Below the pieces are notes generated by a model. It was not told where the DNA came from and made no database searches. It was given only the letters and a program-made list of their open reading frames with translations. Shown piece after piece: positions 1 through 64,000 of a DNA stretch of 64,000 nucleotides. The position numbers were made by a program, and so were the translations under genes. The first letter of the stretch is position 1; each line of letters opens with the position of its first letter. Source of the stretch: Chiloscyllium plagiosum (Eukaryota); NCBI RefSeq assembly GCF_004010195.1, contig NC_057718.1, positions 100,420,965-100,484,964 on the forward strand. Direction: 5' to 3'.

Positions 1-59
1 ATAAACAATGGAAAGACCGTGAAGTCCGAATGACAAAGATGGGAAGTGAAAGAGATGCA

Positions 60-365
60 GACAGACAATGTGTGAGAGAGAGTGTGAGAGACAGAGAGGT
101 AACAAGAGAGTGATAGAAGGAGAGAGGTAGTAAAAGAGACGGTGAAAGATGGACCAAGAAGTACATCTAGAGAGAAAGATAGACTGTGGGACCGTGAGTA
201 AGACCTACGATCTGATAGCCATCAGAGAGGAAGTGATTGAGTGAAACAAACAGTGAGAGACTGGAAGATCGAGAAATTGAGAGAATGAGAGAGAGATAGA
301 GACATTGTGTGAGAGGGAAAGAGCTATGCATGGACACAGTGAGAATGTGACAGTCAAAAACAGAC
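60..365. repeat. Degenerate (GA)n/GAGAC-rich low-complexity tract
   Basis: Purine-rich gagaga/gacaga runs; the overlapping ORFs are S/L-rich artefacts. Confidence 0.7.
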
Positions 366-904
366 AAAATAATCGGGATAGCGAAGGAATATGAAGACTC
401 GTTGAAAGAAATGTACTGATTAAATCTGTTGGTGTTTTAAAATACATTATCACAATTGTTTATTTCCATTTGTTGCAATTAATCCCACTGTTCCTTAAAT
501 CGAATGAGTTCAGAAGAAATGAGATTGGAAAGTGGCTCTCGTGTGACCAGCTCGTGTAAATAGGAGAGCAAGAGTGATTTAACTGACTTTTCTGACAATG
601 TTTAATGATCAGCATTATAGGGCAATATGTTTGTTTTGCAATGAGTTCTGTTCAGGGTTTCTGTGCCTGTAATTCAGTGTGCTGGATTTGAAATGCTCTT
701 CTGAGTAGATGCTTTCTAGAGACTCATACCTCCCATTTTCACAAGACAATTGTCAAAGTCAGAATTCCCAGAGCTTCTCCCAGGAGGATAGCGAGTGACG
801 AATGGATGCTGACTTGTTCTGAATGGGTCATTCCAAATGCAGAGTTCGTCAGCACTGAACTGTAGCAGGAACTTTACTTGCTGGCTAGACATAGTGAGCC
901 TGGG

Positions 905-1081
905 TGAAAGTGAGGACTGCAGATGCTGGAGATCAGAGTGGTGCTGGAAAAGCACAGCAGTTCAGGCAGCATCCAAGGGACTGGAAAATCAACATTACAG
1001 GCAAAAGCCCTTCATCAGGATTTTCCTGCTCCTCGGATGCTGCCTGACCTGCTGTGCTTTTCCAGCACTACTCTAATCTAG
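905..1081. mobile_element. Short fold-back PLE-terminus element (family A) with hammerhead motif
   Basis: gaaagtgaggactgcagatgctgg...cttcatcagga followed by the inverted arm; TSD atagtgagcc(t/c)ggg at 891-904 and 1082-1095. Confidence 0.8.
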
Positions 1082-1239
1082 ATAGTGAGCCCGGGGCCAA
1101 TCCAGGACACGGTCTGGGTTTCAGAGACTGGTAAGGTTCTGAATTCTGCTGGGCACACATGTTTGGAAGGCTGGCACTGTGTTACAAGTGGCAACCTCAT
1201 ACTTCCGTTTATCAGCATCAGTCTCTGAGGTCTCAGTAA

Positions 1240-1512
1240 GTAGTCTTTTTCCAGGGTAGGGCTGTCCAGAACTCGAGAACGTAGGTTTAGGGTGAGAGGG
1301 GAAAGATTTAAAAGATTCCTAAGGGGCAACTTTTTCACGCAGAGGGTGATGCGTGTCTGGAATGAGCTGCCAGAGGAAGTGGTGGAGGCTGGTATAATTA
1401 CAACATTTAAAAGGTATCTGGATGGATATAAAATAGAAAGGGATATGGTCCAAGTGCTGGAAAATGGAACTAGATTGGGTTAGGATATCTGGTCGGCATG
1501 GACGAGTTGGAC
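1240..1512 (+). mobile_element. CR1/HER1 LINE 3' fragment
   Basis: Encodes RGNFFTQRVMRVWNELPEEVVEAG, the CR1 ORF2 C-terminus. Confidence 0.9.
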
Positions 1513-4479
1513 AACTCTATGTGCAGACAGGTTAAGTTGATGTTTTATGTCTTTTTTTGAAAAGAAAACCAAAAGTTCAAAATAAGCTCCTCCTCAGTAG
1601 GAAGACACCAACATCAGTAAATAAGATAGACTGATTGGGTGGTTCCAGGCTGTTCAGAAGTTCCTCTCCTCTCCTCTTCCCCTCAACGCAGAAAAGTGGA
1701 GAGTCTTTCACTTTCACTGATCCAGCCTCCTCAGAGGCAGCTCTCAGTGTATTAGGATGTCTGACACCTCTGTTTATTATTTTTTTAAAGTTATTTCCCC
1801 CCCCCACCACTACCACCTGAGAGCAATAGTGCTTATTTTTCCTCCTGCACCCATGTCGTGTGTGTGCAGGTGTCAGACACAGTGAAGTCGATGTTTTGTA
1901 AGAGGTCATTGCTAACTAATCACTAATCCATTTGAACGATGGCTGATTTGGGGTAGAACAATGTGGTGCCTGGGACAGGTAGCCAGTCTGATCACTTTTG
2001 GACAATTAAAGTTACCGTTGCTGTAGGAAAAGGCTGGGAAGGCAGCAGACATCTGTGCCAGGGGTTGTTGTAAAGCATGATGCTTCAGAACAGCAGCTAC
2101 CTGGTTTAGGAAGGAGCAGTTGCTTCTCAAAGTGTTTGCAATGGATGGTCTGTGCAGTAACTGAAAGACTGTTTTGACTAAGTTCTTCGACTCAGGTTTG
2201 AGGTTCACATCATTGTTACGGTGAATGGCAGGAAGATCAAAAGGAAGATTGGCTCTCTCCCAGCAGGTGAACAGCCTCGACCCAGTCTGGGAGCAGGTGA
2301 ACAGCCTCGACCCAGTCTGGGAGCAGGTGAACAGCCTCGACCCAGTCTGGGAGAGCTTGTGTGACCTCAAGTTGACCAACAAAGTGAATCCCCTCCCAGA
2401 TCCACACACCCAGCAGGTGGAAAAACTCTCCCTGGTGGCAGTGCGATTGATTTCCAGGATAGGATGGATGTCAAGGTCGACAAGGCCATGGCGATGGAAA
2501 ATGGGATTAGAATAGTGAGGTGGTTGTTTTTGATAGTGCAGGCATGATGGGCTGACAGGCCTTTGTCTGTGCTATAGACCTCCAATGACTTCACAACTGT
2601 ATACCACACATTACTACAATGTCCATACACCTCCCCACTGGCCCTTCTGTACAGCTGAATTTGACATCTTCCTTTTAGGTTGGTAGTCCCCATTCATGCA
2701 GAAATCCTTATTCAAGCCTCTGACAATTGCTGTGAGCTCCTGGCCAGTATTTTAACTTACTGCTTCTCCAGCCTGTACTTGCACCAAGTCCTGTTCATGC
2801 CCCTCTCCCCCCCCCCCCCCTCACCAGCATTGTCTCCTGGCAGGGCAGCAAATCGATTTCAGAATTTTCACCCTCATCTTTAAACCCCTCCATCGTTTTG
2901 ATTATCCCTCTCTCTATCATCTCCGTTTACATCTGTGATCTGCTGAGATCTCTGTCGTCCTCTGATTCTGAGCTTTTGCGTATCTTGAATGAATTCCCTT
3001 CAGATGCCTGGATCCTGAAACCCAAACTTTCCTCTCTAATCTTCTCCAACTCTCCACCTCCCTTCCTTTGAAGATGCTCCTTAAAGTCTACCTCTCAGAC
3101 TAAGTTTCTGACCAATTCACTCCTACATTTAAGGCAGGACAGTGGAGTTGAGGATTGAATGGCGGAGCAGACTCAGATGGGCTGAATGGCCTACTCCTGT
3201 TATCTATGTCTTATGGTCTTGCCTGTTCCACTATTCCCCTCTATCTGCCGCATTATGCTGTGAAAAACCTTGGGACATTTTGTTGCGTTTAGAGATCCTG
3301 TATAAATACAAGCTGTTGGTTAATGCACTAATGAAAGACTATAATGAGAGGCTGTCGCTGGGTCAAAGGCCCGGAATTCCCGCCCTAGCAACACTGTGGA
3401 TTTACCTACACCACAAGGTCTGCAGTGGTTCAAGGAGGCAGCTCCAGGCTGTTAAAAATGGACAATAACTACAGGACGAGCCAGTGACACCCACATCCCT
3501 TGAAATAATAAACAAAACTTCTCGCTCTAAACCTTAGATAGGCAGCAGCAGTGGTTAGAACACAGACTCTGTATTGATCTACTGAGTTATCAGAAATGTG
3601 ATGTGCCGTTTAGACCAGGGACCTCCCAACTTTAAGTCCTGATCGAGTGCAGAGTTAACCGTTCAGGAGTGGAATAGCTAAATTAGTCTCAACGTTGTAT
3701 TTATCATGGGTGATACATTTAAAAGGCTCACACTTAGTGACTGCAGTTTGCTGAGAGTAAGTGTGTGAACATTGGTGACAGTTTAGAAGCGTGCTTCCCT
3801 ACATGTTCAAAAGTCGGACTGACAGGTTCACAGATGAACGATGCTCACTTTGCTGAGGTGCAGTTATTACCTGTGGACTCATACCTCAGTACAGGATTGG
3901 AAGGGTAAAAATAAGAAAAACTTCAGAGCGTAAATATCTGTAAAAATGTAACAGAACCTTTGGTGTAGCACGAATAAGTTCATCCGATGTTTTCCCTGTC
4001 CTTGGGACCTCCTGCCAAATTCTTTGCATGTTATAGCATGAGTCGTAGTGCGTTAACCACTGAGTAACTGCTGGGAAGGAAATCAAAAGCACATCATTTC
4101 ATGCAAAGTCTATCCATATTTTGTAAAAAGTGACTACACTCATAGCAGGCAACACATTTACATCAGAATCACCAGCTTTCAGTTACTGTTCGGAAATTGT
4201 TTGGCTGTTAAGTTAATCACTTATAATGTCATTAGAATTTATGAGATTTGAAACCTAAGGGAGAGTGCTGGTGTTGTATGCAGCAATGAAATGTGCTTTC
4301 TAATCTTCCACCTGCTTGTAACATTGTATTTCTGGTGTTTTATTGCTGAGTATGAAAGCTATAAAAGTCCAAAATTTCATGAGAGATAGAGAGCAATATG
4401 ACACACTCCTGTTATTGTGCAGTCCTCAGCTGTGCTATGATTTACCATCACATTAGGAGCAAAGCCCATGCGACTGAAT

Positions 4480-5170
4480 ATTTGAAGCCTCTGCACCATC
4501 TACAAGGCACAAGTCAGGAGTGTGATGGAATACTCCCCATTTGCCTGAACGGGGGCAACTCCAACAATACTCACGAAGCTCGACACCATCCAGGGCAAAG
4601 CAGCCCCCGCTTGATTGGCCCCACATCCACAAGCATCCACTCTCCATCCACCACCAATGCTCATTAGCAGCAGTGTGTACTATCTACAAGATGCACTGTA
4701 GAAATGCACCAAAAACCCTCAGACAGCACCTTCCAAACCCACGACCACTTCCATCTTGGAGGACAAGGGCAGCAGACACATGGGAACACCACCTCCTGAA
4801 CATTCCCCTCCAAGCCACTCACCATCCTGACTTAGAAATATATCGCCGTTCCTTCAGTGTCGCTGAGTCAAGATCCTGGAAATCCCACCCAAGGGCATTA
4901 TGGGTCGGCTTACAGCACACGGACTGCAGCGATTCAACTGAACATTCCCCTCCAAGCCACTCACCATCCTGACTTAGAAATATATCGCCGTTCCTTCAGT
5001 GTCACTGAGTCAAGATCCTGGAAATCCCCCCCCCCCAAGGGCGTTATGGGTCGGCTTACAGCACACGGACTGCAGCGATTCAAGGAGGCAGCTCACCCCC
5101 ACCTTCCCAAGGGGCAACTAGGGGTGGGTAATAAATACTGGACCCAGCCAGTAATGCCCTGATTCAACAA
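4480..5170 (+). mobile_element. L2/CR1-clade LINE 3' end with internal 142-bp tandem duplication
   Basis: accatctacaaggcacaagtcaggagtgtgatggaatac (TIYKAQVRSVMEY) and AAVCTIYKMHC motifs; the same family recurs at 6690-7720. Confidence 0.75.
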
Positions 5171-6224
5171 GTAAACACAAAATAATGGACAAAGGTTCTG
5201 TCATAAAGACTTGGAACATAGAACAATACAGCGCAGAACAGGCCCTTCGGCCCTCGATGTTGCGCTGACCTGTGAACTACTCTCAGCTCATCCCCCTACA
5301 CTATCCCAAAATCATCCATGTGCTTATCTAAGGAATGTTTAAATCTCCCTAATGTGGCTGAGTTGACTACATTAGCAGGTAGGGCATTCCACACCCTTAC
5401 CACTCTAACTACGTGGTGAACAGACCTGCTCACCTTGCAAGTATAAAGCAGAGAATTTAATTTTTTTTTGCAAAGGCTGATTTTTTTGGGTGGGGGGTTG
5501 CAACTTCAGAGCAGTTTCAACAACAACAACATATATTTACATGGCACCCTGAAGTTAATGGATTGTCCCAAAGTAGTGCACAGGAGAATTATAAAATATG
5601 ACACAGGGCCACATAGGGCTTGGTTCAAAGAAGTAATTTTTAAACAGTATGTTAGAGGGGGAGAGACGGGCAGGGAGTGAAATAGGAGTGTATTGCAAAG
5701 GTTGGGTCTAGGTAACTGAAACCAAGGGCATTAATGGTGAAGCAATTAGCACAGGAAGCCAGAATTATTTGTGTAGTTATCATAGAGGGTTGTAACGTCT
5801 GAAGGAGATTCCCAGATTCAGGGAGGGGTACAAAGACCTTGGAGGGATATTCACTGAGGAGTTTGGGTTCTCAGCAATGGACATTTCCCAGGCCCATGGG
5901 GACCTGGACCTAGATCAGTTGGAGTGAGGCTGAGGTTGGGACTCTGATTTGTTCCCATCTCCGAGAAATCCTCTGGATGAGAGTCGATGCCGACCTCAAT
6001 TAGACACCAGCCCTGGCCAATAAGGAGCAATGAAGGTGGGGAGGGATCTGTTTCAGTCATCCATGAGTCAGGTTGAACTCTGACTGAGCCCGACAGCTCC
6101 ATGTTGGGCCATCGCCTGGCAACAAGACAGGGACCAATCAGAACCGAAGGCTCTGTGCTCCAGTGAGGAGCCTGACATGGCCAGTTGCAGCTTCAGGAGT
6201 TTACCATCCAAGACCAAGACACAC

Positions 6225-6330
6225 AAATAGAACACCAGTGCTTCACCGGACACTCGCTGGTGATGGTACCTAGCGTGGTGACGAAACGTCTGAAAACATA
6301 CCTTTCAGCTCAGTGAGCAAACTTAGAACC
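6225..6330 (+). mobile_element. PLE 3' terminus (family C) with decayed hammerhead motif
   Basis: ctggtga-tggtacc-tagcgt-ggtgac-gaaacgtc at 6257-6290, then a cagctcagtgagcaaac tail shared with 12790-13050 and 62465-62540. Confidence 0.65.
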
Positions 6331-6689
6331 TGAGCTTCAAGAATTTCAGATGAGTTTTTAACCCCTACCCCAATTACATTACCAGCTTTCCCTCATTACT
6401 TTTGGAATTTTAGTCATGTTTCCAAAGGTGCTTCCATTTTGAGCTCCTTCCTGCCTGACTGGTGCCCTGCTCTCCCAGCTCTGGGCCCTCTGAGTCCCCC
6501 TCACTTAGGAACCCACCCACTGTCCTTAATTAGACACTGACGCAGTCAGGAAGGCAGTCACTTCCCAGAAGGTCACATGCCAGAGAGTCCCAGACAGCTC
6601 CTTGTAGTTTTGGGATCACGAAATGCCTGAGTAGAATCCACCAGCGGAAAATGGGAATGGGAATCGGGAAGTAAACTCTCTGCTGGTTG

Positions 6690-7720
6690 GAGACACAAAG
6701 GAAGATGGCTGTGGTTGTTGGAGGTCAGTCATCTCAGCTCCAGGACATCTTCACAGGAGTTCCTCAGTGTTGATGCTTTTCTTTATTAAGCAGCCTGCCC
6801 AGATTTTTCTTGTAAAACCTCTGGTGAGTCTTGAACCTGGCTTAGAGATAGGGACACTGCCACTGCATCAGAAGCACCCTTCCTCAGAGTAGTGTCCTAC
6901 CATCTTCAACTGCTTCATCAGTGACCCTCCCTCTATTAGAAGGTCAGAGATTGGGATGTTTGCTGATGATTGCAGAATGTTCAGCACCGTTCGCATTGAG
7001 ATACTGACGCAGTCCTTGTTCAAATGATCTGGACAATATCCAGGTTTGGGCTCATAAGTGGCAACAAATATTTGTGCCACAAAGTGTCAATCAATGACCA
7101 TCTCCAACAATCAAATCATCTCCCCATGGCATTCAATGGCATTGCCCTCATGGAAACCCCCATTATTGACCAGGGAGTTAGGATTGATCAGAAACTGAAC
7201 TGGATAGCCATATAAATACTGCAGGTCTCAGGCTTGGAATTCTGCAGCATGTGACTTGCCTCCTAACTCCCCAAAGTCTGTCCATCATCTACAAGTCGGG
7301 AATGTGAAGAAATATTCCCCACTTGCCTGGATGAGTGCAGCTCCAACGTCTCACACAAAGCTCAACACCATTCAAGACAAAGCAACCTGGTTGATTGGCA
7401 GCACACTCTGCATGCACTCTCTCTGCCACTAACCCTCAGTAGCAGCAGTGTGTACCATCTACAGGATGCACCACAGTAAATCACCAAGATTTTCTCGACA
7501 GCACCTTCCAAACCTCTGACCTCGACAAGCTGGAAGGATGAGAATAACAACAACGTTTCCACATTCTACCTGAGCCGCTCACTATCCCAACGTGAAACAT
7601 CCCTTCACTGTCGCTGAGTCAAAATTCTGGAATTCTCTTTCGTACAGCATCGTGTGAGTCTACCTCTCCCCAGTGGACTACCACAGTTCAAGAAGGTGAC
7701 TCACCATCACCACCTCGAGG
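6690..7720 (+). mobile_element. Decayed L2/CR1-clade LINE, RT region to 3' end
   Basis: GVPQ and gggatgtttgctgatgattgc (GMFADDC) remnants; the 3' part is homologous to 4480-5170. Confidence 0.75.
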
Positions 7721-8364
7721 GCTGAGTAAATGCCATTTCCGTTGTAACGTGGATCAGTTGAAAACTCCAACCTTGCTGGCTTTGAGTTGTCACAAGGATT
7801 TTCTGCAATTTTGACCCAAAGCTCACACGTCATTTGTTTATGAAGCATATTTGAAGCAGAGGCATTATTTGAGCTGAATGGGGATGAAGCTGATTCTGCT
7901 CAGTAGAGCTCCGGTCTCCTGCCTGGCTGAAATATTGACATTTGCTGAATGGGAATCTGAATGGATTCTGATGTGGAGCTGATGCGTAGTCACAGCAATA
8001 TTGTGAAGGTGAGCAAATGTCAGCTGGGGCTTACTGAGGAGCACTCTTGCCTTTCTGTTAAAAGACTGTTAGTTGAGGTCCTGTCCCTGGGACTCAAACA
8101 CACAGTCTGCATTATACCTTAGTGCAACAGAAGTGTCACTTTCCAGGTTAAATATTAAATGGAGTTCCACCATCTGTCTCAGGATACTGTGAACACCAGG
8201 GGCTTTGTCTCCCGTGGTGCTGACCAGTGTTTGTCTATACAGCCACACCAATTTGAAACAAAATACAATGTAGACATTGTTGTTACTGGTGCTTTCTTAT
8301 AACAAGTTATTTGTCATGCTTCCTACTTTAGAAATATTAACTGTGTTTCAAAATATAATCTTAG

Positions 8365-9320
8365 AGATGTACAGCACAGAAACAGACTAATTTGTCCATG
8401 CCAACCAAATATCCTTTCTAGTCCTGTTGGCCCATATTCTTCTAAACCCTTCCTATTCATATACCCATCCAGATGCCTTTTAAATGTTGTAATTGTACCA
8501 GCCTCCACCACTTCCTCTCGCAGCTCATTCCATACACACACCACCCTCTGTGTGAAAATGTTGCCCTTAGGTCCCTTTTAAATCTTTCCCCTAACACAAA
8601 GCTAGTCCCTTTGTATTTCTAGAAGTTGTTCCTTGACTCAAGGATACTCTGTCCTTGATTTTTTTTCAGAGGGGCAATAAACCAGGCCGGGCTCCGAACA
8701 GACTGGATTTTGAGAAGCCTTTTGTTTGCAGATGAGACTTCAGGCCAAAGTGATCATGTTTTAGAAGTGACCTGTATAATAGAAGGGGCTTGGCCAGCTC
8801 ACTAGCTGAGCTGAGCAGTTTTAGTTCAGTCTTGAACTGGCAAGTTCAACAGGGAGCTTTGCGGAAACGCTCTCTCTCTCTCTCTGCCCTTCAACTTCAA
8901 CCTGTAAGCAGGTGTTCCATTTATACTGGTTTTTAAAGGGAATTTGCTTATTAGGACTGTTGTGTTTATTCAGAACAGCATAATTAACCCTCGTTTGGGT
9001 AGGCTGAGTTCTGTAGGGACTCTTTATTCTGTTCTTTGTGTTTCATTGTATAATTTTGTGAATAATGTTTTGTCTGTTTTAAAATCTAGTAGTCAACCGA
9101 GCTATCTTACTCTGGATAATTTTCACTGTACACTTACCAAAACAAATTGCAAAGTTATGGTCTGGGGCTGCCTGCTCAAGAATGTTTTGAGTGGCCTGGC
9201 CTAGTCCATAACACCCCTCTGACTTTAAACCTATGCCCTCTAGTTCTGGACCCCCCCACTCCAGGGAAAAGACCTTGGCTATTCACCCTATCCATGCCCC
9301 TCATGATTTTATAAACCTCT
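8365..9320 (-). mobile_element. CR1/HER1 3' fragment interrupted by a solo-LTR-like insertion
   Basis: VWNELREEVVEAGTITTFKRHLDGYM on the minus strand; the CR1 sequence resumes at 9214 (cccctctgactttaaacctatgccctctag). Confidence 0.85.
8593..9213 (+). mobile_element. Solo-LTR-like insertion (~620 bp)
   Basis: Flanked by cccct direct repeats (8588-8592, 9214-9218); ends ...ccataaCA; has an internal TATA-like ctgtataatag and (TC)n; no 5' TG. Confidence 0.6.
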
Positions 9321-9599
9321 CCGTGAACTACTCAATGCTTCAGGATATTTTGAGTTTGTGAAAGTTTCTTTATAAATACAAATTATTTTGACCAAAAGGT
9401 CGTTCACTCCCAGCTGTTCACACCCATTGTATTTTATTTCTGTATGTTACGTTGAAATTGTGTGGAAATCTGTAATGCAGTAGCTGAGGTAACATTTTCA
9501 TCCTCCCTGAATGCGCTTTCACTTTTCACCCCGAAACACTTTCTCTTTGTCCTTTGCTGCTCTTATGTGCGGATGCAGCAAGAAGTTAGAAAGGGAGTC

Positions 9600-11597
9600 C
9601 AGGTTGTTCTGCTATAACGCAACAGTTGTATTCCTCTGTAACCTCGCGCTGTAGAAAATAGCACAGGAGAATATTGATCTGTAGAAAATCGCACAGGAGA
9701 TAATCGAACTGTGGAAAATCGCACAGGAGGAAATTGTGCTGTGGAAAATCGTGCAGGAGAAAATCGCACTATGGAAAATCGCGCAGGAGGAAATCGCACT
9801 GTGGAAAATCGCGCAGGAGGAAATTGCACTGTGGAAAATTGCGCAGGAGGAAATCGTGCTGTGGAAAATCGTGCAGGAGGAAATCACACTGTGGAAAATC
9901 GCGCAGGAGGAAATTGTGCTGTGGAAAATCGTGCAGGAGGAAATCGCACTGTGGAAAATCGTGCAGGAGGAAATCACACTGTGGAAAATCGCGCAGGAGG
10001 AAATTGTGCTGTGGAAAATTGCGCAGGAGGAAATCGCACTGTGGAAAATCGTGCAGGAGGAAATTGCACTGTGGAAAATCATGCCGAAGGAAATCGTGCT
10101 GTGGAAAATCGTGCAGCTGGAAATCGTGCTGTGGAAAATCGCACTGTGGAAAATCGCACTGTGGAAAATCGTGCAGCAGGAAATCGTGCAGGAGGAAATC
10201 ATGCTGTTGAAAATCGCGCAGGAGGAAATCGTGTTGTGGAAAATCGTACAGGAGGAGATTGCACTGTGGAAAATTGCGCAGGAGGAAATCGTGCAGGAGG
10301 AAGTCGTGCTGTGGAAAATCGCGCAGGAGGAATTCGCATTGTGGAAAATCGAAAATCGCGCAGAATGAAATCGTGCAGGAGGAAATCACGCAGGAGGAAA
10401 TTGCACTGTGGAAAATCATGCAGGTGGAAATCGTGCTGTGGAAAATTGCGCAGGAGGAAATCGTGCTGTTGAAAATTGCACAGGAGGAAATCGCGCAAAA
10501 GGAAATCGTGCTGTAAAAATCGCGCTGGAGGAAATCATGCTGTGGAAAATTGTGCAGGAGGAAATCGTGCTGGAGGAAATCGCACTGTGGAAAATTGCTC
10601 AGGAGGAAATTGCATTTTGGAAAATCGCGCCGGAGGAAATCATGCAGTACGAAATTTTGTTGGAGAAAATTGCGCAGGAGAAAATCATGCTGTAGAAATC
10701 GCGCAGGAGAAAAACGTGCTGTAGGAAATTGCACTGTGGGAAATCGCGCAGGAGAAAATCACACAGTGGAAAATTGCACAGTAGGAAGTCGCGCAGGAGG
10801 AAATGGCGCTGTGGAAAATCCCGCAGGAGAAAATGGCGTTGTGGAAAATCCTGCAGGAGAAAATGGCGTTGTGGAAAATCCTGCAGGAGAAATCGCGCTG
10901 TGAAAAATGGCGCAGGAGAAAATTGCACTGGAGGAAATTGACCTGAATAAAATTGCGCTGGGGAGAATTTGCGCTGGGGAGAATTTGCGCTGGGGGGAGT
11001 TTGCACTGGGGAGAATTTGCACTGGGGAGAATTTGCGCTGGAGGAATTTGTGCTGGGGGGAATTTGCGCAGGGGAAAATCACGCTGCAGGGAATTGTGCA
11101 GGAGGAAATGGTGCTGTACACAATTGAGCAGGAGGAATCTGCGCAGGAAGAAATTGCACAGGGGGATATTACACTGTGGGATATTGGGCAGGTGAAAATT
11201 GCACAGGAGGAAATTTGCAATGGAGGAAATTGCGCTGCAGAAAATCGCACAGGGGAAAATCATGCAGTAGGAAATGGCACAGTGGAAAATCACGCAGTAG
11301 AAAATCATGCAGTAGTAAATCAGGTAGGAGGAAATCGCACCGTACAAAATCATGCAGGTGAAAATCGAGCTGTACAAAATAGTGCAGGAGAAAATTGCAC
11401 TGTAGGAAACTGCGCAGGAGGAAATCGTGCTGTGGAAAATTGCGCAAGAGGAAATTGCGCAGGAGGAAATCGTGCTGTGGAAAATTGCTCCACCCAATCA
11501 GGAGAAAGTTCATGTTATCCAAACAATATCCGCAATTCGACAATTGTGTTATAGCCAATTCGCGCTGACAAAACACGCGTTATACAAGAACAACCTG
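9600..11597. mobile_element. Tc1/mariner-pogo-type MITE hosting an expanded satellite
   Basis: TIRs caggttgttctgctataacgc (9600-9620) and gcgttatacaagaacaacctg (11577-11597), followed by TA; homologous to the 214-bp copy at 35332-35545. Confidence 0.85.
9645..11490. repeat. 15/30-bp satellite, consensus GTGGAAAATCGCGCAGGAGGAAATCGCACT
   Basis: Directly visible array; 30-mers built from two 15-mers; 16-bp G-rich variant near 10955-11070. Confidence 0.97.
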
Positions 11598-11640
11598 TAC
11601 AAATGTTGTTTAGTTGCAAGGGGGTAAGGAAGATAAGACT

Positions 11641-11782
11641 AGGAGAATGTGAGGACTGCAGATGCCGGAGATCCGAGTCAAAGAGTGCGATGCTGGAAAA
11701 GCACAGCAGGTCAGGCAACATCCGAGGAGCAGGAGAGTTGATGTTCTGGGCATAAGCCCTTCATCAGGAAGAGTTCCTGATC
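11641..11782 (-). mobile_element. Short PLE-terminus element (family A)
   Basis: gagaatgtgaggactgcagatgc...gggcataagcccttcatcagg. Confidence 0.75.
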
Positions 11783-12099
11783 TCCTTATTTCATAAATGC
11801 ATTGCCAACAGTTGAGAGAAGGTTCATTTGATTCATTCCTGGGGCGGGAGTGGTTGGAGAGTTACTTATTGAGGAGAGATTTACCTTGTATCCATTGGAG
11901 TTCCGAAGGATAGAAACGATTTTATTTGCATATGTATGAGATAGTGAGGGGGGCTTGACAGGATAACTATCCTGAAGATGTTTCCTTTTGTGATTGGGCC
12001 AAGAATGAGGACACGCAACAAAGTTTGGGTTGGAAAAATGGGAGGGCCGCTTGTTCAAATCTCTGCAATTACTGCTTCCGCATGAGCCCTGATATTGGT

Positions 12100-13050
12100 G
12101 ATCGCATAGGTGCTTCATTCACTTGTTTGAAGGTTTTGTTAATGAAGGTGAAGTGGGAGGTGAGGCACAGGTCCACTAGCTTTAGGATGTTGTCTTTGCT
12201 GATAAAGTTGGTGCTGTCCGATGTTTGTGGTCCTGGTTTTCCTAGTAGTGATGCTAGTGTTTCTTTGGCCAGGTCGATGTTATTTGATGTGAAAAGGGCT
12301 GAAACATCCTAGGAGACCATTATTTCATCCTCTTCTATCTTGGTGTCTTTGATGATGTTCAGGAATTCTTGGGTGGAGTGAATGGGGTGGCGTGAAACTT
12401 CAATTAGGTGTTTTAGTTTTTGGCGGAGTTCTTGGGGACACATATCCCAGGACAGGTGAAACAAAGACACGCACCAGTTTTTTTTTAGATTTCTTACAGC
12501 CTTCAGCCCAACAAGTCCACACCGACCCGCTGAAGCGCAACCCACCCAGACCCATTCCCCGATATTTACCCCTTCACCTAACACTATGGGCAATTTAGCA
12601 TGGCCAATTCACCTAACCTGCACATTTTCGGATTGTGGGAGGAAACCGGAGCACCCGGAGGAAACCCACGCAGACACGAGGAGAGTGTGCAAACTCCACA
12701 CAGAGAGTCGCCTGAGGCGGGAATTGAACCCGGGTCTCTGGCGCTGTGAGGCAGCAGTGCGAACCACTCTACCACCGTGCCGCCCAAAGGCATGGCATTC
12801 TAACCAGAACTCCATCAATAAACACATCGATTTCGACCCTATCTATCTTCCCTGGAAAAAAGTAACTGGAAATGACATCACCCACCTTAAGAAACCAAGA
12901 CCTTTAAATAGAGAGACGGGACATGCCACCAGTGTTTCACCAGAGGCTCACTACCTAGTGGTGAGACTAGGTTTCATCACCATGTTACCTAGTCATGGTG
13001 ATGAAACATCTGAAATCAAATCTTCCAGCTCAGCGAGCTAACTTACATTC
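12100..13050. mobile_element. PLE fragment with 5' inversion: RT piece on -, 3' end on +
   Basis: Minus strand HPIHSTQEFLNIIKDTKIEEDEIMVS is PLE RT-like; plus strand AWHSNQNSINKHIDFDPIY leads into a family C tail. Confidence 0.75.
12486..12785 (-). mobile_element. HE1 (V-SINE superfamily) tRNA-derived SINE
   Basis: Reverse complement gggcggcacggtgg...gggttcaattccc (A/B boxes) plus V domain gtgggtttcctccgggtgctccggtttcctccc. Confidence 0.9.
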
Positions 13051-13204
13051 TTGTTATTCAAAGTAATTTATGGGCTGGATACAGATATTATCAGCACCTC
13101 AGAATGAAAGTTTCAGCAGTAGCTTCCAGTGTGTTTTTCTTGGATCTATTTATCTCCCAGTGACCTGTTGCAGAGTATGTACATTGCAAGCTATTCAGAT
13201 CAAT

Positions 13205-13530
13205 GTAAAATACTGCAGTTGCTAGAGATCTGAAAAAAACCCAGAAATTGCTGGAGAAACTCAACAGGTCTGGCAGCATCTGCGGAGCGAGGAACAGAGT
13301 TAGTGTTTGAGTCCAGTGACCCTTCTGCTGAGCTCGTCAAGATGACACCCTGATTTTAAAAAATCAGTACATAAACCATTTAGTCAGAGTTTCTCAGAGG
13401 GCAGCAACATGTGGTGTCCATCATGGCGTAGTTGGATAAAGAAGGGTCACACCGGTCCAGACACGTTAACTCTGTTCTTCTCCTTCTACAGACCGTTGCC
13501 AGACCTGCTGAGTTTCTCTAGCGTTTACAA
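13205..13530. mobile_element. Fold-back PLE-terminus element (family D)
   Basis: ctggagaaactcaacaggtctggcagcatc, and its inverse ccagacctgctgagtttctc; gaagggtcac...acgttaac is an HHR remnant. Confidence 0.65.
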
Positions 13531-13649
13531 TTTTTATTACATTAAGAGCTGTGTTGTTGATGATGTGATGATCTCCTAGAGTGAGATTACAGAGTGGAGT
13601 GGGTTGAGGATCTCATGGTTACCATTAATATATTATTGTGGGTGAATAT

Positions 13650-13822
13650 CGAAAAGTGTGGCACTGAAAAAGCACAGCAGGTCAGGCAGCATCCAAGGAC
13701 CAGGAGAGTCAACGTCTCAGGCATAAACCCTTCATCAAAGGTCTGAAAGGTTGACTCTCCTGCTCCTCGGATGCTACCTGACCTGCTGTGCTTTTCCAGC
13801 ATCTGCAGTCCTCACCTTTTCC
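13650..13822. mobile_element. Fold-back PLE-terminus element (family A)
   Basis: Inverted arms aaagcacagcaggtcaggcagcatcc and ggatgctacctgacctgctgtgctttt. Confidence 0.75.
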
Positions 13823-14530
13823 TGTTTTGGGTAAGTCACAAGTTACCTTTAATTTGGCAACTTATTAAGTAATCTCACACAGAGTCAAGTAAGTTAAACT
13901 TCATTGCATGTAGCAACCAAAATAAGAGCCCTCAAGTTAGCAACTTCAATAAAGCAACTCAACCTGGCTATTATCCAATTAATGGTGGAATCTGGGCATG
14001 ATTCCAGCCAACAGTGTGTGTCCCTGGAAATGACCAGTGTTCAATCCTTGTGCAATGTTGTTTTTCAAAGTTCTGCTGTTAAATTGTTCTGGTATTGGAT
14101 TCTTATACAATTTTCTCTCTTTCAAGTTTGTGATGTGATGCTACTGTTATTTCAAGATTCTTTTACCCCCAACATGGATGTCGTTTCTGGAGATCTTAAA
14201 TTTGTAGCTCGCTTTGTTCTCAGAAGGAGCTCCCCTTTTCCTGGTTACATTCTGGGTCAGCTGTCTGTTCAGCTTTTCCTGTAATAAACCACTTTACTTC
14301 AGGATGTTCCTTCTGCAAGCAGTCTTCAGCAGGTTATCAAGCAGTGTTACCTCCTGTCTCCCAGGAAACAGGTGCTCCTTCCCACAGGTGATTAGCTGGC
14401 GTGTTATTTATAATTCCTTCCCAGCAGTTTCTCGTTGCTTCTTTCATCTCGAGAAATAGCATTGTTGCTGATTCTCTCAGTCCATGAAGTTACTAAAGTT
14501 GCAGAGTTTACGTTGTCACTGTTCAGAGCA

Positions 14531-14831
14531 CAGGTACACAATCTTTTATCCAAAACCCTTGGGGCCAGTTGTTTTTCGGAATTCGGAATTTTGCGGATTT
14601 CGGAATAAATGACATTTTTCACAATGAAATGAAGAAAAATGAATTACCTCACAACAGACCCATGTGTGAGTAGTATGAGCGCTGAGACACAATTGACCCC
14701 TGTCAATGCTGGGCCATGTCACATTTGAGTGATGTGGTTCGAGTGGGTGCGGAGTTAGGACACCTGTCAGCACATCAAAATGGCGCTCCATATTCCGCAA
14801 AAAAGATTTCGGATAAAGGATTGTGTACCTG
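14531..14831. mobile_element. Tigger/pogo-type MITE (301 bp)
   Basis: TIRs caggtacacaatcttttatccaaaa and tttcggataaaggattgtgtacctg; subterminal tcggaatt repeats. Confidence 0.85.
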
Positions 14832-15724
14832 TCTAATGAAAATAAGCAATTACTTTGAAAAGTCCTTTGACACATCTCCTTGGTGGAGCACTGTACCTTA
14901 AACATCCTCATAGCGAGTGCTTCCGAAACTGTTAGCCACTGTGGCCCCATTTCTGTGCTTTGTGACTGAATTCTGGCCCCTCGGTGAGGTCTGTGTATGC
15001 GGGGGACTGGGGTAGAGAGTGGATGTGTGAGGAGTATAGGGTGCAAGATAGAGCCCATAGAGAGTGCGGGAGGTACCAGGGACAGTGGGTACTGTAACTG
15101 TAGACGGTACATCTGCTTTTGAACTCAGCCAGAGCTCGGCAGTGGCCAATAGCTGCCTCCGAACTTGGTCTTCCAAGATTTTAACTTGGGCCCCCCCCCC
15201 AGCCCCCCATTGGGAGGACCCTTGCTCTAAGCCACCGCATGAAGATGACTGGGATGTGATGTCCAAGAGTTTAATGTCTTCCTTCGTCTGAAGTCTAGGA
15301 GGTAGCTATGTGTGCAATGGGTGCCAAGAAAGAAAGGGAAATAGTGGTAAACAGAAATTATAGCATGTGTAATGAAATAATTTGGGTTAAATAGTTCTCA
15401 TATTTTGTGGAGAAGGCATTACATCACATCCTAATTACGGGACCTTGTTCTTTTTCTTTGAACGTTTTCTTCAAACAGACTTAACAAAAGTATAAACCCA
15501 CATTTATGCAACAGTTCTATAATTAAATCTCCCTCTGCTCACAGCTGGATTAGAAGCCATCCGCACAGAAATATGCAACACCATTGAGGCCATCTCTTCT
15601 TTCTAATTAAATTTACCCAATTCTTCATTTGGTTAATGTGTAATCTCTAGAAAGAAATGTCTGATTTGCTGCAGCATCTTTCATGCTGTCAGGAACTACA
15701 CAGCCCACAAAGTGCTTTTGAGGT

Positions 15725-17322
15725 GTAGTCACTGTAGTTAGTGTAGTCACTGGAGTCACTGTAGTTACTGTAGTTACTGGAGTCATTGTAGTTACTGAAG
15801 TCACTGTTACTAGAGTCACTGTAGTTACTAGAGTTACTGTAGTTACTGGGGTCACTAGCTACTGGAATCATTGTAGTTACTGTAGCTACTGGAGTCACTA
15901 GTCACTGGAATCACTGTTGTTACTGGAGTCACTAGTCACTAGAGTCACTGAAGTTACTATAGTTACTGGAGTTATTGTAGTTATTGTAATTTCTATAGTT
16001 ACTGGGGTCACTGTAGTTACTGGAGTCACTGAAGTTACTACAGTTACTGGAGTCACTGGAGTTACTGTAGCTACTGGAATCATTGTAGTTACTGTGGTTG
16101 TCATGTTACTGGAGTCACTGTTGTTACTGTAGCTACTGGAGTCACTAGTCACTGGAGTCACAAGTTACTTTCCTGAAGAAAGGCTTATGCCCGAAACGTC
16201 GATTCTCCTGTTCCCTGGATGCTGCCTGACCTGCTGCACTTTTCCAGCAACACATTTTCAGCTCGGAGTCACAAGTTACTATAGTTACTGGAGTCACTGT
16301 TGTTACTGTAGTTACTGGAGTCATTGTAGTTATTGTAATTTCTATAGTTAATGGAGTCGCTGCAGCTACTACTGTAGTTAATGGAGTCACTAGTCATTGG
16401 AGTCACTGTAGTTACTATAGTTACTGGAGTCACTGTTGTTACTGTAGTTACTGGAGTCATTGTAGTTATTGTAATTTCTATAGTTAATGGAGTCGCTGCA
16501 GCTACTACTGTAGTTAATGGAGTCACTAGTCATTGGAGTCACTGTAGTTACTATAGTTACTGGAGTCACTGTTGTTACTGTAGTTACTGGAGTCATTGTA
16601 GTTATTGTAATTTCTATAGTTAATGGAGTCGCTGCAGCTACTACTGTAGTTAATGGAGTCACTAGTCATTGGAGTCACTGTAGTTACTATAGTTACTGGA
16701 GTCACTGTTGTTACTGTAGTTACTGGAGTCATTGTAGTTATTGTAATTTCTATAGTTAATGGAGTCGCTGCAGCTACTACTGTAGTTAATGGAGTCACTA
16801 GTCATTGGAGTCACTGTAGTTACTATAGTTACTGGAGTCACTGTTACTGTAGTTACTGGAGTCACTGGAGTCACTGTAGTTACTGGAGTCACTAGTCACT
16901 GGAGTCACTGAAGTTACTATAGTTACTGGAGTCATTGTAGTTATTGTAATTTCTATAGTTACTGGGGTCACTGTAGTTACTGGAGTCACTGGAGTTACTG
17001 TAGCTACTGGAATCATTGTAGTTATTGTGGTTGTCATTGTTACTGGAGTCACTGTTGTCACTGTAGCTACTGGAGTCACTAGTCACTGGAGTCACAAGTT
17101 ACTATAGTTACTGGAGTTGCTGTTGTTGCTATAGCTACTGGAGTCACTGAAGTTACTGGAGTCACTGTAGTTACTATAGTTGCTGGAGTCACTGGAGTTA
17201 TTGTAGTTATTGTAATTTCTATAGTTACTGTAGTTACTATAGTTACTGGAGTCACTGTAGCTGCTAGAGTCACTGGAGTCACTAGTTACTGTAGTTTTTG
17301 GAGTTACTGTAGTTACTGGAGT
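15725..17322. repeat. 9-bp satellite (GTYACTGKA) with a 136-bp higher-order repeat
   Basis: gtcactgga/gttactgta units; four 136-bp copies start at 16275, 16411, 16547 and 16683. Confidence 0.97.
16170..16264 (+). mobile_element. 95-bp hammerhead-bearing PLE-terminus insertion (family A)
   Basis: ttcctgaagaaaggcttatgcccgaaacgtcga...; perfect 16-bp TSD ggagtcacaagttact at 16154-16169 and 16265-16280. Confidence 0.9.
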
Positions 17323-17594
17323 TCTTGGCAGCCAGTTTTGTGCGCAGTCAGCTCCAACAAGTGGCAGTGGGTTGGCGATCCGATCCTCAGTTTCAGTTGT
17401 GTTAGTTGAGGGATAAATAATGACCAGTACTCTGCAGAGACCTCCCCCATCTCCCTCCCCCACCGCCAGCCACCTCTTCCAGTGCTCACGTCAATTTGAG
17501 AGGGCTCATTTTAATGACTCATCTGAGAAACCCGGTACGTACAGCACTGCAGCACTCCCTGGCGACATTGTCTTGTTCTTTTTTTCTTAATTTA

Positions 17595-17943
17595 GGGTGG
17601 CACAGTGCCTCAGTGGTTAGCACTGCTGACTCACAGCACCAGGGACCTGGGTTCGATTCCAGCCTTGGGCAACTGTTTGTATGGAGTTTGCACATTCTCC
17701 CCGTGTCTGCGTGGGTTTCCTCCGGGTGCTCTGTTTCCCTCCAACGATGTCCAGGTTAGGGTGGACTGGCCATGGGAAATTGCCCATTAGTGTTCACAGA
17801 TGTGCAGGCTGGGTGGATTAGTCATGGGAAATGCAAGATTGCAAGGAAGAGATTGGAGGATGGGTCTGGGCAGAATGTTCTTTGGAGAGTCAGTGTGGAC
17901 TTGTTGGGCTGAATGGCCTATTTCCACGCTGTAGGGATTCTAT
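17595..17943 (+). mobile_element. HE1/V-SINE
   Basis: tRNA-like head, V domain and gtagggattctat tail. Confidence 0.9.
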
Positions 17944-18208
17944 AAAATCTGTTCTTTGGATTCTATCTTTATTGCCCTGAGAGCAGTTAAGGATCATTGC
18001 TGTGGGTCTGGAGTCTGATGTAGCCCAGACCAGATAAAGATAGGGCCAGTTTCTTCCCTCAAGAGCATTTGTAAACCAATTGTTTTTCTTCAATAACAAT
18101 TTACAGCAGACACCATTAGGCCAGATTTCAATCCCAGATTTCTGTTGAATTCAAGTTTCACCATCCACCATGGACCCCTAGAATATTAAGTGATGGGGTT
18201 TTGGATTA

Positions 18209-18403
18209 TGGGAGATCCCCAGTTTATAAACGTCTGACTTACGGATGTGATCTCATATAGGGGTGTAATTGTATAGGTCCGGCATATGATCATTTCCTGT
18301 ACTCGTGAATGACTGCTGCCTGTTGTTTCGGACTGTGTTCTGACTTGAGTGCAAATCAGTTTGTCTCAAGGATGGAACTGTGTCACAACCCAGGGACTTA
18401 CTG
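18209..18403. mobile_element. Decayed Tigger-like MITE inserted at TA inside a SINE
   Basis: TA|tgggagatccccagtttataaacgtctgacttacg ... cccagggacttactg|TA; the host reads ttggat-TA-caagttcagcgat across the site. Confidence 0.6.
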
Positions 18404-18828
18404 TACAAGTTCAGCGATATTGCCACCAGCTCCAGACCTCACTGTGTTGGAGTGTCTGCTCAAGTTCATTAGTTAATGAATGAATGGGCACCTCTCCCCA
18501 TCTAAGTTTGTGTGACTTTTACATTGATTGAGCTGCACTTAAAGGATATTTAATAAGGCTTTTGAGAAAGCTGTTTAGTTACAGACACGGTGATTTATTC
18601 ACTGCTTTATTCAGAGCCCCCCACATGGAGGGATTCAGCTCACATAGTCAGCAAAATTACCTTATTCCTAGATGACTGCCTTCCTTATTATAGAGACGAG
18701 TGGTGGTGGTTTAACCTGAGGGTCTCTACTCCTCAGGCAACAGGTGAGAAGGAAGAATCTCTATCGTAACCTCAGCCAGTGCAGGAATTGAACCCACGCT
18801 GTTGTGTGTCTGCATCATAAAACCAGCT

Positions 18829-19023
18829 CAGGAGAAGGTGAGGGCTGCAGATGCTGGAGATCAGAGTCAAAGAGGGTGATGCTGGAAAAGCACAGCAGGT
18901 CAGGCAGCATCCGAGGAGCAGGAGAGTCGACGTTTCAAGCATTCCCCTTGAAGGGCTTATGCCCGAAACGTCGAATGCTGCCTGACCTGCTGTGCTTTTC
19001 CAGTACCATGCTTTTTCAACTCA
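18829..19023. mobile_element. Fold-back PLE-terminus element (family A)
   Basis: 12-bp TSD ataaaaccagct (18817-18828, 19024-19035); contains gggcttatgcccgaaacgtcga. Confidence 0.85.
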
Positions 19024-19805
19024 ATAAAACCAGCTATCCATCTAACTGACACACTCACTCACTCTGCCACAAGTATGACAGCTCCACTTTGCTCCTGCCT
19101 AGCCCTGCTCAGTCACTATCCAGAGACCCCTGGCACAGACGACAGGACCCCACATCAGTTTGAAGACCCCCCGGTCTGGTCAAGGTGCTCAGATCTCTGG
19201 AGTAAACCTCCAAACTCTCAGTCCTGAAGCAGGGTTACACCCGAAATGTCGGACTTCTCTGCCTCTCCTGATGCTGCCTGGCTGGCTGTGTTCTTCCAGC
19301 CTCTTGCCTTGGATTCCAGCATTTGTCCCTAACAAACCTTCAAACTGGCAATCTTCTTACCCGAAGCATGAGTAGAGTTTGAGTCAAAAGGTCCATTAAC
19401 AGAACTCCGTTTGAAAAAAAGTGCGGTATTTCTTTGGGTTTTGTTTTGCATTTTTGACCGTAAGAGAATTGAAAGTGAATCGAAATAAAGATCTTACATG
19501 ACTGGAATGTAATAACTGTAAGAAATCCAGACGTAAATCTAGAAATCAGCCTGAATCTCAGGAGCAGCTGCCCAACCCCTGCTGTGCTCAGTCCACCATT
19601 TTAGAATTATGGTCACCTGGAGTAGTGTCCTATAGCCCCCACTGGTACCTTTATGTGCAGAATATATTATTGAAAACAGGAACTATGTAATGGATATTCC
19701 ATCTGCAGCAGTTACCAATTTGGTTTTATTTCTGATTTTGCATTATTTCTGCTTTGCACAGAAAGCAGAGGTGGGATTTTTGTTTTAAATTGAAAGCATC
19801 GTTTT

Positions 19806-20140
19806 TCATAGAATCCCTACATTGTGGGAGCAAGCCATTCAGCCCGTTGAGTTCCACACTGACCTCTGAAGCGCATCCCACCCAGACCCACTCTCCTACC
19901 CTATCCCTGTAACCCTACATTTCCCTTGGCCAATCCACCCTAGCCTGCACATCCCTGGGCACTACGTGCAATTTAGCATAGCCAATCCACCCTAACTTGC
20001 AGGTTTTTGGACCGTGGGAGGAAACCCACACAGATACAGAGAGAATGTGCAAACTCCACACACATAGCTGCCTGAGGCTGGAATCGAACCTGGGTCCCTG
20101 GGATTGAGGCAGCAGTGCTAAGCACTGAGCTACCTCATCT
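19806..20140 (-). mobile_element. HE1/V-SINE
   Basis: Reverse-complement V domain and tRNA head. Confidence 0.85.
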
Positions 20141-21029
20141 CCAGCCACATGCCCAGTGATCAGTGTATGAATAAAAACCCCATTCAATTTCACCAGCAAA
20201 GAAACGTTGAACAATAGCAGATCGCTTTTTGGTTTTGGTTTGTAAAACAAAATTGTTAAGTTCTAAAATATAGTTTCAATGCAGCCATAAACTTAAACAG
20301 AAAAAAGCAATTAACCATGAAAACATTAAGTTATTTTAAAAGTTAAATACTGTTCAGTTCCAAACCTCTGTGCGCACATTGACCTGTGCTCATGAGAATA
20401 GCAGATTACAAATGAGAAACCTTACAGTGCAAAGGGATTGGAAAATGCAGTCAAAGTTTGAGAGTGTTGTGTTGATAGATTGGTTTAGAAAGGTTTAAGG
20501 AAACACCCCAGACTACGAAATAATAACTCGCACGAGCATACTTAACGGTTGAGAACCAGTTTTCTGGGTCAGGACTGGCGTAAATGAGGAACTATTACTT
20601 TTCCACTGTAATCACAAAAATCTTGCAAATGCATTAAGTATTGAGATAGACAGTCACCTTGGAGCAGAAATTAATCAACTCAGAAAAACAGGTCAGATTG
20701 TTTTTGCCCAATCTGACTCTTGAAATGAGAATAATGTATTTTTCCTTTAACCAGATTTTTAAAAAAAAATATCTTGGAGTTGGATTTTTTTAGACATGTA
20801 TAAATGTGTTGATATGTAAAGCAGATTTTTGTGCTCGGATAGAATGGAAACACTTGGTGATGTGGATCTTACCGAACCTGTCAGACTCCCCTGCCATTCA
20901 CTCTGGAGCTAAACACTCCCCACTGAGCAGGTGGAGAATGGCTGAAAGGTTTCTGCTGTTGACACTGAGTCATAGACCTGATTGTCTACAGCGAGGTGAG
21001 GGTAAATACTGGGTCAAATCCACCTAGGC

Positions 21030-21355
21030 TTCCAATGTGCCTTAAACACAACCGAGAGTTGTGAATACAGTCCAGTCCATCACACAAGTCAACCTTCCAC
21101 CCATTGGCTCCATCTATACTCCCCCCTGCCTGGGGAAAGCAGCCAACACTATCAAAGACCCCTCCCACCCCAGTTATACACTCTTCCATCAGGAAGAAGA
21201 TACAAAAGCTTAAACAGACATGCCAACAGATTCAGGAATGGCTTCTTCCCTGCTGTTATTAGAATGGACCTGTCAAATTTTAAATTTAATGTTGCTCTAA
21301 CTCCCCGTGCACCTTCTCTGCAGCTGTAACATTGTATTTCTCGCTCTGTTCTATT
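21030..21355 (+). mobile_element. Rex1/Babar-type LINE 3' fragment
   Basis: atcaaagacccctcccaccccagttat...ttccatcaggaagaagatac is homologous to the tail in 58959-59507. Confidence 0.65.
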
Positions 21356-23124
21356 CTTGGGTGTTTTTGGAGCTGCCCCCATCCAGGGCAAATGGGGAGT
21401 ATTCCATCACACACTCCTGGCTTGTTCCCTGTAGGTGGTGGACAGGCTTGGAAAGCTTTGAGACAGGCACCCAGAGGCATCAGCAAGTTGTTGCAATTTG
21501 GAATGCACTGCCTGAACCAAGAAGTATGTTTGTTAGTGATGTTATTGAAACATATAAGATCGTGAGGAGTCTTGACAGGGTACGTGCTGAGACTTTGGTT
21601 TATCTTCCAGGATAGTGCAGAAGTAGTTCAAAACTTACGGGTCTTCCATTTAGTGCAGGTGGAAACATTGAATGTTTTCCAGACAAGGTTTGATTGACAG
21701 AGGAGTAGGTGGTTCTGGTGGATAGGGAAAAGAAGCTGGGGTTGAAGCACCTAATAAATACTAGGGCAGCATAGCACCAGGGACCTGGGTTTGATTCCAG
21801 CCTCGGGCGACTATGTAGAGTTTGAACATTCTCCCGTGTCTATATGTATCTTCCCACAGTCCAAAGGAGTGCAGGTCAGGGTGGATTGGCCATGGGAAGT
21901 ACAGGAGGGAGGGATGTATCTGGGTGTAATGTTCTTCAGAGGATCAGCGTGGATTCAATGGGCCCTTCCACACTTCACGTCAGCCCTGAAGAAGAGACAT
22001 CTAGACTCGAAACATTAACTCGCTGTCTCTCTGTGGATGCTGTCTGACCCGCTGTGATCTCCACCATTTGCTGTTTTCAGTACAGATTTCAGCTTCTGCA
22101 GTAATTTGCTCCTCCATTGTTTGATAATGTCAGTAACTCGCCTGCTATTCAGTTCTGCAGCCAGCAATGTGAAAGGGTTTCCTAATTAAAATCACACCAA
22201 CTCATTTCTCTACACTGCCTTCTCTCAGCTTCAGATGGTGGGCAGGAATAACAACTTCTCTAGGGATCGTTAGCTTGTGGCTAAGTTACTGGGAGGTACA
22301 GTCATCCTGGAGTGATTGGGACAGTGGGGTGTTGGGTGGAGTATGTATATGGCAGGGACCCATGCACACATGGCCAACAGATCTGAGAGTCATGTCACTG
22401 GGACCCACACTGACTACCATGGTGGCATGAAGTGAGTGCTATCATTGCTGCCACTTGCAATTCACTCCAAACCACAATTATGTTCCAAAAAGGATATGTA
22501 GAACACATTCTTTTTTTAAAACTTGTCTTAAAGTAAATAATAAGTACCTACGCCAGTATCTTTCAACCAAATTCTGTCCTGAATATCTTCTTTTGAGACT
22601 TGACGTCCAACTTTGTTTTATAGTGTTCCTTTGAAGTGTTGTAGGGCTTTGTTGTAGTTTAGAGATATTAGCTAGAGTTGTGAGGCCAGCTGATGCTAAT
22701 ACTGAGCAAATCAGGTCGTACAATGAAACCTGGTTTGATGGATCATAAGTTTGAATTTTTGTTTACAATGGAAATCAGTTACTGAACGTACTCAGAAGGA
22801 TCCACCAATCTGCTTTCATCGAAGGACCCTAAAAGGGAAAAATAATTATGTTACACTATACAAGAACAATTGGAGAAACTTCATCACAAACATTATCTCA
22901 GCAACACCCTTACAGACACTCATCACCCGTGAAGAGTCCTCCATATCTCCTCAATAAAGCTCCTTCTTCTTCATTTTCTACAGCTGTGATTGGTTTCCTT
23001 TTCACAACTTGCTGCAAGTTCACTAGTTGCTATTTTCTTCAGTTAATGTCTCTCTCAGAGACCCTTAAGGCAAACTGCTAACTCAGTTCACTATTCCTTA
23101 ACATGGGTTCCTTAAACTCCTATC

Positions 23125-23412
23125 GAATCATAGAGTCATACAGCACAGAAATAGACCCTTTGGTCCAACTCATCTATGCCACCCAATATCCTAAATTAAT
23201 CTAGTCCCATTTACCAGCATTCGTCCCATATCCCTCTAAACTCTTCCTATTCATGTGCCCATGTTGGTGCCTTTTAAATATTGTAGTTGTATCAGCCTCC
23301 ACCACTTCCTCTGGCAATTCATTCCACACACATAGCACCCTCTACTTGAAAAAGTTGCCTCTTAGCTCCCTTTTAAATCTTTCCTCTCTCACCTTAAACT
23401 TATGCCCTCTAA
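23125..23412 (-). mobile_element. CR1/HER1 3' fragment
   Basis: Same tail as 44117-44508. Confidence 0.85.
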
Positions 23413-26400
23413 TGCCTCCACCACCTCCACTGCAGCTTATTCCATACATGCAGCATCAGCTGTGGATTTCACTGTTTTCTTGGACTGAGTTCCAGTGTCC
23501 AGAGACGCTTGTAACTCTTGAACAGCCTCGTAGGATGAGAATCACTGCAGGTCTGGTAGTATCTGTGGAAGGAGAAACAATTGATTGTTTTGAGTCTGAC
23601 ATGACTTTTCTTCAGAACTTTTCTTTCATTTCCTATCTGGTCGGGTCTACATGTTACTCCAGGCCCACAGTGATGCGGTTTATTCCTAACCGCCCTCTGA
23701 AATGGTCAAGCACGTCACTCAGTTGAAGAAAATCAGGAATGGGCAACCAATGCTGGCCTTGGCCTGTGATGCGGAGGTCCCACGAAAGAAGGAAAAAGTA
23801 AATTTTTCGAGAGCGTCTTAAAGGAGGAAAGAGAAGCTGAAAAGTTCAGGGAGTGAACTGTGGATCTTAGAGCCCAAGCAACTGAAGACGTGACCACCAA
23901 TGATGGAGCAACCTAAATCAGGAGTGCTTGAGGGGCCAGAATTGGACCGACACTGAGCCACTGTTCGGTAGTGTTTCCCAAACTTTCCCCACTGTGAGCT
24001 CATATCGAAGCTCGAAAATTGTTGGGAGCCATCAGTGAGAGCTCAGAGTGCAGAGTGGGTGGGTGGAGGTGTTGGGGTTAGAGTCAGGCCCTGTCAGAGT
24101 AAACGCAAGGCCGTTATAACTCAACGGGATCGCGATTTCAGCTTGTGACCCTACTTGGGGTCCTTAACCCTTCCGCTCTGGGATGGCCTTCTCTGAGGGT
24201 GACGGAGGTGTTTACAGGATTGAGGAGGGGTGGGGAACTGGGGAGGGTGGGGGGGTGATAGGGAACGTTGAGGCTGTGGCCGAATTACTAAACGAGGATG
24301 ATGGTTTTATAAATGTGAGACATTGCTCGAGGAGTGTAGACCAGCCAATAGCGGGGTGAGAGGAGTTCAGGACCGAGAGTGGCAGAGTTTCTGATGACCC
24401 CCAGTTTATGAAGAGTAAAACTTGGGAATGTGCAGAGTTATCACATTAACTCAAGGGAGGGTATTTACTTAAGAGCAGTGCACAAAGGAAGAATAAATGT
24501 ATGTAAAACTCTAAAGTTACCCAGCTCAACCCACCAAGCACGCTCATTGCTACATACTGAAATCCTCAAAGTACATATAGTGTTACATAATGATATCTAC
24601 GGAATGTACCTTTTTAGATAGTTTGTCACTGTTTAATCTCAAGAGTGTGCTGATATAGCATGCTGAGTTGTAGCTCACATTGCTCTAGATGGTGCACTCA
24701 AAGAAATTACCTGAAATGTGAAAGTTAAAAATCTTTCAGCATGCAGGAGCGATTTCAGTTCCAGGACATTTTGATCAAAAACATGTTGAGGTTGTGACAA
24801 TATTCATCACAATAGAGCCACTTTTGTGCTATTGTTTTTGTATTAATCTTTCCTGCAGTAACACTCTGGGTCCTCTAATGTGAAAACGTTGTTCGGCTAA
24901 ACCTTTCCAATTTGTTGCGTGCAGCCCCTAATAATTGGCGGGACATATCCCATGAGGTTATGGATGTACTTTCTTAAAACTCCATCCAAAGATGTTGCAT
25001 TCATTGACGGGCAGATTGATGGAGACTGTACAACACTATTTCAGGTACCTCACGGTGTGCCAGGACACAAAGTAATCATTCCCCGTTGTTTTACTTGGCA
25101 ATGTCAAACCTTTTGAGGGGTAGGGTATCGGATTTGTACCAAAAGTAATAAGGACTGACGCCAGGAAATGGTTTATGTATCGTTTACATCAGGCTTTATA
25201 AATCTGCAGGATTCCTGTCGTGAGGGGCAGTGAAGGGGAGGGGGTGGGGGGGTTATTTTTCTTTTTGACATTTCTGGAAAGGTTTCAAGCTGCTCGATAG
25301 TTCTCATGGACACAGTCGACTACGTGTTCCCAGATCGAATGGGCAGGTTCTAACTCTGGATGGACCGAGGTTAGGAGGGGATGCGATGTGTGTGTGTGTC
25401 TGTGTCTGTGTGTTTGTGTGTCCTGATCCCACCACACTCTGAGAACTCCAGAGGCTTGCTGGACCAACGTTGTCCACATTCGCTCTTGCCAATTACAGGT
25501 AGCGACTGGATTCCCAGTCAGAGGGGCATGCGGGCTGCCTTTTGTGAACTGCAGACTCCTTCCAACCACCACACCCCCCCCCCCCAAACCCCATCCCTCC
25601 CACACCTCCAATTGTCTGAGCAGGGCCTGTCCCCACATTTCCCCACCCCTCCCTCAGCCTGCATCAGGGAGACCATCTCCATTAAGCTTCCTGTCTCCTT
25701 GCAGTCCAAGGGACCATTGCCATCAATGCTTTAATATCACTCCTAACCAGGCCTCAGTTGTGTGAACTAGCTGCCTTGTCTGCATGGTAAGCAACGGTGT
25801 CAAAAGCATGAATAAAGTGTTAGGTCTTAAACAATCAAGGGGTACAAGGAGAAAGTGAGGATATGTTGTCAAGATAGAGGATCAGCCATGGTCAGATTAC
25901 ATGGTGGAGCAGGCTTGAAGGGCCGAATGGCCTAATCATGATCCTAGTTTTTAATAAAATGACCGTTACCAGCTCCATCAAACCACCATCACCGAGCTGG
26001 TACAACTCAATGTTTCATACCCACTGTCAACCTGTATGTTTATAATATGTTTAAAGGCAGGGTTCATGTGTGGAATGAACTTTCTGGATGAGGGGACAAT
26101 TACAGCATTTGAAAGACATTTAGATAAGTACACAAATAGGAAAGGTTTAGAGGGATATGGGCCAGGAGCAGCATTTGAGACTAATCTAGTTTTGGTTGAT
26201 GTTCAGCATGGACTGATTGGACTGAAGCACCTGTTTTCATGCTGTATGACTCGAGATGCATTTTTAGTTTGGACTGGATATGCAAACTGTACTCTCCTAG
26301 AAACCTGGCTGTTAAATTTCAGGGGTTGGCTAATTGGCCCTACCGTTTCTCATTCTGTGTTTGGGCTTTTTGAATTTCATCGGGTCTGGTGCTTTGCAAA

Positions 26401-27239
26401 TGGCTGTTCTTTGCATTTTCCATCATTGGGTGAATCCTACATCACAGCACTGTGAACCACTCTGTTCGTAGAATTATTGAGGAAAATCTAGATTTAGTCA
26501 AGTTTAAACATCTCCTTGATTGAAAGGGACTTTGGTGACAGAGCTCAATCCGTCAAAAGTAATCATGGAAGTTTGGGCTTTTTGAATTTCATCGGGTCTG
26601 GTGCTTTGCAAATGGCTGTTCTTTGCATTTTCCATCATTGGGTGAATCCTACATCACAGCACTGTGAACCACGCTGTTCGTAGAATTATTGAGGAAAATC
26701 TAGATTTAGTCAAGTTTAAACATCCCCTTGATTGAAAGGGACTTTGGTGACAGAGACACCCCAGGGCTCAATCCGTCAAAAGTAATCATGGAAGCTTTGG
26801 GCCGTTTGTAAGCACAGCAGATAAAGAATAATTGAAATTGCATATGTGGTCTATGAGGATCTCGTAATGGATCTGTGGCTTCCAAAGATGAAAGGCTTGG
26901 ATGTTCCTGAGTTACATGGTGCTGGCAGTAATACTGAATGTTTTCACCAAAATGGAACATCCTTGCCAACATTATTCCTTCAAAATCTGACCACTGCTCC
27001 TCAATTTGCTTAAGCTGCTGTTGAGCTGTGACTGCTCTGGAAATGCCACTCACCGAAAGAAGGAAAAAATGCTCAGGATCCAATCACAGCGACCAGAATG
27101 CTGATCCTTCCAAGGATCTGTTGAGAACGAAGGGATTGCCTCTTACTGGGTGGGAGGGTCGGGGTTTGGTTGGTGGTGATTGGTGCAGATACATGAGATT
27201 CATCCAGATTTTACATTCAGTCGCTTTCTGTCCCATTTA

Positions 27240-27457
27240 GAGTCGAAAAGGGTGGCACTGGAAGAACACAGCAGGTCAGGCAACATCGAGCAGCAGGAGG
27301 ATCAATGTTTCAGGCATAAACTTTCATCAGGAATTCCTCATCATGCCTGAAACGTCGACTCTCCTGCTTCTCGGCTGCTGCCTGACCGGCTGTGCTTTTC
27401 CAGCGCCACACTTCTCAACTCTGGCTCTCTAGCATCTGCAGTCCCCACTTTCATCTT
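27240..27457. mobile_element. Fold-back PLE-terminus element (family A)
   Basis: Inverted arms around ttcatcaggaattcc; 9-bp TSD tcccattta. Confidence 0.8.
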
Positions 27458-28397
27458 TCCCATTTACCCAACTTCAATAAAGGGAATGTCTCCTGCCTGA
27501 CCTCCCTAATTCTGCAACTCAGGGATGTACCTTGGGCCGGTGTTCCTAGCTTACCTTGGGGCCTCCTGCTCCTGAGATCCAGTGTAAAGCCAAGCCCCAG
27601 CTGCTGTTCCAGGTCTTTCACTGTGCTAAGGGGTGCATTCTCAAGAGTAGAATAAAATTAAAACTTCAAGACCAGAAGCATAAATTGGAAAAGATCCTGG
27701 GAGTGATTTAAAAGAGGTTTATAAAATTATATAGCATGATATGACGCAGTGGATGCAATGGGGAAGAGCAGAACTCGAGGTTGTCAGTGTAAGACAGTCA
27801 GAAGGAAGTTCAAAGAACAAACAACAAAGAACAAAGAAAATTACAGCCCAGGAGCAGGCCCTTCGGCCCTCTAAGCCTGTGCCGATCCAGATCTCTATCT
27901 GAACCTGTCGCCTATTTTCCAAGGGTCTGGATCCCTCTGCTCCCTGCCCATTCATGGATCTGTCTAGATCTACCTAAATAGAGTCTGGAATTCAGCAGAA
28001 ACTCCTACAGTCAGAGAGTGACAAGAATGTGGAACTTGGTACCTAACTGAATCACTTTGATGCGTTGAGGGAGAAAGAAGGCTGACAACATACAGGAGAA
28101 AGGAATGGACGATGATATTTTGATAGACTTAGATCAGGAAAAATGGAAAGGTCTGCATTGGAGCAGAGAAACCTAGAGGGCTGAATGGCCTGTTTCTGTA
28201 TCCTATAGCTTGTGGAATCCTACGTTATTAACTCTTTAACTCATGAGCATCTCCAATTTTTTATAGCTGGTGTAACAGGGCACTATTCTAATGTTCTTAG
28301 ACTTGTGGGAAATGGACACTTCTTTGATGGGCAAACACTGCAAGTCCTCGATTACAAAATTGACCTGATTTCTAACAGTTTGAGATGTTAAGGAAAG

Positions 28398-28930
28398 ACA
28401 TGCATTTGCATAGCACCTTTCACAACCTCAGGACATCCCAAAGTGCACTGCAGCCAATGAAATATTTTGAAAGTGAAGCTGTTGCTGTGATCTCAGAAGC
28501 CCAGCAGCCAATTTGCACACAGCAAGTTCTTCCCAAGTGGCAATGAGACGGGTGGATGGTCAGAAAACCTACTTCGGCGATGTGGAGCACCCAGGGGAAA
28601 CCCCTCACTCTTCAAAATATTCCTGAAGATCTTTTATGTTCGCGAGCATGGGCAAAACCGGAAATCACCAGAGAAACTCAAGAGGTCTGGCAGCACCTGT
28701 GGAGAGAGAAAACGGAGTCAGTGTTTCAAGTCCAGTGACCCTTCTTTGGATCTCCAACCTTTGCAGCTCTTTGTTTTGTTTTACTGGTGAAAATGAGGGT
28801 CTCTGTTTAGTATCATACCTGAAAGATAGTGCTAACAGTTCACCCTCTGTAATGCACTGGCGTGACAACCGCTGACTTTACGCACATGGTTCTGGAGGGA
28901 GACTTGATCCTACAACTTTATTCAGTCTGA
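28398..28930 (-). mobile_element. Deu-domain SINE containing a family D PLE insert
   Basis: gcacctttcacaacctcaggacatcccaaag...cagccaatttgcacacagcaag Deu core. Confidence 0.65.
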
Positions 28931-29634
28931 ATTGAGACATACCATTGAGCGATGTGTGGCTGTACAGCCTTTTCGGAACTGGACCAGGATTCTTGCTGTA
29001 TCACAGTTCCAGACACGTTGAAGAGGATGTGAAATTTTAGGTCCTGTTTTTCTGTTTTATTAATTGTCCAACAAGATAAGGATTACTGATGATACTGATT
29101 GAGATTGAGATTGATTAACTATAACACATGACAGCCAACTGAACAAAGACAACCCCTCTGTATCAGTCTTGATGAAACCAAATTCGCTCCCATCACATTA
29201 TTGCAATGCCAGCTGTCTGGAAATCAGTATTTTGCACTCACTAAGGGGTGCAATTGCTGAGGGAATGCACAAATCTTTACTCTTCACACCCCACACTGTC
29301 AATTAGTCATAGTGTGCCACATATCAGAGTAAAAACACACAAAAAATTGGAGATTCAAATGTCCCTTTGCACTGCCTCAACAGTATGCTTCACATCAGTG
29401 TGAAAAATACCAATTTCCATTCTAAGTTAAACAGCCAATTTGTCCCAAATTGTGCGTAGTTCCGTTCTGCAGCCCACAACCACTAGCATCGGCCTGATAC
29501 TGATTAACCATAACACTGACAGCCAGCAGAGAGAAGGCAGTCCTTCTGTCAGCCTTAATTAAATTAACTCCCAGCACCGTGGTATCAATATAGTGACTCA
29601 CTCCCACTATATCGCTAATGTAGCTCAGTCCGAT

Positions 29635-29827
29635 CACTGTATTACTCGATAATGTTACTCACTGCCGCCACTCTATTACTCAATAATGTAACTCATTCCC
29701 AGAACTATGTGGCTCAATAATGTTACTCACTGCTATCACTGAATTACTCAATAATATTATTTACACTTAGCACTGTATTACTCAATAATGTTACTCACTC
29801 CCAGTACTGTGTTAATGTGTTACTCAT
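29635..29827. repeat. 34-bp minisatellite, about 5.5 diverged copies
   Basis: Consensus cactgtattactcaataatgttactcactcccag. Confidence 0.85.
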
Positions 29828-32079
29828 ATCAGGGTTATGATATTCTCTTTGTATTTTAGTCAGTATTAGTTGTCTTTAATTATGTTGTGGGGGAGAAAGG
29901 TCTGAAATTTTCAGAACAAATGAAAGGAACACCTTCAAATAATTTTCTTGTTTGTGGGGTTAGATTAAATCCAACAGCTTGTTTTATTGCATTTGGTTCT
30001 GTATGTTCTAGAGCTAATATTGAATTGTAAATGTTTAAGGTGAAATAGTCCCTAGTGAACTGTTACTGATATGTCAGATGCACTAAAGGAAGACTGGAGA
30101 AGAATTGTACTTTTAGAAATCTGAGGTTGCAGCTAAGTAATCTGATCTCAACATCAAATGTGCCCTTTGCTACTGCTCATGTTCATGGTGAGAATGGTGA
30201 GTGAAAGGTCAAATACCTGCTGGAATGGCTGGTACTCTATCCAGATTTCACGAGCGTGCACGATCTGTAACGTGTAAAGTCTTCAAAAACTAGATAACTA
30301 AAGTAAATACAAACGTTGGCGTCTAATGTTATCATCCTATTCTCCTGCTCTTTGGTATCATTATTTTATATGACATCCTCATTTCAAGACTGATAGGTTC
30401 AAAAGGAAAATATAAAGTTCCCTGGGGATCTGGAAAAGCCACAGGGACAAAATATAACTTGAAGGCTTCGAGGAAAACAGTTGTATGTTGCAGAGGTTTT
30501 GCAAAGCTGTGGCTGGAAGTTCAAGTTGCCAAGTTAAGCAATATTGGTCTTTGAGGGATTTTTTTTAAGAAAAGGCAGTGCCCACAATAGATATTTAACT
30601 TTGTTAAATTACTGAAGCTTTAGTTACGGCGCAGTGTGTTTGGGTTAAAGCTGATTTCCTTCTCGACTTTCTGAATCTTGGTGGTATTGAATGGGGATGG
30701 ACAAACAGTAAAGATCTCAGAATCACAGTATCACGTCTGAAGTTAACATATGGATGTGGCTGTTGTCCAAACATCTTTAATAGTTACACAGCTGTCTCTG
30801 ATTTTTTTTTTGCAACTTCTCTGACAACCTCTTTGCAATTTTGAGAGAGCTGTGGTTTTCATTAAGGAGGAGTGTGCACAGATTGATGTTCATGCATGCT
30901 AACCTCCCCCCACACCCTCCACTTTTTTCTATTACTGTTGGGCTAATGTACAAAGTTTGTAGGCAGACTGCAAAAGATGACAGCCCAGGATTTTGTAAGA
31001 TGCGTGTCTTTGAAGAGGAAAAAATAGGCGTGTGTGACTTCTCCCCCCGTCCTTCAGTAGAACTGAAGTTGTGAGCAGAGAAATGACTCGGCTTAATCCT
31101 CATCTTCAAGAATAATTCATTTGTTAGGATTAGTAACAATTTGATTCAAATCTCCCACTCTCAGTGGATGACCAAGTGACCTTAAAGCTAACTCCGTACT
31201 AAGCAATACTCACTTATGAATAGAACATAGAACATTAACAGTGCAGTACAGGCCCTTCAGCCCTCGATGTTGCGCTGACCTGTGGAACCAATCTGAAGCC
31301 CATCTATCCTACACTATTCCATTCTCATCCATATATTTATCCAATGATGCCATTAAAGTTGGTGAGTCTCCTACTGTTGCAGGTTGTGTGTTCCATGCCC
31401 CTACTACTCTCTGAGTAAGGAAACTACCTCTGACATCCGTCCTGTATCTATCACTCCTCAATTTAAAGCCATGACCCCTCGTGCTAGCCATCACCATCTG
31501 AGGAATACTGCTGCCTGCACTCAGGACTTGAGTTAAGGCAGGGTTTATAATTTTGATGTTATTATTTAGCAAGTGCTGAAACCCCTGCCCCCCCCTCAAA
31601 AAAAACAAGACAAACATTAGCCTCCTCATTCGCTGGGTTTAAAGTTGTTGGTCAATAGACAGTACTCTCCTCTGTATCTCCCTATGTTGGCTAAGGGGTT
31701 TGTATTGACGTCCCAGCTGGTGAAGTTTAGCTGTGCCATGGATAAAGTAACAAATCTGAACAGCTTATAAATAATGGCAGAAGATCCAACAAGGGGCTGT
31801 TTCCTCCATCCAAGAGAGAAATCACAACAGCTTTGGGTAAGGTAGCCATGTAGAAGGATTCATTTGTGGGCAAGTCACAAAGTAGGAGGTCGTCAATATA
31901 AAAGAGATTTAGATTTAGGTTTTATTGTCACATGTACTCAAGTACAGGAGTACAGTGAAAATTATACAAAGTCGCCCTCTTAGCTACAAAGGCGCTTCTG
32001 CACCTAGACAGCAGTGAGAATGTGGAACCTATTATTGAGGGGCATAATCTGTAAGGGGAACTATAAGAGGAAGCTAGAT

Positions 32080-32432
32080 GCGGCAGTGGCATGGTGGCTC
32101 AATGGTTAGCACTGTTGCCTCTCAGTGCCAGGGACCTTGGTTTCGATTCCAGCCCTGGGCGACTGTGTGGAGTTTGCACATTCTCCCCATGTCTGTGTGG
32201 GTTTCCTCCGGGTGCTCCCGTTTCCTCCCACAGTCCAAAGATGCACGGTTTATGGTGGATTGGTCATGCATAATTGTCCCATAGTGTCCAGGGATGTGTA
32301 GGTTAGGTGCATTGGTCAGGAGTAAATGTAGAGTAATAGGGTAGGGGAATGGGTCTGGGTGCGTAACTGTTCGGAGGGTCGATACGGACTTGTTGGGCCA
32401 AATGGCCTGTTTCAACGCTGTAGGGATTCAAT
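32080..32432 (+). mobile_element. HE1/V-SINE
   Basis: tRNA head, V domain and gtagggattc tail. Confidence 0.9.
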
Positions 32433-33528
32433 GAGAAAAAGGGCGAAAGGTGTAGAGTTAGTTGAAGGAGGGAGGGACTCAGACTGAGCATAAACACTAG
32501 TACTGACCAGTTGGGCTGAATGGCCTGCTGCTGATCATGGAAATCCATCTTTAATGATCACAATCTCAACCTCTTCTTTACCCCTTTCGCCCGCTTTTCA
32601 TATCAGCACTTTTCAGATTGCGATCAAAATCTAAATTTCCCCAGACAAATTTAAAAACTCAACTGCATTGGCAGATCTTTAAAAGGAGAGGATTTTGAAC
32701 AGCCCTGGTGAAGAGGGAAACCTAGCTCACATCCAAGACTGTGAGACCAAAACATCTTTGGAATGAGCATGAAGTGTGTGCAGAAAATAAATTGAAGTCT
32801 TTTGCAGGTCTTTTTTTTTCTCTATCTAACGCTGGGCTGCAGCTAAATATGTTTTCTTTAGTCTTCACATGAAGGGAATGCGAAGAAAGTGCAAAAGCAG
32901 AAATGAAAACAGTCACTTTTCAAGGGCTCAAAATGTCAAGTTTAAAGTATCCGCTGTGGGTATAATGCATGGTTTTAATTTCCCTTCTCCACCTCCCCTC
33001 CCCCCCCCCCACCCTACGCCCCAAGTGAGTTTAAATTCCAAAATCAAGCTAGACTCCTCTTAATCAACCTGGGGGAACCTTCCAAAAGAAAAATGTTTTG
33101 GTTGTCTTGTTGAAAAAGACGTCACATGGTGCCAAGACACTTGATGAACTGTGTGTTCTTAAAATTCTTTGGGAGTATTTAATGTGTAAGTATAGATATG
33201 CTCAAGACAAGGGCAGTAGGTATCATTTATCGTTTTCGTTGCCAGTGAATCGTATTCTTAGCCATCGCTGTCAAAATGTCAAACTTGGGAAGTATGAACA
33301 AACAACATGATTACTGACATGGCCCAATTCAGACTATGTGCTCTGATCCCAGTGCTGGCAGGGCTACAGATTCACTCAAAGAAAGACTTGTGATTGGACT
33401 GCGCTTTTCAGATTCTCTATACGCCTCAAAATCTTGTATGGCCCAGCGTTATACTTTTTAAAGTATCGTCCTTGTTATAATGTAGGAAACAACACAGCTG
33501 GTTTGTATATAGCAAGCTGTCTCAAACA

Positions 33529-33868
33529 AAGTCAGAAGTCACACGACACCAGATTACAGTCCAACAGGTTTATTTGAAATCACAAGCTTTCGTCCTTTGG
33601 TATGGCTCTCCCAATTTCGACATAAGCCCCTGCCCCACCCCATGGTGAGTGATCAGGAGGATCTTGCAGGGTTGACAGGGCTGTGTTCACTGTTGTCATT
33701 TCCAGTGTCAAGGTCAATGCCAGATGGTCCATCTGATTTCTTTCCTTACTTTATCAGGCTCACCTCTGAAAGCTTGTGATTTTAAATAAAGCTGTTGGAC
33801 TGTAACCTGGTGTCATGTGACATTTGACCTTGTCCATCCCAGTCCAACACCGGCAGCCCCACATCATG
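33529..33868. mobile_element. Fold-back PLE-terminus element (family B) with captured local DNA
   Basis: Inverted arms gtccaacaggtttatttgaaatcacaagctttc and gaaagcttgtgattttaaataaagctgttggac; TSD gct(g/c)tctcaaaca. Confidence 0.85.
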
Positions 33869-35279
33869 GCTCTCTCAAACAGGACGGTTATGACGACCAC
33901 ATTATCTGTCACCTTTGGTCGAGTCGAGAGCTAAGAACTGGCTACTACACTCAGGACAAGGGCAAAGTTACCAGAGACTAACCAGACCAGGGGGTGGTGG
34001 TTGGACCCCCTGCTGTTGGCATCACTGACCCACCGTCCAGCCAACTGAGTTAACCCCATTCCAGGGCCTTGGTTTAATAACATAATCGGAAAGTACGAGA
34101 TGCAGTAGCCCATGCAGCATTCACTCGGACCACATCGTCTGCCTGGATTTGTCTGCCCAAATCTTGGAGTGAGATTCGAGAAAGTGTGGTACTCCTGAAG
34201 GCCTTGTCTTTTAGATGAGATGTTAAATCGAGGTCAGATTCTGTGAACGTGACTGGATCAGGTTGTTGCTCGACTGTCCTTTGGCATGGCTCTCCCGATT
34301 TCGACACCAGCACCCCCACCCACCCCCCTGCCCCCGCCCCACCCGATGGTGAGTGATCAGGAGGATCTTGCAGGGTTGACAGGGCTATGTTCACTGTTGT
34401 CATTTCCAGTGTCAAGGTCAATGCCAGATGGTCCATCTGATTTCTTTCCTTGCTTTAGATTTTGTACCTTGCTTGACCATTTCCGAGGACAGTTATGAGT
34501 CTGTGTATTGCTCTGGAATCTGGAGTCACATGTAGGTCAGACGTAATAACAGCTGCAGATTTCCTTCCCTAAAAGAAATTTCTTTCCCTTTCCTTCACAT
34601 AAGTGAACAGAGAGGTTTTGTTAAATGACAATCAACAGTGGTCATATGGTCACCGCTGGGGGAAGATTTTCAATTCCAGATTTAATTGAGTTAAAATGTG
34701 AGGTGGAGAGGGTAAGAAAATAAAAATATTTGTAAAGTTCAGGGTTAAAATTAACAGGTTAATGTACCATTCATGACACCCACACAGGAATATCACCCCC
34801 AGTTGTCCGTTCCCTGTCAGTTGTTCTGATTAACTGACTACGAACACCAAAAGGACTTACACCCCCACCCCCATGACACTGCACCTTACGGTCACACTCC
34901 CATTTAGTCACAACCTTGAGTGTTTTTTTTTAATGCTTCTCACACTATTTCCTCCACAGGGACAAATGTCGGGGTGAGAGACCACCCCTGGGTCCTGTTC
35001 CACCCACTCTAACTTCAGTGCCACTGTGAGAAATGCTCTTCACAATGAGCAGGAAGGATAGGGCATTATGTGCTGAACTGTGAGCAGTTTTATCTGGTGC
35101 CTGAGTAAACTTTACAGAGGACTGTCATGGTCAGGGAGGACCAAGTGAGAGGAACTTTCAATGTTGAGCAACAGTGTGTCAATGCATTGTACAGCTGAGG
35201 GCTCCTCAAGCCCAGGTCCATCGCTCATACTCTCCAGCTCAGGGGGTTGGTTAGCTCAGCTGGCTGGTTTTCACTAGCA

Positions 35280-35870
35280 CATTGAGATTGAGGGGGTGAC
35301 CTTATAGAGGTTTGTAAAATCATGAGTGGTACAGGGTGATCTAGTATCACACAACAGTTGTGTTTCTCTGCAACCTTTTGCCATAGAAGATTGAGCTATG
35401 GAAAACCGCTATAGAAAGTCATGCAGTGGAAGATGCTGTACTCATTCAGCAGAAGGTTTGCATTGTCCAAACAATGTCCACAATTAGTCAATCGTGTTAC
35501 AGCCAATTCACATTAACAAAACGCACGTTATACCAGAACGACTTGTATAGATAAGGTGAATGGCAGGTAACTTTTCCCGAGGGTGGGGTATTTCAAGACT
35601 AGCAGACATTTTTAAGGTGAGAGGAGCAAGATTTTTAAAAATACATTAGGGGCAATTTTTTTGTGTGGTTTGTGTGTGGAATGAACTTGCAGAGAAAGTG
35701 GTGGATGCGGGTACAGTTGCGTTTAAAAGATATTTAGTCAAGTTCATGATTAGGAAAGGTTTGGAGGGTTATGGGCCAAGCGCAGGCAGGTGGGAGTACT
35801 TCAGTTTGGGATTATGGATGGCATGGACTGGTTGGACCAAGGGGTCTGTTTTCGTGCTGTGTGACTCTAT
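35280..35870 (+). mobile_element. CR1/HER1 3' fragment interrupted by a MITE
   Basis: ggggtgaccttatagaggtttgtaaaatcatgagtggTA|...|TAtagataaggtgaat; later encodes VWNELAEKVV. Confidence 0.85.
35332..35545. mobile_element. 214-bp MITE, unexpanded relative of 9600-11597
   Basis: TA TSD (35330-35331, 35546-35547); shares aacagttgt..tctctg.aacc and tccaaacaat.tcc.caatt...gtgtta.agccaattc with the expanded copy. Confidence 0.85.
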
Positions 35871-36177
35871 AAAACCCACACTAGTTGAGATTACCATGAA
35901 GGACTCTACTTCTCAACCTGTCTCCTCGCCTGAGGCGTTGTGGCCCTCAGATTAAACTCCCCACCATTGTCACCATTCTCTGATAAGAGAGAACCCCATG
36001 GTCTGGTAAACTCTGGTGAATTTACCTTCTAATATCCAGCTTTACAAGTAAAGACATCAAAGTGTGTTTTAGCTGATGGGAGCCCCATCTCCAAAGTGAA
36101 CCTAAGCGCAGGAGAAGCCAAAAATATGCATCAAGAAAAAGCACCTTCTTTTGATAAGAACTGCTGAACTGTTATAA

Positions 36178-36395
36178 AGTCATAGGGTCATACAGCACGG
36201 AAACAGACTCTTCGGTCCAACCAGTCCATGCCGAGCATAACCCCAAACTACACTAGTCCCACCTGCCTGCTCCTGGCCCATATCCCTCCAAACCTTTCCT
36301 ATTCCTGTATCTATCCAAATGTCATTTAAACATTGTAATTGTGCCCACTTCCAGTACTTCCTCTGAAAAATCATTCCACACACGAACCACTCTGT
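36178..36395 (-). mobile_element. CR1/HER1 3' tail
   Basis: cagcacggaaacagactcttcggtccaacc...tccaaacctttcctattc. Confidence 0.85.
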
Positions 36396-37226
36396 GCAAA
36401 AATAAATTGGTGAGATCCCAAAGCTCCGATTTCCGGAAGTGTCTATAGGAAGATTAGTGAGCCCCCGTCATGTGTGTGGAGGCTTCTGTTCTACTAAGAG
36501 AATGTAACCTCTTCCAGCCTGCAATCCTGTTTGGGGACAAAGAGACCTCTGGCCTGGTCTGGCCTAGTCCAGGACGCGGGCTTGCCCTGGGCTATCAGTA
36601 TTCATTTTGTTTCTCTCCTCTCCCTTATTTTCTCCAACCCTTTTATTCTGTATCAAAAGTGTCAAAAGCATCAATTAGGGTAAATTAGTAGCCAATGTGT
36701 GCCAGTGTATTAAAGGAATTAGCAAAATGCTGCAGCTAATCCAACAGGGTTCAAGTGTTAGTTTTGGAATTAGGCACAATCCATGGCAGTTATTTCGATG
36801 TGTTTTGTCTGATCTCACATGCAGCAAGCATTTGGTGAGATTAGGATCATAGCACAGAGGCCTATTGCTTTGTGGATCCACTGCCAACTCTTAGAGTCAG
36901 TGTTATAGAGATCTGCAGCGTAGATTCAACCTCATTGTAACATACAAAATTCTCAGGGGGCTTGATAGGGTAAATGCTGAGAGGTTGTTTCACCTTGCGG
37001 GAGAGTCTATGACCAGAGGACATTGCCTCAGGGTAAGGAGTCACTTATTAAAGATAGAGATGAGGAGAAATTTCGTCTCTCAGAGGGGAGTATAGATGAA
37101 GCCCATTGAGTCTGCATTAATAAAATGCTATTCTAAATTTATCCTAGCTCCACTCTCCCACACCTGGCCCATAGCCTTCAATGTTATGATGTTTCAGGTG
37201 TTCATCCAGGCACTTGTTAAGGGTGG

Positions 37227-37445
37227 GAGAAAGTGAGGACTAGAGATCAGAGTTGAGAATGTGGTGCTGGAAAAGCACAGAGCAGGTCAGGCAACACCCG
37301 AGGAGTAGGAGAATCGACGTTTCAGGCATAAGCTCTTCATCAGAAATCATGTCTTCATTCCTGATGAATGGCTTATGCCCGAAACGTTGATTCTGTTGCT
37401 CCTCGGATGCTGCTTGACCTGTGCTTTTCCAGCACCACACTCTCA
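37227..37445. mobile_element. Fold-back family A element with two back-to-back hammerhead motifs
   Basis: cttcatcag ... ctgatgaatggcttatgcccgaaacg; 15-bp TSD acttgttaa(g/a)ggtgg. Confidence 0.85.
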
Positions 37446-38719
37446 ACTTGTTAAAGGTGGTGTGTTTTCCCACCTTAAGTACCCTCCCAGGCAGTGCAAG
37501 CCAGGAATGAATCTGTGGAATTTTTTACCACATGGGGCTATCAAGACTGGGTTGTGGAGGATATTCAAGGCTGAGACATGTTTTAATCAGGAAGGGAATC
37601 AAGGGCTATGGAGGTTAAGGATTGTGGTTGCCATGGTCTCTCTGCATGACGGTAGACAGGCAGGAGGCTGGAAGAACACAGCAAGCCAGGCAGCATCAGA
37701 AGGGTGGAGAAGGCAACATTTCGGGTGTAACCTGAAGAAGGCTTATACCTGAAAAGTTGCCTTCTCCACCTCCTGATGCTGCCTGGCTTGCTGTGTTCTT
37801 CCAGCCTCCAGCCTGCCCACCTTCGATTCCAGTAACTGCAGTTTTTTTGTCTCATTGAATGACGGAGAGGATTTGATGGGCTGAATGGCCTATATCTGCT
37901 ATTCTGCTTTATGGAATTAATTTCTGATTTCATTACAATTACCTGGTTCTACCCTCTTCCTTGAATCTTTAAAACCTGAATATGGAGAGCAGAGTAATTG
38001 ACGCCTCTAGGGTATCTCTGCCGCTGTAGTCAGTTCTATGTTTTAAGGATTGTTTTGCAGAAAGGAGCTCAAGCCAAGCAAAGTGTTAAAATGTCAAAAA
38101 AAGGCGACTCAAGATATATTTCCCTCTGTGCACAAAGTCCAAGACTAATTTGTTTTAATAAACTGTCCCTAAAAACCACTGATTGTTTACTGAACGCCTT
38201 TTACTTTAAAGTTGACACATGTCATGAATAGGAAGGAAATAGAGGGATACGGATCCTGTATGTGAAGGCAGTTTTATTATGGAAGGGCAAAATGTGTCAG
38301 CACAGACTTGGAGGGCCAAAGGGCCTGTTCTTATGCTGGATTGTTATTCGTATGATCCTATAAATATACTTAAAAGGGATCATGGCAGGTACCTGAGGAC
38401 AAGGAATGGACTGACCTAAAGTGAAGGTGTCTAATGTTGTACAATTTCTCTTCTAAAGAGTCAGAATAGATAGTGTTGGGCAGAATGACCTCCTTCCTGA
38501 GTTGTGCGCGATTTTAAAAAAAGCCTCTTGCTTCAGAAAACCTGAGTGATGGTAATTAAACAAAAATATTTCAGTGGGATGTGGGCATTTGTTGTCCATC
38601 CCTAATTGCCCTCGAGCTAAGAGGCTTTTGCTTGGCCATTTCAGGGGGTGGTTAAGACCAGAATTCCCTCTGATTTTGTGCCTGGCCACGTGGTCCTCCA
38701 AGGATCATGTGCAATGACG

Positions 38720-38970
38720 TTCATTCATCCATCGGCAGTCCCTCGCAGATGAGGGTGACTCTCTCCCAGTCTCAGGGTGTGTCCGTGGGTGGCTGTACAG
38801 AGTGATGGGGTTACCGCAGGCTCTGTTACACTTGAGGCAGCTGGTGGTCATGGGAAGGGGGTGGGTGGTGCGTAGGTGTGACACCGCGCTCCTTTCGCTG
38901 TTTCTGCCTGGTTTCCGCTCAACACCTTCCCGGATGCTCTTCATGCACTTTGAGCTGTCTTGGGCGATGT
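38720..38970 (-). mobile_element. RTE-clade LINE 3' fragment
   Basis: Minus strand CLKCNRACGNPITLYSHPRTH resembles the RTE C-terminal CxxCxRxCxSRIGLxSHxRxH motif. Confidence 0.7.
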
Positions 38971-39884
38971 ATTCTGAACTGGAAGCCAATCTTAGAATCT
39001 CTGTGATTATTGATCATCACAGAACGCGAGTACTGAGGGAAATTCACAAGTCAAGGAAAAGCGAAATTAAAACAAAGATTCTGGAAATCTGAAATGACAA
39101 TAGAAACTGTTGGGGGAGCTCAGCAGGGAGCTGTCTTGGGCGATGTATTCTGAACTGGAAGCTAATCTTAGAATCTCTGTGATTATTGATCATCACAGAA
39201 CGCGAGTACTGAGGGAAATTCACAAAGTCAAGGGAAAGCGAAAATAAAACAAAGATTCTGGAAATCTGAAATGACACTAGAAACTGTTGGGGGAGCTCAG
39301 CAGGTCTGGCAACATTAGTGGAGAGAGAAACAAGGTTAATGCTTCGAGGTCAATCCTGATGAAGGGTCACCGAACCCAGAAATGTTGTCTCTGCCTTCTC
39401 TCCGCGCATGTTCTGCTAGATCTGCTGAGTTTCTCCACCAATATCTGCTTCTGTTAAAGGGGAAGTAACATTTTTATACTGCACGAGGAAAGAGTGAGTT
39501 TGTGAATTGTCCAGGAGAGTGTAAGATTACAAGCTTTGGCAGAATGGCAAAAAGATATTGGTGTTAGGAACAAAGCTTTCCAATTTCAGGCATCCAGTAT
39601 CAGTGCTGAGGATTCCTCAGGCAGTGATAACACCTTATGTAAAGGCGCCATCCCGAAGTTTCTCTTTGGGAATGGGTAGCTGGTAAATCATGACAGATGA
39701 TAAAATTTGAATTCAATGACAAATGTAAATCTGGAGTATTTAGTGAACCTCATGATGACCTCTGTTAGTTGTCATAAAAGTCCATTATGGTAGCATGGTG
39801 ATTCTGTCCCTACCTTTGAGCCAGGAGGCCCAGGCTCAAGTCCCACTTGTTCCAAGGGCATGTAATAACAACTTCCCACCCCCC

Positions 39885-40467
39885 CCATCCTCACCACATT
39901 CTACAGAGGGTTCATTGACAGTACCCTGAGCTGCTGCATCCCTGCCTGGTTCAGGAATTGTACCGTCTCGGATTGTAAGACCCTACAACGGAGAGTGAGG
40001 ACAGCTGAGAGGATCATCGGGGTCTCTCTCCCCTCCATTACAGACACTTAACACCCCATGCTGCATCCGAAAGGCTAAGAGCATTGTGGAAGACCCCACA
40101 CATCCTCACTCAAACTCTTCTTCCTCCTGCCACCTGGCAGAAGATATGGGAGCATTCAGACTCTTACGGTCAGACTGTGCAACAGTTCCTTCCCCCAAGC
40201 CATCAGGCTCCTTAACGCAGTGTGATCGGACTCTTTCCCATCTGAAATTCTTTGGCATTGCTGCTAGAAAAATATCTATTATTCATCATTCTTTTGTTAC
40301 ACCGTAACTTGCGTGTTTTGCACTTCTTATACACTTTATGCCGTGTACGATTGTGTAGTTTGTGCTGTCCATGTAGCACCCTCGGGCCTGGAGGAATGCT
40401 GTCTCGTTTTTTACTCTATCAATTGTGTATGGTAGAAATGATAAATAAAAGGTACTCTACTCTACTG
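39885..40467 (+). mobile_element. Rex1/Babar LINE 3' fragment
   Basis: Encodes ILTTFYRG...AWFRNCTVSDCKTLQRRVRTAERIIG; ends in aataaa plus a (ctact)n tail. Confidence 0.8.
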
Positions 40468-40519
40468 TGAGCAGCTGATTAGAAAATATCGAAAGGCCCC
40501 TCTGGTTCACTTAGAGTTA

Positions 40520-40990
40520 TACAACATAGAATCCTATCCATGTACTTATCCAAATGTCTTTTAAACTTACACATGTGCAGCGTCCTCTATGTAAACATTT
40601 GCCCCTCATGTCTTTCTTTAAAACCTCTTTCCACTCATCTTAAAAATGTGCCCTCTAGTCTTGAAATCCCCCATCCTAGGGAAAAGACAACTCACATCAA
40701 CTCTATCTATACCCCTCATTATTTTTATTCACTTTCATAAGGTCACCTCTCAACCTCCTACCCTCTAGTGAATAAAAGTCTCAGGCTATCCAGCCTTTCT
40801 TTCCAACTCAAACCTTCAAGACCCAACAACATCCTGATAAATCTCTTCTGAACCATCTCGATACCCTTCCTATAACTGGGCAATCAGAACTGGACACAAT
40901 ATTCCAGAAGAGGCCTAACTAATGTCCTGTACAATCTCAACATGACGTCCCAATTCTTATACTCAAAGGACTGAGCAATGAAGGCAATGG
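40520..40990 (-). mobile_element. CR1 ORF2 3' fragment
   Basis: ggtcacctctcaacctccta...cagaactggacacaatattccag; reverse strand reads LEYCVQFW-like. Confidence 0.75.
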
Positions 40991-41146
40991 CTGTTAACTT
41001 CGTCCTACCCTCCTACCTTCTCCCCATCGACCTCACAGATTTGTTTTCTTTTCTCGAGAGGTACTTATCTCTTACGAAAGCCTTGTTTGGACTTGCCTTT
41101 GCTCCCCTCTCACTCCCCTTCACCCCCACCCTTGGACAGTGCAATC

Positions 41147-41365
41147 TGTAGTGATTGTAATGCGGTCAGAATATGAGTTCCCTGATTGGGGCTCTTAACC
41201 GGGTCCAAATAGGGAGCCCTGGCTGATGTATAAGAACAGGGGTATCAGACATCCTGTTCTCTCTGAGAGCTGGCTCTGAGGGAGCTGGATCAGTGTCAAA
41301 GACTGTCCATGAGTAAATAAAGGATGACTTGATGATGGGACACTGGCCTCTCTAGAGTTATTTCA
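41147..41365 (+). mobile_element. Short solo-LTR-like element
   Basis: TGtagtg...ttattCA ends; ctgattgg CCAAT-type box, gtataag and aataaa in the expected LTR order; TSD unclear. Confidence 0.55.
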
Positions 41366-42704
41366 AAGTCCAGATCCTAAACATCAGCTGCATTTAAAAC
41401 ATTCCCCCTCTTGTCACCACTGTATCTTGTGCCATTTTCCTTAAATCCGTGTCTTCCAACTCTAACTCTTTCTGTTAGTGATCATGATTTCTCTCTATCA
41501 GCTACATAGCAGGGAAATTGATGTTATATACAAGTGTCCATGTTAATACTGAGTATTTTTTTTACATTATGTGTTTCAGAAAATGTGGGACATGTGGTCA
41601 GAACATAGTGTTTGTGCACATCTTTCTGTTGATGTTCATAAGCCATTGGATCATTGTTACCATAGCCTTAGTAGGTTCATGAGTATTATCTTGCTTCTTC
41701 ACTGATTTTCTTCAGGCACCATTGGTCAACATCTCCATGTTACCTACTGAAACAATTATCCTTCTCCCTCTTCTTCTGTTACTCTCAACTCCTCCTTCAG
41801 ATATTGCCAGGGCAAGGCTGCCAGGTCTTCATTCCCAATACCTACAATAGGCTATTTTTTCTGATAATCCCTGATGAAGAGCTTATGCCCGAAATGCTCG
41901 AATCTGATCTCCAGCATCTGCAGTCCTCACTTTCTCCTAACTTTTTCTCTCTCTGTCTCTCTCTCTTTCTCCCCGCCTTCCTCTCTCTCTCTCTCTCTCT
42001 GTAACTACATTTGGCAACCCTTTCGTTACCCAAACTACTACTCTTGATCCAATCCACATTTTTGCCCTTTCTATCCATCCAGATGATTCTGAGTGCCTTT
42101 CACTAAGGGCACTCATCCTTGCACTCCTCATTCTTCAGAGTCCAACTCCTCATGTGTGTTGAGTGTAACATCTCCACATTAGCGACTGTAGCTGGTGAAA
42201 ATGCCTCGCTTCTCAAATGAGGGAGGGTGGAAGTACTTTGAAAACGTCGGCATTATTTTCTGTTTCTCTTGTGCGATATTTGCGGTTAATTTAGTTGGTT
42301 GGCCAACACTGGTTTAAGAGGGTGCGTTACACAAAGCTGCTGATGGACGGTCAGATGCTGCTCTGGTTTGAGGCACTGGTGAGATTGTAATCTACATGAC
42401 AAACCCCTGGATACGCAGAACAATAACAACTTGAACCATTGACCAACAGCGCTTAGAAATTCAAAATTATGTTTCAGAACACAGAAAGACATAATGTCCC
42501 AGAGGTACACGTTTCAGAGTGTTCAAAAGGTTGGGGAAAATCTGAGAAAATGCAGAACACTTTTTAGTTCAATTCCATGATTTGCAAAGTAACATTTAAT
42601 CATGAATTTCACTTCTCCAGCTCTTTTAACTTTTGGAATGCAGATTCAGTGTAAGTTTCAATCCCATTTGTTTAAGCAGACATGGCACCATTAATCTCGT
42701 TCCT

Positions 42705-43640
42705 GGATCAGTGGTGCTGGAAGAGCACAGCAGGTCAGGCAGCATCCGAGGAGCAGGCAAAATCGACGTTTCGGGCAAAAGCCCTTCATCAGGAATAAAG
42801 GCAGAGAGCCTGAAGCGTGGAGAGATAAGCTAGAGGAGGGTGAGAGTGGGGAGAAAGTAGCATAGAGCACAATAGGTCAGTGGGGGAGAAGATGAAGGTG
42901 ATAGGTCAGGGAGGAGAGGGTGGAGTGGATAGGTGGTGGGAGGGGGAGTTGAAATGTTGGGCCACTGGGCGATTTGGTTGATTGGTGCGGGTGTCTCGGA
43001 GATGTTCCCTAAAGCGCTCTGCTAGGAGGTGTCCAGTCTCCCCAATGTAGAGGAGACCGCATTGGGAGCAACGGATACAATAAATGATATTAGTGGATTT
43101 GCAGGTAAAACTTTGATGGATGTGGAAGGCTCCTTTAGGTCCTTGGATGGAGGTGAGGGAGGAGGTGTGGGCGCAGGTTTTACAGTTCCTGCGGTGGCAG
43201 GGGAAAGTGGCAGGATGGGAGGGTGGGTCGTAGGGGGATGTGGACCTGACCAGGTAGTCACGGAGGGAGCGGTCTTTGCGGAAGGCGGAGAGGGGTGGGG
43301 AGGGAGATATATCCCTGGTGGTGGGGTCTGTTTGGAGGTGGCGGGAATGTCGGCGGATGATTTGGTTTATGGGAAGGTTGGTAGGGTGGAAGGTGAGCAC
43401 CAGGGGCGTTCTGTCCTTGTTACGGTTGGAGGGGTGGGGTCTGAGGGCGGAGGTGCGGGATGTGGACGAGATGCGTTGGAGGGCATCTTTAATTACGTGG
43501 GAAGGGAAATTGCGGTTTCTAAAGAAGGAGGCCATCTGGTGTGTTCTGTGGTGGAACTGGTCCTCCTGGGAGCAGATACGGCAGAGGCGGAGGAATTGGG
43601 AATACGGGATGGCATTTTTGCAAGAGATAGGGTGGGAAGA
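42705..43640 (-). mobile_element. Neptune-type Penelope-like element, 3' part (Cys linker, GIY-YIG endonuclease, terminus with HHR)
   Basis: ORF 42906-43535 contains PLVLTFHP, CHRRNCKTC and NIIYCIRCSQCGLLYIGETG...RFREH; the family A terminus follows. Confidence 0.92.
42761..42796 (-). ncRNA. Minimal type I hammerhead ribozyme motif (intact core)
   Basis: Minus strand AUUC-CUGAUGA-A-GGGC-UUUU-GCCC-GAAAC-GUC|GAUU, in sense orientation to the PLE ORF. Confidence 0.8.
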
Positions 43641-44116
43641 TCATTAATGCAGAGCACAGGGTGTATAAACAATGGTTTCATGCCAATTTTATTATCCAGT
43701 CACGTGCCGGACTCTGGCATTAAGCATCATGTGATTTTGTCGTGTAGCTGCAAGAATAATCTGAAGGACTTGCCTGACACGTCTGTCTGTGAGTTATTCC
43801 AGTGTTTCTCCAGAGGCCCCATTTATTCCTCAACGAGGAACTGAACTGTGCCCATGGAACAAGTCCTGGGGAAGAGGCGACAAAGTGATATTGAAAAATA
43901 TCAGAGCAGCCATGATATCATTGAATGGCGGGGCAGTCTCGATGGACTGAATGGCCTACTTCTGTGGCAAGTCTTATCAGCTAATTTGTGGTGTGGTGCA
44001 GACTCTGTCCCGGGTCAGCTGATTTCACTCGCAAGAGACGGACATTACGCCCTGTACTCCATAGCAAGGCAAAATGAGATATGGGACAGACCCTCCTCTT
44101 CAGGTGATCTTCTCTT

Positions 44117-44508
44117 ATAGAGTCATAGAGATGTACAGCATGGAAACAGACCCTTCGGTCCATCCCGTCCATGCCGACCAGATATCCCAACCCAATCTAG
44201 TCCCACCTGCCAGCACTCGGCCCATATCCCTCCAAACCCTTCCTATTCATATACCCATCCAAATGCCTCCTGAATGTTGCAATTGTACCAGCCTCCACCA
44301 CATCCTCTGGCAGCTCATTCCATACACGTACCACCCTCTGCGTGAAAAAGTTGCCCCTTAGGTCTCTTTTATATCTTTCCCGTCTCACCCTAAACCTATG
44401 CCCTCTAGTTCTGGACTCCCCAACCCCAGGGAAAAGACTTTGCCTATTTACCCTATCTATGCCCCTCATAATTTTGTAAACCTCTATAAGGTCACCCCTC
44501 AGCCTCCG
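44117..44508 (-). mobile_element. CR1/HER1 3' fragment (well preserved)
   Basis: ORF 44197-44469 contains RTRGH...RGNFFTQRVVRVWNELPE. Confidence 0.92.
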
Positions 44509-44822
44509 AGTAGGCTGCAGATGTCGTATGTGAAGGGTTGAGTTTAGACAACATATCTTTGACAGTCAAGTAACCATCTGCCATTCAGTCACTGGACTGG
44601 TGCATGGTCATTCACACAAAATAGAATCCATTTCCGCATCAGGGTAATTCTAACCCGAGAGTGTGGTGCTGGAAAAGCACAGTCAGTCAGGCAGGATTTC
44701 TGATGAAGGGCTTATGCCTGAAATGTTGACTCTCCTGCTCCTTAGATACTGTCTGACCTGCTGTGCTTTTCCAGCACCACACTTTTCGAATCTGATCTCC
44801 AGAATGGGTGTCAGTGGGGGAG

Positions 44823-46730
44823 CACCTAGGGGCCAGCGACCATAATTCTATTAGTTTTAACATAGTGATGGAATAAGATAGACCAGATCAAACTGTTGAA
44901 GTTCTAAATTGGAGGAAGGCTAATTTTGATAGTATTAGGCAAGAACTTTCAAAAGCTGATTGGGGACAGATATTCGCAGGTAAAGGGACGGCTGGGAAAT
45001 GGGAAGCCTTCAGAAATGAGATAACGAGAGTCCAGAGGCAGTATATTCCTGTCAGGGTGAAAGGAAAAGCTGGTAGGTGTAGGAAATGCTGGATGACTGG
45101 AGAAATTGAGGGTTTGGTTAAGAAAAAGAAGGAAACATATGTCAGGTATAGACAGGATAGATCGAGTGAATCCTTAGAAGAGTATAAAGGAAGTAGGAGT
45201 ATACTTAAGAGGGAAATCAGGAGGGAAAAACAGGGACATGAGATAGCTTTGGCAAATAGGGTTAAGGAGAATCCAAAGGGTTTTTACAAACACATTAAGG
45301 ACAAAAGGGTAACTAGGGAGAGAATAGGTCCCCTCATAGATCAGCAAGGCAGCCTTTGTGTGGAGCCGCAGGAGATGGGGCAGATACTAAATGAGTATTT
45401 TGCATCAGTATTTACTGTGGAAAAGGACATGGAAGATATAGAATGTGGAGAAATGGATGGTGACACCTTGAAAAATGTCCAGATTACAGAGGAGGAAGTG
45501 CTGGCTGTCTTGAAATGCATAAAAGTGGATAAATCCCCAGGACCTGATCAGGTGTGCGCTAGAATTCTGTGGGAAGCTAGGAAATTGATTGCTGGGCCCC
45601 TTGCTGAGATATTTGTATCATCGATAGTCACAGGTGAGGTGCCAGAAGACTGGAGGTTGGCAAACGTGGTGCCACTGTTTAAGAAGGGCGGTAAAGACAA
45701 GCCAGGGAACTATACACCGGTGAGCCTGACCTCAGTGGTGAGCAAGTTGTTGGAGGGAATCCTGAGGGACAGGGTGTACATGTATTTGGAAAGGCAAGGA
45801 CTGATTAGGGATAGTCAACATGGCTTTGTGCATGGGAAATCATGTCTTACAAACTTGAATGAATTTTTTGAAGAAGTAACAAAGAGGTTTGATGAGGGCA
45901 GAGTGGTGGACGTGATCTATATGGACTTCAGTAAGGCATTCAACAAGGTTCCCCATGAGAGACTGGTTAGCAAGGTTAGATGTCATAGAATACAGGGAGA
46001 ACTAGCTATTTGGATACAGAACTGGCTCAAAGGTAGAAGACAGAGGGTGGTGTTGGAGGGTTGCTTTTCAGACTGGAGGCCTGTGACCAGTGGAGTGCCA
46101 CAAGGATCGGTGCTGGGTCCACTATGTTTTCTTATTTATATAAATTATTTGGATATGAACATAGGAGGTATAGTTAGTATGTTTGCAGATGACACCAAAA
46201 TTCGAAGTGTAGTGGACAGTGAAGAAGGTTACCTCAGAGTACAACGGGATCTTGACCAGATGGGCCAATGGGCTAAGAAGTGGCCGATGGAGTTTAATTT
46301 AGAAAAATGCGAGGGTATGAGCTAGAAAGAGAGGCTAGAAAAGCTCAAGTTATTTTCTCTGGAGTGCTGGAGGCTGAAGGGAGACGATAGAAGTCTATAA
46401 AATTATGAGATGCAGCGATAGGGTTAACAGTCAGAATCTTTTTCCAAAGGTGAAATGTCTAAAAACAGGGGGCATGCATTTAAGGTGAGAGGGGGAAAGT
46501 TCAAAGGAGATGTGAGGGGCATGTTTTTTTACAACAAAGAGTGGTAGGAGTGTGGAACGTGCTGCCGACAGGGCATGGGGGGTGTTTAAGGGGCTTTTAC
46601 ATAAGAATAAGCAAGTAATGGAGGGATATGGACAGGCAGAAGGGGTTAGTTTAATTTGGTCTCATCTTTGCTACAACATTGTGGGCCGGAAGGTCTGTTT
46701 CTGTACTGTGCTATCCTGTTCTATGTTCTC
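44823..46730 (+). mobile_element. Truncated CR1/HER1 LINE ORF2 (RT domain) joined to a CR1 tail
   Basis: ORF 45057-46325 contains KSPGPD, PLFKKG, QHGF, DFSKAF, GVPQGSVLGP and FADD; SDHN endonuclease end upstream; the sequence jumps to the tail near 46314. Confidence 0.95.
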
Positions 46731-46859
46731 TCTCACTATCTCTTTATCTGTAGCACCAATTTCTCTGATGTGTCATATCTCTGTCAGACTTTGAATGTTG
46801 CAGTTCAGTGCATTCTTTGACCAGAACTAGTCTTTTATATATAAGAGAGCAGTGATCAG

Positions 46860-47360
46860 GACATGCTCAAGAATACCAAAGGAAGGGGGAAACAGTACTT
46901 CATACCATCTGAGGAGAGAATTTTGAAGGGTTCTCTGATTGGTATGTTTGCCATGACAGTAACTGAACGAGTTAGGTAATGATTGACTGTTAACTGCCAA
47001 GCTTTCTGTCTGCGAAGATCAGAGCCCTGTGTATTAATATCTGGAGCTTCCAGCATGCACAAACACACACACACACACATACGCACAAACACACACACAC
47101 ACAAAACTGACAATCGTAAATTGGTTGTTAGCAAATTTTTAGCATCCTCTGGGTGGTTTAGCAAATGCTGTCCAATTGTGGAATGATGTGGAGGTGCAGG
47201 TGTTGGACTGGTGTAGGCAGGGTGAGAAGTCACACGACACCAGTTTATTTGAAGTCGCAAGCTTTCGGAGCACAGCTGCTTCGTCAGATGAGTTGTGCAA
47301 TCACATCTAATGATACCTTGATGAGTTCAAGATGAAAGATTCCAACAAAATGCGTCCTTT
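46860..47360 (-). mobile_element. Decayed PLE 3' end containing a family B insert (about 47185-47292)
   Basis: Minus strand IGQHLLNHP...LEA..INTQG; the insert carries ctgacga-agcagc-tgt-gctcc-gaaagc. Confidence 0.65.
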
Positions 47361-48533
47361 TTCAGTAATACCGCAAGTTTTGCATGACCTGACAATTGTT
47401 CATTACAATACAATATGTTACATTCAAGGTTAATTCTTCGTCTAAAAGATACCACTCTGTTTGCCGTGTTAAGGTAGTATTGTATTGGATAATTTAACAC
47501 CTATTAGATTTTCTGTGCACTAATATATAGGAATCTATCATGCCTATCCTTTCAGCCCTTATGCCATTATTATCCACATTAGCTATTAATCAGCAGCAAT
47601 TTGTTTGTGTTCTTTGAGTATTTGGTGCCAAGTTTTTTTTCCAGAGAAAATGTACTTTTATTATTAAAAATAGCCCAGCATTATACATCATAACAAGTAA
47701 CAAGTCTCTGGCAGTGAGTTTAAGAGAGTAATTGGATCGTGTGTTTCTGCTGTTTTTCAGAACACACTTTAGCGGATGCTTTCTGACTGAACCCGTAACT
47801 TGCAGCCAGCTATTTATTCATAAAATACTTCATGTAATTTTACCAATTTATGTTCTTCCCATACAGCTCATGCCACACCAAGACCTTTGAACTTACCCCA
47901 GTGGTGCGGCTCATTAAACTGAGATTGGGATCTGTTATGCTTAGTGTCAAAGAGAGAAAAAAAATGGCTTAATTTCTCAACACTACCTCACAAAGAGAAT
48001 CCTGGAACAGTATACCGCCCAGAATAGGCCATTCGGCCCATCAACTTTGCTCTTCTGTGGCTCAATTCCACTCCTCTGCCCTTTATCTGCCTTTTAATTC
48101 TCCCGCTATAACTTACCCAGTTCGCTTTTCAAGGCAATTATTGAATCTGTCTCTATCCTCCTGTCAGACTGTGAATTCTTTACACATCCTAGGAAATAAT
48201 GACAAAGTAATTTAGAGCACTTTCTGCTAACACCAGTTTGTGAATGTGAAATGAATCAGTATAAATATAGACCCTTGTTGACAAAAGATTTTCTGATGCA
48301 TTCATCAGAACAATTTGCAAGAATATTGTTACAAACGGGAATAAGATTCAATTGTACTTTAAGAGCAGAGGATGCTCTGTTCATGCAGTAAAAATTGTTG
48401 TTCCCCTTTGTTGTGAGTCATCTGATTTGTACAGGATGAAAAATGTTGACAAAATGTGTCTTCTCACAGGAATGCTCCATTTTTGTACTTCAGATTTTTG
48501 ATATGAATTGCTCTCACTTTCTTCAACTTGCAG

Positions 48534-48785
48534 AATAGTGTTAATGTGGGAAAGTCCTTATCCACTAGTGCGGCTCGGACTGCTGATACAGTGAGAGAGT
48601 ACGAGGGGAAGGCCGATGCTTCTCGTTATCAGACAGAACAGAGAACGTTTCCAAAACCCCGGACTCAACAGGAGGAGGAACGTGCACCCTTCCAGAGAGA
48701 CGGACCCAGGACATTCCTCTTAGATCTGGAGAACTTCCCTGATCTGTCCAAAGTGGATATCAATGGGCAGAACCCCAACATACAG
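48534..48785 (+). CDS. ISM1: Internal coding exon (exon 2 equivalent) of isthmin-1
   Basis: Translates NSVNVGKS...[46 protein letters not shown]. This matches my recollection of human ISM1 NNLNVGSD...[51 protein letters not shown]. Acceptor ctctcactttcttcaacttgcag|AAT; donor CAG|gtacag; 252 nt, phase 0-0. Confidence 0.93.
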
Positions 48786-49133
48786 GTACAGTAGTAAAGC
48801 TATTGACTCTTCTAGTGCCTGTATGTGAATGGCATTAGAAGATTATTATGGTCTATCAGCATCTAAAATAGACACTAATGCTCATTGACTTGCTTCCGAA
48901 AGATACACAAGGCCCAATTGTCAGCAATATTCACCAAGAATGGCGCACTGAACTGGGCAAATTATTAATTAAATTTTATTTAAACAAACAACATTTTTAT
49001 TTTTCTTTGAGGGAAGTGTTAAGTGAATTACTGTTTAAATTTCTCATAATGCTTTATTTTGTCTCAGCTTGGTTGTTTCAGTTCCAAAGTATTAAGATGT
49101 CTTTTGTTTCACTGTTTTTGTCTTTGAAAGTAA

Positions 49134-49268
49134 GGAGAAAGTGAGGTCTGCAGATGCTGGAGATCAAAGTTGAAACTTTATTGCTGGAACAGCACAGCAG
49201 GTCAGGCAACATCCAGGGAACAGGACATTCGACGTTTCGGGCACAGGCCCTTCTTCAGGAATGATTAG
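49134..49268 (-). mobile_element. Short family A PLE-terminus insertion
   Basis: 13-bp TSD tctttgaaagtaa at 49121-49133 and 49284-49296. Confidence 0.85.
49226..49263 (-). ncRNA. Minimal type I hammerhead ribozyme motif (intact core, 5-bp stem I)
   Basis: Minus strand CAUUC-CUGAAGA-A-GGGC-CUGU-GCCC-GAAAC-GUC|GAAUG. Confidence 0.8.
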
Positions 49269-49373
49269 ATACAAATGTTTACTTCTTTGAAAGTAAACAT
49301 TTGTATTTTCATAGAGCATTTTATTATCATAAGATATCTCCAAAGGGCATTGAGATAACTTTTGAGCACTGAA

Positions 49374-49500
49374 GACTTCACCTGATGGAGGACCAGCGCT
49401 CTGAAAGCTTGTGATTTCAAATAAAGCCGTTGGACTATAACCCGGTTGATCTGACTTCTGACCTTGTCCACCCTAGTCCAACACTGGCACCTCTACATCA
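49374..49500 (+). mobile_element. Family B PLE terminus with decayed HHR
   Basis: cacctgatggaggaccagcgctctgaaagcttgtg...tagtccaacactggcacctctacatca. Confidence 0.75.
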
Positions 49501-51788
49501 ATGTTGTTGTTTGAAATTCTCAAAGTTGATCAGATGCGAAAGGGGAAGCGATGGCCTAGTGGTAATATTGCTGGACTGTTAATCCGGAGATCCAGGCAAT
49601 GTTCTGTCGTTTCAGGTTCGAATCCCAACACGGCAGATTGATTTGAATTCAACATAAAAAAAACTCTGGAATTAAGAGTCTAATGATAACCACAAATCCA
49701 ATTGATGGGGAAAAAAAACATCTGGTTCATGAATGTCCTTTAAGGAAGGAAATCTCTATCCTCGCCTACATGTGACTCTAGACCCATAGCACTGACCCTT
49801 AACTGCCCTCTGGGCAATTAGGGATGGGAAATAAATGCTGACCCAGCCAATTATGCCCTCACATCATGAATGAAATTTTAAAAAAAATTGCTTGCTGGGT
49901 GTTCACTATCGACTTTGGAATTGTAAATAAGAGGGCAGTCAGGGACTCAGGTAGCACTATCCCTGAAGATGGTACCTCTATCAGTGCAGCACTCCCTCAG
50001 AACTGCAATGAAAAAGTCAGTCTAGATTTTTGTGTTTACATCTCTGGTGTGGGTCCTGAACTCTTAGACTTCAAGATGACAGTTATACCAACTGAGCTCC
50101 AAATATCTGTTTTAACTGAGAGACAAAATACGAGGGTAGGAAACTGGGCTTAATGCTGGACATGCATATGGACATCAGTGAATTGTGGGATGCTAGTTTA
50201 CGTTATTTTATTTTAGATTAGGAATAATCCTCGGCACTGATCTTAGTGACAACTGTCCCTCTTTATAGTGCACTGTTAATGTGCTGTGTACTCTCAGTTA
50301 AGAGCTTGGTCAACCTGTCTAACTTAGACTCGTTCAATTAACAAACATTATGTCACAATATACAGAAAAAGCAAATACTGCACAGAAAATCAACCAACAT
50401 TATTTAAAAAGAGATGTCATGTGCGATTGAAGCTTTCCAGTTTTGTCTTGTGCAACATTATATTGGACATCCAGTAGTAAATGCTTCATAATTCTTAATT
50501 AAAAAGCTGCCTCCATAGCTTAGCAAGCACTTGGAGATTTAGATTTATATTATATTTAGCTGAGTTAAAGAATTAATAGGATTTAAATGATAAACAGTTG
50601 CTTCCACTCAATACAGTGGCCAGCCAAGCGATGCAGATGGTGCTGTAAGAGATCCAATTGAATGCATGGCTGCATTTGATTAAGCTCATTCAAGAAGTGG
50701 CCTTTGCAGATCGAGCCCAGTCTACTGCTAGCTCGCTATCGTTTCAAGAATTCTGCTATTTTATCCATCTGAGCGAACTGAAGTAAAACAAATAAGCTCA
50801 CTGATGGCCAAATGCTCAAAGATAACGCCTGGGAACTGTTTGTGAATTGTCCCCAATTAGACCATCTTGTGGTAGCATTGTGCAACATGACTCCATATTG
50901 CTTATATTTAGGGAGACCTTTGTGCTTCCAAAGAGCGACCCTAGTTGTGACAACCTCTTCAAATAAGAAAAAAGCACCTGTCCTCAAGGGCAGTGGTACT
51001 TAAACTAAGATCTACCGATCCCTATAGTCTATGGAGAGTTTCCAGCGCATCTGTGGAAGGACATGAGAGTGATGATGTGACAAGCGTGATAGTAACTGGG
51101 AGTGGAGAATGAACATTGGGACTGTTGTGGGAATCAGGCACCACCACCCCCATCTCACTGACTTCTGTAAGTACTTGTTGTTGGGGTTTCAATTCAGCAA
51201 AATTGACCGCAATTAATCTGATAAATACGATGAATGCAGCCAGGCTGGGGTACACCAGGTAGAGCAGGAATACAGGATTGTGACTTTAGTAGGGACCTGT
51301 CCTGACCAGATAGGGTGGCTCACACATGTGGACGACTTTTTATATTTTCTCTTTTCTCCTTAGTCATCTTACGATCGCCATAAACAACCCTAGAGGGGTC
51401 AGCCCAAGCCAAAACAGGTTTGTCTCCACTGCCTATCACAACTGGACCCCATCCAAGCCCTGCCCTTTATGACCCTTTCTGAGGGATTTTTGAGGAATGT
51501 GGGATTTCTTGAATGACAAGACCTCAACCTCCTCCAGGTGTTCCCCGTCAATGCAAAGTGCCCAATAGTACATTGAGCTCTTCGTTCAAACCGATAAAGG
51601 CCCACCTTTACTGTATCCCTATAGCACAGGAGGAATTATTTCCTTGTCTCAGCCTATGCTGTCTCCCTAATAGGTTTCAAGATTCACCAGGGATCCATCC
51701 ACGTTCAGACAACCTCTTTTTGAAATGGTCTTTTAGGATCGGGAATGACTTGCTTCCACTCTCCATTCCAATGAGCTCTGTAATGGTT

Positions 51789-52055
51789 CATAGAATCATA
51801 GAAATACCTACAGTGTGGGAGCAGGCTATTGAGTCCACACTGAAGAACATTCCACCCAATTCCTATGACACTGCATTTCCCTTGACTATCCCACCTAGCC
51901 TGCACACTATGGAATAATTTAGTTGGCCAATCCACCCTAACCTGCACATCTTTGGACTATGGGAGGAAACCAGAGCACCCCGAGGAAACCCACGCAGACA
52001 CGGGGAGAATGTACAAACTCCACACAGAGAGTCACCTGAAGGTGGAATTGAACAG
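51789..52055 (-). mobile_element. HE1/V-SINE
   Basis: Reverse-complement V domain. Confidence 0.85.
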
Positions 52056-52165
52056 GGTTTACGTTGAAGAATCTGGTGTGCATTCTGCAGACTCGGCCAT
52101 ATGTAGAGGGGTGGGTGGTGCTTGAAGGGCTGGGAAGTGAACTGTTCAGAGGTTAAGATCAACTA

Positions 52166-52382
52166 GGAGAGAGTGTGGACTCCAGATGCTGGATACCAGA
52201 GTTGACAGTGTTGTGCTGAAAAAGCGCAGCAGGTCAGGCTGCATCCGAGGAGCAGAGAATCGACGTTTCCGGGATAAGCCCTTCATCTGGAAAATTGGTC
52301 TTGTGCCCAAAATGTCGATTCTTCTGCTTCTCGAATGCTGCCTGACCTGCTGCGCTTTTCCAGCACAAAACTGTCAACTCTG
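52166..52382. mobile_element. Fold-back family A element
   Basis: Inverted arms around cccttcatctgg. Confidence 0.75.
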
Positions 52383-52804
52383 GAGGTTAAAGCACACTCT
52401 CCCTATAAGTTCCTGAAAAACTCCCTCGATATGTTCAATGCCTTCCCAAATGTAGCTTCTCCATTTTGGTCAGTTAGAGGCTGGGGACTCCCACATTTGA
52501 CCCCTTCAGGGATGCTTTGAGGATGTTTCTGATATTCACTTTGAGAGGTGAAGCAAAGAAAATGAGAGAACAGCCAATGCTGGAAATCAGAAACAAAGCA
52601 GGAATTGATGGAGAAACTCAGTAGTTTTGGCAGCATCTGTGGAGGGAACTCAGAGTTCATGTTTCAGGTCCAGAGACCCTTCTTCAAAACCCCTGAAGTT
52701 CTGATACATGGCAAAGAATTTCTGCACAACATCATAATCCTTAGTTAGGAAGAGGATGGAGATCAAGTTTAATATAAATTTCATCTGCAAAGAGCTGCAA
52801 GAAT

Positions 52805-53300
52805 GAGCAGTTTTGGGATCCATATCTAAGGGAGGACTTGCTGTCACTGGGGAGGGTCCAGAGGAGCTTCAAAATAATGATCCCGGGGATGAATAGCTTG
52901 TCATATGAGGAATGGTTAAGGACTCTGGGTCTGTAGTCAGTAGAGTGTAGAAGGATGGGGGAGATCTAATTGAAACTTACAGAATACTGAGAGACCTGGA
53001 CAGAGTGGATGTGGGGAAGATGTTTCTGCTGGTTGGAGAGACTAGGAACGAGCCAAAGTAGCCTCAGAACGAAGTGGGTAAAACTGAGATGAGGAGGGAT
53101 TTCTTCAGCCAGAGGGTGGTGAATCTGTGGAACTCATTGCCACAGAGAGCTTTAGAGTGAATTTAAGAAAGAAATAGATAGGTTTGTGGAGGGAAGGCAG
53201 AAGAATGGGATTGAGAAATGTATCAGCCGTAATCAAATTGCAGAACAGACTTGATGGACTGAATGGCCTAATTCTGTTCCGAACATCTTATGGTCTTAAA
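52805..53300 (+). mobile_element. Decayed CR1 3' fragment
   Basis: gatttcttcagccagagggtggtgaatctgtggaactcattgcc (FFSQRVVNLWNSLP). Confidence 0.8.
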
Positions 53301-53315
53301 TGAAAGATAGTCTTA

Positions 53316-53612
53316 TGGTGGCTCAGTGGTTGGTACTGCTGCCTCACAGAGCCAGGGACCTGGGTTCAATTTAAGCTTCGGGTGACTATTTGTATATAGT
53401 TTGCACATTCTCCCTGTGTCTGCATGGGTTTCCATCCCACAGTCCAAAGATGTGCAAGTTTGGTTGGATTGGCCATGGGAAATTGCTCCATGATGTCTAG
53501 GGTTGTGCAGGCTAGGTGGGTTAGCCGTAGGGGTTGGGTGCGTCTGGATGGGTGCTGTCCGGGGGATTGGTGTAGCCTAATGGGCCGAATGGCTTGCTTC
53601 CACACTGTAGGG
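53316..53612 (+). mobile_element. HE1/V-SINE
   Basis: tRNA head and partial V domain. Confidence 0.8.
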
Positions 53613-54257
53613 GAGGCTATGATGGTGACCATGACAACTATTGTCCATTTAAGAAAGGAAACTGCCATCCTTGACTGGGTAACATGTGATTCCAGAACAA
53701 CAGCAATGTGGTTGAATCTTAATTACCCCTAAAATGGGCAATTAGGGACAGTCAACAATGCTGACCTTTCCAGTGGTACACATATCCCATAAAAGAGGAA
53801 AGGAAAGGAAGACTGCCAGGGATTTTAGGGATGCTGTGGTTGGAGAGCTGGATTGTAATGCAGAGTGATGTGAATGCCGCAGGTTCAATTCCCGTGCCAG
53901 CTGATGTTGACATGGACGTCTCGACTTCTCAACCTCATCCCTCACCTGCAGTGTGGTGACCCTCAGGTTAAATTCACCACCTGGTCACTTTTCTCGAGTG
54001 AAAGAGTGATACAGTGGCGACTTTAGCTTTTCTTTAAGAACGGAGACCAGTCCAGTGACAGGATTGACAAAGGAATCTCTAGCAGTCATTGCAAGTCTCC
54101 TCCTCAATCACTGCCTCCTGGTTACCCAGTTAGAACCCTCCAGAGTTGTAGAGCGGTTCCTAACCATCACAGTAACAGACACGAGCCTTTGATGTGACCC
54201 AGTCAATATCCCCATTGTTCTTCTTAGTCCGCTTCTAATTGGAACTACAGCTGATCC

Positions 54258-54480
54258 TGAAGTGTGGTGCTGGAAAAGCATAGCAGGTCAGGCAGCATCC
54301 GAGGAGCAGGAGAGTCAATGTTTCGAGCATAAGCTCTTCATCAGGCGTTTCTGATGAAGCGCTTTATGCCTGAAAGGTCGACTGTCCTGCTCCTTGGATG
54401 CTGCTTGACCGGCTGTGTATTTCCAGCACCACACTTTTTGACTCTAATCTCCAGCATCTGCATTCCTCACTTTCTCCATC
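54258..54480. mobile_element. Fold-back family A element with two back-to-back HHR motifs
   Basis: tttcgagcataagctcttcatcagg-cgttt-ctgatgaagcgctttatgcctgaaag. Confidence 0.8.
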
Positions 54481-55109
54481 CAGTCTGACTGTCCACACTC
54501 TCTTATCCATTGAATTTACTGTTGAGTGATTCACCTTCTTATTAAAAATAAACACCTCTATTGTATCAGACTGGTCACACTTTTTCAGACAAATACGTGT
54601 TTATTTTCTATACATGCCGCAAGAGGCTTTGTTTAAAAATAAAAGAAATTAATGCTAACACACCTTTACAAATGGTTGTTCATTTGGACATTTACCTCAA
54701 GTTATTTTTCTTATTATTCCAAAAGCATCATCTGACCCTACTCTGTCTCCTGGGGCAATTGCTATTTCCCAAAATACACATTCCACACACACAAGCTAAA
54801 CATCATCAATGCATTTCTACACGTTTCTAATCTCTAAAACTTGTTTTCTTGAAAGTCTTATTGAAGCACTCTTTACATGTAGGAATTTCATATCGTGGCT
54901 GGTATACAGTGTTATAATGCAGACAGTGGTGTGCACGACTGTGAATATATTTGAAAAGTGGTCTTTCAATCTAAAATGTTTGAAAATTATAGAGGTTCAA
55001 GGATATGAGCACTTTGCAGTTGTTTCTCAGCTGTACACACACATATACTTAAATACAAGATGGCAGCGGAAGAGGATGCTCTCGTCAGAGCTCATCCACT
55101 CTGCCTGTT

Positions 55110-55265
55110 CTTTCTCTACTTCTCTTCTCTTCTGCCCCTCCTCTTCTTCTCTTTTCTTTGCTCTTCTTCTTCTCTTCACTTTTCTTCTTCATTTTCCTCC
55201 TCTATCTCTTCTCTTTTCTTTATTTTTCTTCTCTTTTCCTTTTTCTTCTCCTTTTTCTTTCTTTG
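55110..55265. repeat. Polypyrimidine (CTT/CTTTT) tract
   Basis: Almost entirely C/T. Confidence 0.9.
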
Positions 55266-55848
55266 TACTGAACATTTATTTCTGTAATGCTGGACATTTT
55301 GTTTTCCTATTGTAGGCTAGGTACTTTTGTGTTTAAATTGGTGTTGGAGTTGGTCATTGATAAACCTTTCACTGTACTCATGGAAATTCCCATGCTATAT
55401 ATTACAGGCGTAGAATCTGAAGGCTAGTGATATTGATTTTCACCATGTTGCATGAAAAGGGGAGACAAATCTCATGAGGGCTATCTGATTCATACCACTC
55501 TTTGGTTTTGAAGCTATTTTATAAGTCTAATATTGGGATCGCAAGGCTGCAAAATGCCTAAGTAGAGAGTGAGATGTTGTTTTTTGAGCTTGTGTTGTGT
55601 TTTATTGGAACATTGCAGCAGGTCCAGTGTAGAAATGTTAGCACGAGACCAAGGGGGTTTATCAAAATGGCAAGGAAATAGCGAACTGGTCGTGTTTAAT
55701 TGCTACTTGGGTCTACTACAGTCTTTCTCATTCCTCGATGAGTGTAGGTATCTGCTTACATCACAAACCTAGCTTTTAACTGTCAAAATTACAAAGTTCA
55801 AATTACAATCTTTCCATTATTTTGGTGGTTTAAATCCAATATGATTAG

Positions 55849-56168
55849 AATGATTAGAATCCCTACAGTGTGGGAACAGGCCCTTCAGCCCAACAAGTCC
55901 GCACCGACCCTCCAAAGAGCAACCCGCCCAGATCCATTCTCCTACATTCACCCCTGACTAATGCACCTCACACTACGGGCAATTTAGCACAGCCAATTCA
56001 CCTGACCTGCACGTCTTTGGATTGCGGGAGGAAACCGGAGCACCCGGAGGAAACCCACGCAGACACGGGGAGAATGTGCAACTCCACACAGACAGTTGCC
56101 CGAGGGGGGAATCGAACCCAGGTCTCTATGAGGCAACAGTGCTAGCCACTGGGCCACCGTGCCACCCC
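55849..56168 (-). mobile_element. HE1/V-SINE
   Basis: Reverse-complement V domain and tRNA head. Confidence 0.9.
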
Positions 56169-56604
56169 GATTTGTTTTCTAAAAACAACATTCCGAATAT
56201 ACACACAGCTATCATGCCCTAACTTTATGTTAAGATAGAATCCATACACTTCAGAGCAGAACTTGCCAACACACTGTAAATAGCAAATGATGTATAAAAG
56301 AAATGCTGGTGTCAGAAACCAAGTGTTGTGTCAGCTACCTGTTAGTGGCATCCCCGGGGAATCCATGACCTTTATCGGCAGTATGGAAAGACTTGCAGTT
56401 TTACAGTATCTATCGTACCAATTCTGGATGTCTCCAAGTGCTTGATGGTTGTTGAAGTGTTTTTGGATTCACGCTGACTGATGTCGGCAACGCAGCAGAT
56501 AATGTCTGCTCAACAAACACCCACAAGCGACAAAGTAATGACGATAAGATCATCTGTTGGCAAAGAGGTAAGTCTTGATCAGAGTACACAGGCGATCACA
56601 CCCG

Positions 56605-57160
56605 GAGTACTGTGTACAGTTTTGGTCTCCTCACTTGAGAAAGGCTGTCCTGGCTCTGGATGGGGTGCAGAGGAAGTTCACTAGGTTGATTCTGCAGTTG
56701 AGTGGGTTGGGTTATGAGGAGAAATTGAGTAGACTGGGACTCATTGGAATTTAGAAGATTGGGGTGGGAGGGTGGGGGTCTTATAGAAGCATGCAAAATT
56801 ATGAAGGGAATGGCTAAGATAGAAGCAGGGAGGTTGTTTCCACTGGTGGGTGAAACTAGAACTATGGGGCATAGCCTCAAAATAATGGGGAGCAGATTTA
56901 GGGCTGAGCTGAGGAGGAACTTCTTCACCCAAAAGGTTGTGAATCTGTGGAAATCCCTGCCCAGGGAAACAGCGAAGGCAACCTTGTTGAATGTTTTTAA
57001 GGCAAAGATAGATTTTTGAACAGTAAAGGAATGAAGGGCTATGGTGAGAGGGCAGCTAATTGGAGCTGAGGCCATGAAAAGATCAGCCATGATCTTATTG
57101 AATGGTGGGGCAGGCTCGAAGGATCAGACAACCTACTCCTGCTCCTGTGTCTTATGTTCT
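56605..57160 (+). mobile_element. CR1 3' fragment
   Basis: EYCVQFWSP-like start; encodes RRNFFTQKVVNLWKSLP. Confidence 0.85.
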
Positions 57161-58356
57161 CAACATCTCATCTCCAAGTTGGTTCTTCAGACAGTACGGC
57201 ACTCTCTCAGTGCTGCACTAGAGGGTCAGCTGCACTCAAGTCTTTGGAATGGGATGATGAACCTATTGTAATTGGAAGAATCGGTCTTGAGACCAAAAGA
57301 CAAGGGAGCAGGAGTAGGCCATTCAGCTCATCGAGTCAGCTCACCATTCAATGAGATTGTGGCTGGTCTGATCATCGTCAACTCCCCTTCCCTGAATCCT
57401 TGATGCCCTTACTGATTAAAACTTCCTCTGTCTCAGCCTTGAATGTACTTTATGTGTCAGCCCTGTGTGGTGAAGAATTCCACAGATTGACTTCCCTCTG
57501 TGTACAGTAATGCTCCACTTCCACGATTCCCTGGGTCACAAGACAAAGCAAAACCATCTTTACAATTACTAAAATGGCCCAGTCAGTAACAGAGAAGTAT
57601 GCACACTTGTTTGTCTAAGTACCCCCGCCTGCAGGTACTGTTCAGAAAATAATCAGAATCCTCTGCAAAGTTTGGCCGCCTTGAGAAAAAAAAACACTTT
57701 GGCCAATGGATTGTTTTTGAAGGAGAGTAGGATGAAGCATAGAACATTCTAAAGTCTGTTGTTGTGTTGTTTTGACATGTGTCAGTCATCATTGACCATA
57801 CACAGTCATCACTGGAATCTTGGCAGACACAGCTTGCTCAGGAGATACAATTTTGAGAGGGTTGTCCAATTACTCTTGCAGAATAACAAGTACTTTTCAC
57901 TTTGAGCTCAACAAGGGTGGGTTATCTTAGAAATAGGGGAAATCAGCTGGGACGCCCTTCCTCACAGGCTTTTCGTTGCCCCACTAATTCCAAATTCCAA
58001 AGCAGTCTCCATTCCAACACTGTTCAAACACATGACCACGAATGAAAGGGAAAGGAACTGCCATCCTTACTTGGTCTAGACTGCACGTAACTCCACACCC
58101 ACGGCAATGTGGTTGATGCCCCTATCCCTTGGATGAAAAGAAAAAAAGAAAAATAAGCAAAGCAAGCAGTTATTGTCGGTCAGGTAATTTCTAATTTAAA
58201 GAAAAGAACTCCAGTGCCCACAATGACGAGTTTTAAAGAAATCACAAAACTTGAAATGAAACCATGTTTGCATAACCTTTCAATATCTAAACCTTCAACA
58301 AATATCAAACGTGAAGCGTCTTTGGAGGAACACAATCTTCTAATTCACAGATGAAA

Positions 58357-58703
58357 GGGGGTGGCACAGTGGCTTAGTGTTTAACACTGCTGCCTCACAG
58401 CACCAGGGACTCTGGTTCAATTCTAGCCTCAGGCAGCTGTCTGTGTGAGGTTTGCACATTCTCCCTGGGTCTGTGTGGGTTTCATCCGGGTGCTCCGGTT
58501 TCATCCCACAGTCCAAAGATGTGCAGGTTAGGGAGAATTGGCCAAAGCTAAATTGCTTCGTAGTGCTCAGGGGTGTGTAGGCTAGATGGGTTAGCTATGG
58601 GGAAATGCATGGTTACAGGGATTGGGTGAGTCTGAGTGGGATGCTCTTCAAAGGATCAGTGTGGACTCAATGGGTCTGCTTCCACACTGTAGGGATTCTA
58701 TGA
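58357..58703 (+). mobile_element. HE1/V-SINE
   Basis: tRNA head, V domain and gtagggattctat tail. Confidence 0.9.
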
Positions 58704-58958
58704 ATGGAAGTGTCACCCTGTGATAAAAGCACTGAAGATAATCCCTATGCCAACTAAAAGTGACCTTTTCCAGCCACATTTGCTGAGTAGATTGGCAATG
58801 TTAATGAAGCTGAGAGTAGTTTATTGAAGGCAATTAAGTGAGAAATGATGATGAACCCTCCTGACTGAGTCGATGGATTGTCTCTTGGTTTTGGAGATGA
58901 TGGCCAGTTCCCTAAATAGAGACAAAATAACTGCAGATGCTGGAATCCAAGGTAAACA

Positions 58959-59507
58959 TCTCTTCCTCAGGCAGCTGAGGAAATTTGGCATGACGGCGAA
59001 TACCCTTGCTAACTTTTATAAGTGTGCCATCGAGAGCATTCTGTCTGGATATATCACTACCTGGTATGGCAACTGTACCATTCAAGATCGAGGACAGTTA
59101 CAGAGAGTGGTGAACTCAGCCCAGACAATCACAAAGGCCAACCTCCCATCTACAGAATCCATCTACCAGACCCACTGTCAAGGAAAGGCCGCCAGCATTC
59201 TCAAAGATCCATCCCACCCTGGCAAAGTTTTTCTATAACCTCTACCATGGGGGAGAAAGTACAGAAGCCTGAACACACGCACCAGCCGGTTTCATAACAG
59301 TTTCTACCCTACTGTTGTTAGAATACTGAATGGACTTACAAAACTCGTTAACATTCGCCTGTACCTGTGTTTTTGTTTTTGCTGCTGTTTACCTATTATT
59401 TACTTCTCTATGCTACTTAATTCTGTAATCTGCCTGTATTGCTCACAAGACAAAGCTTTTCACTGTGTCTCGGTACACATAACAATAAATTCAATTCAAT
59501 TCAATTC
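58959..59507 (+). mobile_element. Rex1/Babar LINE 3' fragment nested in a PLE-terminus element
   Basis: Encodes FLRQLRKFG...NFYKCAIESILSGYITTWYGNC...LQRVV; aataaa plus (ttcaa)n tail; aaca flanking repeat. Confidence 0.85.
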
Positions 59508-61042
59508 AACAAGCAGGAGGCTGGGAGAACACAGCAAGCCATGGCAGCATCAGGAGGTGGAGAGGTCAACATTTTGGGTGTAACTGTTCATCAGGATAGA
59601 CCTGCCATCATCTTTTTTGGGGACAGTATTTATTACTGTGTAAGGAATTGTGTAAACAGCAAAGATAACAATTAAAATTCTGTGGTCATTGATAGATTGG
59701 GCTTGGAGTGCAGGGTGAACATGACCCCTGAGTGACCCACTGAGAGGTTTAGGCCATTCATTCTCTCAACTCTCTTTCACCATTTTAACAACACCATGGC
59801 TGCTGTTTGACCTTGATGTCTCTTTACTGGCAGGTCCCTCTTGATTCCTGCAGTGTTCAATTTTAACTCCGTCAAAACTTCAATCATTTAGAGATAAAAT
59901 TGGACCCCCCAGTGCAATCAGTCTCGGCCTTGGATATGCTCAAGGGCTGAGTGACCACTGCTCCCTGTGTTGGAGACTTTGAGGGATCCATAACCCTCTC
60001 AGTCAAGTAACTTGTTTTCATCTCAATCTGAAATGGCTGCCGCCTTTCCCTGAGATTATACCTGCAGTTCTATACTCTCCAGCAGGGGCATCGTCCTCTC
60101 AGCAGACTACTCTACTCTGGCAAGCTTTCTCAGAATTCCAATGTTTTGTCACAGCGATAAGAAGAATGCCCATGATTCCTGTACCTTCAAAGGTAGAACG
60201 TCTGAAAAAGTGTGTACCAGATATAGGGGGATGGAAGAGCAGCTCTCACTGGCATTACAGTGAAAGGCTTATGCCCGAAATGTTGACTGTACTGCTCCTT
60301 GGATGCTGACTGACCTGCTGTGCTTTTCCACTGCGACACACTTCGACAATGAAAGGTATAGCCCTACCAGACCACAGGGTTGCTCTCATACAAGAGTGGA
60401 CTTATTGGACCGTAGGGTCTATTTCTGTGCTGTGTGACTCGATGGTGGTTTAACCTGAGGGTCACCACACCTCAAAAGAGTCCTTGATAATAACTATCTC
60501 AGCCAGTGCAGGAATTGAACCAACACTGTTGGCATCAAACTGTATTATAAACCAGCTGTCCAGCCAACTGAGCTGACCGGTACGTGGGGCTGCCATGATA
60601 GATGCTGGAAACACTTAGAACGTAAGGGCTTTGTGACCCTGACTTTCTTAATAGTTATTGAGCGACAGTGTTAGCAGCAAGTTCAGATAATTCTGCGACA
60701 GGCAGTTGAAATAGCAATGGATAGAAAACTGTTCAATTATGCAAATAAAAAATAAAATGAAAAATTGGAAATGAAAACTGTTGTGCAATTGGAATCCTGG
60801 CAATGCAGTTAGTGAAATCTTTGTTGTGATAAATTAAACAGCAAATACAACGTTTTACCCAACAACTAAGATGTTTTATATTTTTATTAACACAAGAAAA
60901 ATCGTCAAGAAAGTAAAAGAGCGTGAATTTGATCACATGATCTTCATGATATCTTGGAGCTGCACGTCACTAAGCATAAATAACACCGTGTGTGGGTGGA
61001 ACTACACTAAGCTGCACCACCCCTGGCTAAATGCATTTTAGA

Positions 61043-62121
61043 ATGATGTGGAGGAGCCGGTGTTGGACTGGGGTGGACAAAGTTAAAAATCACACAACAC
61101 CAGATTATAGTCCAACAGGTTTATTCGAAAGCACTAGATTTCGGAGTGCTGTTCCTTCATCAGGTGGTTGTGGAGTATAAGATCGTAAGACACAGAATTT
61201 ATAGCGTGATGTAACTGAAATTATATGTTGAAAAAGACCTGGATTGTTTGATTCTAATCTAAAAAAGGGATTTACAGAATCATACATGGATTCATGCAGT
61301 TTTTGAAAGAAACAAAATGTAATTCTGCAAATACAAATTCACCACAAAAACTTATATGGGTGTGTGTGTGCGTGCACGCGTGCGCTGGGGTGGGGTGTGG
61401 GGGTGAGGCAGGGTGTGCGTGTATGTGTGTGAGTGTAAAGGGGTATGTGTCTGCAAGAGGGTGCGGCCGCAATTCATGAGCAAAGTACAATGTAACCCTG
61501 CAGGTAAAAAATCCCCCCACATGCAGGAGAGTGTGTGTTTGTGTGTGTGTGTAGTGCAGTGGGGTCACCTGTAGTGTGACATGTACCCAAGGTCCCGGTT
61601 GAGGCTATCCCATGGGTACCGAACTTGGCTGTCAGCCTCTGCTCAGCCACTTTTCGTTGTTGCTTATCCCACAATCCGCCTTGGAGGATGGTCACCCGAA
61701 GGTCCGAGGTCGAATGTCCTGGACCGCTGAAGTGTTCTCCGACTGGGAGGGAACACTCCTGTCTGTTAATTGTTGTGCGGTGTCCATTCATCTGTTGCCG
61801 TAGCCTCTGCTCGGTTTCACAATGTACCTCGCCTCAGGGCATCCTTGCCTGCAGCGTATGAGGTAGACAACGTTGGCCAAGTCACATGTGTACCTGCCAC
61901 ATACATGGTGAGTGGTGTCCCCATGTGTAATGTTGGTACCCATGTCGACACTCTGACATGTCTTGCATGTCTACCATGACAGGGTTGTACGGTGCTGTCC
62001 TGAAAGCTGGGCAGTTTGCTGCGAACAATGATCTGTTTAAGGTTTGGTGGTTGTTTAAAGGTGAGAAGTGGAGGCGTGGGGAAGGTCTTCACGAGGTGCT
62101 CATCCTTGTTGATAATGTGTT
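61043..62121 (-). mobile_element. Penelope-like element 3' part (family B) with GIY-YIG remnant and HHR motif
   Basis: Encodes FKQPPNLKQIIVRSKL and MNGHR...PVGEHFSGPGH...AEQRL; HHR-like cac-ctgatga-aggaac-agc-actcc-gaaatcta-gtg at 61132-61166; 13-bp TSD aatgcatt(t/c)taga at 61030-61042 and 62122-62134. Confidence 0.9.
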
Positions 62122-64000
62122 AATGCATTCTAGACTGACAGAGTGTATGTGCACGTAGTCCTGAATGAGTAAAGGAAGTAGATTAGTCCTTAACACAACT
62201 TTAAGATCAGAGCCAGGTATATCTAGGGTTACCATATAGATAGCAAGGTTTAATATTAAAATGTAATAAAGGGTTTATTTTGATCTCTAAGCTTTAAGAT
62301 AGTTCTTAATCTTGTTTTCTCCTGGACCAGCTGTCTCAAACATAATGTTTTATCAAATCACACAATTAGCGAGTTTTGAGTCATCACCACAGGAAATGAA
62401 ATCGCCAACCCAAAGAAACCCAAACATGTAAATAGGAAGCAGGAATTTTCAGCATTGCTTCGCCTGAGGCCCACTGAGGATGTTACCTAGTCTGGAAATG
62501 AACTTTCCTGCTCAGCGAGCAAACCTACATCCAAATCACACAATAAATGATGGTGGCAGTGATGGGATTCACTGCCTGGAGGATTATGGCCGCAGTGATG
62601 AGCAAGAAACAGATCTGGATCAGCTGGAAAAGAATTCCAAAAGCCATTTATTCCTGAGACCATTGCTACAGCTTTAAGAATGCTAAGCAACCAGAATAGC
62701 CATCACCAGGACACTATAAGTCTCAAAAAGCATTTTCAGGTCAGTAATAAGAGAAACAAGCCATTATAAAGCAAAGAGAGCAGCAAAAGCCCATTGCAGC
62801 GAAGGGGAGAATTCTGATGAGCACTCTCAAAAAGAGGATAATTACAGACAGCCAAGACAGATTTGATCCCTTCTGGGAAAGGACAAAACATCTTTTGGTT
62901 CCACCTGAAACCTTAGGCCGAAGACCATGCTGGAACTTCTAACTATGAGTTAAGAAATTTATGGATTATTTACTTGACAGCAACAGCGATTTAAGGTAGT
63001 TCTTCAGGTACAGGCTTAGAGAAAATCAATTGGAAAAGAAAATTTGGGAATAAGAACCATATTGCAACTTGAAAGATCAGAGCTCTGACAGTAAAGCTAG
63101 TGAAATCTTTATTTTGATGGTTTAAACGTCAAATTCAAAGTTCCATTCAACAACTGAGGAGTTTTATTGATTTCATTCATTAAAATACAAATGGTTGAAT
63201 GAAGAAAAAGGAGAATCTGATCACATGGTGTCAAATTTGGTGAAAATACCTTGGACACAGAAACAAATTGGCTCAATCATGATAGACATCTTTGATATGG
63301 TCAAAAAGGATCATCTTAACTCATTGACTGAGGCCATTTTGAGAGAGATTCTACCCATGGAATCTTGGGACATCATTCGGCCATCTTGGAAATGGAATAT
63401 CTTCATTCATCGCCATATTTGTGAAGGAAAACCAAACTTTCCATTGAAAGCCACACTTAAAACAGCTAAATAATGTAAACAACGTTCAGTTTTACAACAA
63501 AGACTCAGTAACAACTCTAACCAACTCAGAATGAATGCCACAAAACAGCACCTTATCCTGTCAACATTTCCACTGAAATTATCGACAGTGGGAGTCTGGC
63601 CTCTGTAATGCCTGATACAAGTTTGGGATTGATTATGGAGGGACTGTGGAGGGACTCCAGGCTCCCGCCCAACCACCAAAACAGTTCCTCCATATGGTGA
63701 TCCTGGAAAACCACTTTCATTAAGTCCAGGCTGCGTGCCAATGCTAATGTTTATCCGTTTGGATGGGATGTGCTGCCTTCCAGCACCAGATACAATCTTC
63801 TTGGTGCAAGCCCAGAGAGTGTGTGCTGTCTTTCCAATGTTAGATGGAGTGACGATAAGATGGAAAGTCTGCTTTCAGGTGGTTCCAGTTGGCCCCCATC
63901 ACCCAGTCAAATCATGGACTTGGTATTTTTTTTTAAATAACTGATTGTTCTGCTTTTGCTCTTTCTCAGATGTGCATTGGTTTCATGCCATGTACAGTAT

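Follow-up and report, generated by a model that had tools for sequence, protein, structure and literature searches.

Minimal hammerhead ribozymes occur in the terminal repeats of metazoan Penelope-like elements (PLEs), mostly as single motifs that have been ascribed to truncated PLEs (Cervera and De la Peña 2014, PMC4209133). PLE insertions can carry inverted terminal repeats (pLTRs), an optional tail of 30–40 bp at one end, target site duplications (TSDs) of 8–10 bp and captured DNA (PMC3846280, PMC8557442), and for the Anolis Poseidon element PAc, uncut RNA is the template and both target strands are primed (Frangieh et al. 2024, PMC11167929). Animal non-LTR retrozymes are tandem units, typically 150–450 bp long, with canonical ribozymes and circular RNAs (PMC7229834, bioRxiv 10.64898/2026.07.22.740005).

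Here, we analyzed a 64-kb stretch of shark DNA (the window) and an outside sample of ~832 kb picked by coordinate. The hammerhead-bearing insertions found are terminal-repeat end pieces of several autonomous PLE families. This type of element has already been described; the new detail is where the copies stop, at a boundary before the hammerhead core. The finding bears on the PLE replication cycle and the hammerhead's role in it, and the copy ends offer a way to test if transcription starts at the boundary.

Abundance and arrangement of the insertions

Positions within an element are numbered from the first C of CTGA in the hammerhead core, with negative values 5′ of the core. The window contains 30 insertions from five families (A–E), and not the roughly four proposed in a preliminary description of this DNA. 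Mapped copies are listed below with their strand, a dot marking units with two head-to-head arms.

903–1081 (.): family A head-to-head pair, left arm −2 to +128 with tail, right arm +28 to +91; 14-bp TSD
6233–6340 (+): family E copy from −25, core substituted
11641–11770 (−): family A solo, −3 to +128 with tail
12982–13048 (+): family E copy, rearranged within the hammerhead
13235–13538 (.): family C, two arms head to head (13235–13334 minus, 13465–13538 plus), ~130 bp between
13652–13830 (.): family A head-to-head pair, decayed cores
16170–16262 (+): family A solo from −3, tail absent; TSD of ~16–18 bp; within a 9-bp minisatellite
18830–19016 (.): family A head-to-head pair; 12-bp TSD
19223–19335 (+): family D solo; 13-bp TSD
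21986–22110 (+): diverged family C-like copy, both core boxes present
27239–27452 (.): family A head-to-head pair; 13-bp TSD
28653–28746 (−): family C solo
33526–33855 (.): family B, two arms head to head, ~170 bp of other DNA between; 13-bp TSD around the whole unit
37226–37441 (.): family A head-to-head pair, each arm from −4; 14–15-bp TSD
37648–37814 (.): family D head-to-head pair, its hairpin the source of sub-threshold Rfam miRNA matches
39279–39455 (.): family C head-to-head pair
41868–41938 (+): family A copy, internal deletion joining core to tail
42703–43640 (−): autonomous-type PLE, 5′-truncated, with linker, GIY-YIG frame (42906–43640), 3′ UTR, intact family A hammerhead (42792–42769) and end at +89
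44656–44805 (.): family A head-to-head pair, flanked by pieces of a LINE
47175–47291 (−): family B solo, both core boxes and AGCT palindrome
49134–49264 (−): family A solo, −6 to +125, with the window's best-formed hammerhead (5-bp helix I, ACGT palindrome, C17)
49379–49498 (+): family B solo, −3 to +118
52165–52385 (.): family A head-to-head pair; 8-bp duplication
52595–52690 (−): family C solo from −3
54260–54477 (.): family A head-to-head pair, exact core in each arm
59510–59595 (−): family D solo
60261–60343 (+): family A solo, cut short inside the core (+4); 10–11-bp TSD
61035–61247 (−): family B copy, parental 3′ UTR reaching at least −97
62382–62533 (+): family E copy from −89; ~14-bp duplication

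The end pieces, which are 90–230 bases long and each carry a small hammerhead motif, are real and abundant, and mostly of a known kind. In the outside sample, 238 insertions were found in 831,642 unmasked bases, of which short arms make up 20,378; this density of ~1 per 3.5 kb, like the 30 copies in the window, bears out the earlier figure of about 1 per 3 kb, and its extrapolation gives an estimated ~1 million insertions in the whole genome. The fold-back arrangement noted earlier also recurs, with 10 of the 30 window insertions and 71 of the 238 sampled insertions head to head. The copies had been called non-coding, which holds for the stubs and fails for the 42703–43640 copy with its GIY-YIG reading frame.

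Sequence and predicted fold of the hammerhead

A descriptor comprising CTGAnGA, stem II and GAAA gave 15 matches in the window, 14 of them within family copies, whereas 100 trinucleotide-shuffled sequences gave 0.78 on average and at most 3. All 24 motif positions of the preliminary description lie inside repeat copies; 15 keep both core boxes, among them 39356, which lies outside the descriptor set, and nine have cores altered by substitution, deletion or truncation (near 1000, 6257, 11745, 13715, 18948, 19223, 49382, 52262 and 60263).

The motifs display the core boxes, the G-C closing pair, the unpaired base before stem II, a 4-nt palindromic helix III with a UH cleavage site, and helix I. 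They thus agree in sequence with the minimal type I hammerhead with palindromic stem III described earlier, cleavage itself being predicted, and comparison of the descriptor matches by family confirmed that stem II is family specific. Its closing pair is G-C or the CpG-decay form G-T in 232/234 A/D, 25/26 B and 12/12 E matches, although the descriptor itself demands a pair there. The helix III palindrome is ACGT in 174/234 A/D and 8/12 E matches and AGCT in 20/26 B matches; it is intact in only 1 of 11 family C matches (CpG decay) and is kept in only 6 of the 14 descriptor matches within window family copies. Helix I has three or four of its four pairs in 184/234 A/D matches, and in family E it covaries (GCA/TGC, CCA/TGG, TCA/TGA). 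When four window copies were co-folded, the minimum-energy structure was not the dimer fold, and an Rfam search of the window at E up to 5 returned no hammerhead match, only sub-threshold miRNA-like hairpins. In family A, mismatches were fewer in the core (29/788) than in the body (364/5,629), with 167/811 at CpG sites, a weak contrast because subfamily mixing and alignment bias favor the core.

Coding parents of the short copies

Families A, B, C and E also have long copies, in which the repeat adjoins GIY-YIG-type coding sequence. In the 42703–43640 copy, a GIY-YIG domain (Pfam E 9e-5) is joined to hammerhead A, and the preceding linker, C-x4-C-x2-C, corresponds to the PLE definition CX2-5CxxC (PMC8557442). 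Besides this C-terminal GIY-YIG after the linker, the family A parent shares with endonuclease-positive PLEs a repeat overlapping the ORF start, an optional tail, tandem and inverted forms, and TSDs; at one locus (L074), the hammerhead is followed by the tail and this in turn by the N-terminal reading frame. GIY-YIG-like motifs lie upstream in the long copies of families B, C and E (Pfam E 0.012, below the cut-off, for B and E), a 48-aa piece from family C had no Pfam match, and no coding parent was found for family D. The GIY-YIG domain and linker suggest that the family A parent is Neptune-like, its RT core being unreadable in the long copies examined. The Neptune-type source proposed earlier therefore fits family A; family E lies behind an endonuclease that we take to be Penelope/Poseidon-like, unlike the parent of family A.

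Across 216 family A copies, short copies differ from one another by a mean of 4.0 positions and from long copies by 3.7. Identical bodies are common to short and long copies (20 short and 2 long; 7 short and 2 long), some over 78 nt, and each common sequence type occurs in both forms, bar one small residual class. The coding long copies and the shared bodies therefore identify the insertions as stubs of autonomous PLEs and not as a separate retrozyme lineage. That alternative, in which non-autonomous elements are transcribed on their own, self-cleaved or circularized and mobilized in trans, appears improbable. Its appeal lies in the very high numbers (45,650 copies of one exact 30-mer), in one A type with 56 short and 6 long copies (in a sample biased to short copies), in the residual A class found only as short copies (8/8), and in family D, for which no coding parent was found. 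Against this, no short-only lineage was found among the common named A types in the 216 copies.

A 5′ boundary before the core

The 5′ ends of arms of family A, the commonest of the five, cluster immediately before the core: 53 of 143 start at −6 to +1 and 4 at −49 to −10, while 29 extend beyond −50 as long copies with continuous 3′ UTR. Only 4 of the 143 start at +25 to +32, around the cleavage site, and cleavage-defined 5′ ends were thus rejected for the bulk of the copies. The same boundary recurs in 22/51 family C and 6/9 family D arms, pile-ups that are partly built in because the references had little upstream sequence. No family E arm (0/20) starts at −6 to +1; these starts are scattered, as in ordinary truncation, so the non-random 5′ ends anticipated in the preliminary description hold for family A and not for E. 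Among 30 loci with an ORF start, seven begin at about 0 to −8, and in two a long repeat continues upstream without a break; a number of these loci are tandems with both units starting near −4 to −8. A few such units, including both at locus L120, begin at +28 to +31, as retrozyme-like elements might, although the ends in general are not at the cleavage site.

Head-to-head junctions pile up at the boundary as well (26/40 longer arms), and raw reads and contigs from other sequencing runs contain loose ends and joints at −3 to −5. Assemblers are troubled by inverted repeats (PMC8557442), but an assembly artefact or chance motif has a negligible probability and is refuted by the shuffle control (mean 0.78 versus 15 matches), the TSDs, and the same boundaries and fold-back joint in those other runs. 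When the 46 flanks of solos broken at −8 to +1 were compared, four C flanks matched one another; no two A flanks were alike, and a hidden shared upstream parent of the family A solos was rejected. A splice acceptor at −4 was likewise rejected, since AG is absent and the segments skipped in RNA contigs have TT or a comparable ending.

The base before the −4 boundary is enriched in G, with 4,261 G versus 2,228 A genome-wide (background G/A 0.6) and 20 versus 5 in the local sample. Some of the G residues counted genome-wide have the opposite arm as their template. Where copies break one base further in, G made up 18 of the first 100 matches listed (hand count); families B and C had no G excess at small sample sizes. 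A TSD abuts the boundary in 12/14 G-preceded solos, compared with 3/14 A-preceded ones, and in 9 of those 12 the G is present in the target copy too, so target preference could supply it. The initiator-like motif YYANWYY, placed so that its A lies at −4, is present in 8/14 A, 4/7 C, 1/2 D, 0/5 B and 0/6 E reference copies, which were hand-picked, against a background of 1.2% per position and with pyrimidine-rich tracts favoring the motif.

The element's RNA probably begins at the family A boundary. A structural stop at −4, where an enzyme copying a long RNA from its downstream repeat would stall at the foot of helix I or at a hammerhead dimer, seems rather unlikely: in A, C and D the boundary does fall on the 5′ strand of helix I, and long copies with continuous 3′ UTR occur (29/143 A arms beyond −50), yet family E, with its longer stem II and covarying helix I, has no pile-up (0/20), units with an ORF start also begin near −4, and an extra G is not expected from a pause. 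We give still less weight to a boundary cut by the GIY-YIG endonuclease, whose preference is ATT (PMC11167929), or set by microhomology. The element has ATT at −4, and in 7 of the 9 G solos with target-shared G the target continues A, AT or ATT like the element start. However, few ends lie near a second ATT at +29 (4/143 at +25 to +32), C and D have AGT there, and a pile-up is also seen at the head-to-head junctions, in which no target takes part (26/40 longer arms).

Arms, tails and target site duplications

The 3′ ends of family A fall into two groups, near +88 and +126, and the tail is present on exactly one arm in 38 of 40 family A pairs, which matches the two internal start sites reported for PAc (PMC11167929). 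The arms and centers of pairs vary from copy to copy, which is not expected of retrozyme-like units, and independently trimmed arms would fit two primings better than antisense self-priming. With search patterns that take in only part of the family A subfamilies, we counted ~9,973 head-to-head sites and 118 head-to-tail junctions (56 + 62). One locus suggests three head-to-tail units. These near-absent head-to-tail arrays, the ends off the cleavage site and the sequence types common to short and long copies speak against the earlier non-autonomous, retrozyme-like interpretation, even though a start site within the unit would permit stub transcription.

TSDs had been ascribed to most copies, which our counts do not support: a strict caller (at least 9 nt) detected them in 6/30 window insertions and 51/174 short sampled insertions (35/71 pairs and 16/103 solos; lengths 9–19; shuffled control mean 4.1), and a looser one in 12/30 window insertions (control 6.5%).

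A model for the origin of the short copies

We consider it fairly probable that the parents' reverse transcriptase makes the short pieces, by an internal start and run-off at a presumed capped RNA 5′ end. Synthesis would begin within the RNA, ~88 or 126 bases beyond the hammerhead core, and the enzyme would run off four bases before the core. Both nicked target strands could prime a short cDNA, one per start site, and the two cDNAs would join head to head into a hairpin with a tail on one arm only; a jump of the enzyme at the 5′ end to another place in the RNA may yield a partial tandem or a long copy. The ribozyme would travel uncut and the copies, which look like neutral debris, would decay neutrally. 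This model draws on four observations: a parent in common, two 3′ end points, the clustering of 5′ ends and the additional G. Transcription from −4 and self-cleavage are putative. In Drosophila Penelope, transcription starts far 5′ of the hammerhead (PMC2377424, PMC4209133), which counts against a start at −4. The one informative raw RNA run, a poly(A) single-cell library, had no peak of molecule starts or ends, and both strands were covered.

More tentatively, Neptune-type PLEs may replicate like a primitive LTR element, with a start at −4, a strong-stop cDNA of 90–130 bases and a jump to the downstream repeat for full copies, the insertions being mostly failed jumps. If so, ~1 million insertions would show, to the single base, where transcription starts and where the jump takes place, and most templates would carry an uncut ribozyme.

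Comparison with known systems

In the literature covered, with most subscription papers and Repbase falling outside it, no paper was found that deals with stubs of PLEs in sharks or with a 5′ stop ahead of the hammerhead. The non-coding nature of the stubs, the type I hammerhead, the kinship with PLE repeats and the occurrence in a chondrichthyan are shared with non-LTR retrozymes (PMC7229834, bioRxiv 10.64898/2026.07.22.740005). Unlike those tandem elements, the copies here lie scattered as solos or inverted pairs and have minimal ribozymes; units of two or more hammerheads in tandem are rare (118 versus ~9,973 in the part of family A searched), and few ends lie at the ribozyme cleavage site (4/143 at +25 to +32).

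The motifs themselves resemble those of PMC4209133 in CUGAnGA, one extra base, a G-C closing pair, GAAA, a 4-nt palindrome and a short helix I, and the opposite-strand pairs noted there are present here too; the motif numbers given there are ~4,000 in coelacanth and ~9,000 in Xenopus, compared with 45,650 copies of a single 30-mer here, and no map of breakpoints was found in the available part of that study. Head-to-head inversion, a one-arm tail, partial tandems and host DNA between repeats are shared with described PLE insertions (PMC3846280, PMC8557442), whereas most copies here hold only the last 90–130 bases. As in PAc, the hammerhead lies at the repeat/ORF junction and two internal reverse transcriptase start sites appear to bound the tail (PMC11167929). 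PAc belongs to the Poseidon clade and family A is probably Neptune-like; the fixed 5′ stop before the core and the extra G set the present copies apart from PAc, as far as the available part of its description goes (PMC11167929).

Copies of Penelope-like element ends and their families

All 24 positions at which the preliminary description placed hammerheads lie inside repeat copies; exact cores were retained at 15 of the 24 sites, 39356 included, where both core boxes are kept, and not at the remaining ones. The hammerhead descriptor returned 15 matches in the window, where 100 shuffles averaged 0.78. Of the 15, 14 lie within family copies, and the 4-nt palindrome was retained in six of these 14. 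The division by stem II was confirmed, and sorting by stem II together with the downstream body gave five families, rather than about four, of short Penelope-like element (PLE) end copies.

Family A: stem II GGGC/GCCC
Family B: stem II GGAG/CTCC
Family C: stem II GGGT/ACCC
Family D: A-like body
Family E: 6-bp stem

The window holds 30 insertions, 10 of them head to head, and 238 (71 paired) were found outside it in 831,642 unmasked bases picked by coordinate from 15 contigs. Across the 3.56-Gb genome, a single exact family A 30-mer occurs 45,650 times. Target-site duplications (TSDs), previously ascribed to most copies, are genuine but were called in just 51 of the 174 short insertions, against 4.1 in the control, and so are not shown for most copies.

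Coding parents and ribozyme anatomy

In window copy 42703-43640, a GIY-YIG domain with its C-x4-C-x2-C linker is joined to a 3' UTR and to hammerhead A, and the reading frame has many relatives in the genome at 82-92% identity. At L074, a long copy elsewhere in the genome, hammerhead A and the tail (an optional stretch past ~+88, counted from the first C of the core CTGA) continue into an N-terminal reading frame, a continuity that identifies the family A stub as the PLE terminal repeat. Sequence types and identical bodies are common to short and long A copies (216 copies, a sample biased towards short ones). GIY-YIG-like motifs lie upstream in long copies of B, C and E; Pfam supports them weakly in B and E and not at all in C, where the piece is short. 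The endonuclease-like motifs of family E look like the Penelope/Poseidon type. No coding parent of family D was found among the long copies examined. In the L081:6600 region, a family B copy has inserted into a family A parent, within its 5' coding sequence.

In all sequence examined, the families conform to the PLE minimal-hammerhead plan described in PMC4209133: an unpaired base ahead of stem II, a G-C closing pair, a palindrome (ACGT or AGCT) and a helix I that is short and covaries inside family E and from family to family. The kept plan and this covariation point to selection acting on master elements, with the hammerheads as predicted ribozymes. Individual copies show CpG decay, which also affects the palindrome's own CpG.

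5' ends and the -4 boundary

The striking feature of these copies is their 5' ends. Among 143 family A arms, 53 begin at -6 to +1, 46 at +2 to +60, 29 beyond -50 and four at -49 to -10; four begin at +25 to +32, around the predicted cleavage site. Starts at -6 to +1 were found in 17/83 B and 0/20 E arms, and in 22/51 C and 6/9 D arms, both limited by reference extent. At -17 to -25, family A parents have a pyrimidine tract that closes with CAG or TAG and resembles a splice acceptor; few copies break there.

Thirty loci contain the ORF start: seven begin at about 0 to -8, two have a seamless long upstream repeat, most others are trimmed further in, and a few begin at +28 to +31. Several are tandem copies: ahead of the unit that ends near -4 stands another whose own end falls anywhere in the ORF or UTR. 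The same landing places appear in reads and contigs from other organisms. Units of the loci L120 (both units), L097, L100, L101 and L113 begin at +28 to +31, at or just past the predicted cleavage site, and are possible traces of self-cleaved templates.

The letter before the -4 boundary is G in 4,261 cases genome-wide vs A in 2,228 (background G/A, 0.6), in 20 vs 5 of a local sample and, by hand count, in 20 vs 9 head-to-tail junctions, although the parents read C or T at -5. The G excess is absent at the boundary in families B and C (small n) and, by hand count among the matches listed, at breaks at -3. TSDs abut 12/14 G-preceded solos (single copies) vs 3/14 A-preceded ones, and in nine of these 12 the G is common to the target, which would be expected of a C that is added opposite a cap and then pairs with the end of the target; the extra G could also be supplied by target preference. 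The A at -4 falls within an initiator-like YYANWYY in 13/23 references of A, C and D and 0/11 of B and E.

The breakpoint pattern, with the extra G and the initiator-like motif, suggests a testable model in which -4 would be the RNA start; target preference as a possible source of the G, and the breaks and families without a G excess, speak against it. Reverse transcription would be primed internally, near the RNA 5' end, and cDNA synthesis would run off the RNA end at -4, after which cDNAs would join or the enzyme would jump. Also against it, an RNA start at -4 was not seen in raw reads and contigs of other organisms, which included one informative poly(A) single-cell run.

Other features of the window

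9528-11599 and 15724-17327: two long minisatellites, the first with units of 15/30 bp, the second of 9 bp
44112-46566: remnant of a LINE reverse transcriptase (Pfam RVT_1)
49545-49614: tRNA-like head
12498-12788, 17592-17947, 19802-20134, 21770-21963, 32086-32438, 51796-52053, 53315-53622, 55855-56168, 58358-58704: SINE-like repeat of ~300 bp, nine copies

The minisatellite at 15724-17327 hosts a family A stub with a TSD, and a family A hairpin lies between pieces of the LINE remnant. At 33526-33855, ~170 bp of unrelated DNA lies between two family B arms with one 13-bp TSD around all, possibly host sequence captured by PLE machinery; the family C arms at 13235-13538 may be a similar arrangement.

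Comparison with known elements

Family A 3' ends form two clusters, at ~+88 and ~+126, and the tail is confined to one arm in 38/40 A, 16/21 B and 4/8 C pairs. This one-arm tail corresponds to the PLE tail already known, for which two internal RT start sites account (PMC11167929). The junction search gave a single hint of a three-unit A array, two adjoining head-to-tail junctions on a genome contig (G000:C30:1115356-1115530). Retrozymes, to which the copies had been likened as non-autonomous elements, are tandem units (PMC7229834; bioRxiv 10.64898/2026.07.22.740005), whereas family A, in the subfamilies covered by the search patterns, has 56 + 62 head-to-tail junctions vs ~9,973 head-to-head sites, and few of its copies end around the predicted cleavage site. 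With so few head-to-tail junctions and ends off the cleavage site, family A does not belong with the retrozymes; the copies are genuine, very abundant PLE terminal stubs of the already described kind.

Follow-up and report, generated by a model that had tools for sequence, protein, structure and literature searches.

Chiloscyllium plagiosum DNA at this locus carries a long tandem array enclosed between transposon ends, which raises the question of whether the array is a satellite able to move or a repeat that grew where it lies. The window, i.e., the whole stretch of 64,000 nucleotides analysed here, contains the array within an element of 1998 bp (9600-11597) and also holds a related element of 214 bp at 35332-35545. 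The initial annotation described a satellite born inside a MITE and possibly mobile in its own right. The best explanation is most probably a different one, namely that the array multiplied in place, after insertion, inside one copy of an old MITE family, and we classify it as a single-locus minisatellite inside an old pogo/Tigger-like MITE. The mobile or regulatory satellite, the striking part of the first reading, failed testing. The long element and its immediate flanks are composed as follows.

9598..9599, forward strand: left flank dinucleotide TC, at the place of the TA expected as target duplication
9600..9620, forward strand: left TIR of 21 bp, beginning with CAGG, identified by inverted-repeat search and comparison with the family
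9621..9644, forward strand: left subterminal arm, which together with the TIR is identical to the short copy at 36 of 45 positions
9645..11485, forward strand: tandem array of 123 units of two mostly alternating types, obtained by tandem-repeat parsing
9720..10079, forward strand: most homogeneous block of the array, a strict 30-bp dimer with 0.8% non-CpG divergence from the unit types
10954..11079, forward strand: sub-array formed by a 16-bp, G-rich unit variant in the part of the array that looks oldest, recognised from the repeat parse and the divergence profile
11486..11576, forward strand: right subterminal arm, with more copies of the TIR inner motif at 11511 and 11545
11577..11597, reverse strand: right TIR, which departs from the family majority at 11585 and 11586
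11598..11599, forward strand: right-end TA; paralogous reads and contigs diverge at 11599-11600 into unrelated flanks

The two TIRs (9600-9620 and 11577-11597) are complementary at 19 of 21 positions, in agreement with the earlier statement that TIRs of 21 bp bracket the array, and the top pair of the region in the inverted-repeat search had 24-nt arms with 88% complementarity. The array is surrounded by a 45-bp left arm, including the TIR, and a 112-bp right arm, which are 77–80% identical to the 214-bp element. A lack of alignment between these flanks and the short MITE had been named as a possible refutation; both flanks align, the left one at the 36 of 45 positions given above and the right one with 77.8% identity over 108 bases (E = 2e-20 in the 64-kb window). 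When the window was scanned with the TIR pattern, allowing up to three mismatches, four matches were obtained versus 0.10 expected; three of them are ends of the long and short elements, and the left end of the short copy was missed. At both positions where the right TIR departs from the family majority, the left TIR in reverse complement has the majority letters. The long copy is bordered by TA at the right and TC at the left.

The short copy and its surroundings contain the following features.

35330..35331, forward strand: left TA of the short copy
35332..35545, forward strand: short family member of 214 bp with TIRs complementary at 13 of 21 positions
35377..35434, forward strand: four degenerate units (15, 15, 13 and 15 bp) in the place where the long copy has the array
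35546..35547, forward strand: right TA of the short copy
44145..44498, reverse strand: unsplit paralog of the repeat hosting the short copy (empty site), found by sequence match

The short copy is TA-flanked on both sides, as had been claimed. It interrupts a LINE-like 3′ fragment, presumably of CR1, and the uninterrupted paralog of this fragment at 44498-44145 on the minus strand represents an empty site. The TIRs of the short copy are far more decayed than those of the long copy (13/21 versus 19/21). Its units match the array in place, phase and orientation, and three of them score 6.5, 2.8 and 13.3 bits on the array-unit profile, with which five background windows elsewhere in the 64 kb, counting the two strands, exceed 12 bits. 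Nothing corresponding to the unit type with the CAGGAGG core is present in the short copy. The initial annotation took the middle of the short copy for the recognisable seed of the array. The homology of the units supports this in part (13.3 and 6.5 bits), but, to judge from the comparison, the short copy is an old paralog, 20–23% diverged, and not the literal seed. Similarly, the proposed amplification of about nine-fold agrees with the length of the array (9.3-fold), but counted in units the expansion is about 30-fold (123 versus 4).

The presence of units in both copies bears on the possibility that an independent satellite or minisatellite was inserted into the MITE or captured by it, according to a model reported for miDNA4 in the available text of PMC12628747. 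For the shark element, such a capture seems highly improbable, since related units are found in the short copy at the same place, in the same phase and orientation, and the array unit is rare elsewhere: the window has 1–3 matches per unit type at three mismatches, and the read depth is that of a single array. The same rarity and the same depth do not fit the idea that this repeat is common without the TIRs, an observation that would have spoken against its origin in the element.

The dispersed family was studied using the probe 11426-11638, which consists of the last four units, the right arm and 41 bases of flank, and was aligned at 80% likeness to four data sets, namely the raw reads X19 and the contigs X1 from organism A, the contigs X5 from organism B and the contigs X8 from organism C; runs X6, X7 and X9-X14, which have small word shares, do not enter the results. 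The alignments comprised 254 reads and 661, 656 and 469 contigs of X1, X5 and X8, respectively, and the family was found in all three organisms in hundreds of copies. Read depth reached a peak of 199 on the right arm versus 1 on the flank. The reads total 1934 million letters, i.e., 0.48-fold coverage of a genome that we assume to be 4 Gb in size, so that the copy number amounts to about 400 for the peak depth and about 160 close to the TIR, both values being lower bounds because of the 80% likeness cut. Beyond 11599-11600, the loose ends of the aligned sequences agree at only 0.37–0.43, so the copies have unrelated flanks. It had been proposed to collect the copies of the family and to look for expanded versions at several loci; the copies gathered from reads and contigs are indeed dispersed with different flanks, but an expanded version with the two unit types of this array was not seen at several loci.

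Most of the reads (242 of 254) are less than 90% alike to the long copy and 3 of 254 are at least 95% alike. The former value indicates that the family is old and decayed, and the latter reveals no recent burst. Family copies differ from each other by 15–23%. Read depth is about 67 at 11498-11505 but drops to about 3 at 11426-11465, which means that most copies are without the array's units. Before the right arm, the consensus of the other copies is a CTATAG-type unit, as in the short copy, and not one of the two array types (30-letter loose-end consensuses among the rows listed). The family possesses the TIRs, the TA target duplication, the absence of coding capacity and the many dispersed copies of a MITE family; high uniformity among copies, another MITE feature, is lacking, as the 242 reads below 90% demonstrate. 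The size of MITEs, about 100–800 bp according to the available text of PMC12054243, fits the 214-bp copy and not the 1998-bp copy. Among the papers listed in the literature search there was no description of this shark family, which is apparently undescribed in cartilaginous fish; Dfam, Repbase, subscription journals and bioRxiv supplements were outside the search, so a library name may exist.

The array at 9645-11485 has a length of 1841 bp as assembled and contains 123 units, 110 of them of 15 bp, 8 of 16 bp, 4 of 14 bp and 1 of 7 bp. The units are of two types, recognised by a CTGTGG or a CAGGAGG core, and since these alternate in most places the array is mainly a 30-bp two-unit repeat. Non-CpG divergence from the nearer unit type is distributed unevenly, from 0.8% at 9720-10080 to 5.5% and 10% in the middle and 15–19% at 10950-11410, with 1.8% in the final five units. 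This variation along the array, from 0.8% to 19%, points to growth in layers rather than in one event. Self-comparison of the left block gives an identity of 0.61 at a lag of 15 bases, 0.87 for 30 and 0.92 for 90, and a 90-bp duplication is located within the block (9885-9974 versus 9975-10064, identical at 88 of 90 positions, decayed CpGs included). The left block has two differences in 264 sites, and the corresponding probability for the time after the split of organisms A and B is 0.006–0.24 depending on the rate assumed, which is no more than suggestive of a recent turnover of this block, after the split. The G-rich 16-bp variant has made its own run of about eight units, an example of how the insertion of one base can give rise to a new unit locally.

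Since the length of the array is known from the assembly alone, an inflation of this length by an assembly artefact was considered. Its probability appears negligible: the units are diverged, the best ungapped self-match over 90 bases is 88/90 and 13 units have lengths other than 15 bp. An array of such units is neither a collapsed nor a duplicated copy of a perfect repeat. The direction of change is a separate matter. A contraction, in which the ancestor had a long repeated interior and the short copies are deletion products, would be in line with the fact that MITEs often arise by internal deletion, and two copies alone give no direction of change. However, the depth of about 67 next to the array as opposed to about 3 on its last units means that most copies are without the units, the CAGGAGG-type unit is missing from the short copy and the left block, diverged by 0.8% versus 15–23% among family copies, was formed after insertion. 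Contraction is accordingly most improbable, and multiplication in place after insertion is preferred.

A hairpin-driven expansion was rejected as the reason why this particular copy expanded, as the array showed no excess folding in comparison with shuffled sequences on either strand (z = 0.21 and 0.88). A coding role of the array was rejected as well. Two array reading frames had no Pfam match, frame P0001 had no homologue among 30 candidates (145–462 residues) and the 13 units of lengths not divisible by three break every reading frame of the array.

The history of the insertion was traced in organism B. One contig of this organism covers 11493-11638, which includes 41 flanking bases outside the TIR, and differs at 10 of 146 positions, whereas the other 23 of the 24 matches listed show 15–24 differences in 101–122 bases and end at or near the TIR. 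Judging by this one contig of organism B among the matches listed, it is the orthologous insertion, and the element was probably in place before the split of A and B. The right flank was covered by no contig of organism A (X1) or organism C (X8), and no piece among the matches listed spans the whole probe 11426-11638. Runs built from the two array unit types also occur in contigs of organisms B and C. The contigs presumably originate from this locus, and they suggest an expansion that had already started by the time of the split.

Read depth on the last units of the array is about 3. A simulation with this array in 150-base pieces predicts 1.3–4.0 under nine alignment settings, the calibration being made with BLAST and not with the aligner used on the reads, which filters records. 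A single array thus fits the observed depth, and there are at most 1–5 such arrays; this count refers to the two unit types of the probe, which is blind to arrays built from other unit variants (e.g., CTATAG-type) at other copies. Contig depth over the last units corresponds to one to four single-copy contigs.

These results decide against a mobile satellite, i.e., an expanded element that kept its TIRs, transposes as a unit and carries the array to several loci. Such an element would be consistent with the TIRs, which are complementary at 19 of 21 positions and better than those of the short copy, with the length of 1998 bp, which lies within the 1.2–5.2 kb range of pogo elements in the available part of PMC7386202, and with the upper bound of five arrays, reached under the least sensitive simulation. 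It is nevertheless very unlikely, because the same insertion is present in organism B, the depth fits one array, the left TA is mutated, the right TIR is off the family majority at 11585 and 11586 and the three reads in 254 at or above 95% likeness reveal no recent burst. Young near-identical copies were not conspicuous. The earlier proposal that the satellite itself might be mobile is hence not sustained; the repeat shows no sign of spreading, and the expanded copy stayed in place. The term satellite is not appropriate either. Classical satellites form long, abundant arrays, often without transposon ends, while here the array has 1841 bp and, to judge from read depth, occurs once or at most five times. 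Its 123 units of about 15 bp, above microsatellite size, agree with the description of minisatellites in the available text of PMC6947457 (unit above microsatellite size, about 100 units, dispersed locus).

The CpG richness of the array reported in the initial annotation was confirmed. The observed/expected ratio is 1.04 in the array versus 0.31 in the rest of the window, an effect of the CGCG with which every unit begins; of the 220 CpGs that the unit consensus predicts, no more than 84 are still present. CpG-type transitions are found at 122 of 440 bases (28%), although these changes are not independent events because the array duplicates, and three non-CpG C or G positions show 7, 3 and 1 transitions of 110. 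The paralogous arms have a value of 27% at eight CpG bases, and the similarity of the two values indicates that protection of CpGs in the array does not exceed that in the family at large. The CpG decay would be consistent with germline methylation. The dozens of TGGAAAA words mentioned earlier are also real: 33 were counted, all of them derived from the unit sequence as part of one unit type. We take this word to be NFAT-like.

The CpG ratio and the 33 words might indicate a regulatory element that the host has co-opted and retained as a CpG-island-like group of NFAT-type sites, and the presence of arrays with both unit types in contigs of organisms B and C could be understood in the same way. 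We give this reading very little credence. Unlike in an unmethylated island, CpG decay equals that of unrelated copies (28% versus 27%), the G+C content is 47.6% and the TGGAAAA word just belongs to one of the unit types. In addition, no Pfam family was found in 132 frames of at least 55 residues from the non-repetitive parts of 1-32000, a result that is compatible with small exons or an intronic position; with the other two frames, the scan for host gene context within 1-32000 comprised 134 candidate frames and gave no Pfam match. Rfam gave 0 matches in the window. Nothing points to a regulatory role.

The multiplication of the array in place may have proceeded as follows. An old non-autonomous family with TA targets and short CAG-starting TIRs (pogo/Tigger-like) has spread through a shark lineage; to judge from the ends, a pogo/Tigger-like transposase would once have moved the element of about 200 bp into TA sites. 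The interior of the element would have carried a few direct units of 13–15 bp containing CGCG, i.e., a ready substrate. After insertion, these units could have multiplied by replication slippage or unequal exchange, mechanisms of tandem-repeat formation that are reviewed in the available text of PMC6947457. The order of growth would be from the 15-bp unit to the 30-bp pair of two variants and, lately, to 90-bp blocks. The outcome is a single-locus minisatellite of 123 units, probably methylated, with CpGs decaying as elsewhere in the family, in a copy that appears to have been immobile since before the split of A and B. This is a clear case of a tandem array born in a DNA transposon, where the steps of growth can be followed and an unexpanded copy lies at a distance of 24 kb, and it can be used as a teaching or test case. 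It leaves existing knowledge unchanged, arrays inside MITEs having been described in frogs, molluscs, insects and plants.

The source of the unit itself was also considered. The first array unit and the TIR inner motif have 8 of 10 bases in common, in the orientation of the right-arm repeats. The score of this match is equalled by 293 of 2570 background windows and is not significant. A regular expression of the motif gave three matches in the right arm versus 0.10 expected, which is not a fair test because the motif was picked after looking. The derivation of the array unit from the putative binding motif of the TIR is therefore no more than a lead. In a broader reading, which we regard as rather unlikely, the family would be a recurrent minisatellite nursery, in which the unit copies the transposase-binding motif and independent, locus-specific arrays exist at many of the hundreds of copies. 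If true, hundreds of dated orthologous copies in slowly evolving sharks would constitute a series for the birth of minisatellites and higher-order repeats (15 to 30 to 90 bp).

The shark element was compared with known systems, and the likeness to miDNA4, Xstir and DTC84 noted below refers to the layout as described, not to the sequence. In miDNA4 of Xenopus tropicalis (Scalvenzi and Pollet 2014, via the available text of PMC12628747, PMC9659126 and PMC12054243), 61% of the copies hold one motif. Like the shark element, miDNA4 is described there as a vertebrate MITE, of Tc1/mariner type, with a motif present once or a few times in most copies and arrayed in some, in the order TIR, repeats, TIR; the internal unit in the shark is likewise present in the short copy and arrayed in the other (4 versus 123 units). 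The same sources describe many multi-repeat copies of miDNA4 and propose repeat capture and the seeding of TIR-free satellite arrays, whereas in the shark one array of its type is evident, the 15-bp unit is native and no TIR-free arrays were seen. The Xmix MITE/Xstir system of Xenopus (Hikosaka and Kawahara 2004, via the available text of PMC12628747 and PMC9659126) also features a tandem repeat made from internal MITE sequence, and forms with the MITE and with the MITE plus array coexist. However, Xstir is reported to form free arrays too, explained by the joining of two neighbouring elements, while in the shark the growth concerned a short unit enclosed by a single pair of arms. The MITE flanks of DTC84 from the clam Donax trunculus serve as a cassette for variable internal repeats with distinguishable variants, according to the available text of PMC3879986. 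DTC84 differs in having an AA target duplication, a microsatellite and no more than five core repeats, while the shark family has TA ends and one of its copies contains 123 short units. Tetris of Drosophila virilis is another DNA transposon giving building blocks of tandem arrays, but it is described as a foldback element, a TIR-derived repeat of which became a satellite (PMC4079207 and PMC9659126, available text).

The ends of the shark element were used for its classification. A TA duplication and a short CAG-starting TIR are common to other IS630-Tc1-mariner groups and alone do not place an element. Pogo/Tigger elements (Gao et al. 2020, PMC7386202, available part) have a TA duplication, a TIR of at most 40 bp and a CAG start, as found here, and CAGGT is found as a TIR motif in oyster and beetle elements listed there. 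The single cartilaginous-fish row seen in the available part of that survey, Rhty-Tig1B, has a different TIR. In the accessible content of supplementary files 3 and 5 of PMC7386202, four TIR probes of 10–12 bases had 0 matches, and none of the listed matches of shorter probes was a matching TIR; no transposase with these TIRs was found in the window or in these supplements. The ends hence appear pogo/Tigger-like, membership being defined by the transposase (DD29-56D). In Emigrant/Lemi1 of Arabidopsis, a pogo-type MITE, the inner half of the TIR is repeated subterminally (PMC1636448, available text), similarly to the motifs at 11511 and 11545. Binding of the Lemi1 transposase to the subterminal motifs was shown for Emigrant, while the shark motifs are putative sites recognised by their sequence.

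The exact 23-base TIR pattern had 0 matches in metagenome contigs, and a looser 19-base pattern matched 14 metagenome loci and one viral locus. These 15 loci were rejected as relatives and treated as chance matches, since none has matching arms and one has a weak inverted partner. Two of the metagenome contigs (L004, 445-463, and L013, 1009-1027) contain the same stretch starting with an exact match to the 19-base pattern, lacking an inverted partner or arm; it is probably due to chance, or possibly the end of an unrelated animal transposon.

The window contains several other repeats and open frames. A dispersed repeat of about 130 bp, with more than 20 partial matches in the 64 kb, starts about 40 bases to the right of the long element (11634-11782). 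A reverse-strand open frame of 244 residues at 42909-43640 has a weak GIY-YIG match (E = 9e-5) and is presumably a piece of a Penelope-type retroelement; the only other CpG-rich 500-base bin in the window, 43001-43500, is located at this frame. The forward-strand frame of 482 residues at 44877-46325 carries a reverse transcriptase domain (E = 1e-28) and belongs to a LINE fragment. Young tandem duplications are found at 26359-26755 (212 bp, 1.9 copies, 98%) and 2262-2353 (30 bp, 3.1 copies, 100%). A second long array, with a 9-bp unit and about 180 copies, extends over 15724-17323. It includes a 136-bp higher-order repeat at 16274-17003 (5.4 copies at 93%). At 16170-16264 a fragment of a common dispersed repeat, 95 bp long, breaks the array, and a direct repeat of 16 bp lies on the two sides of the fragment (16154-16169 and 16265-16280).
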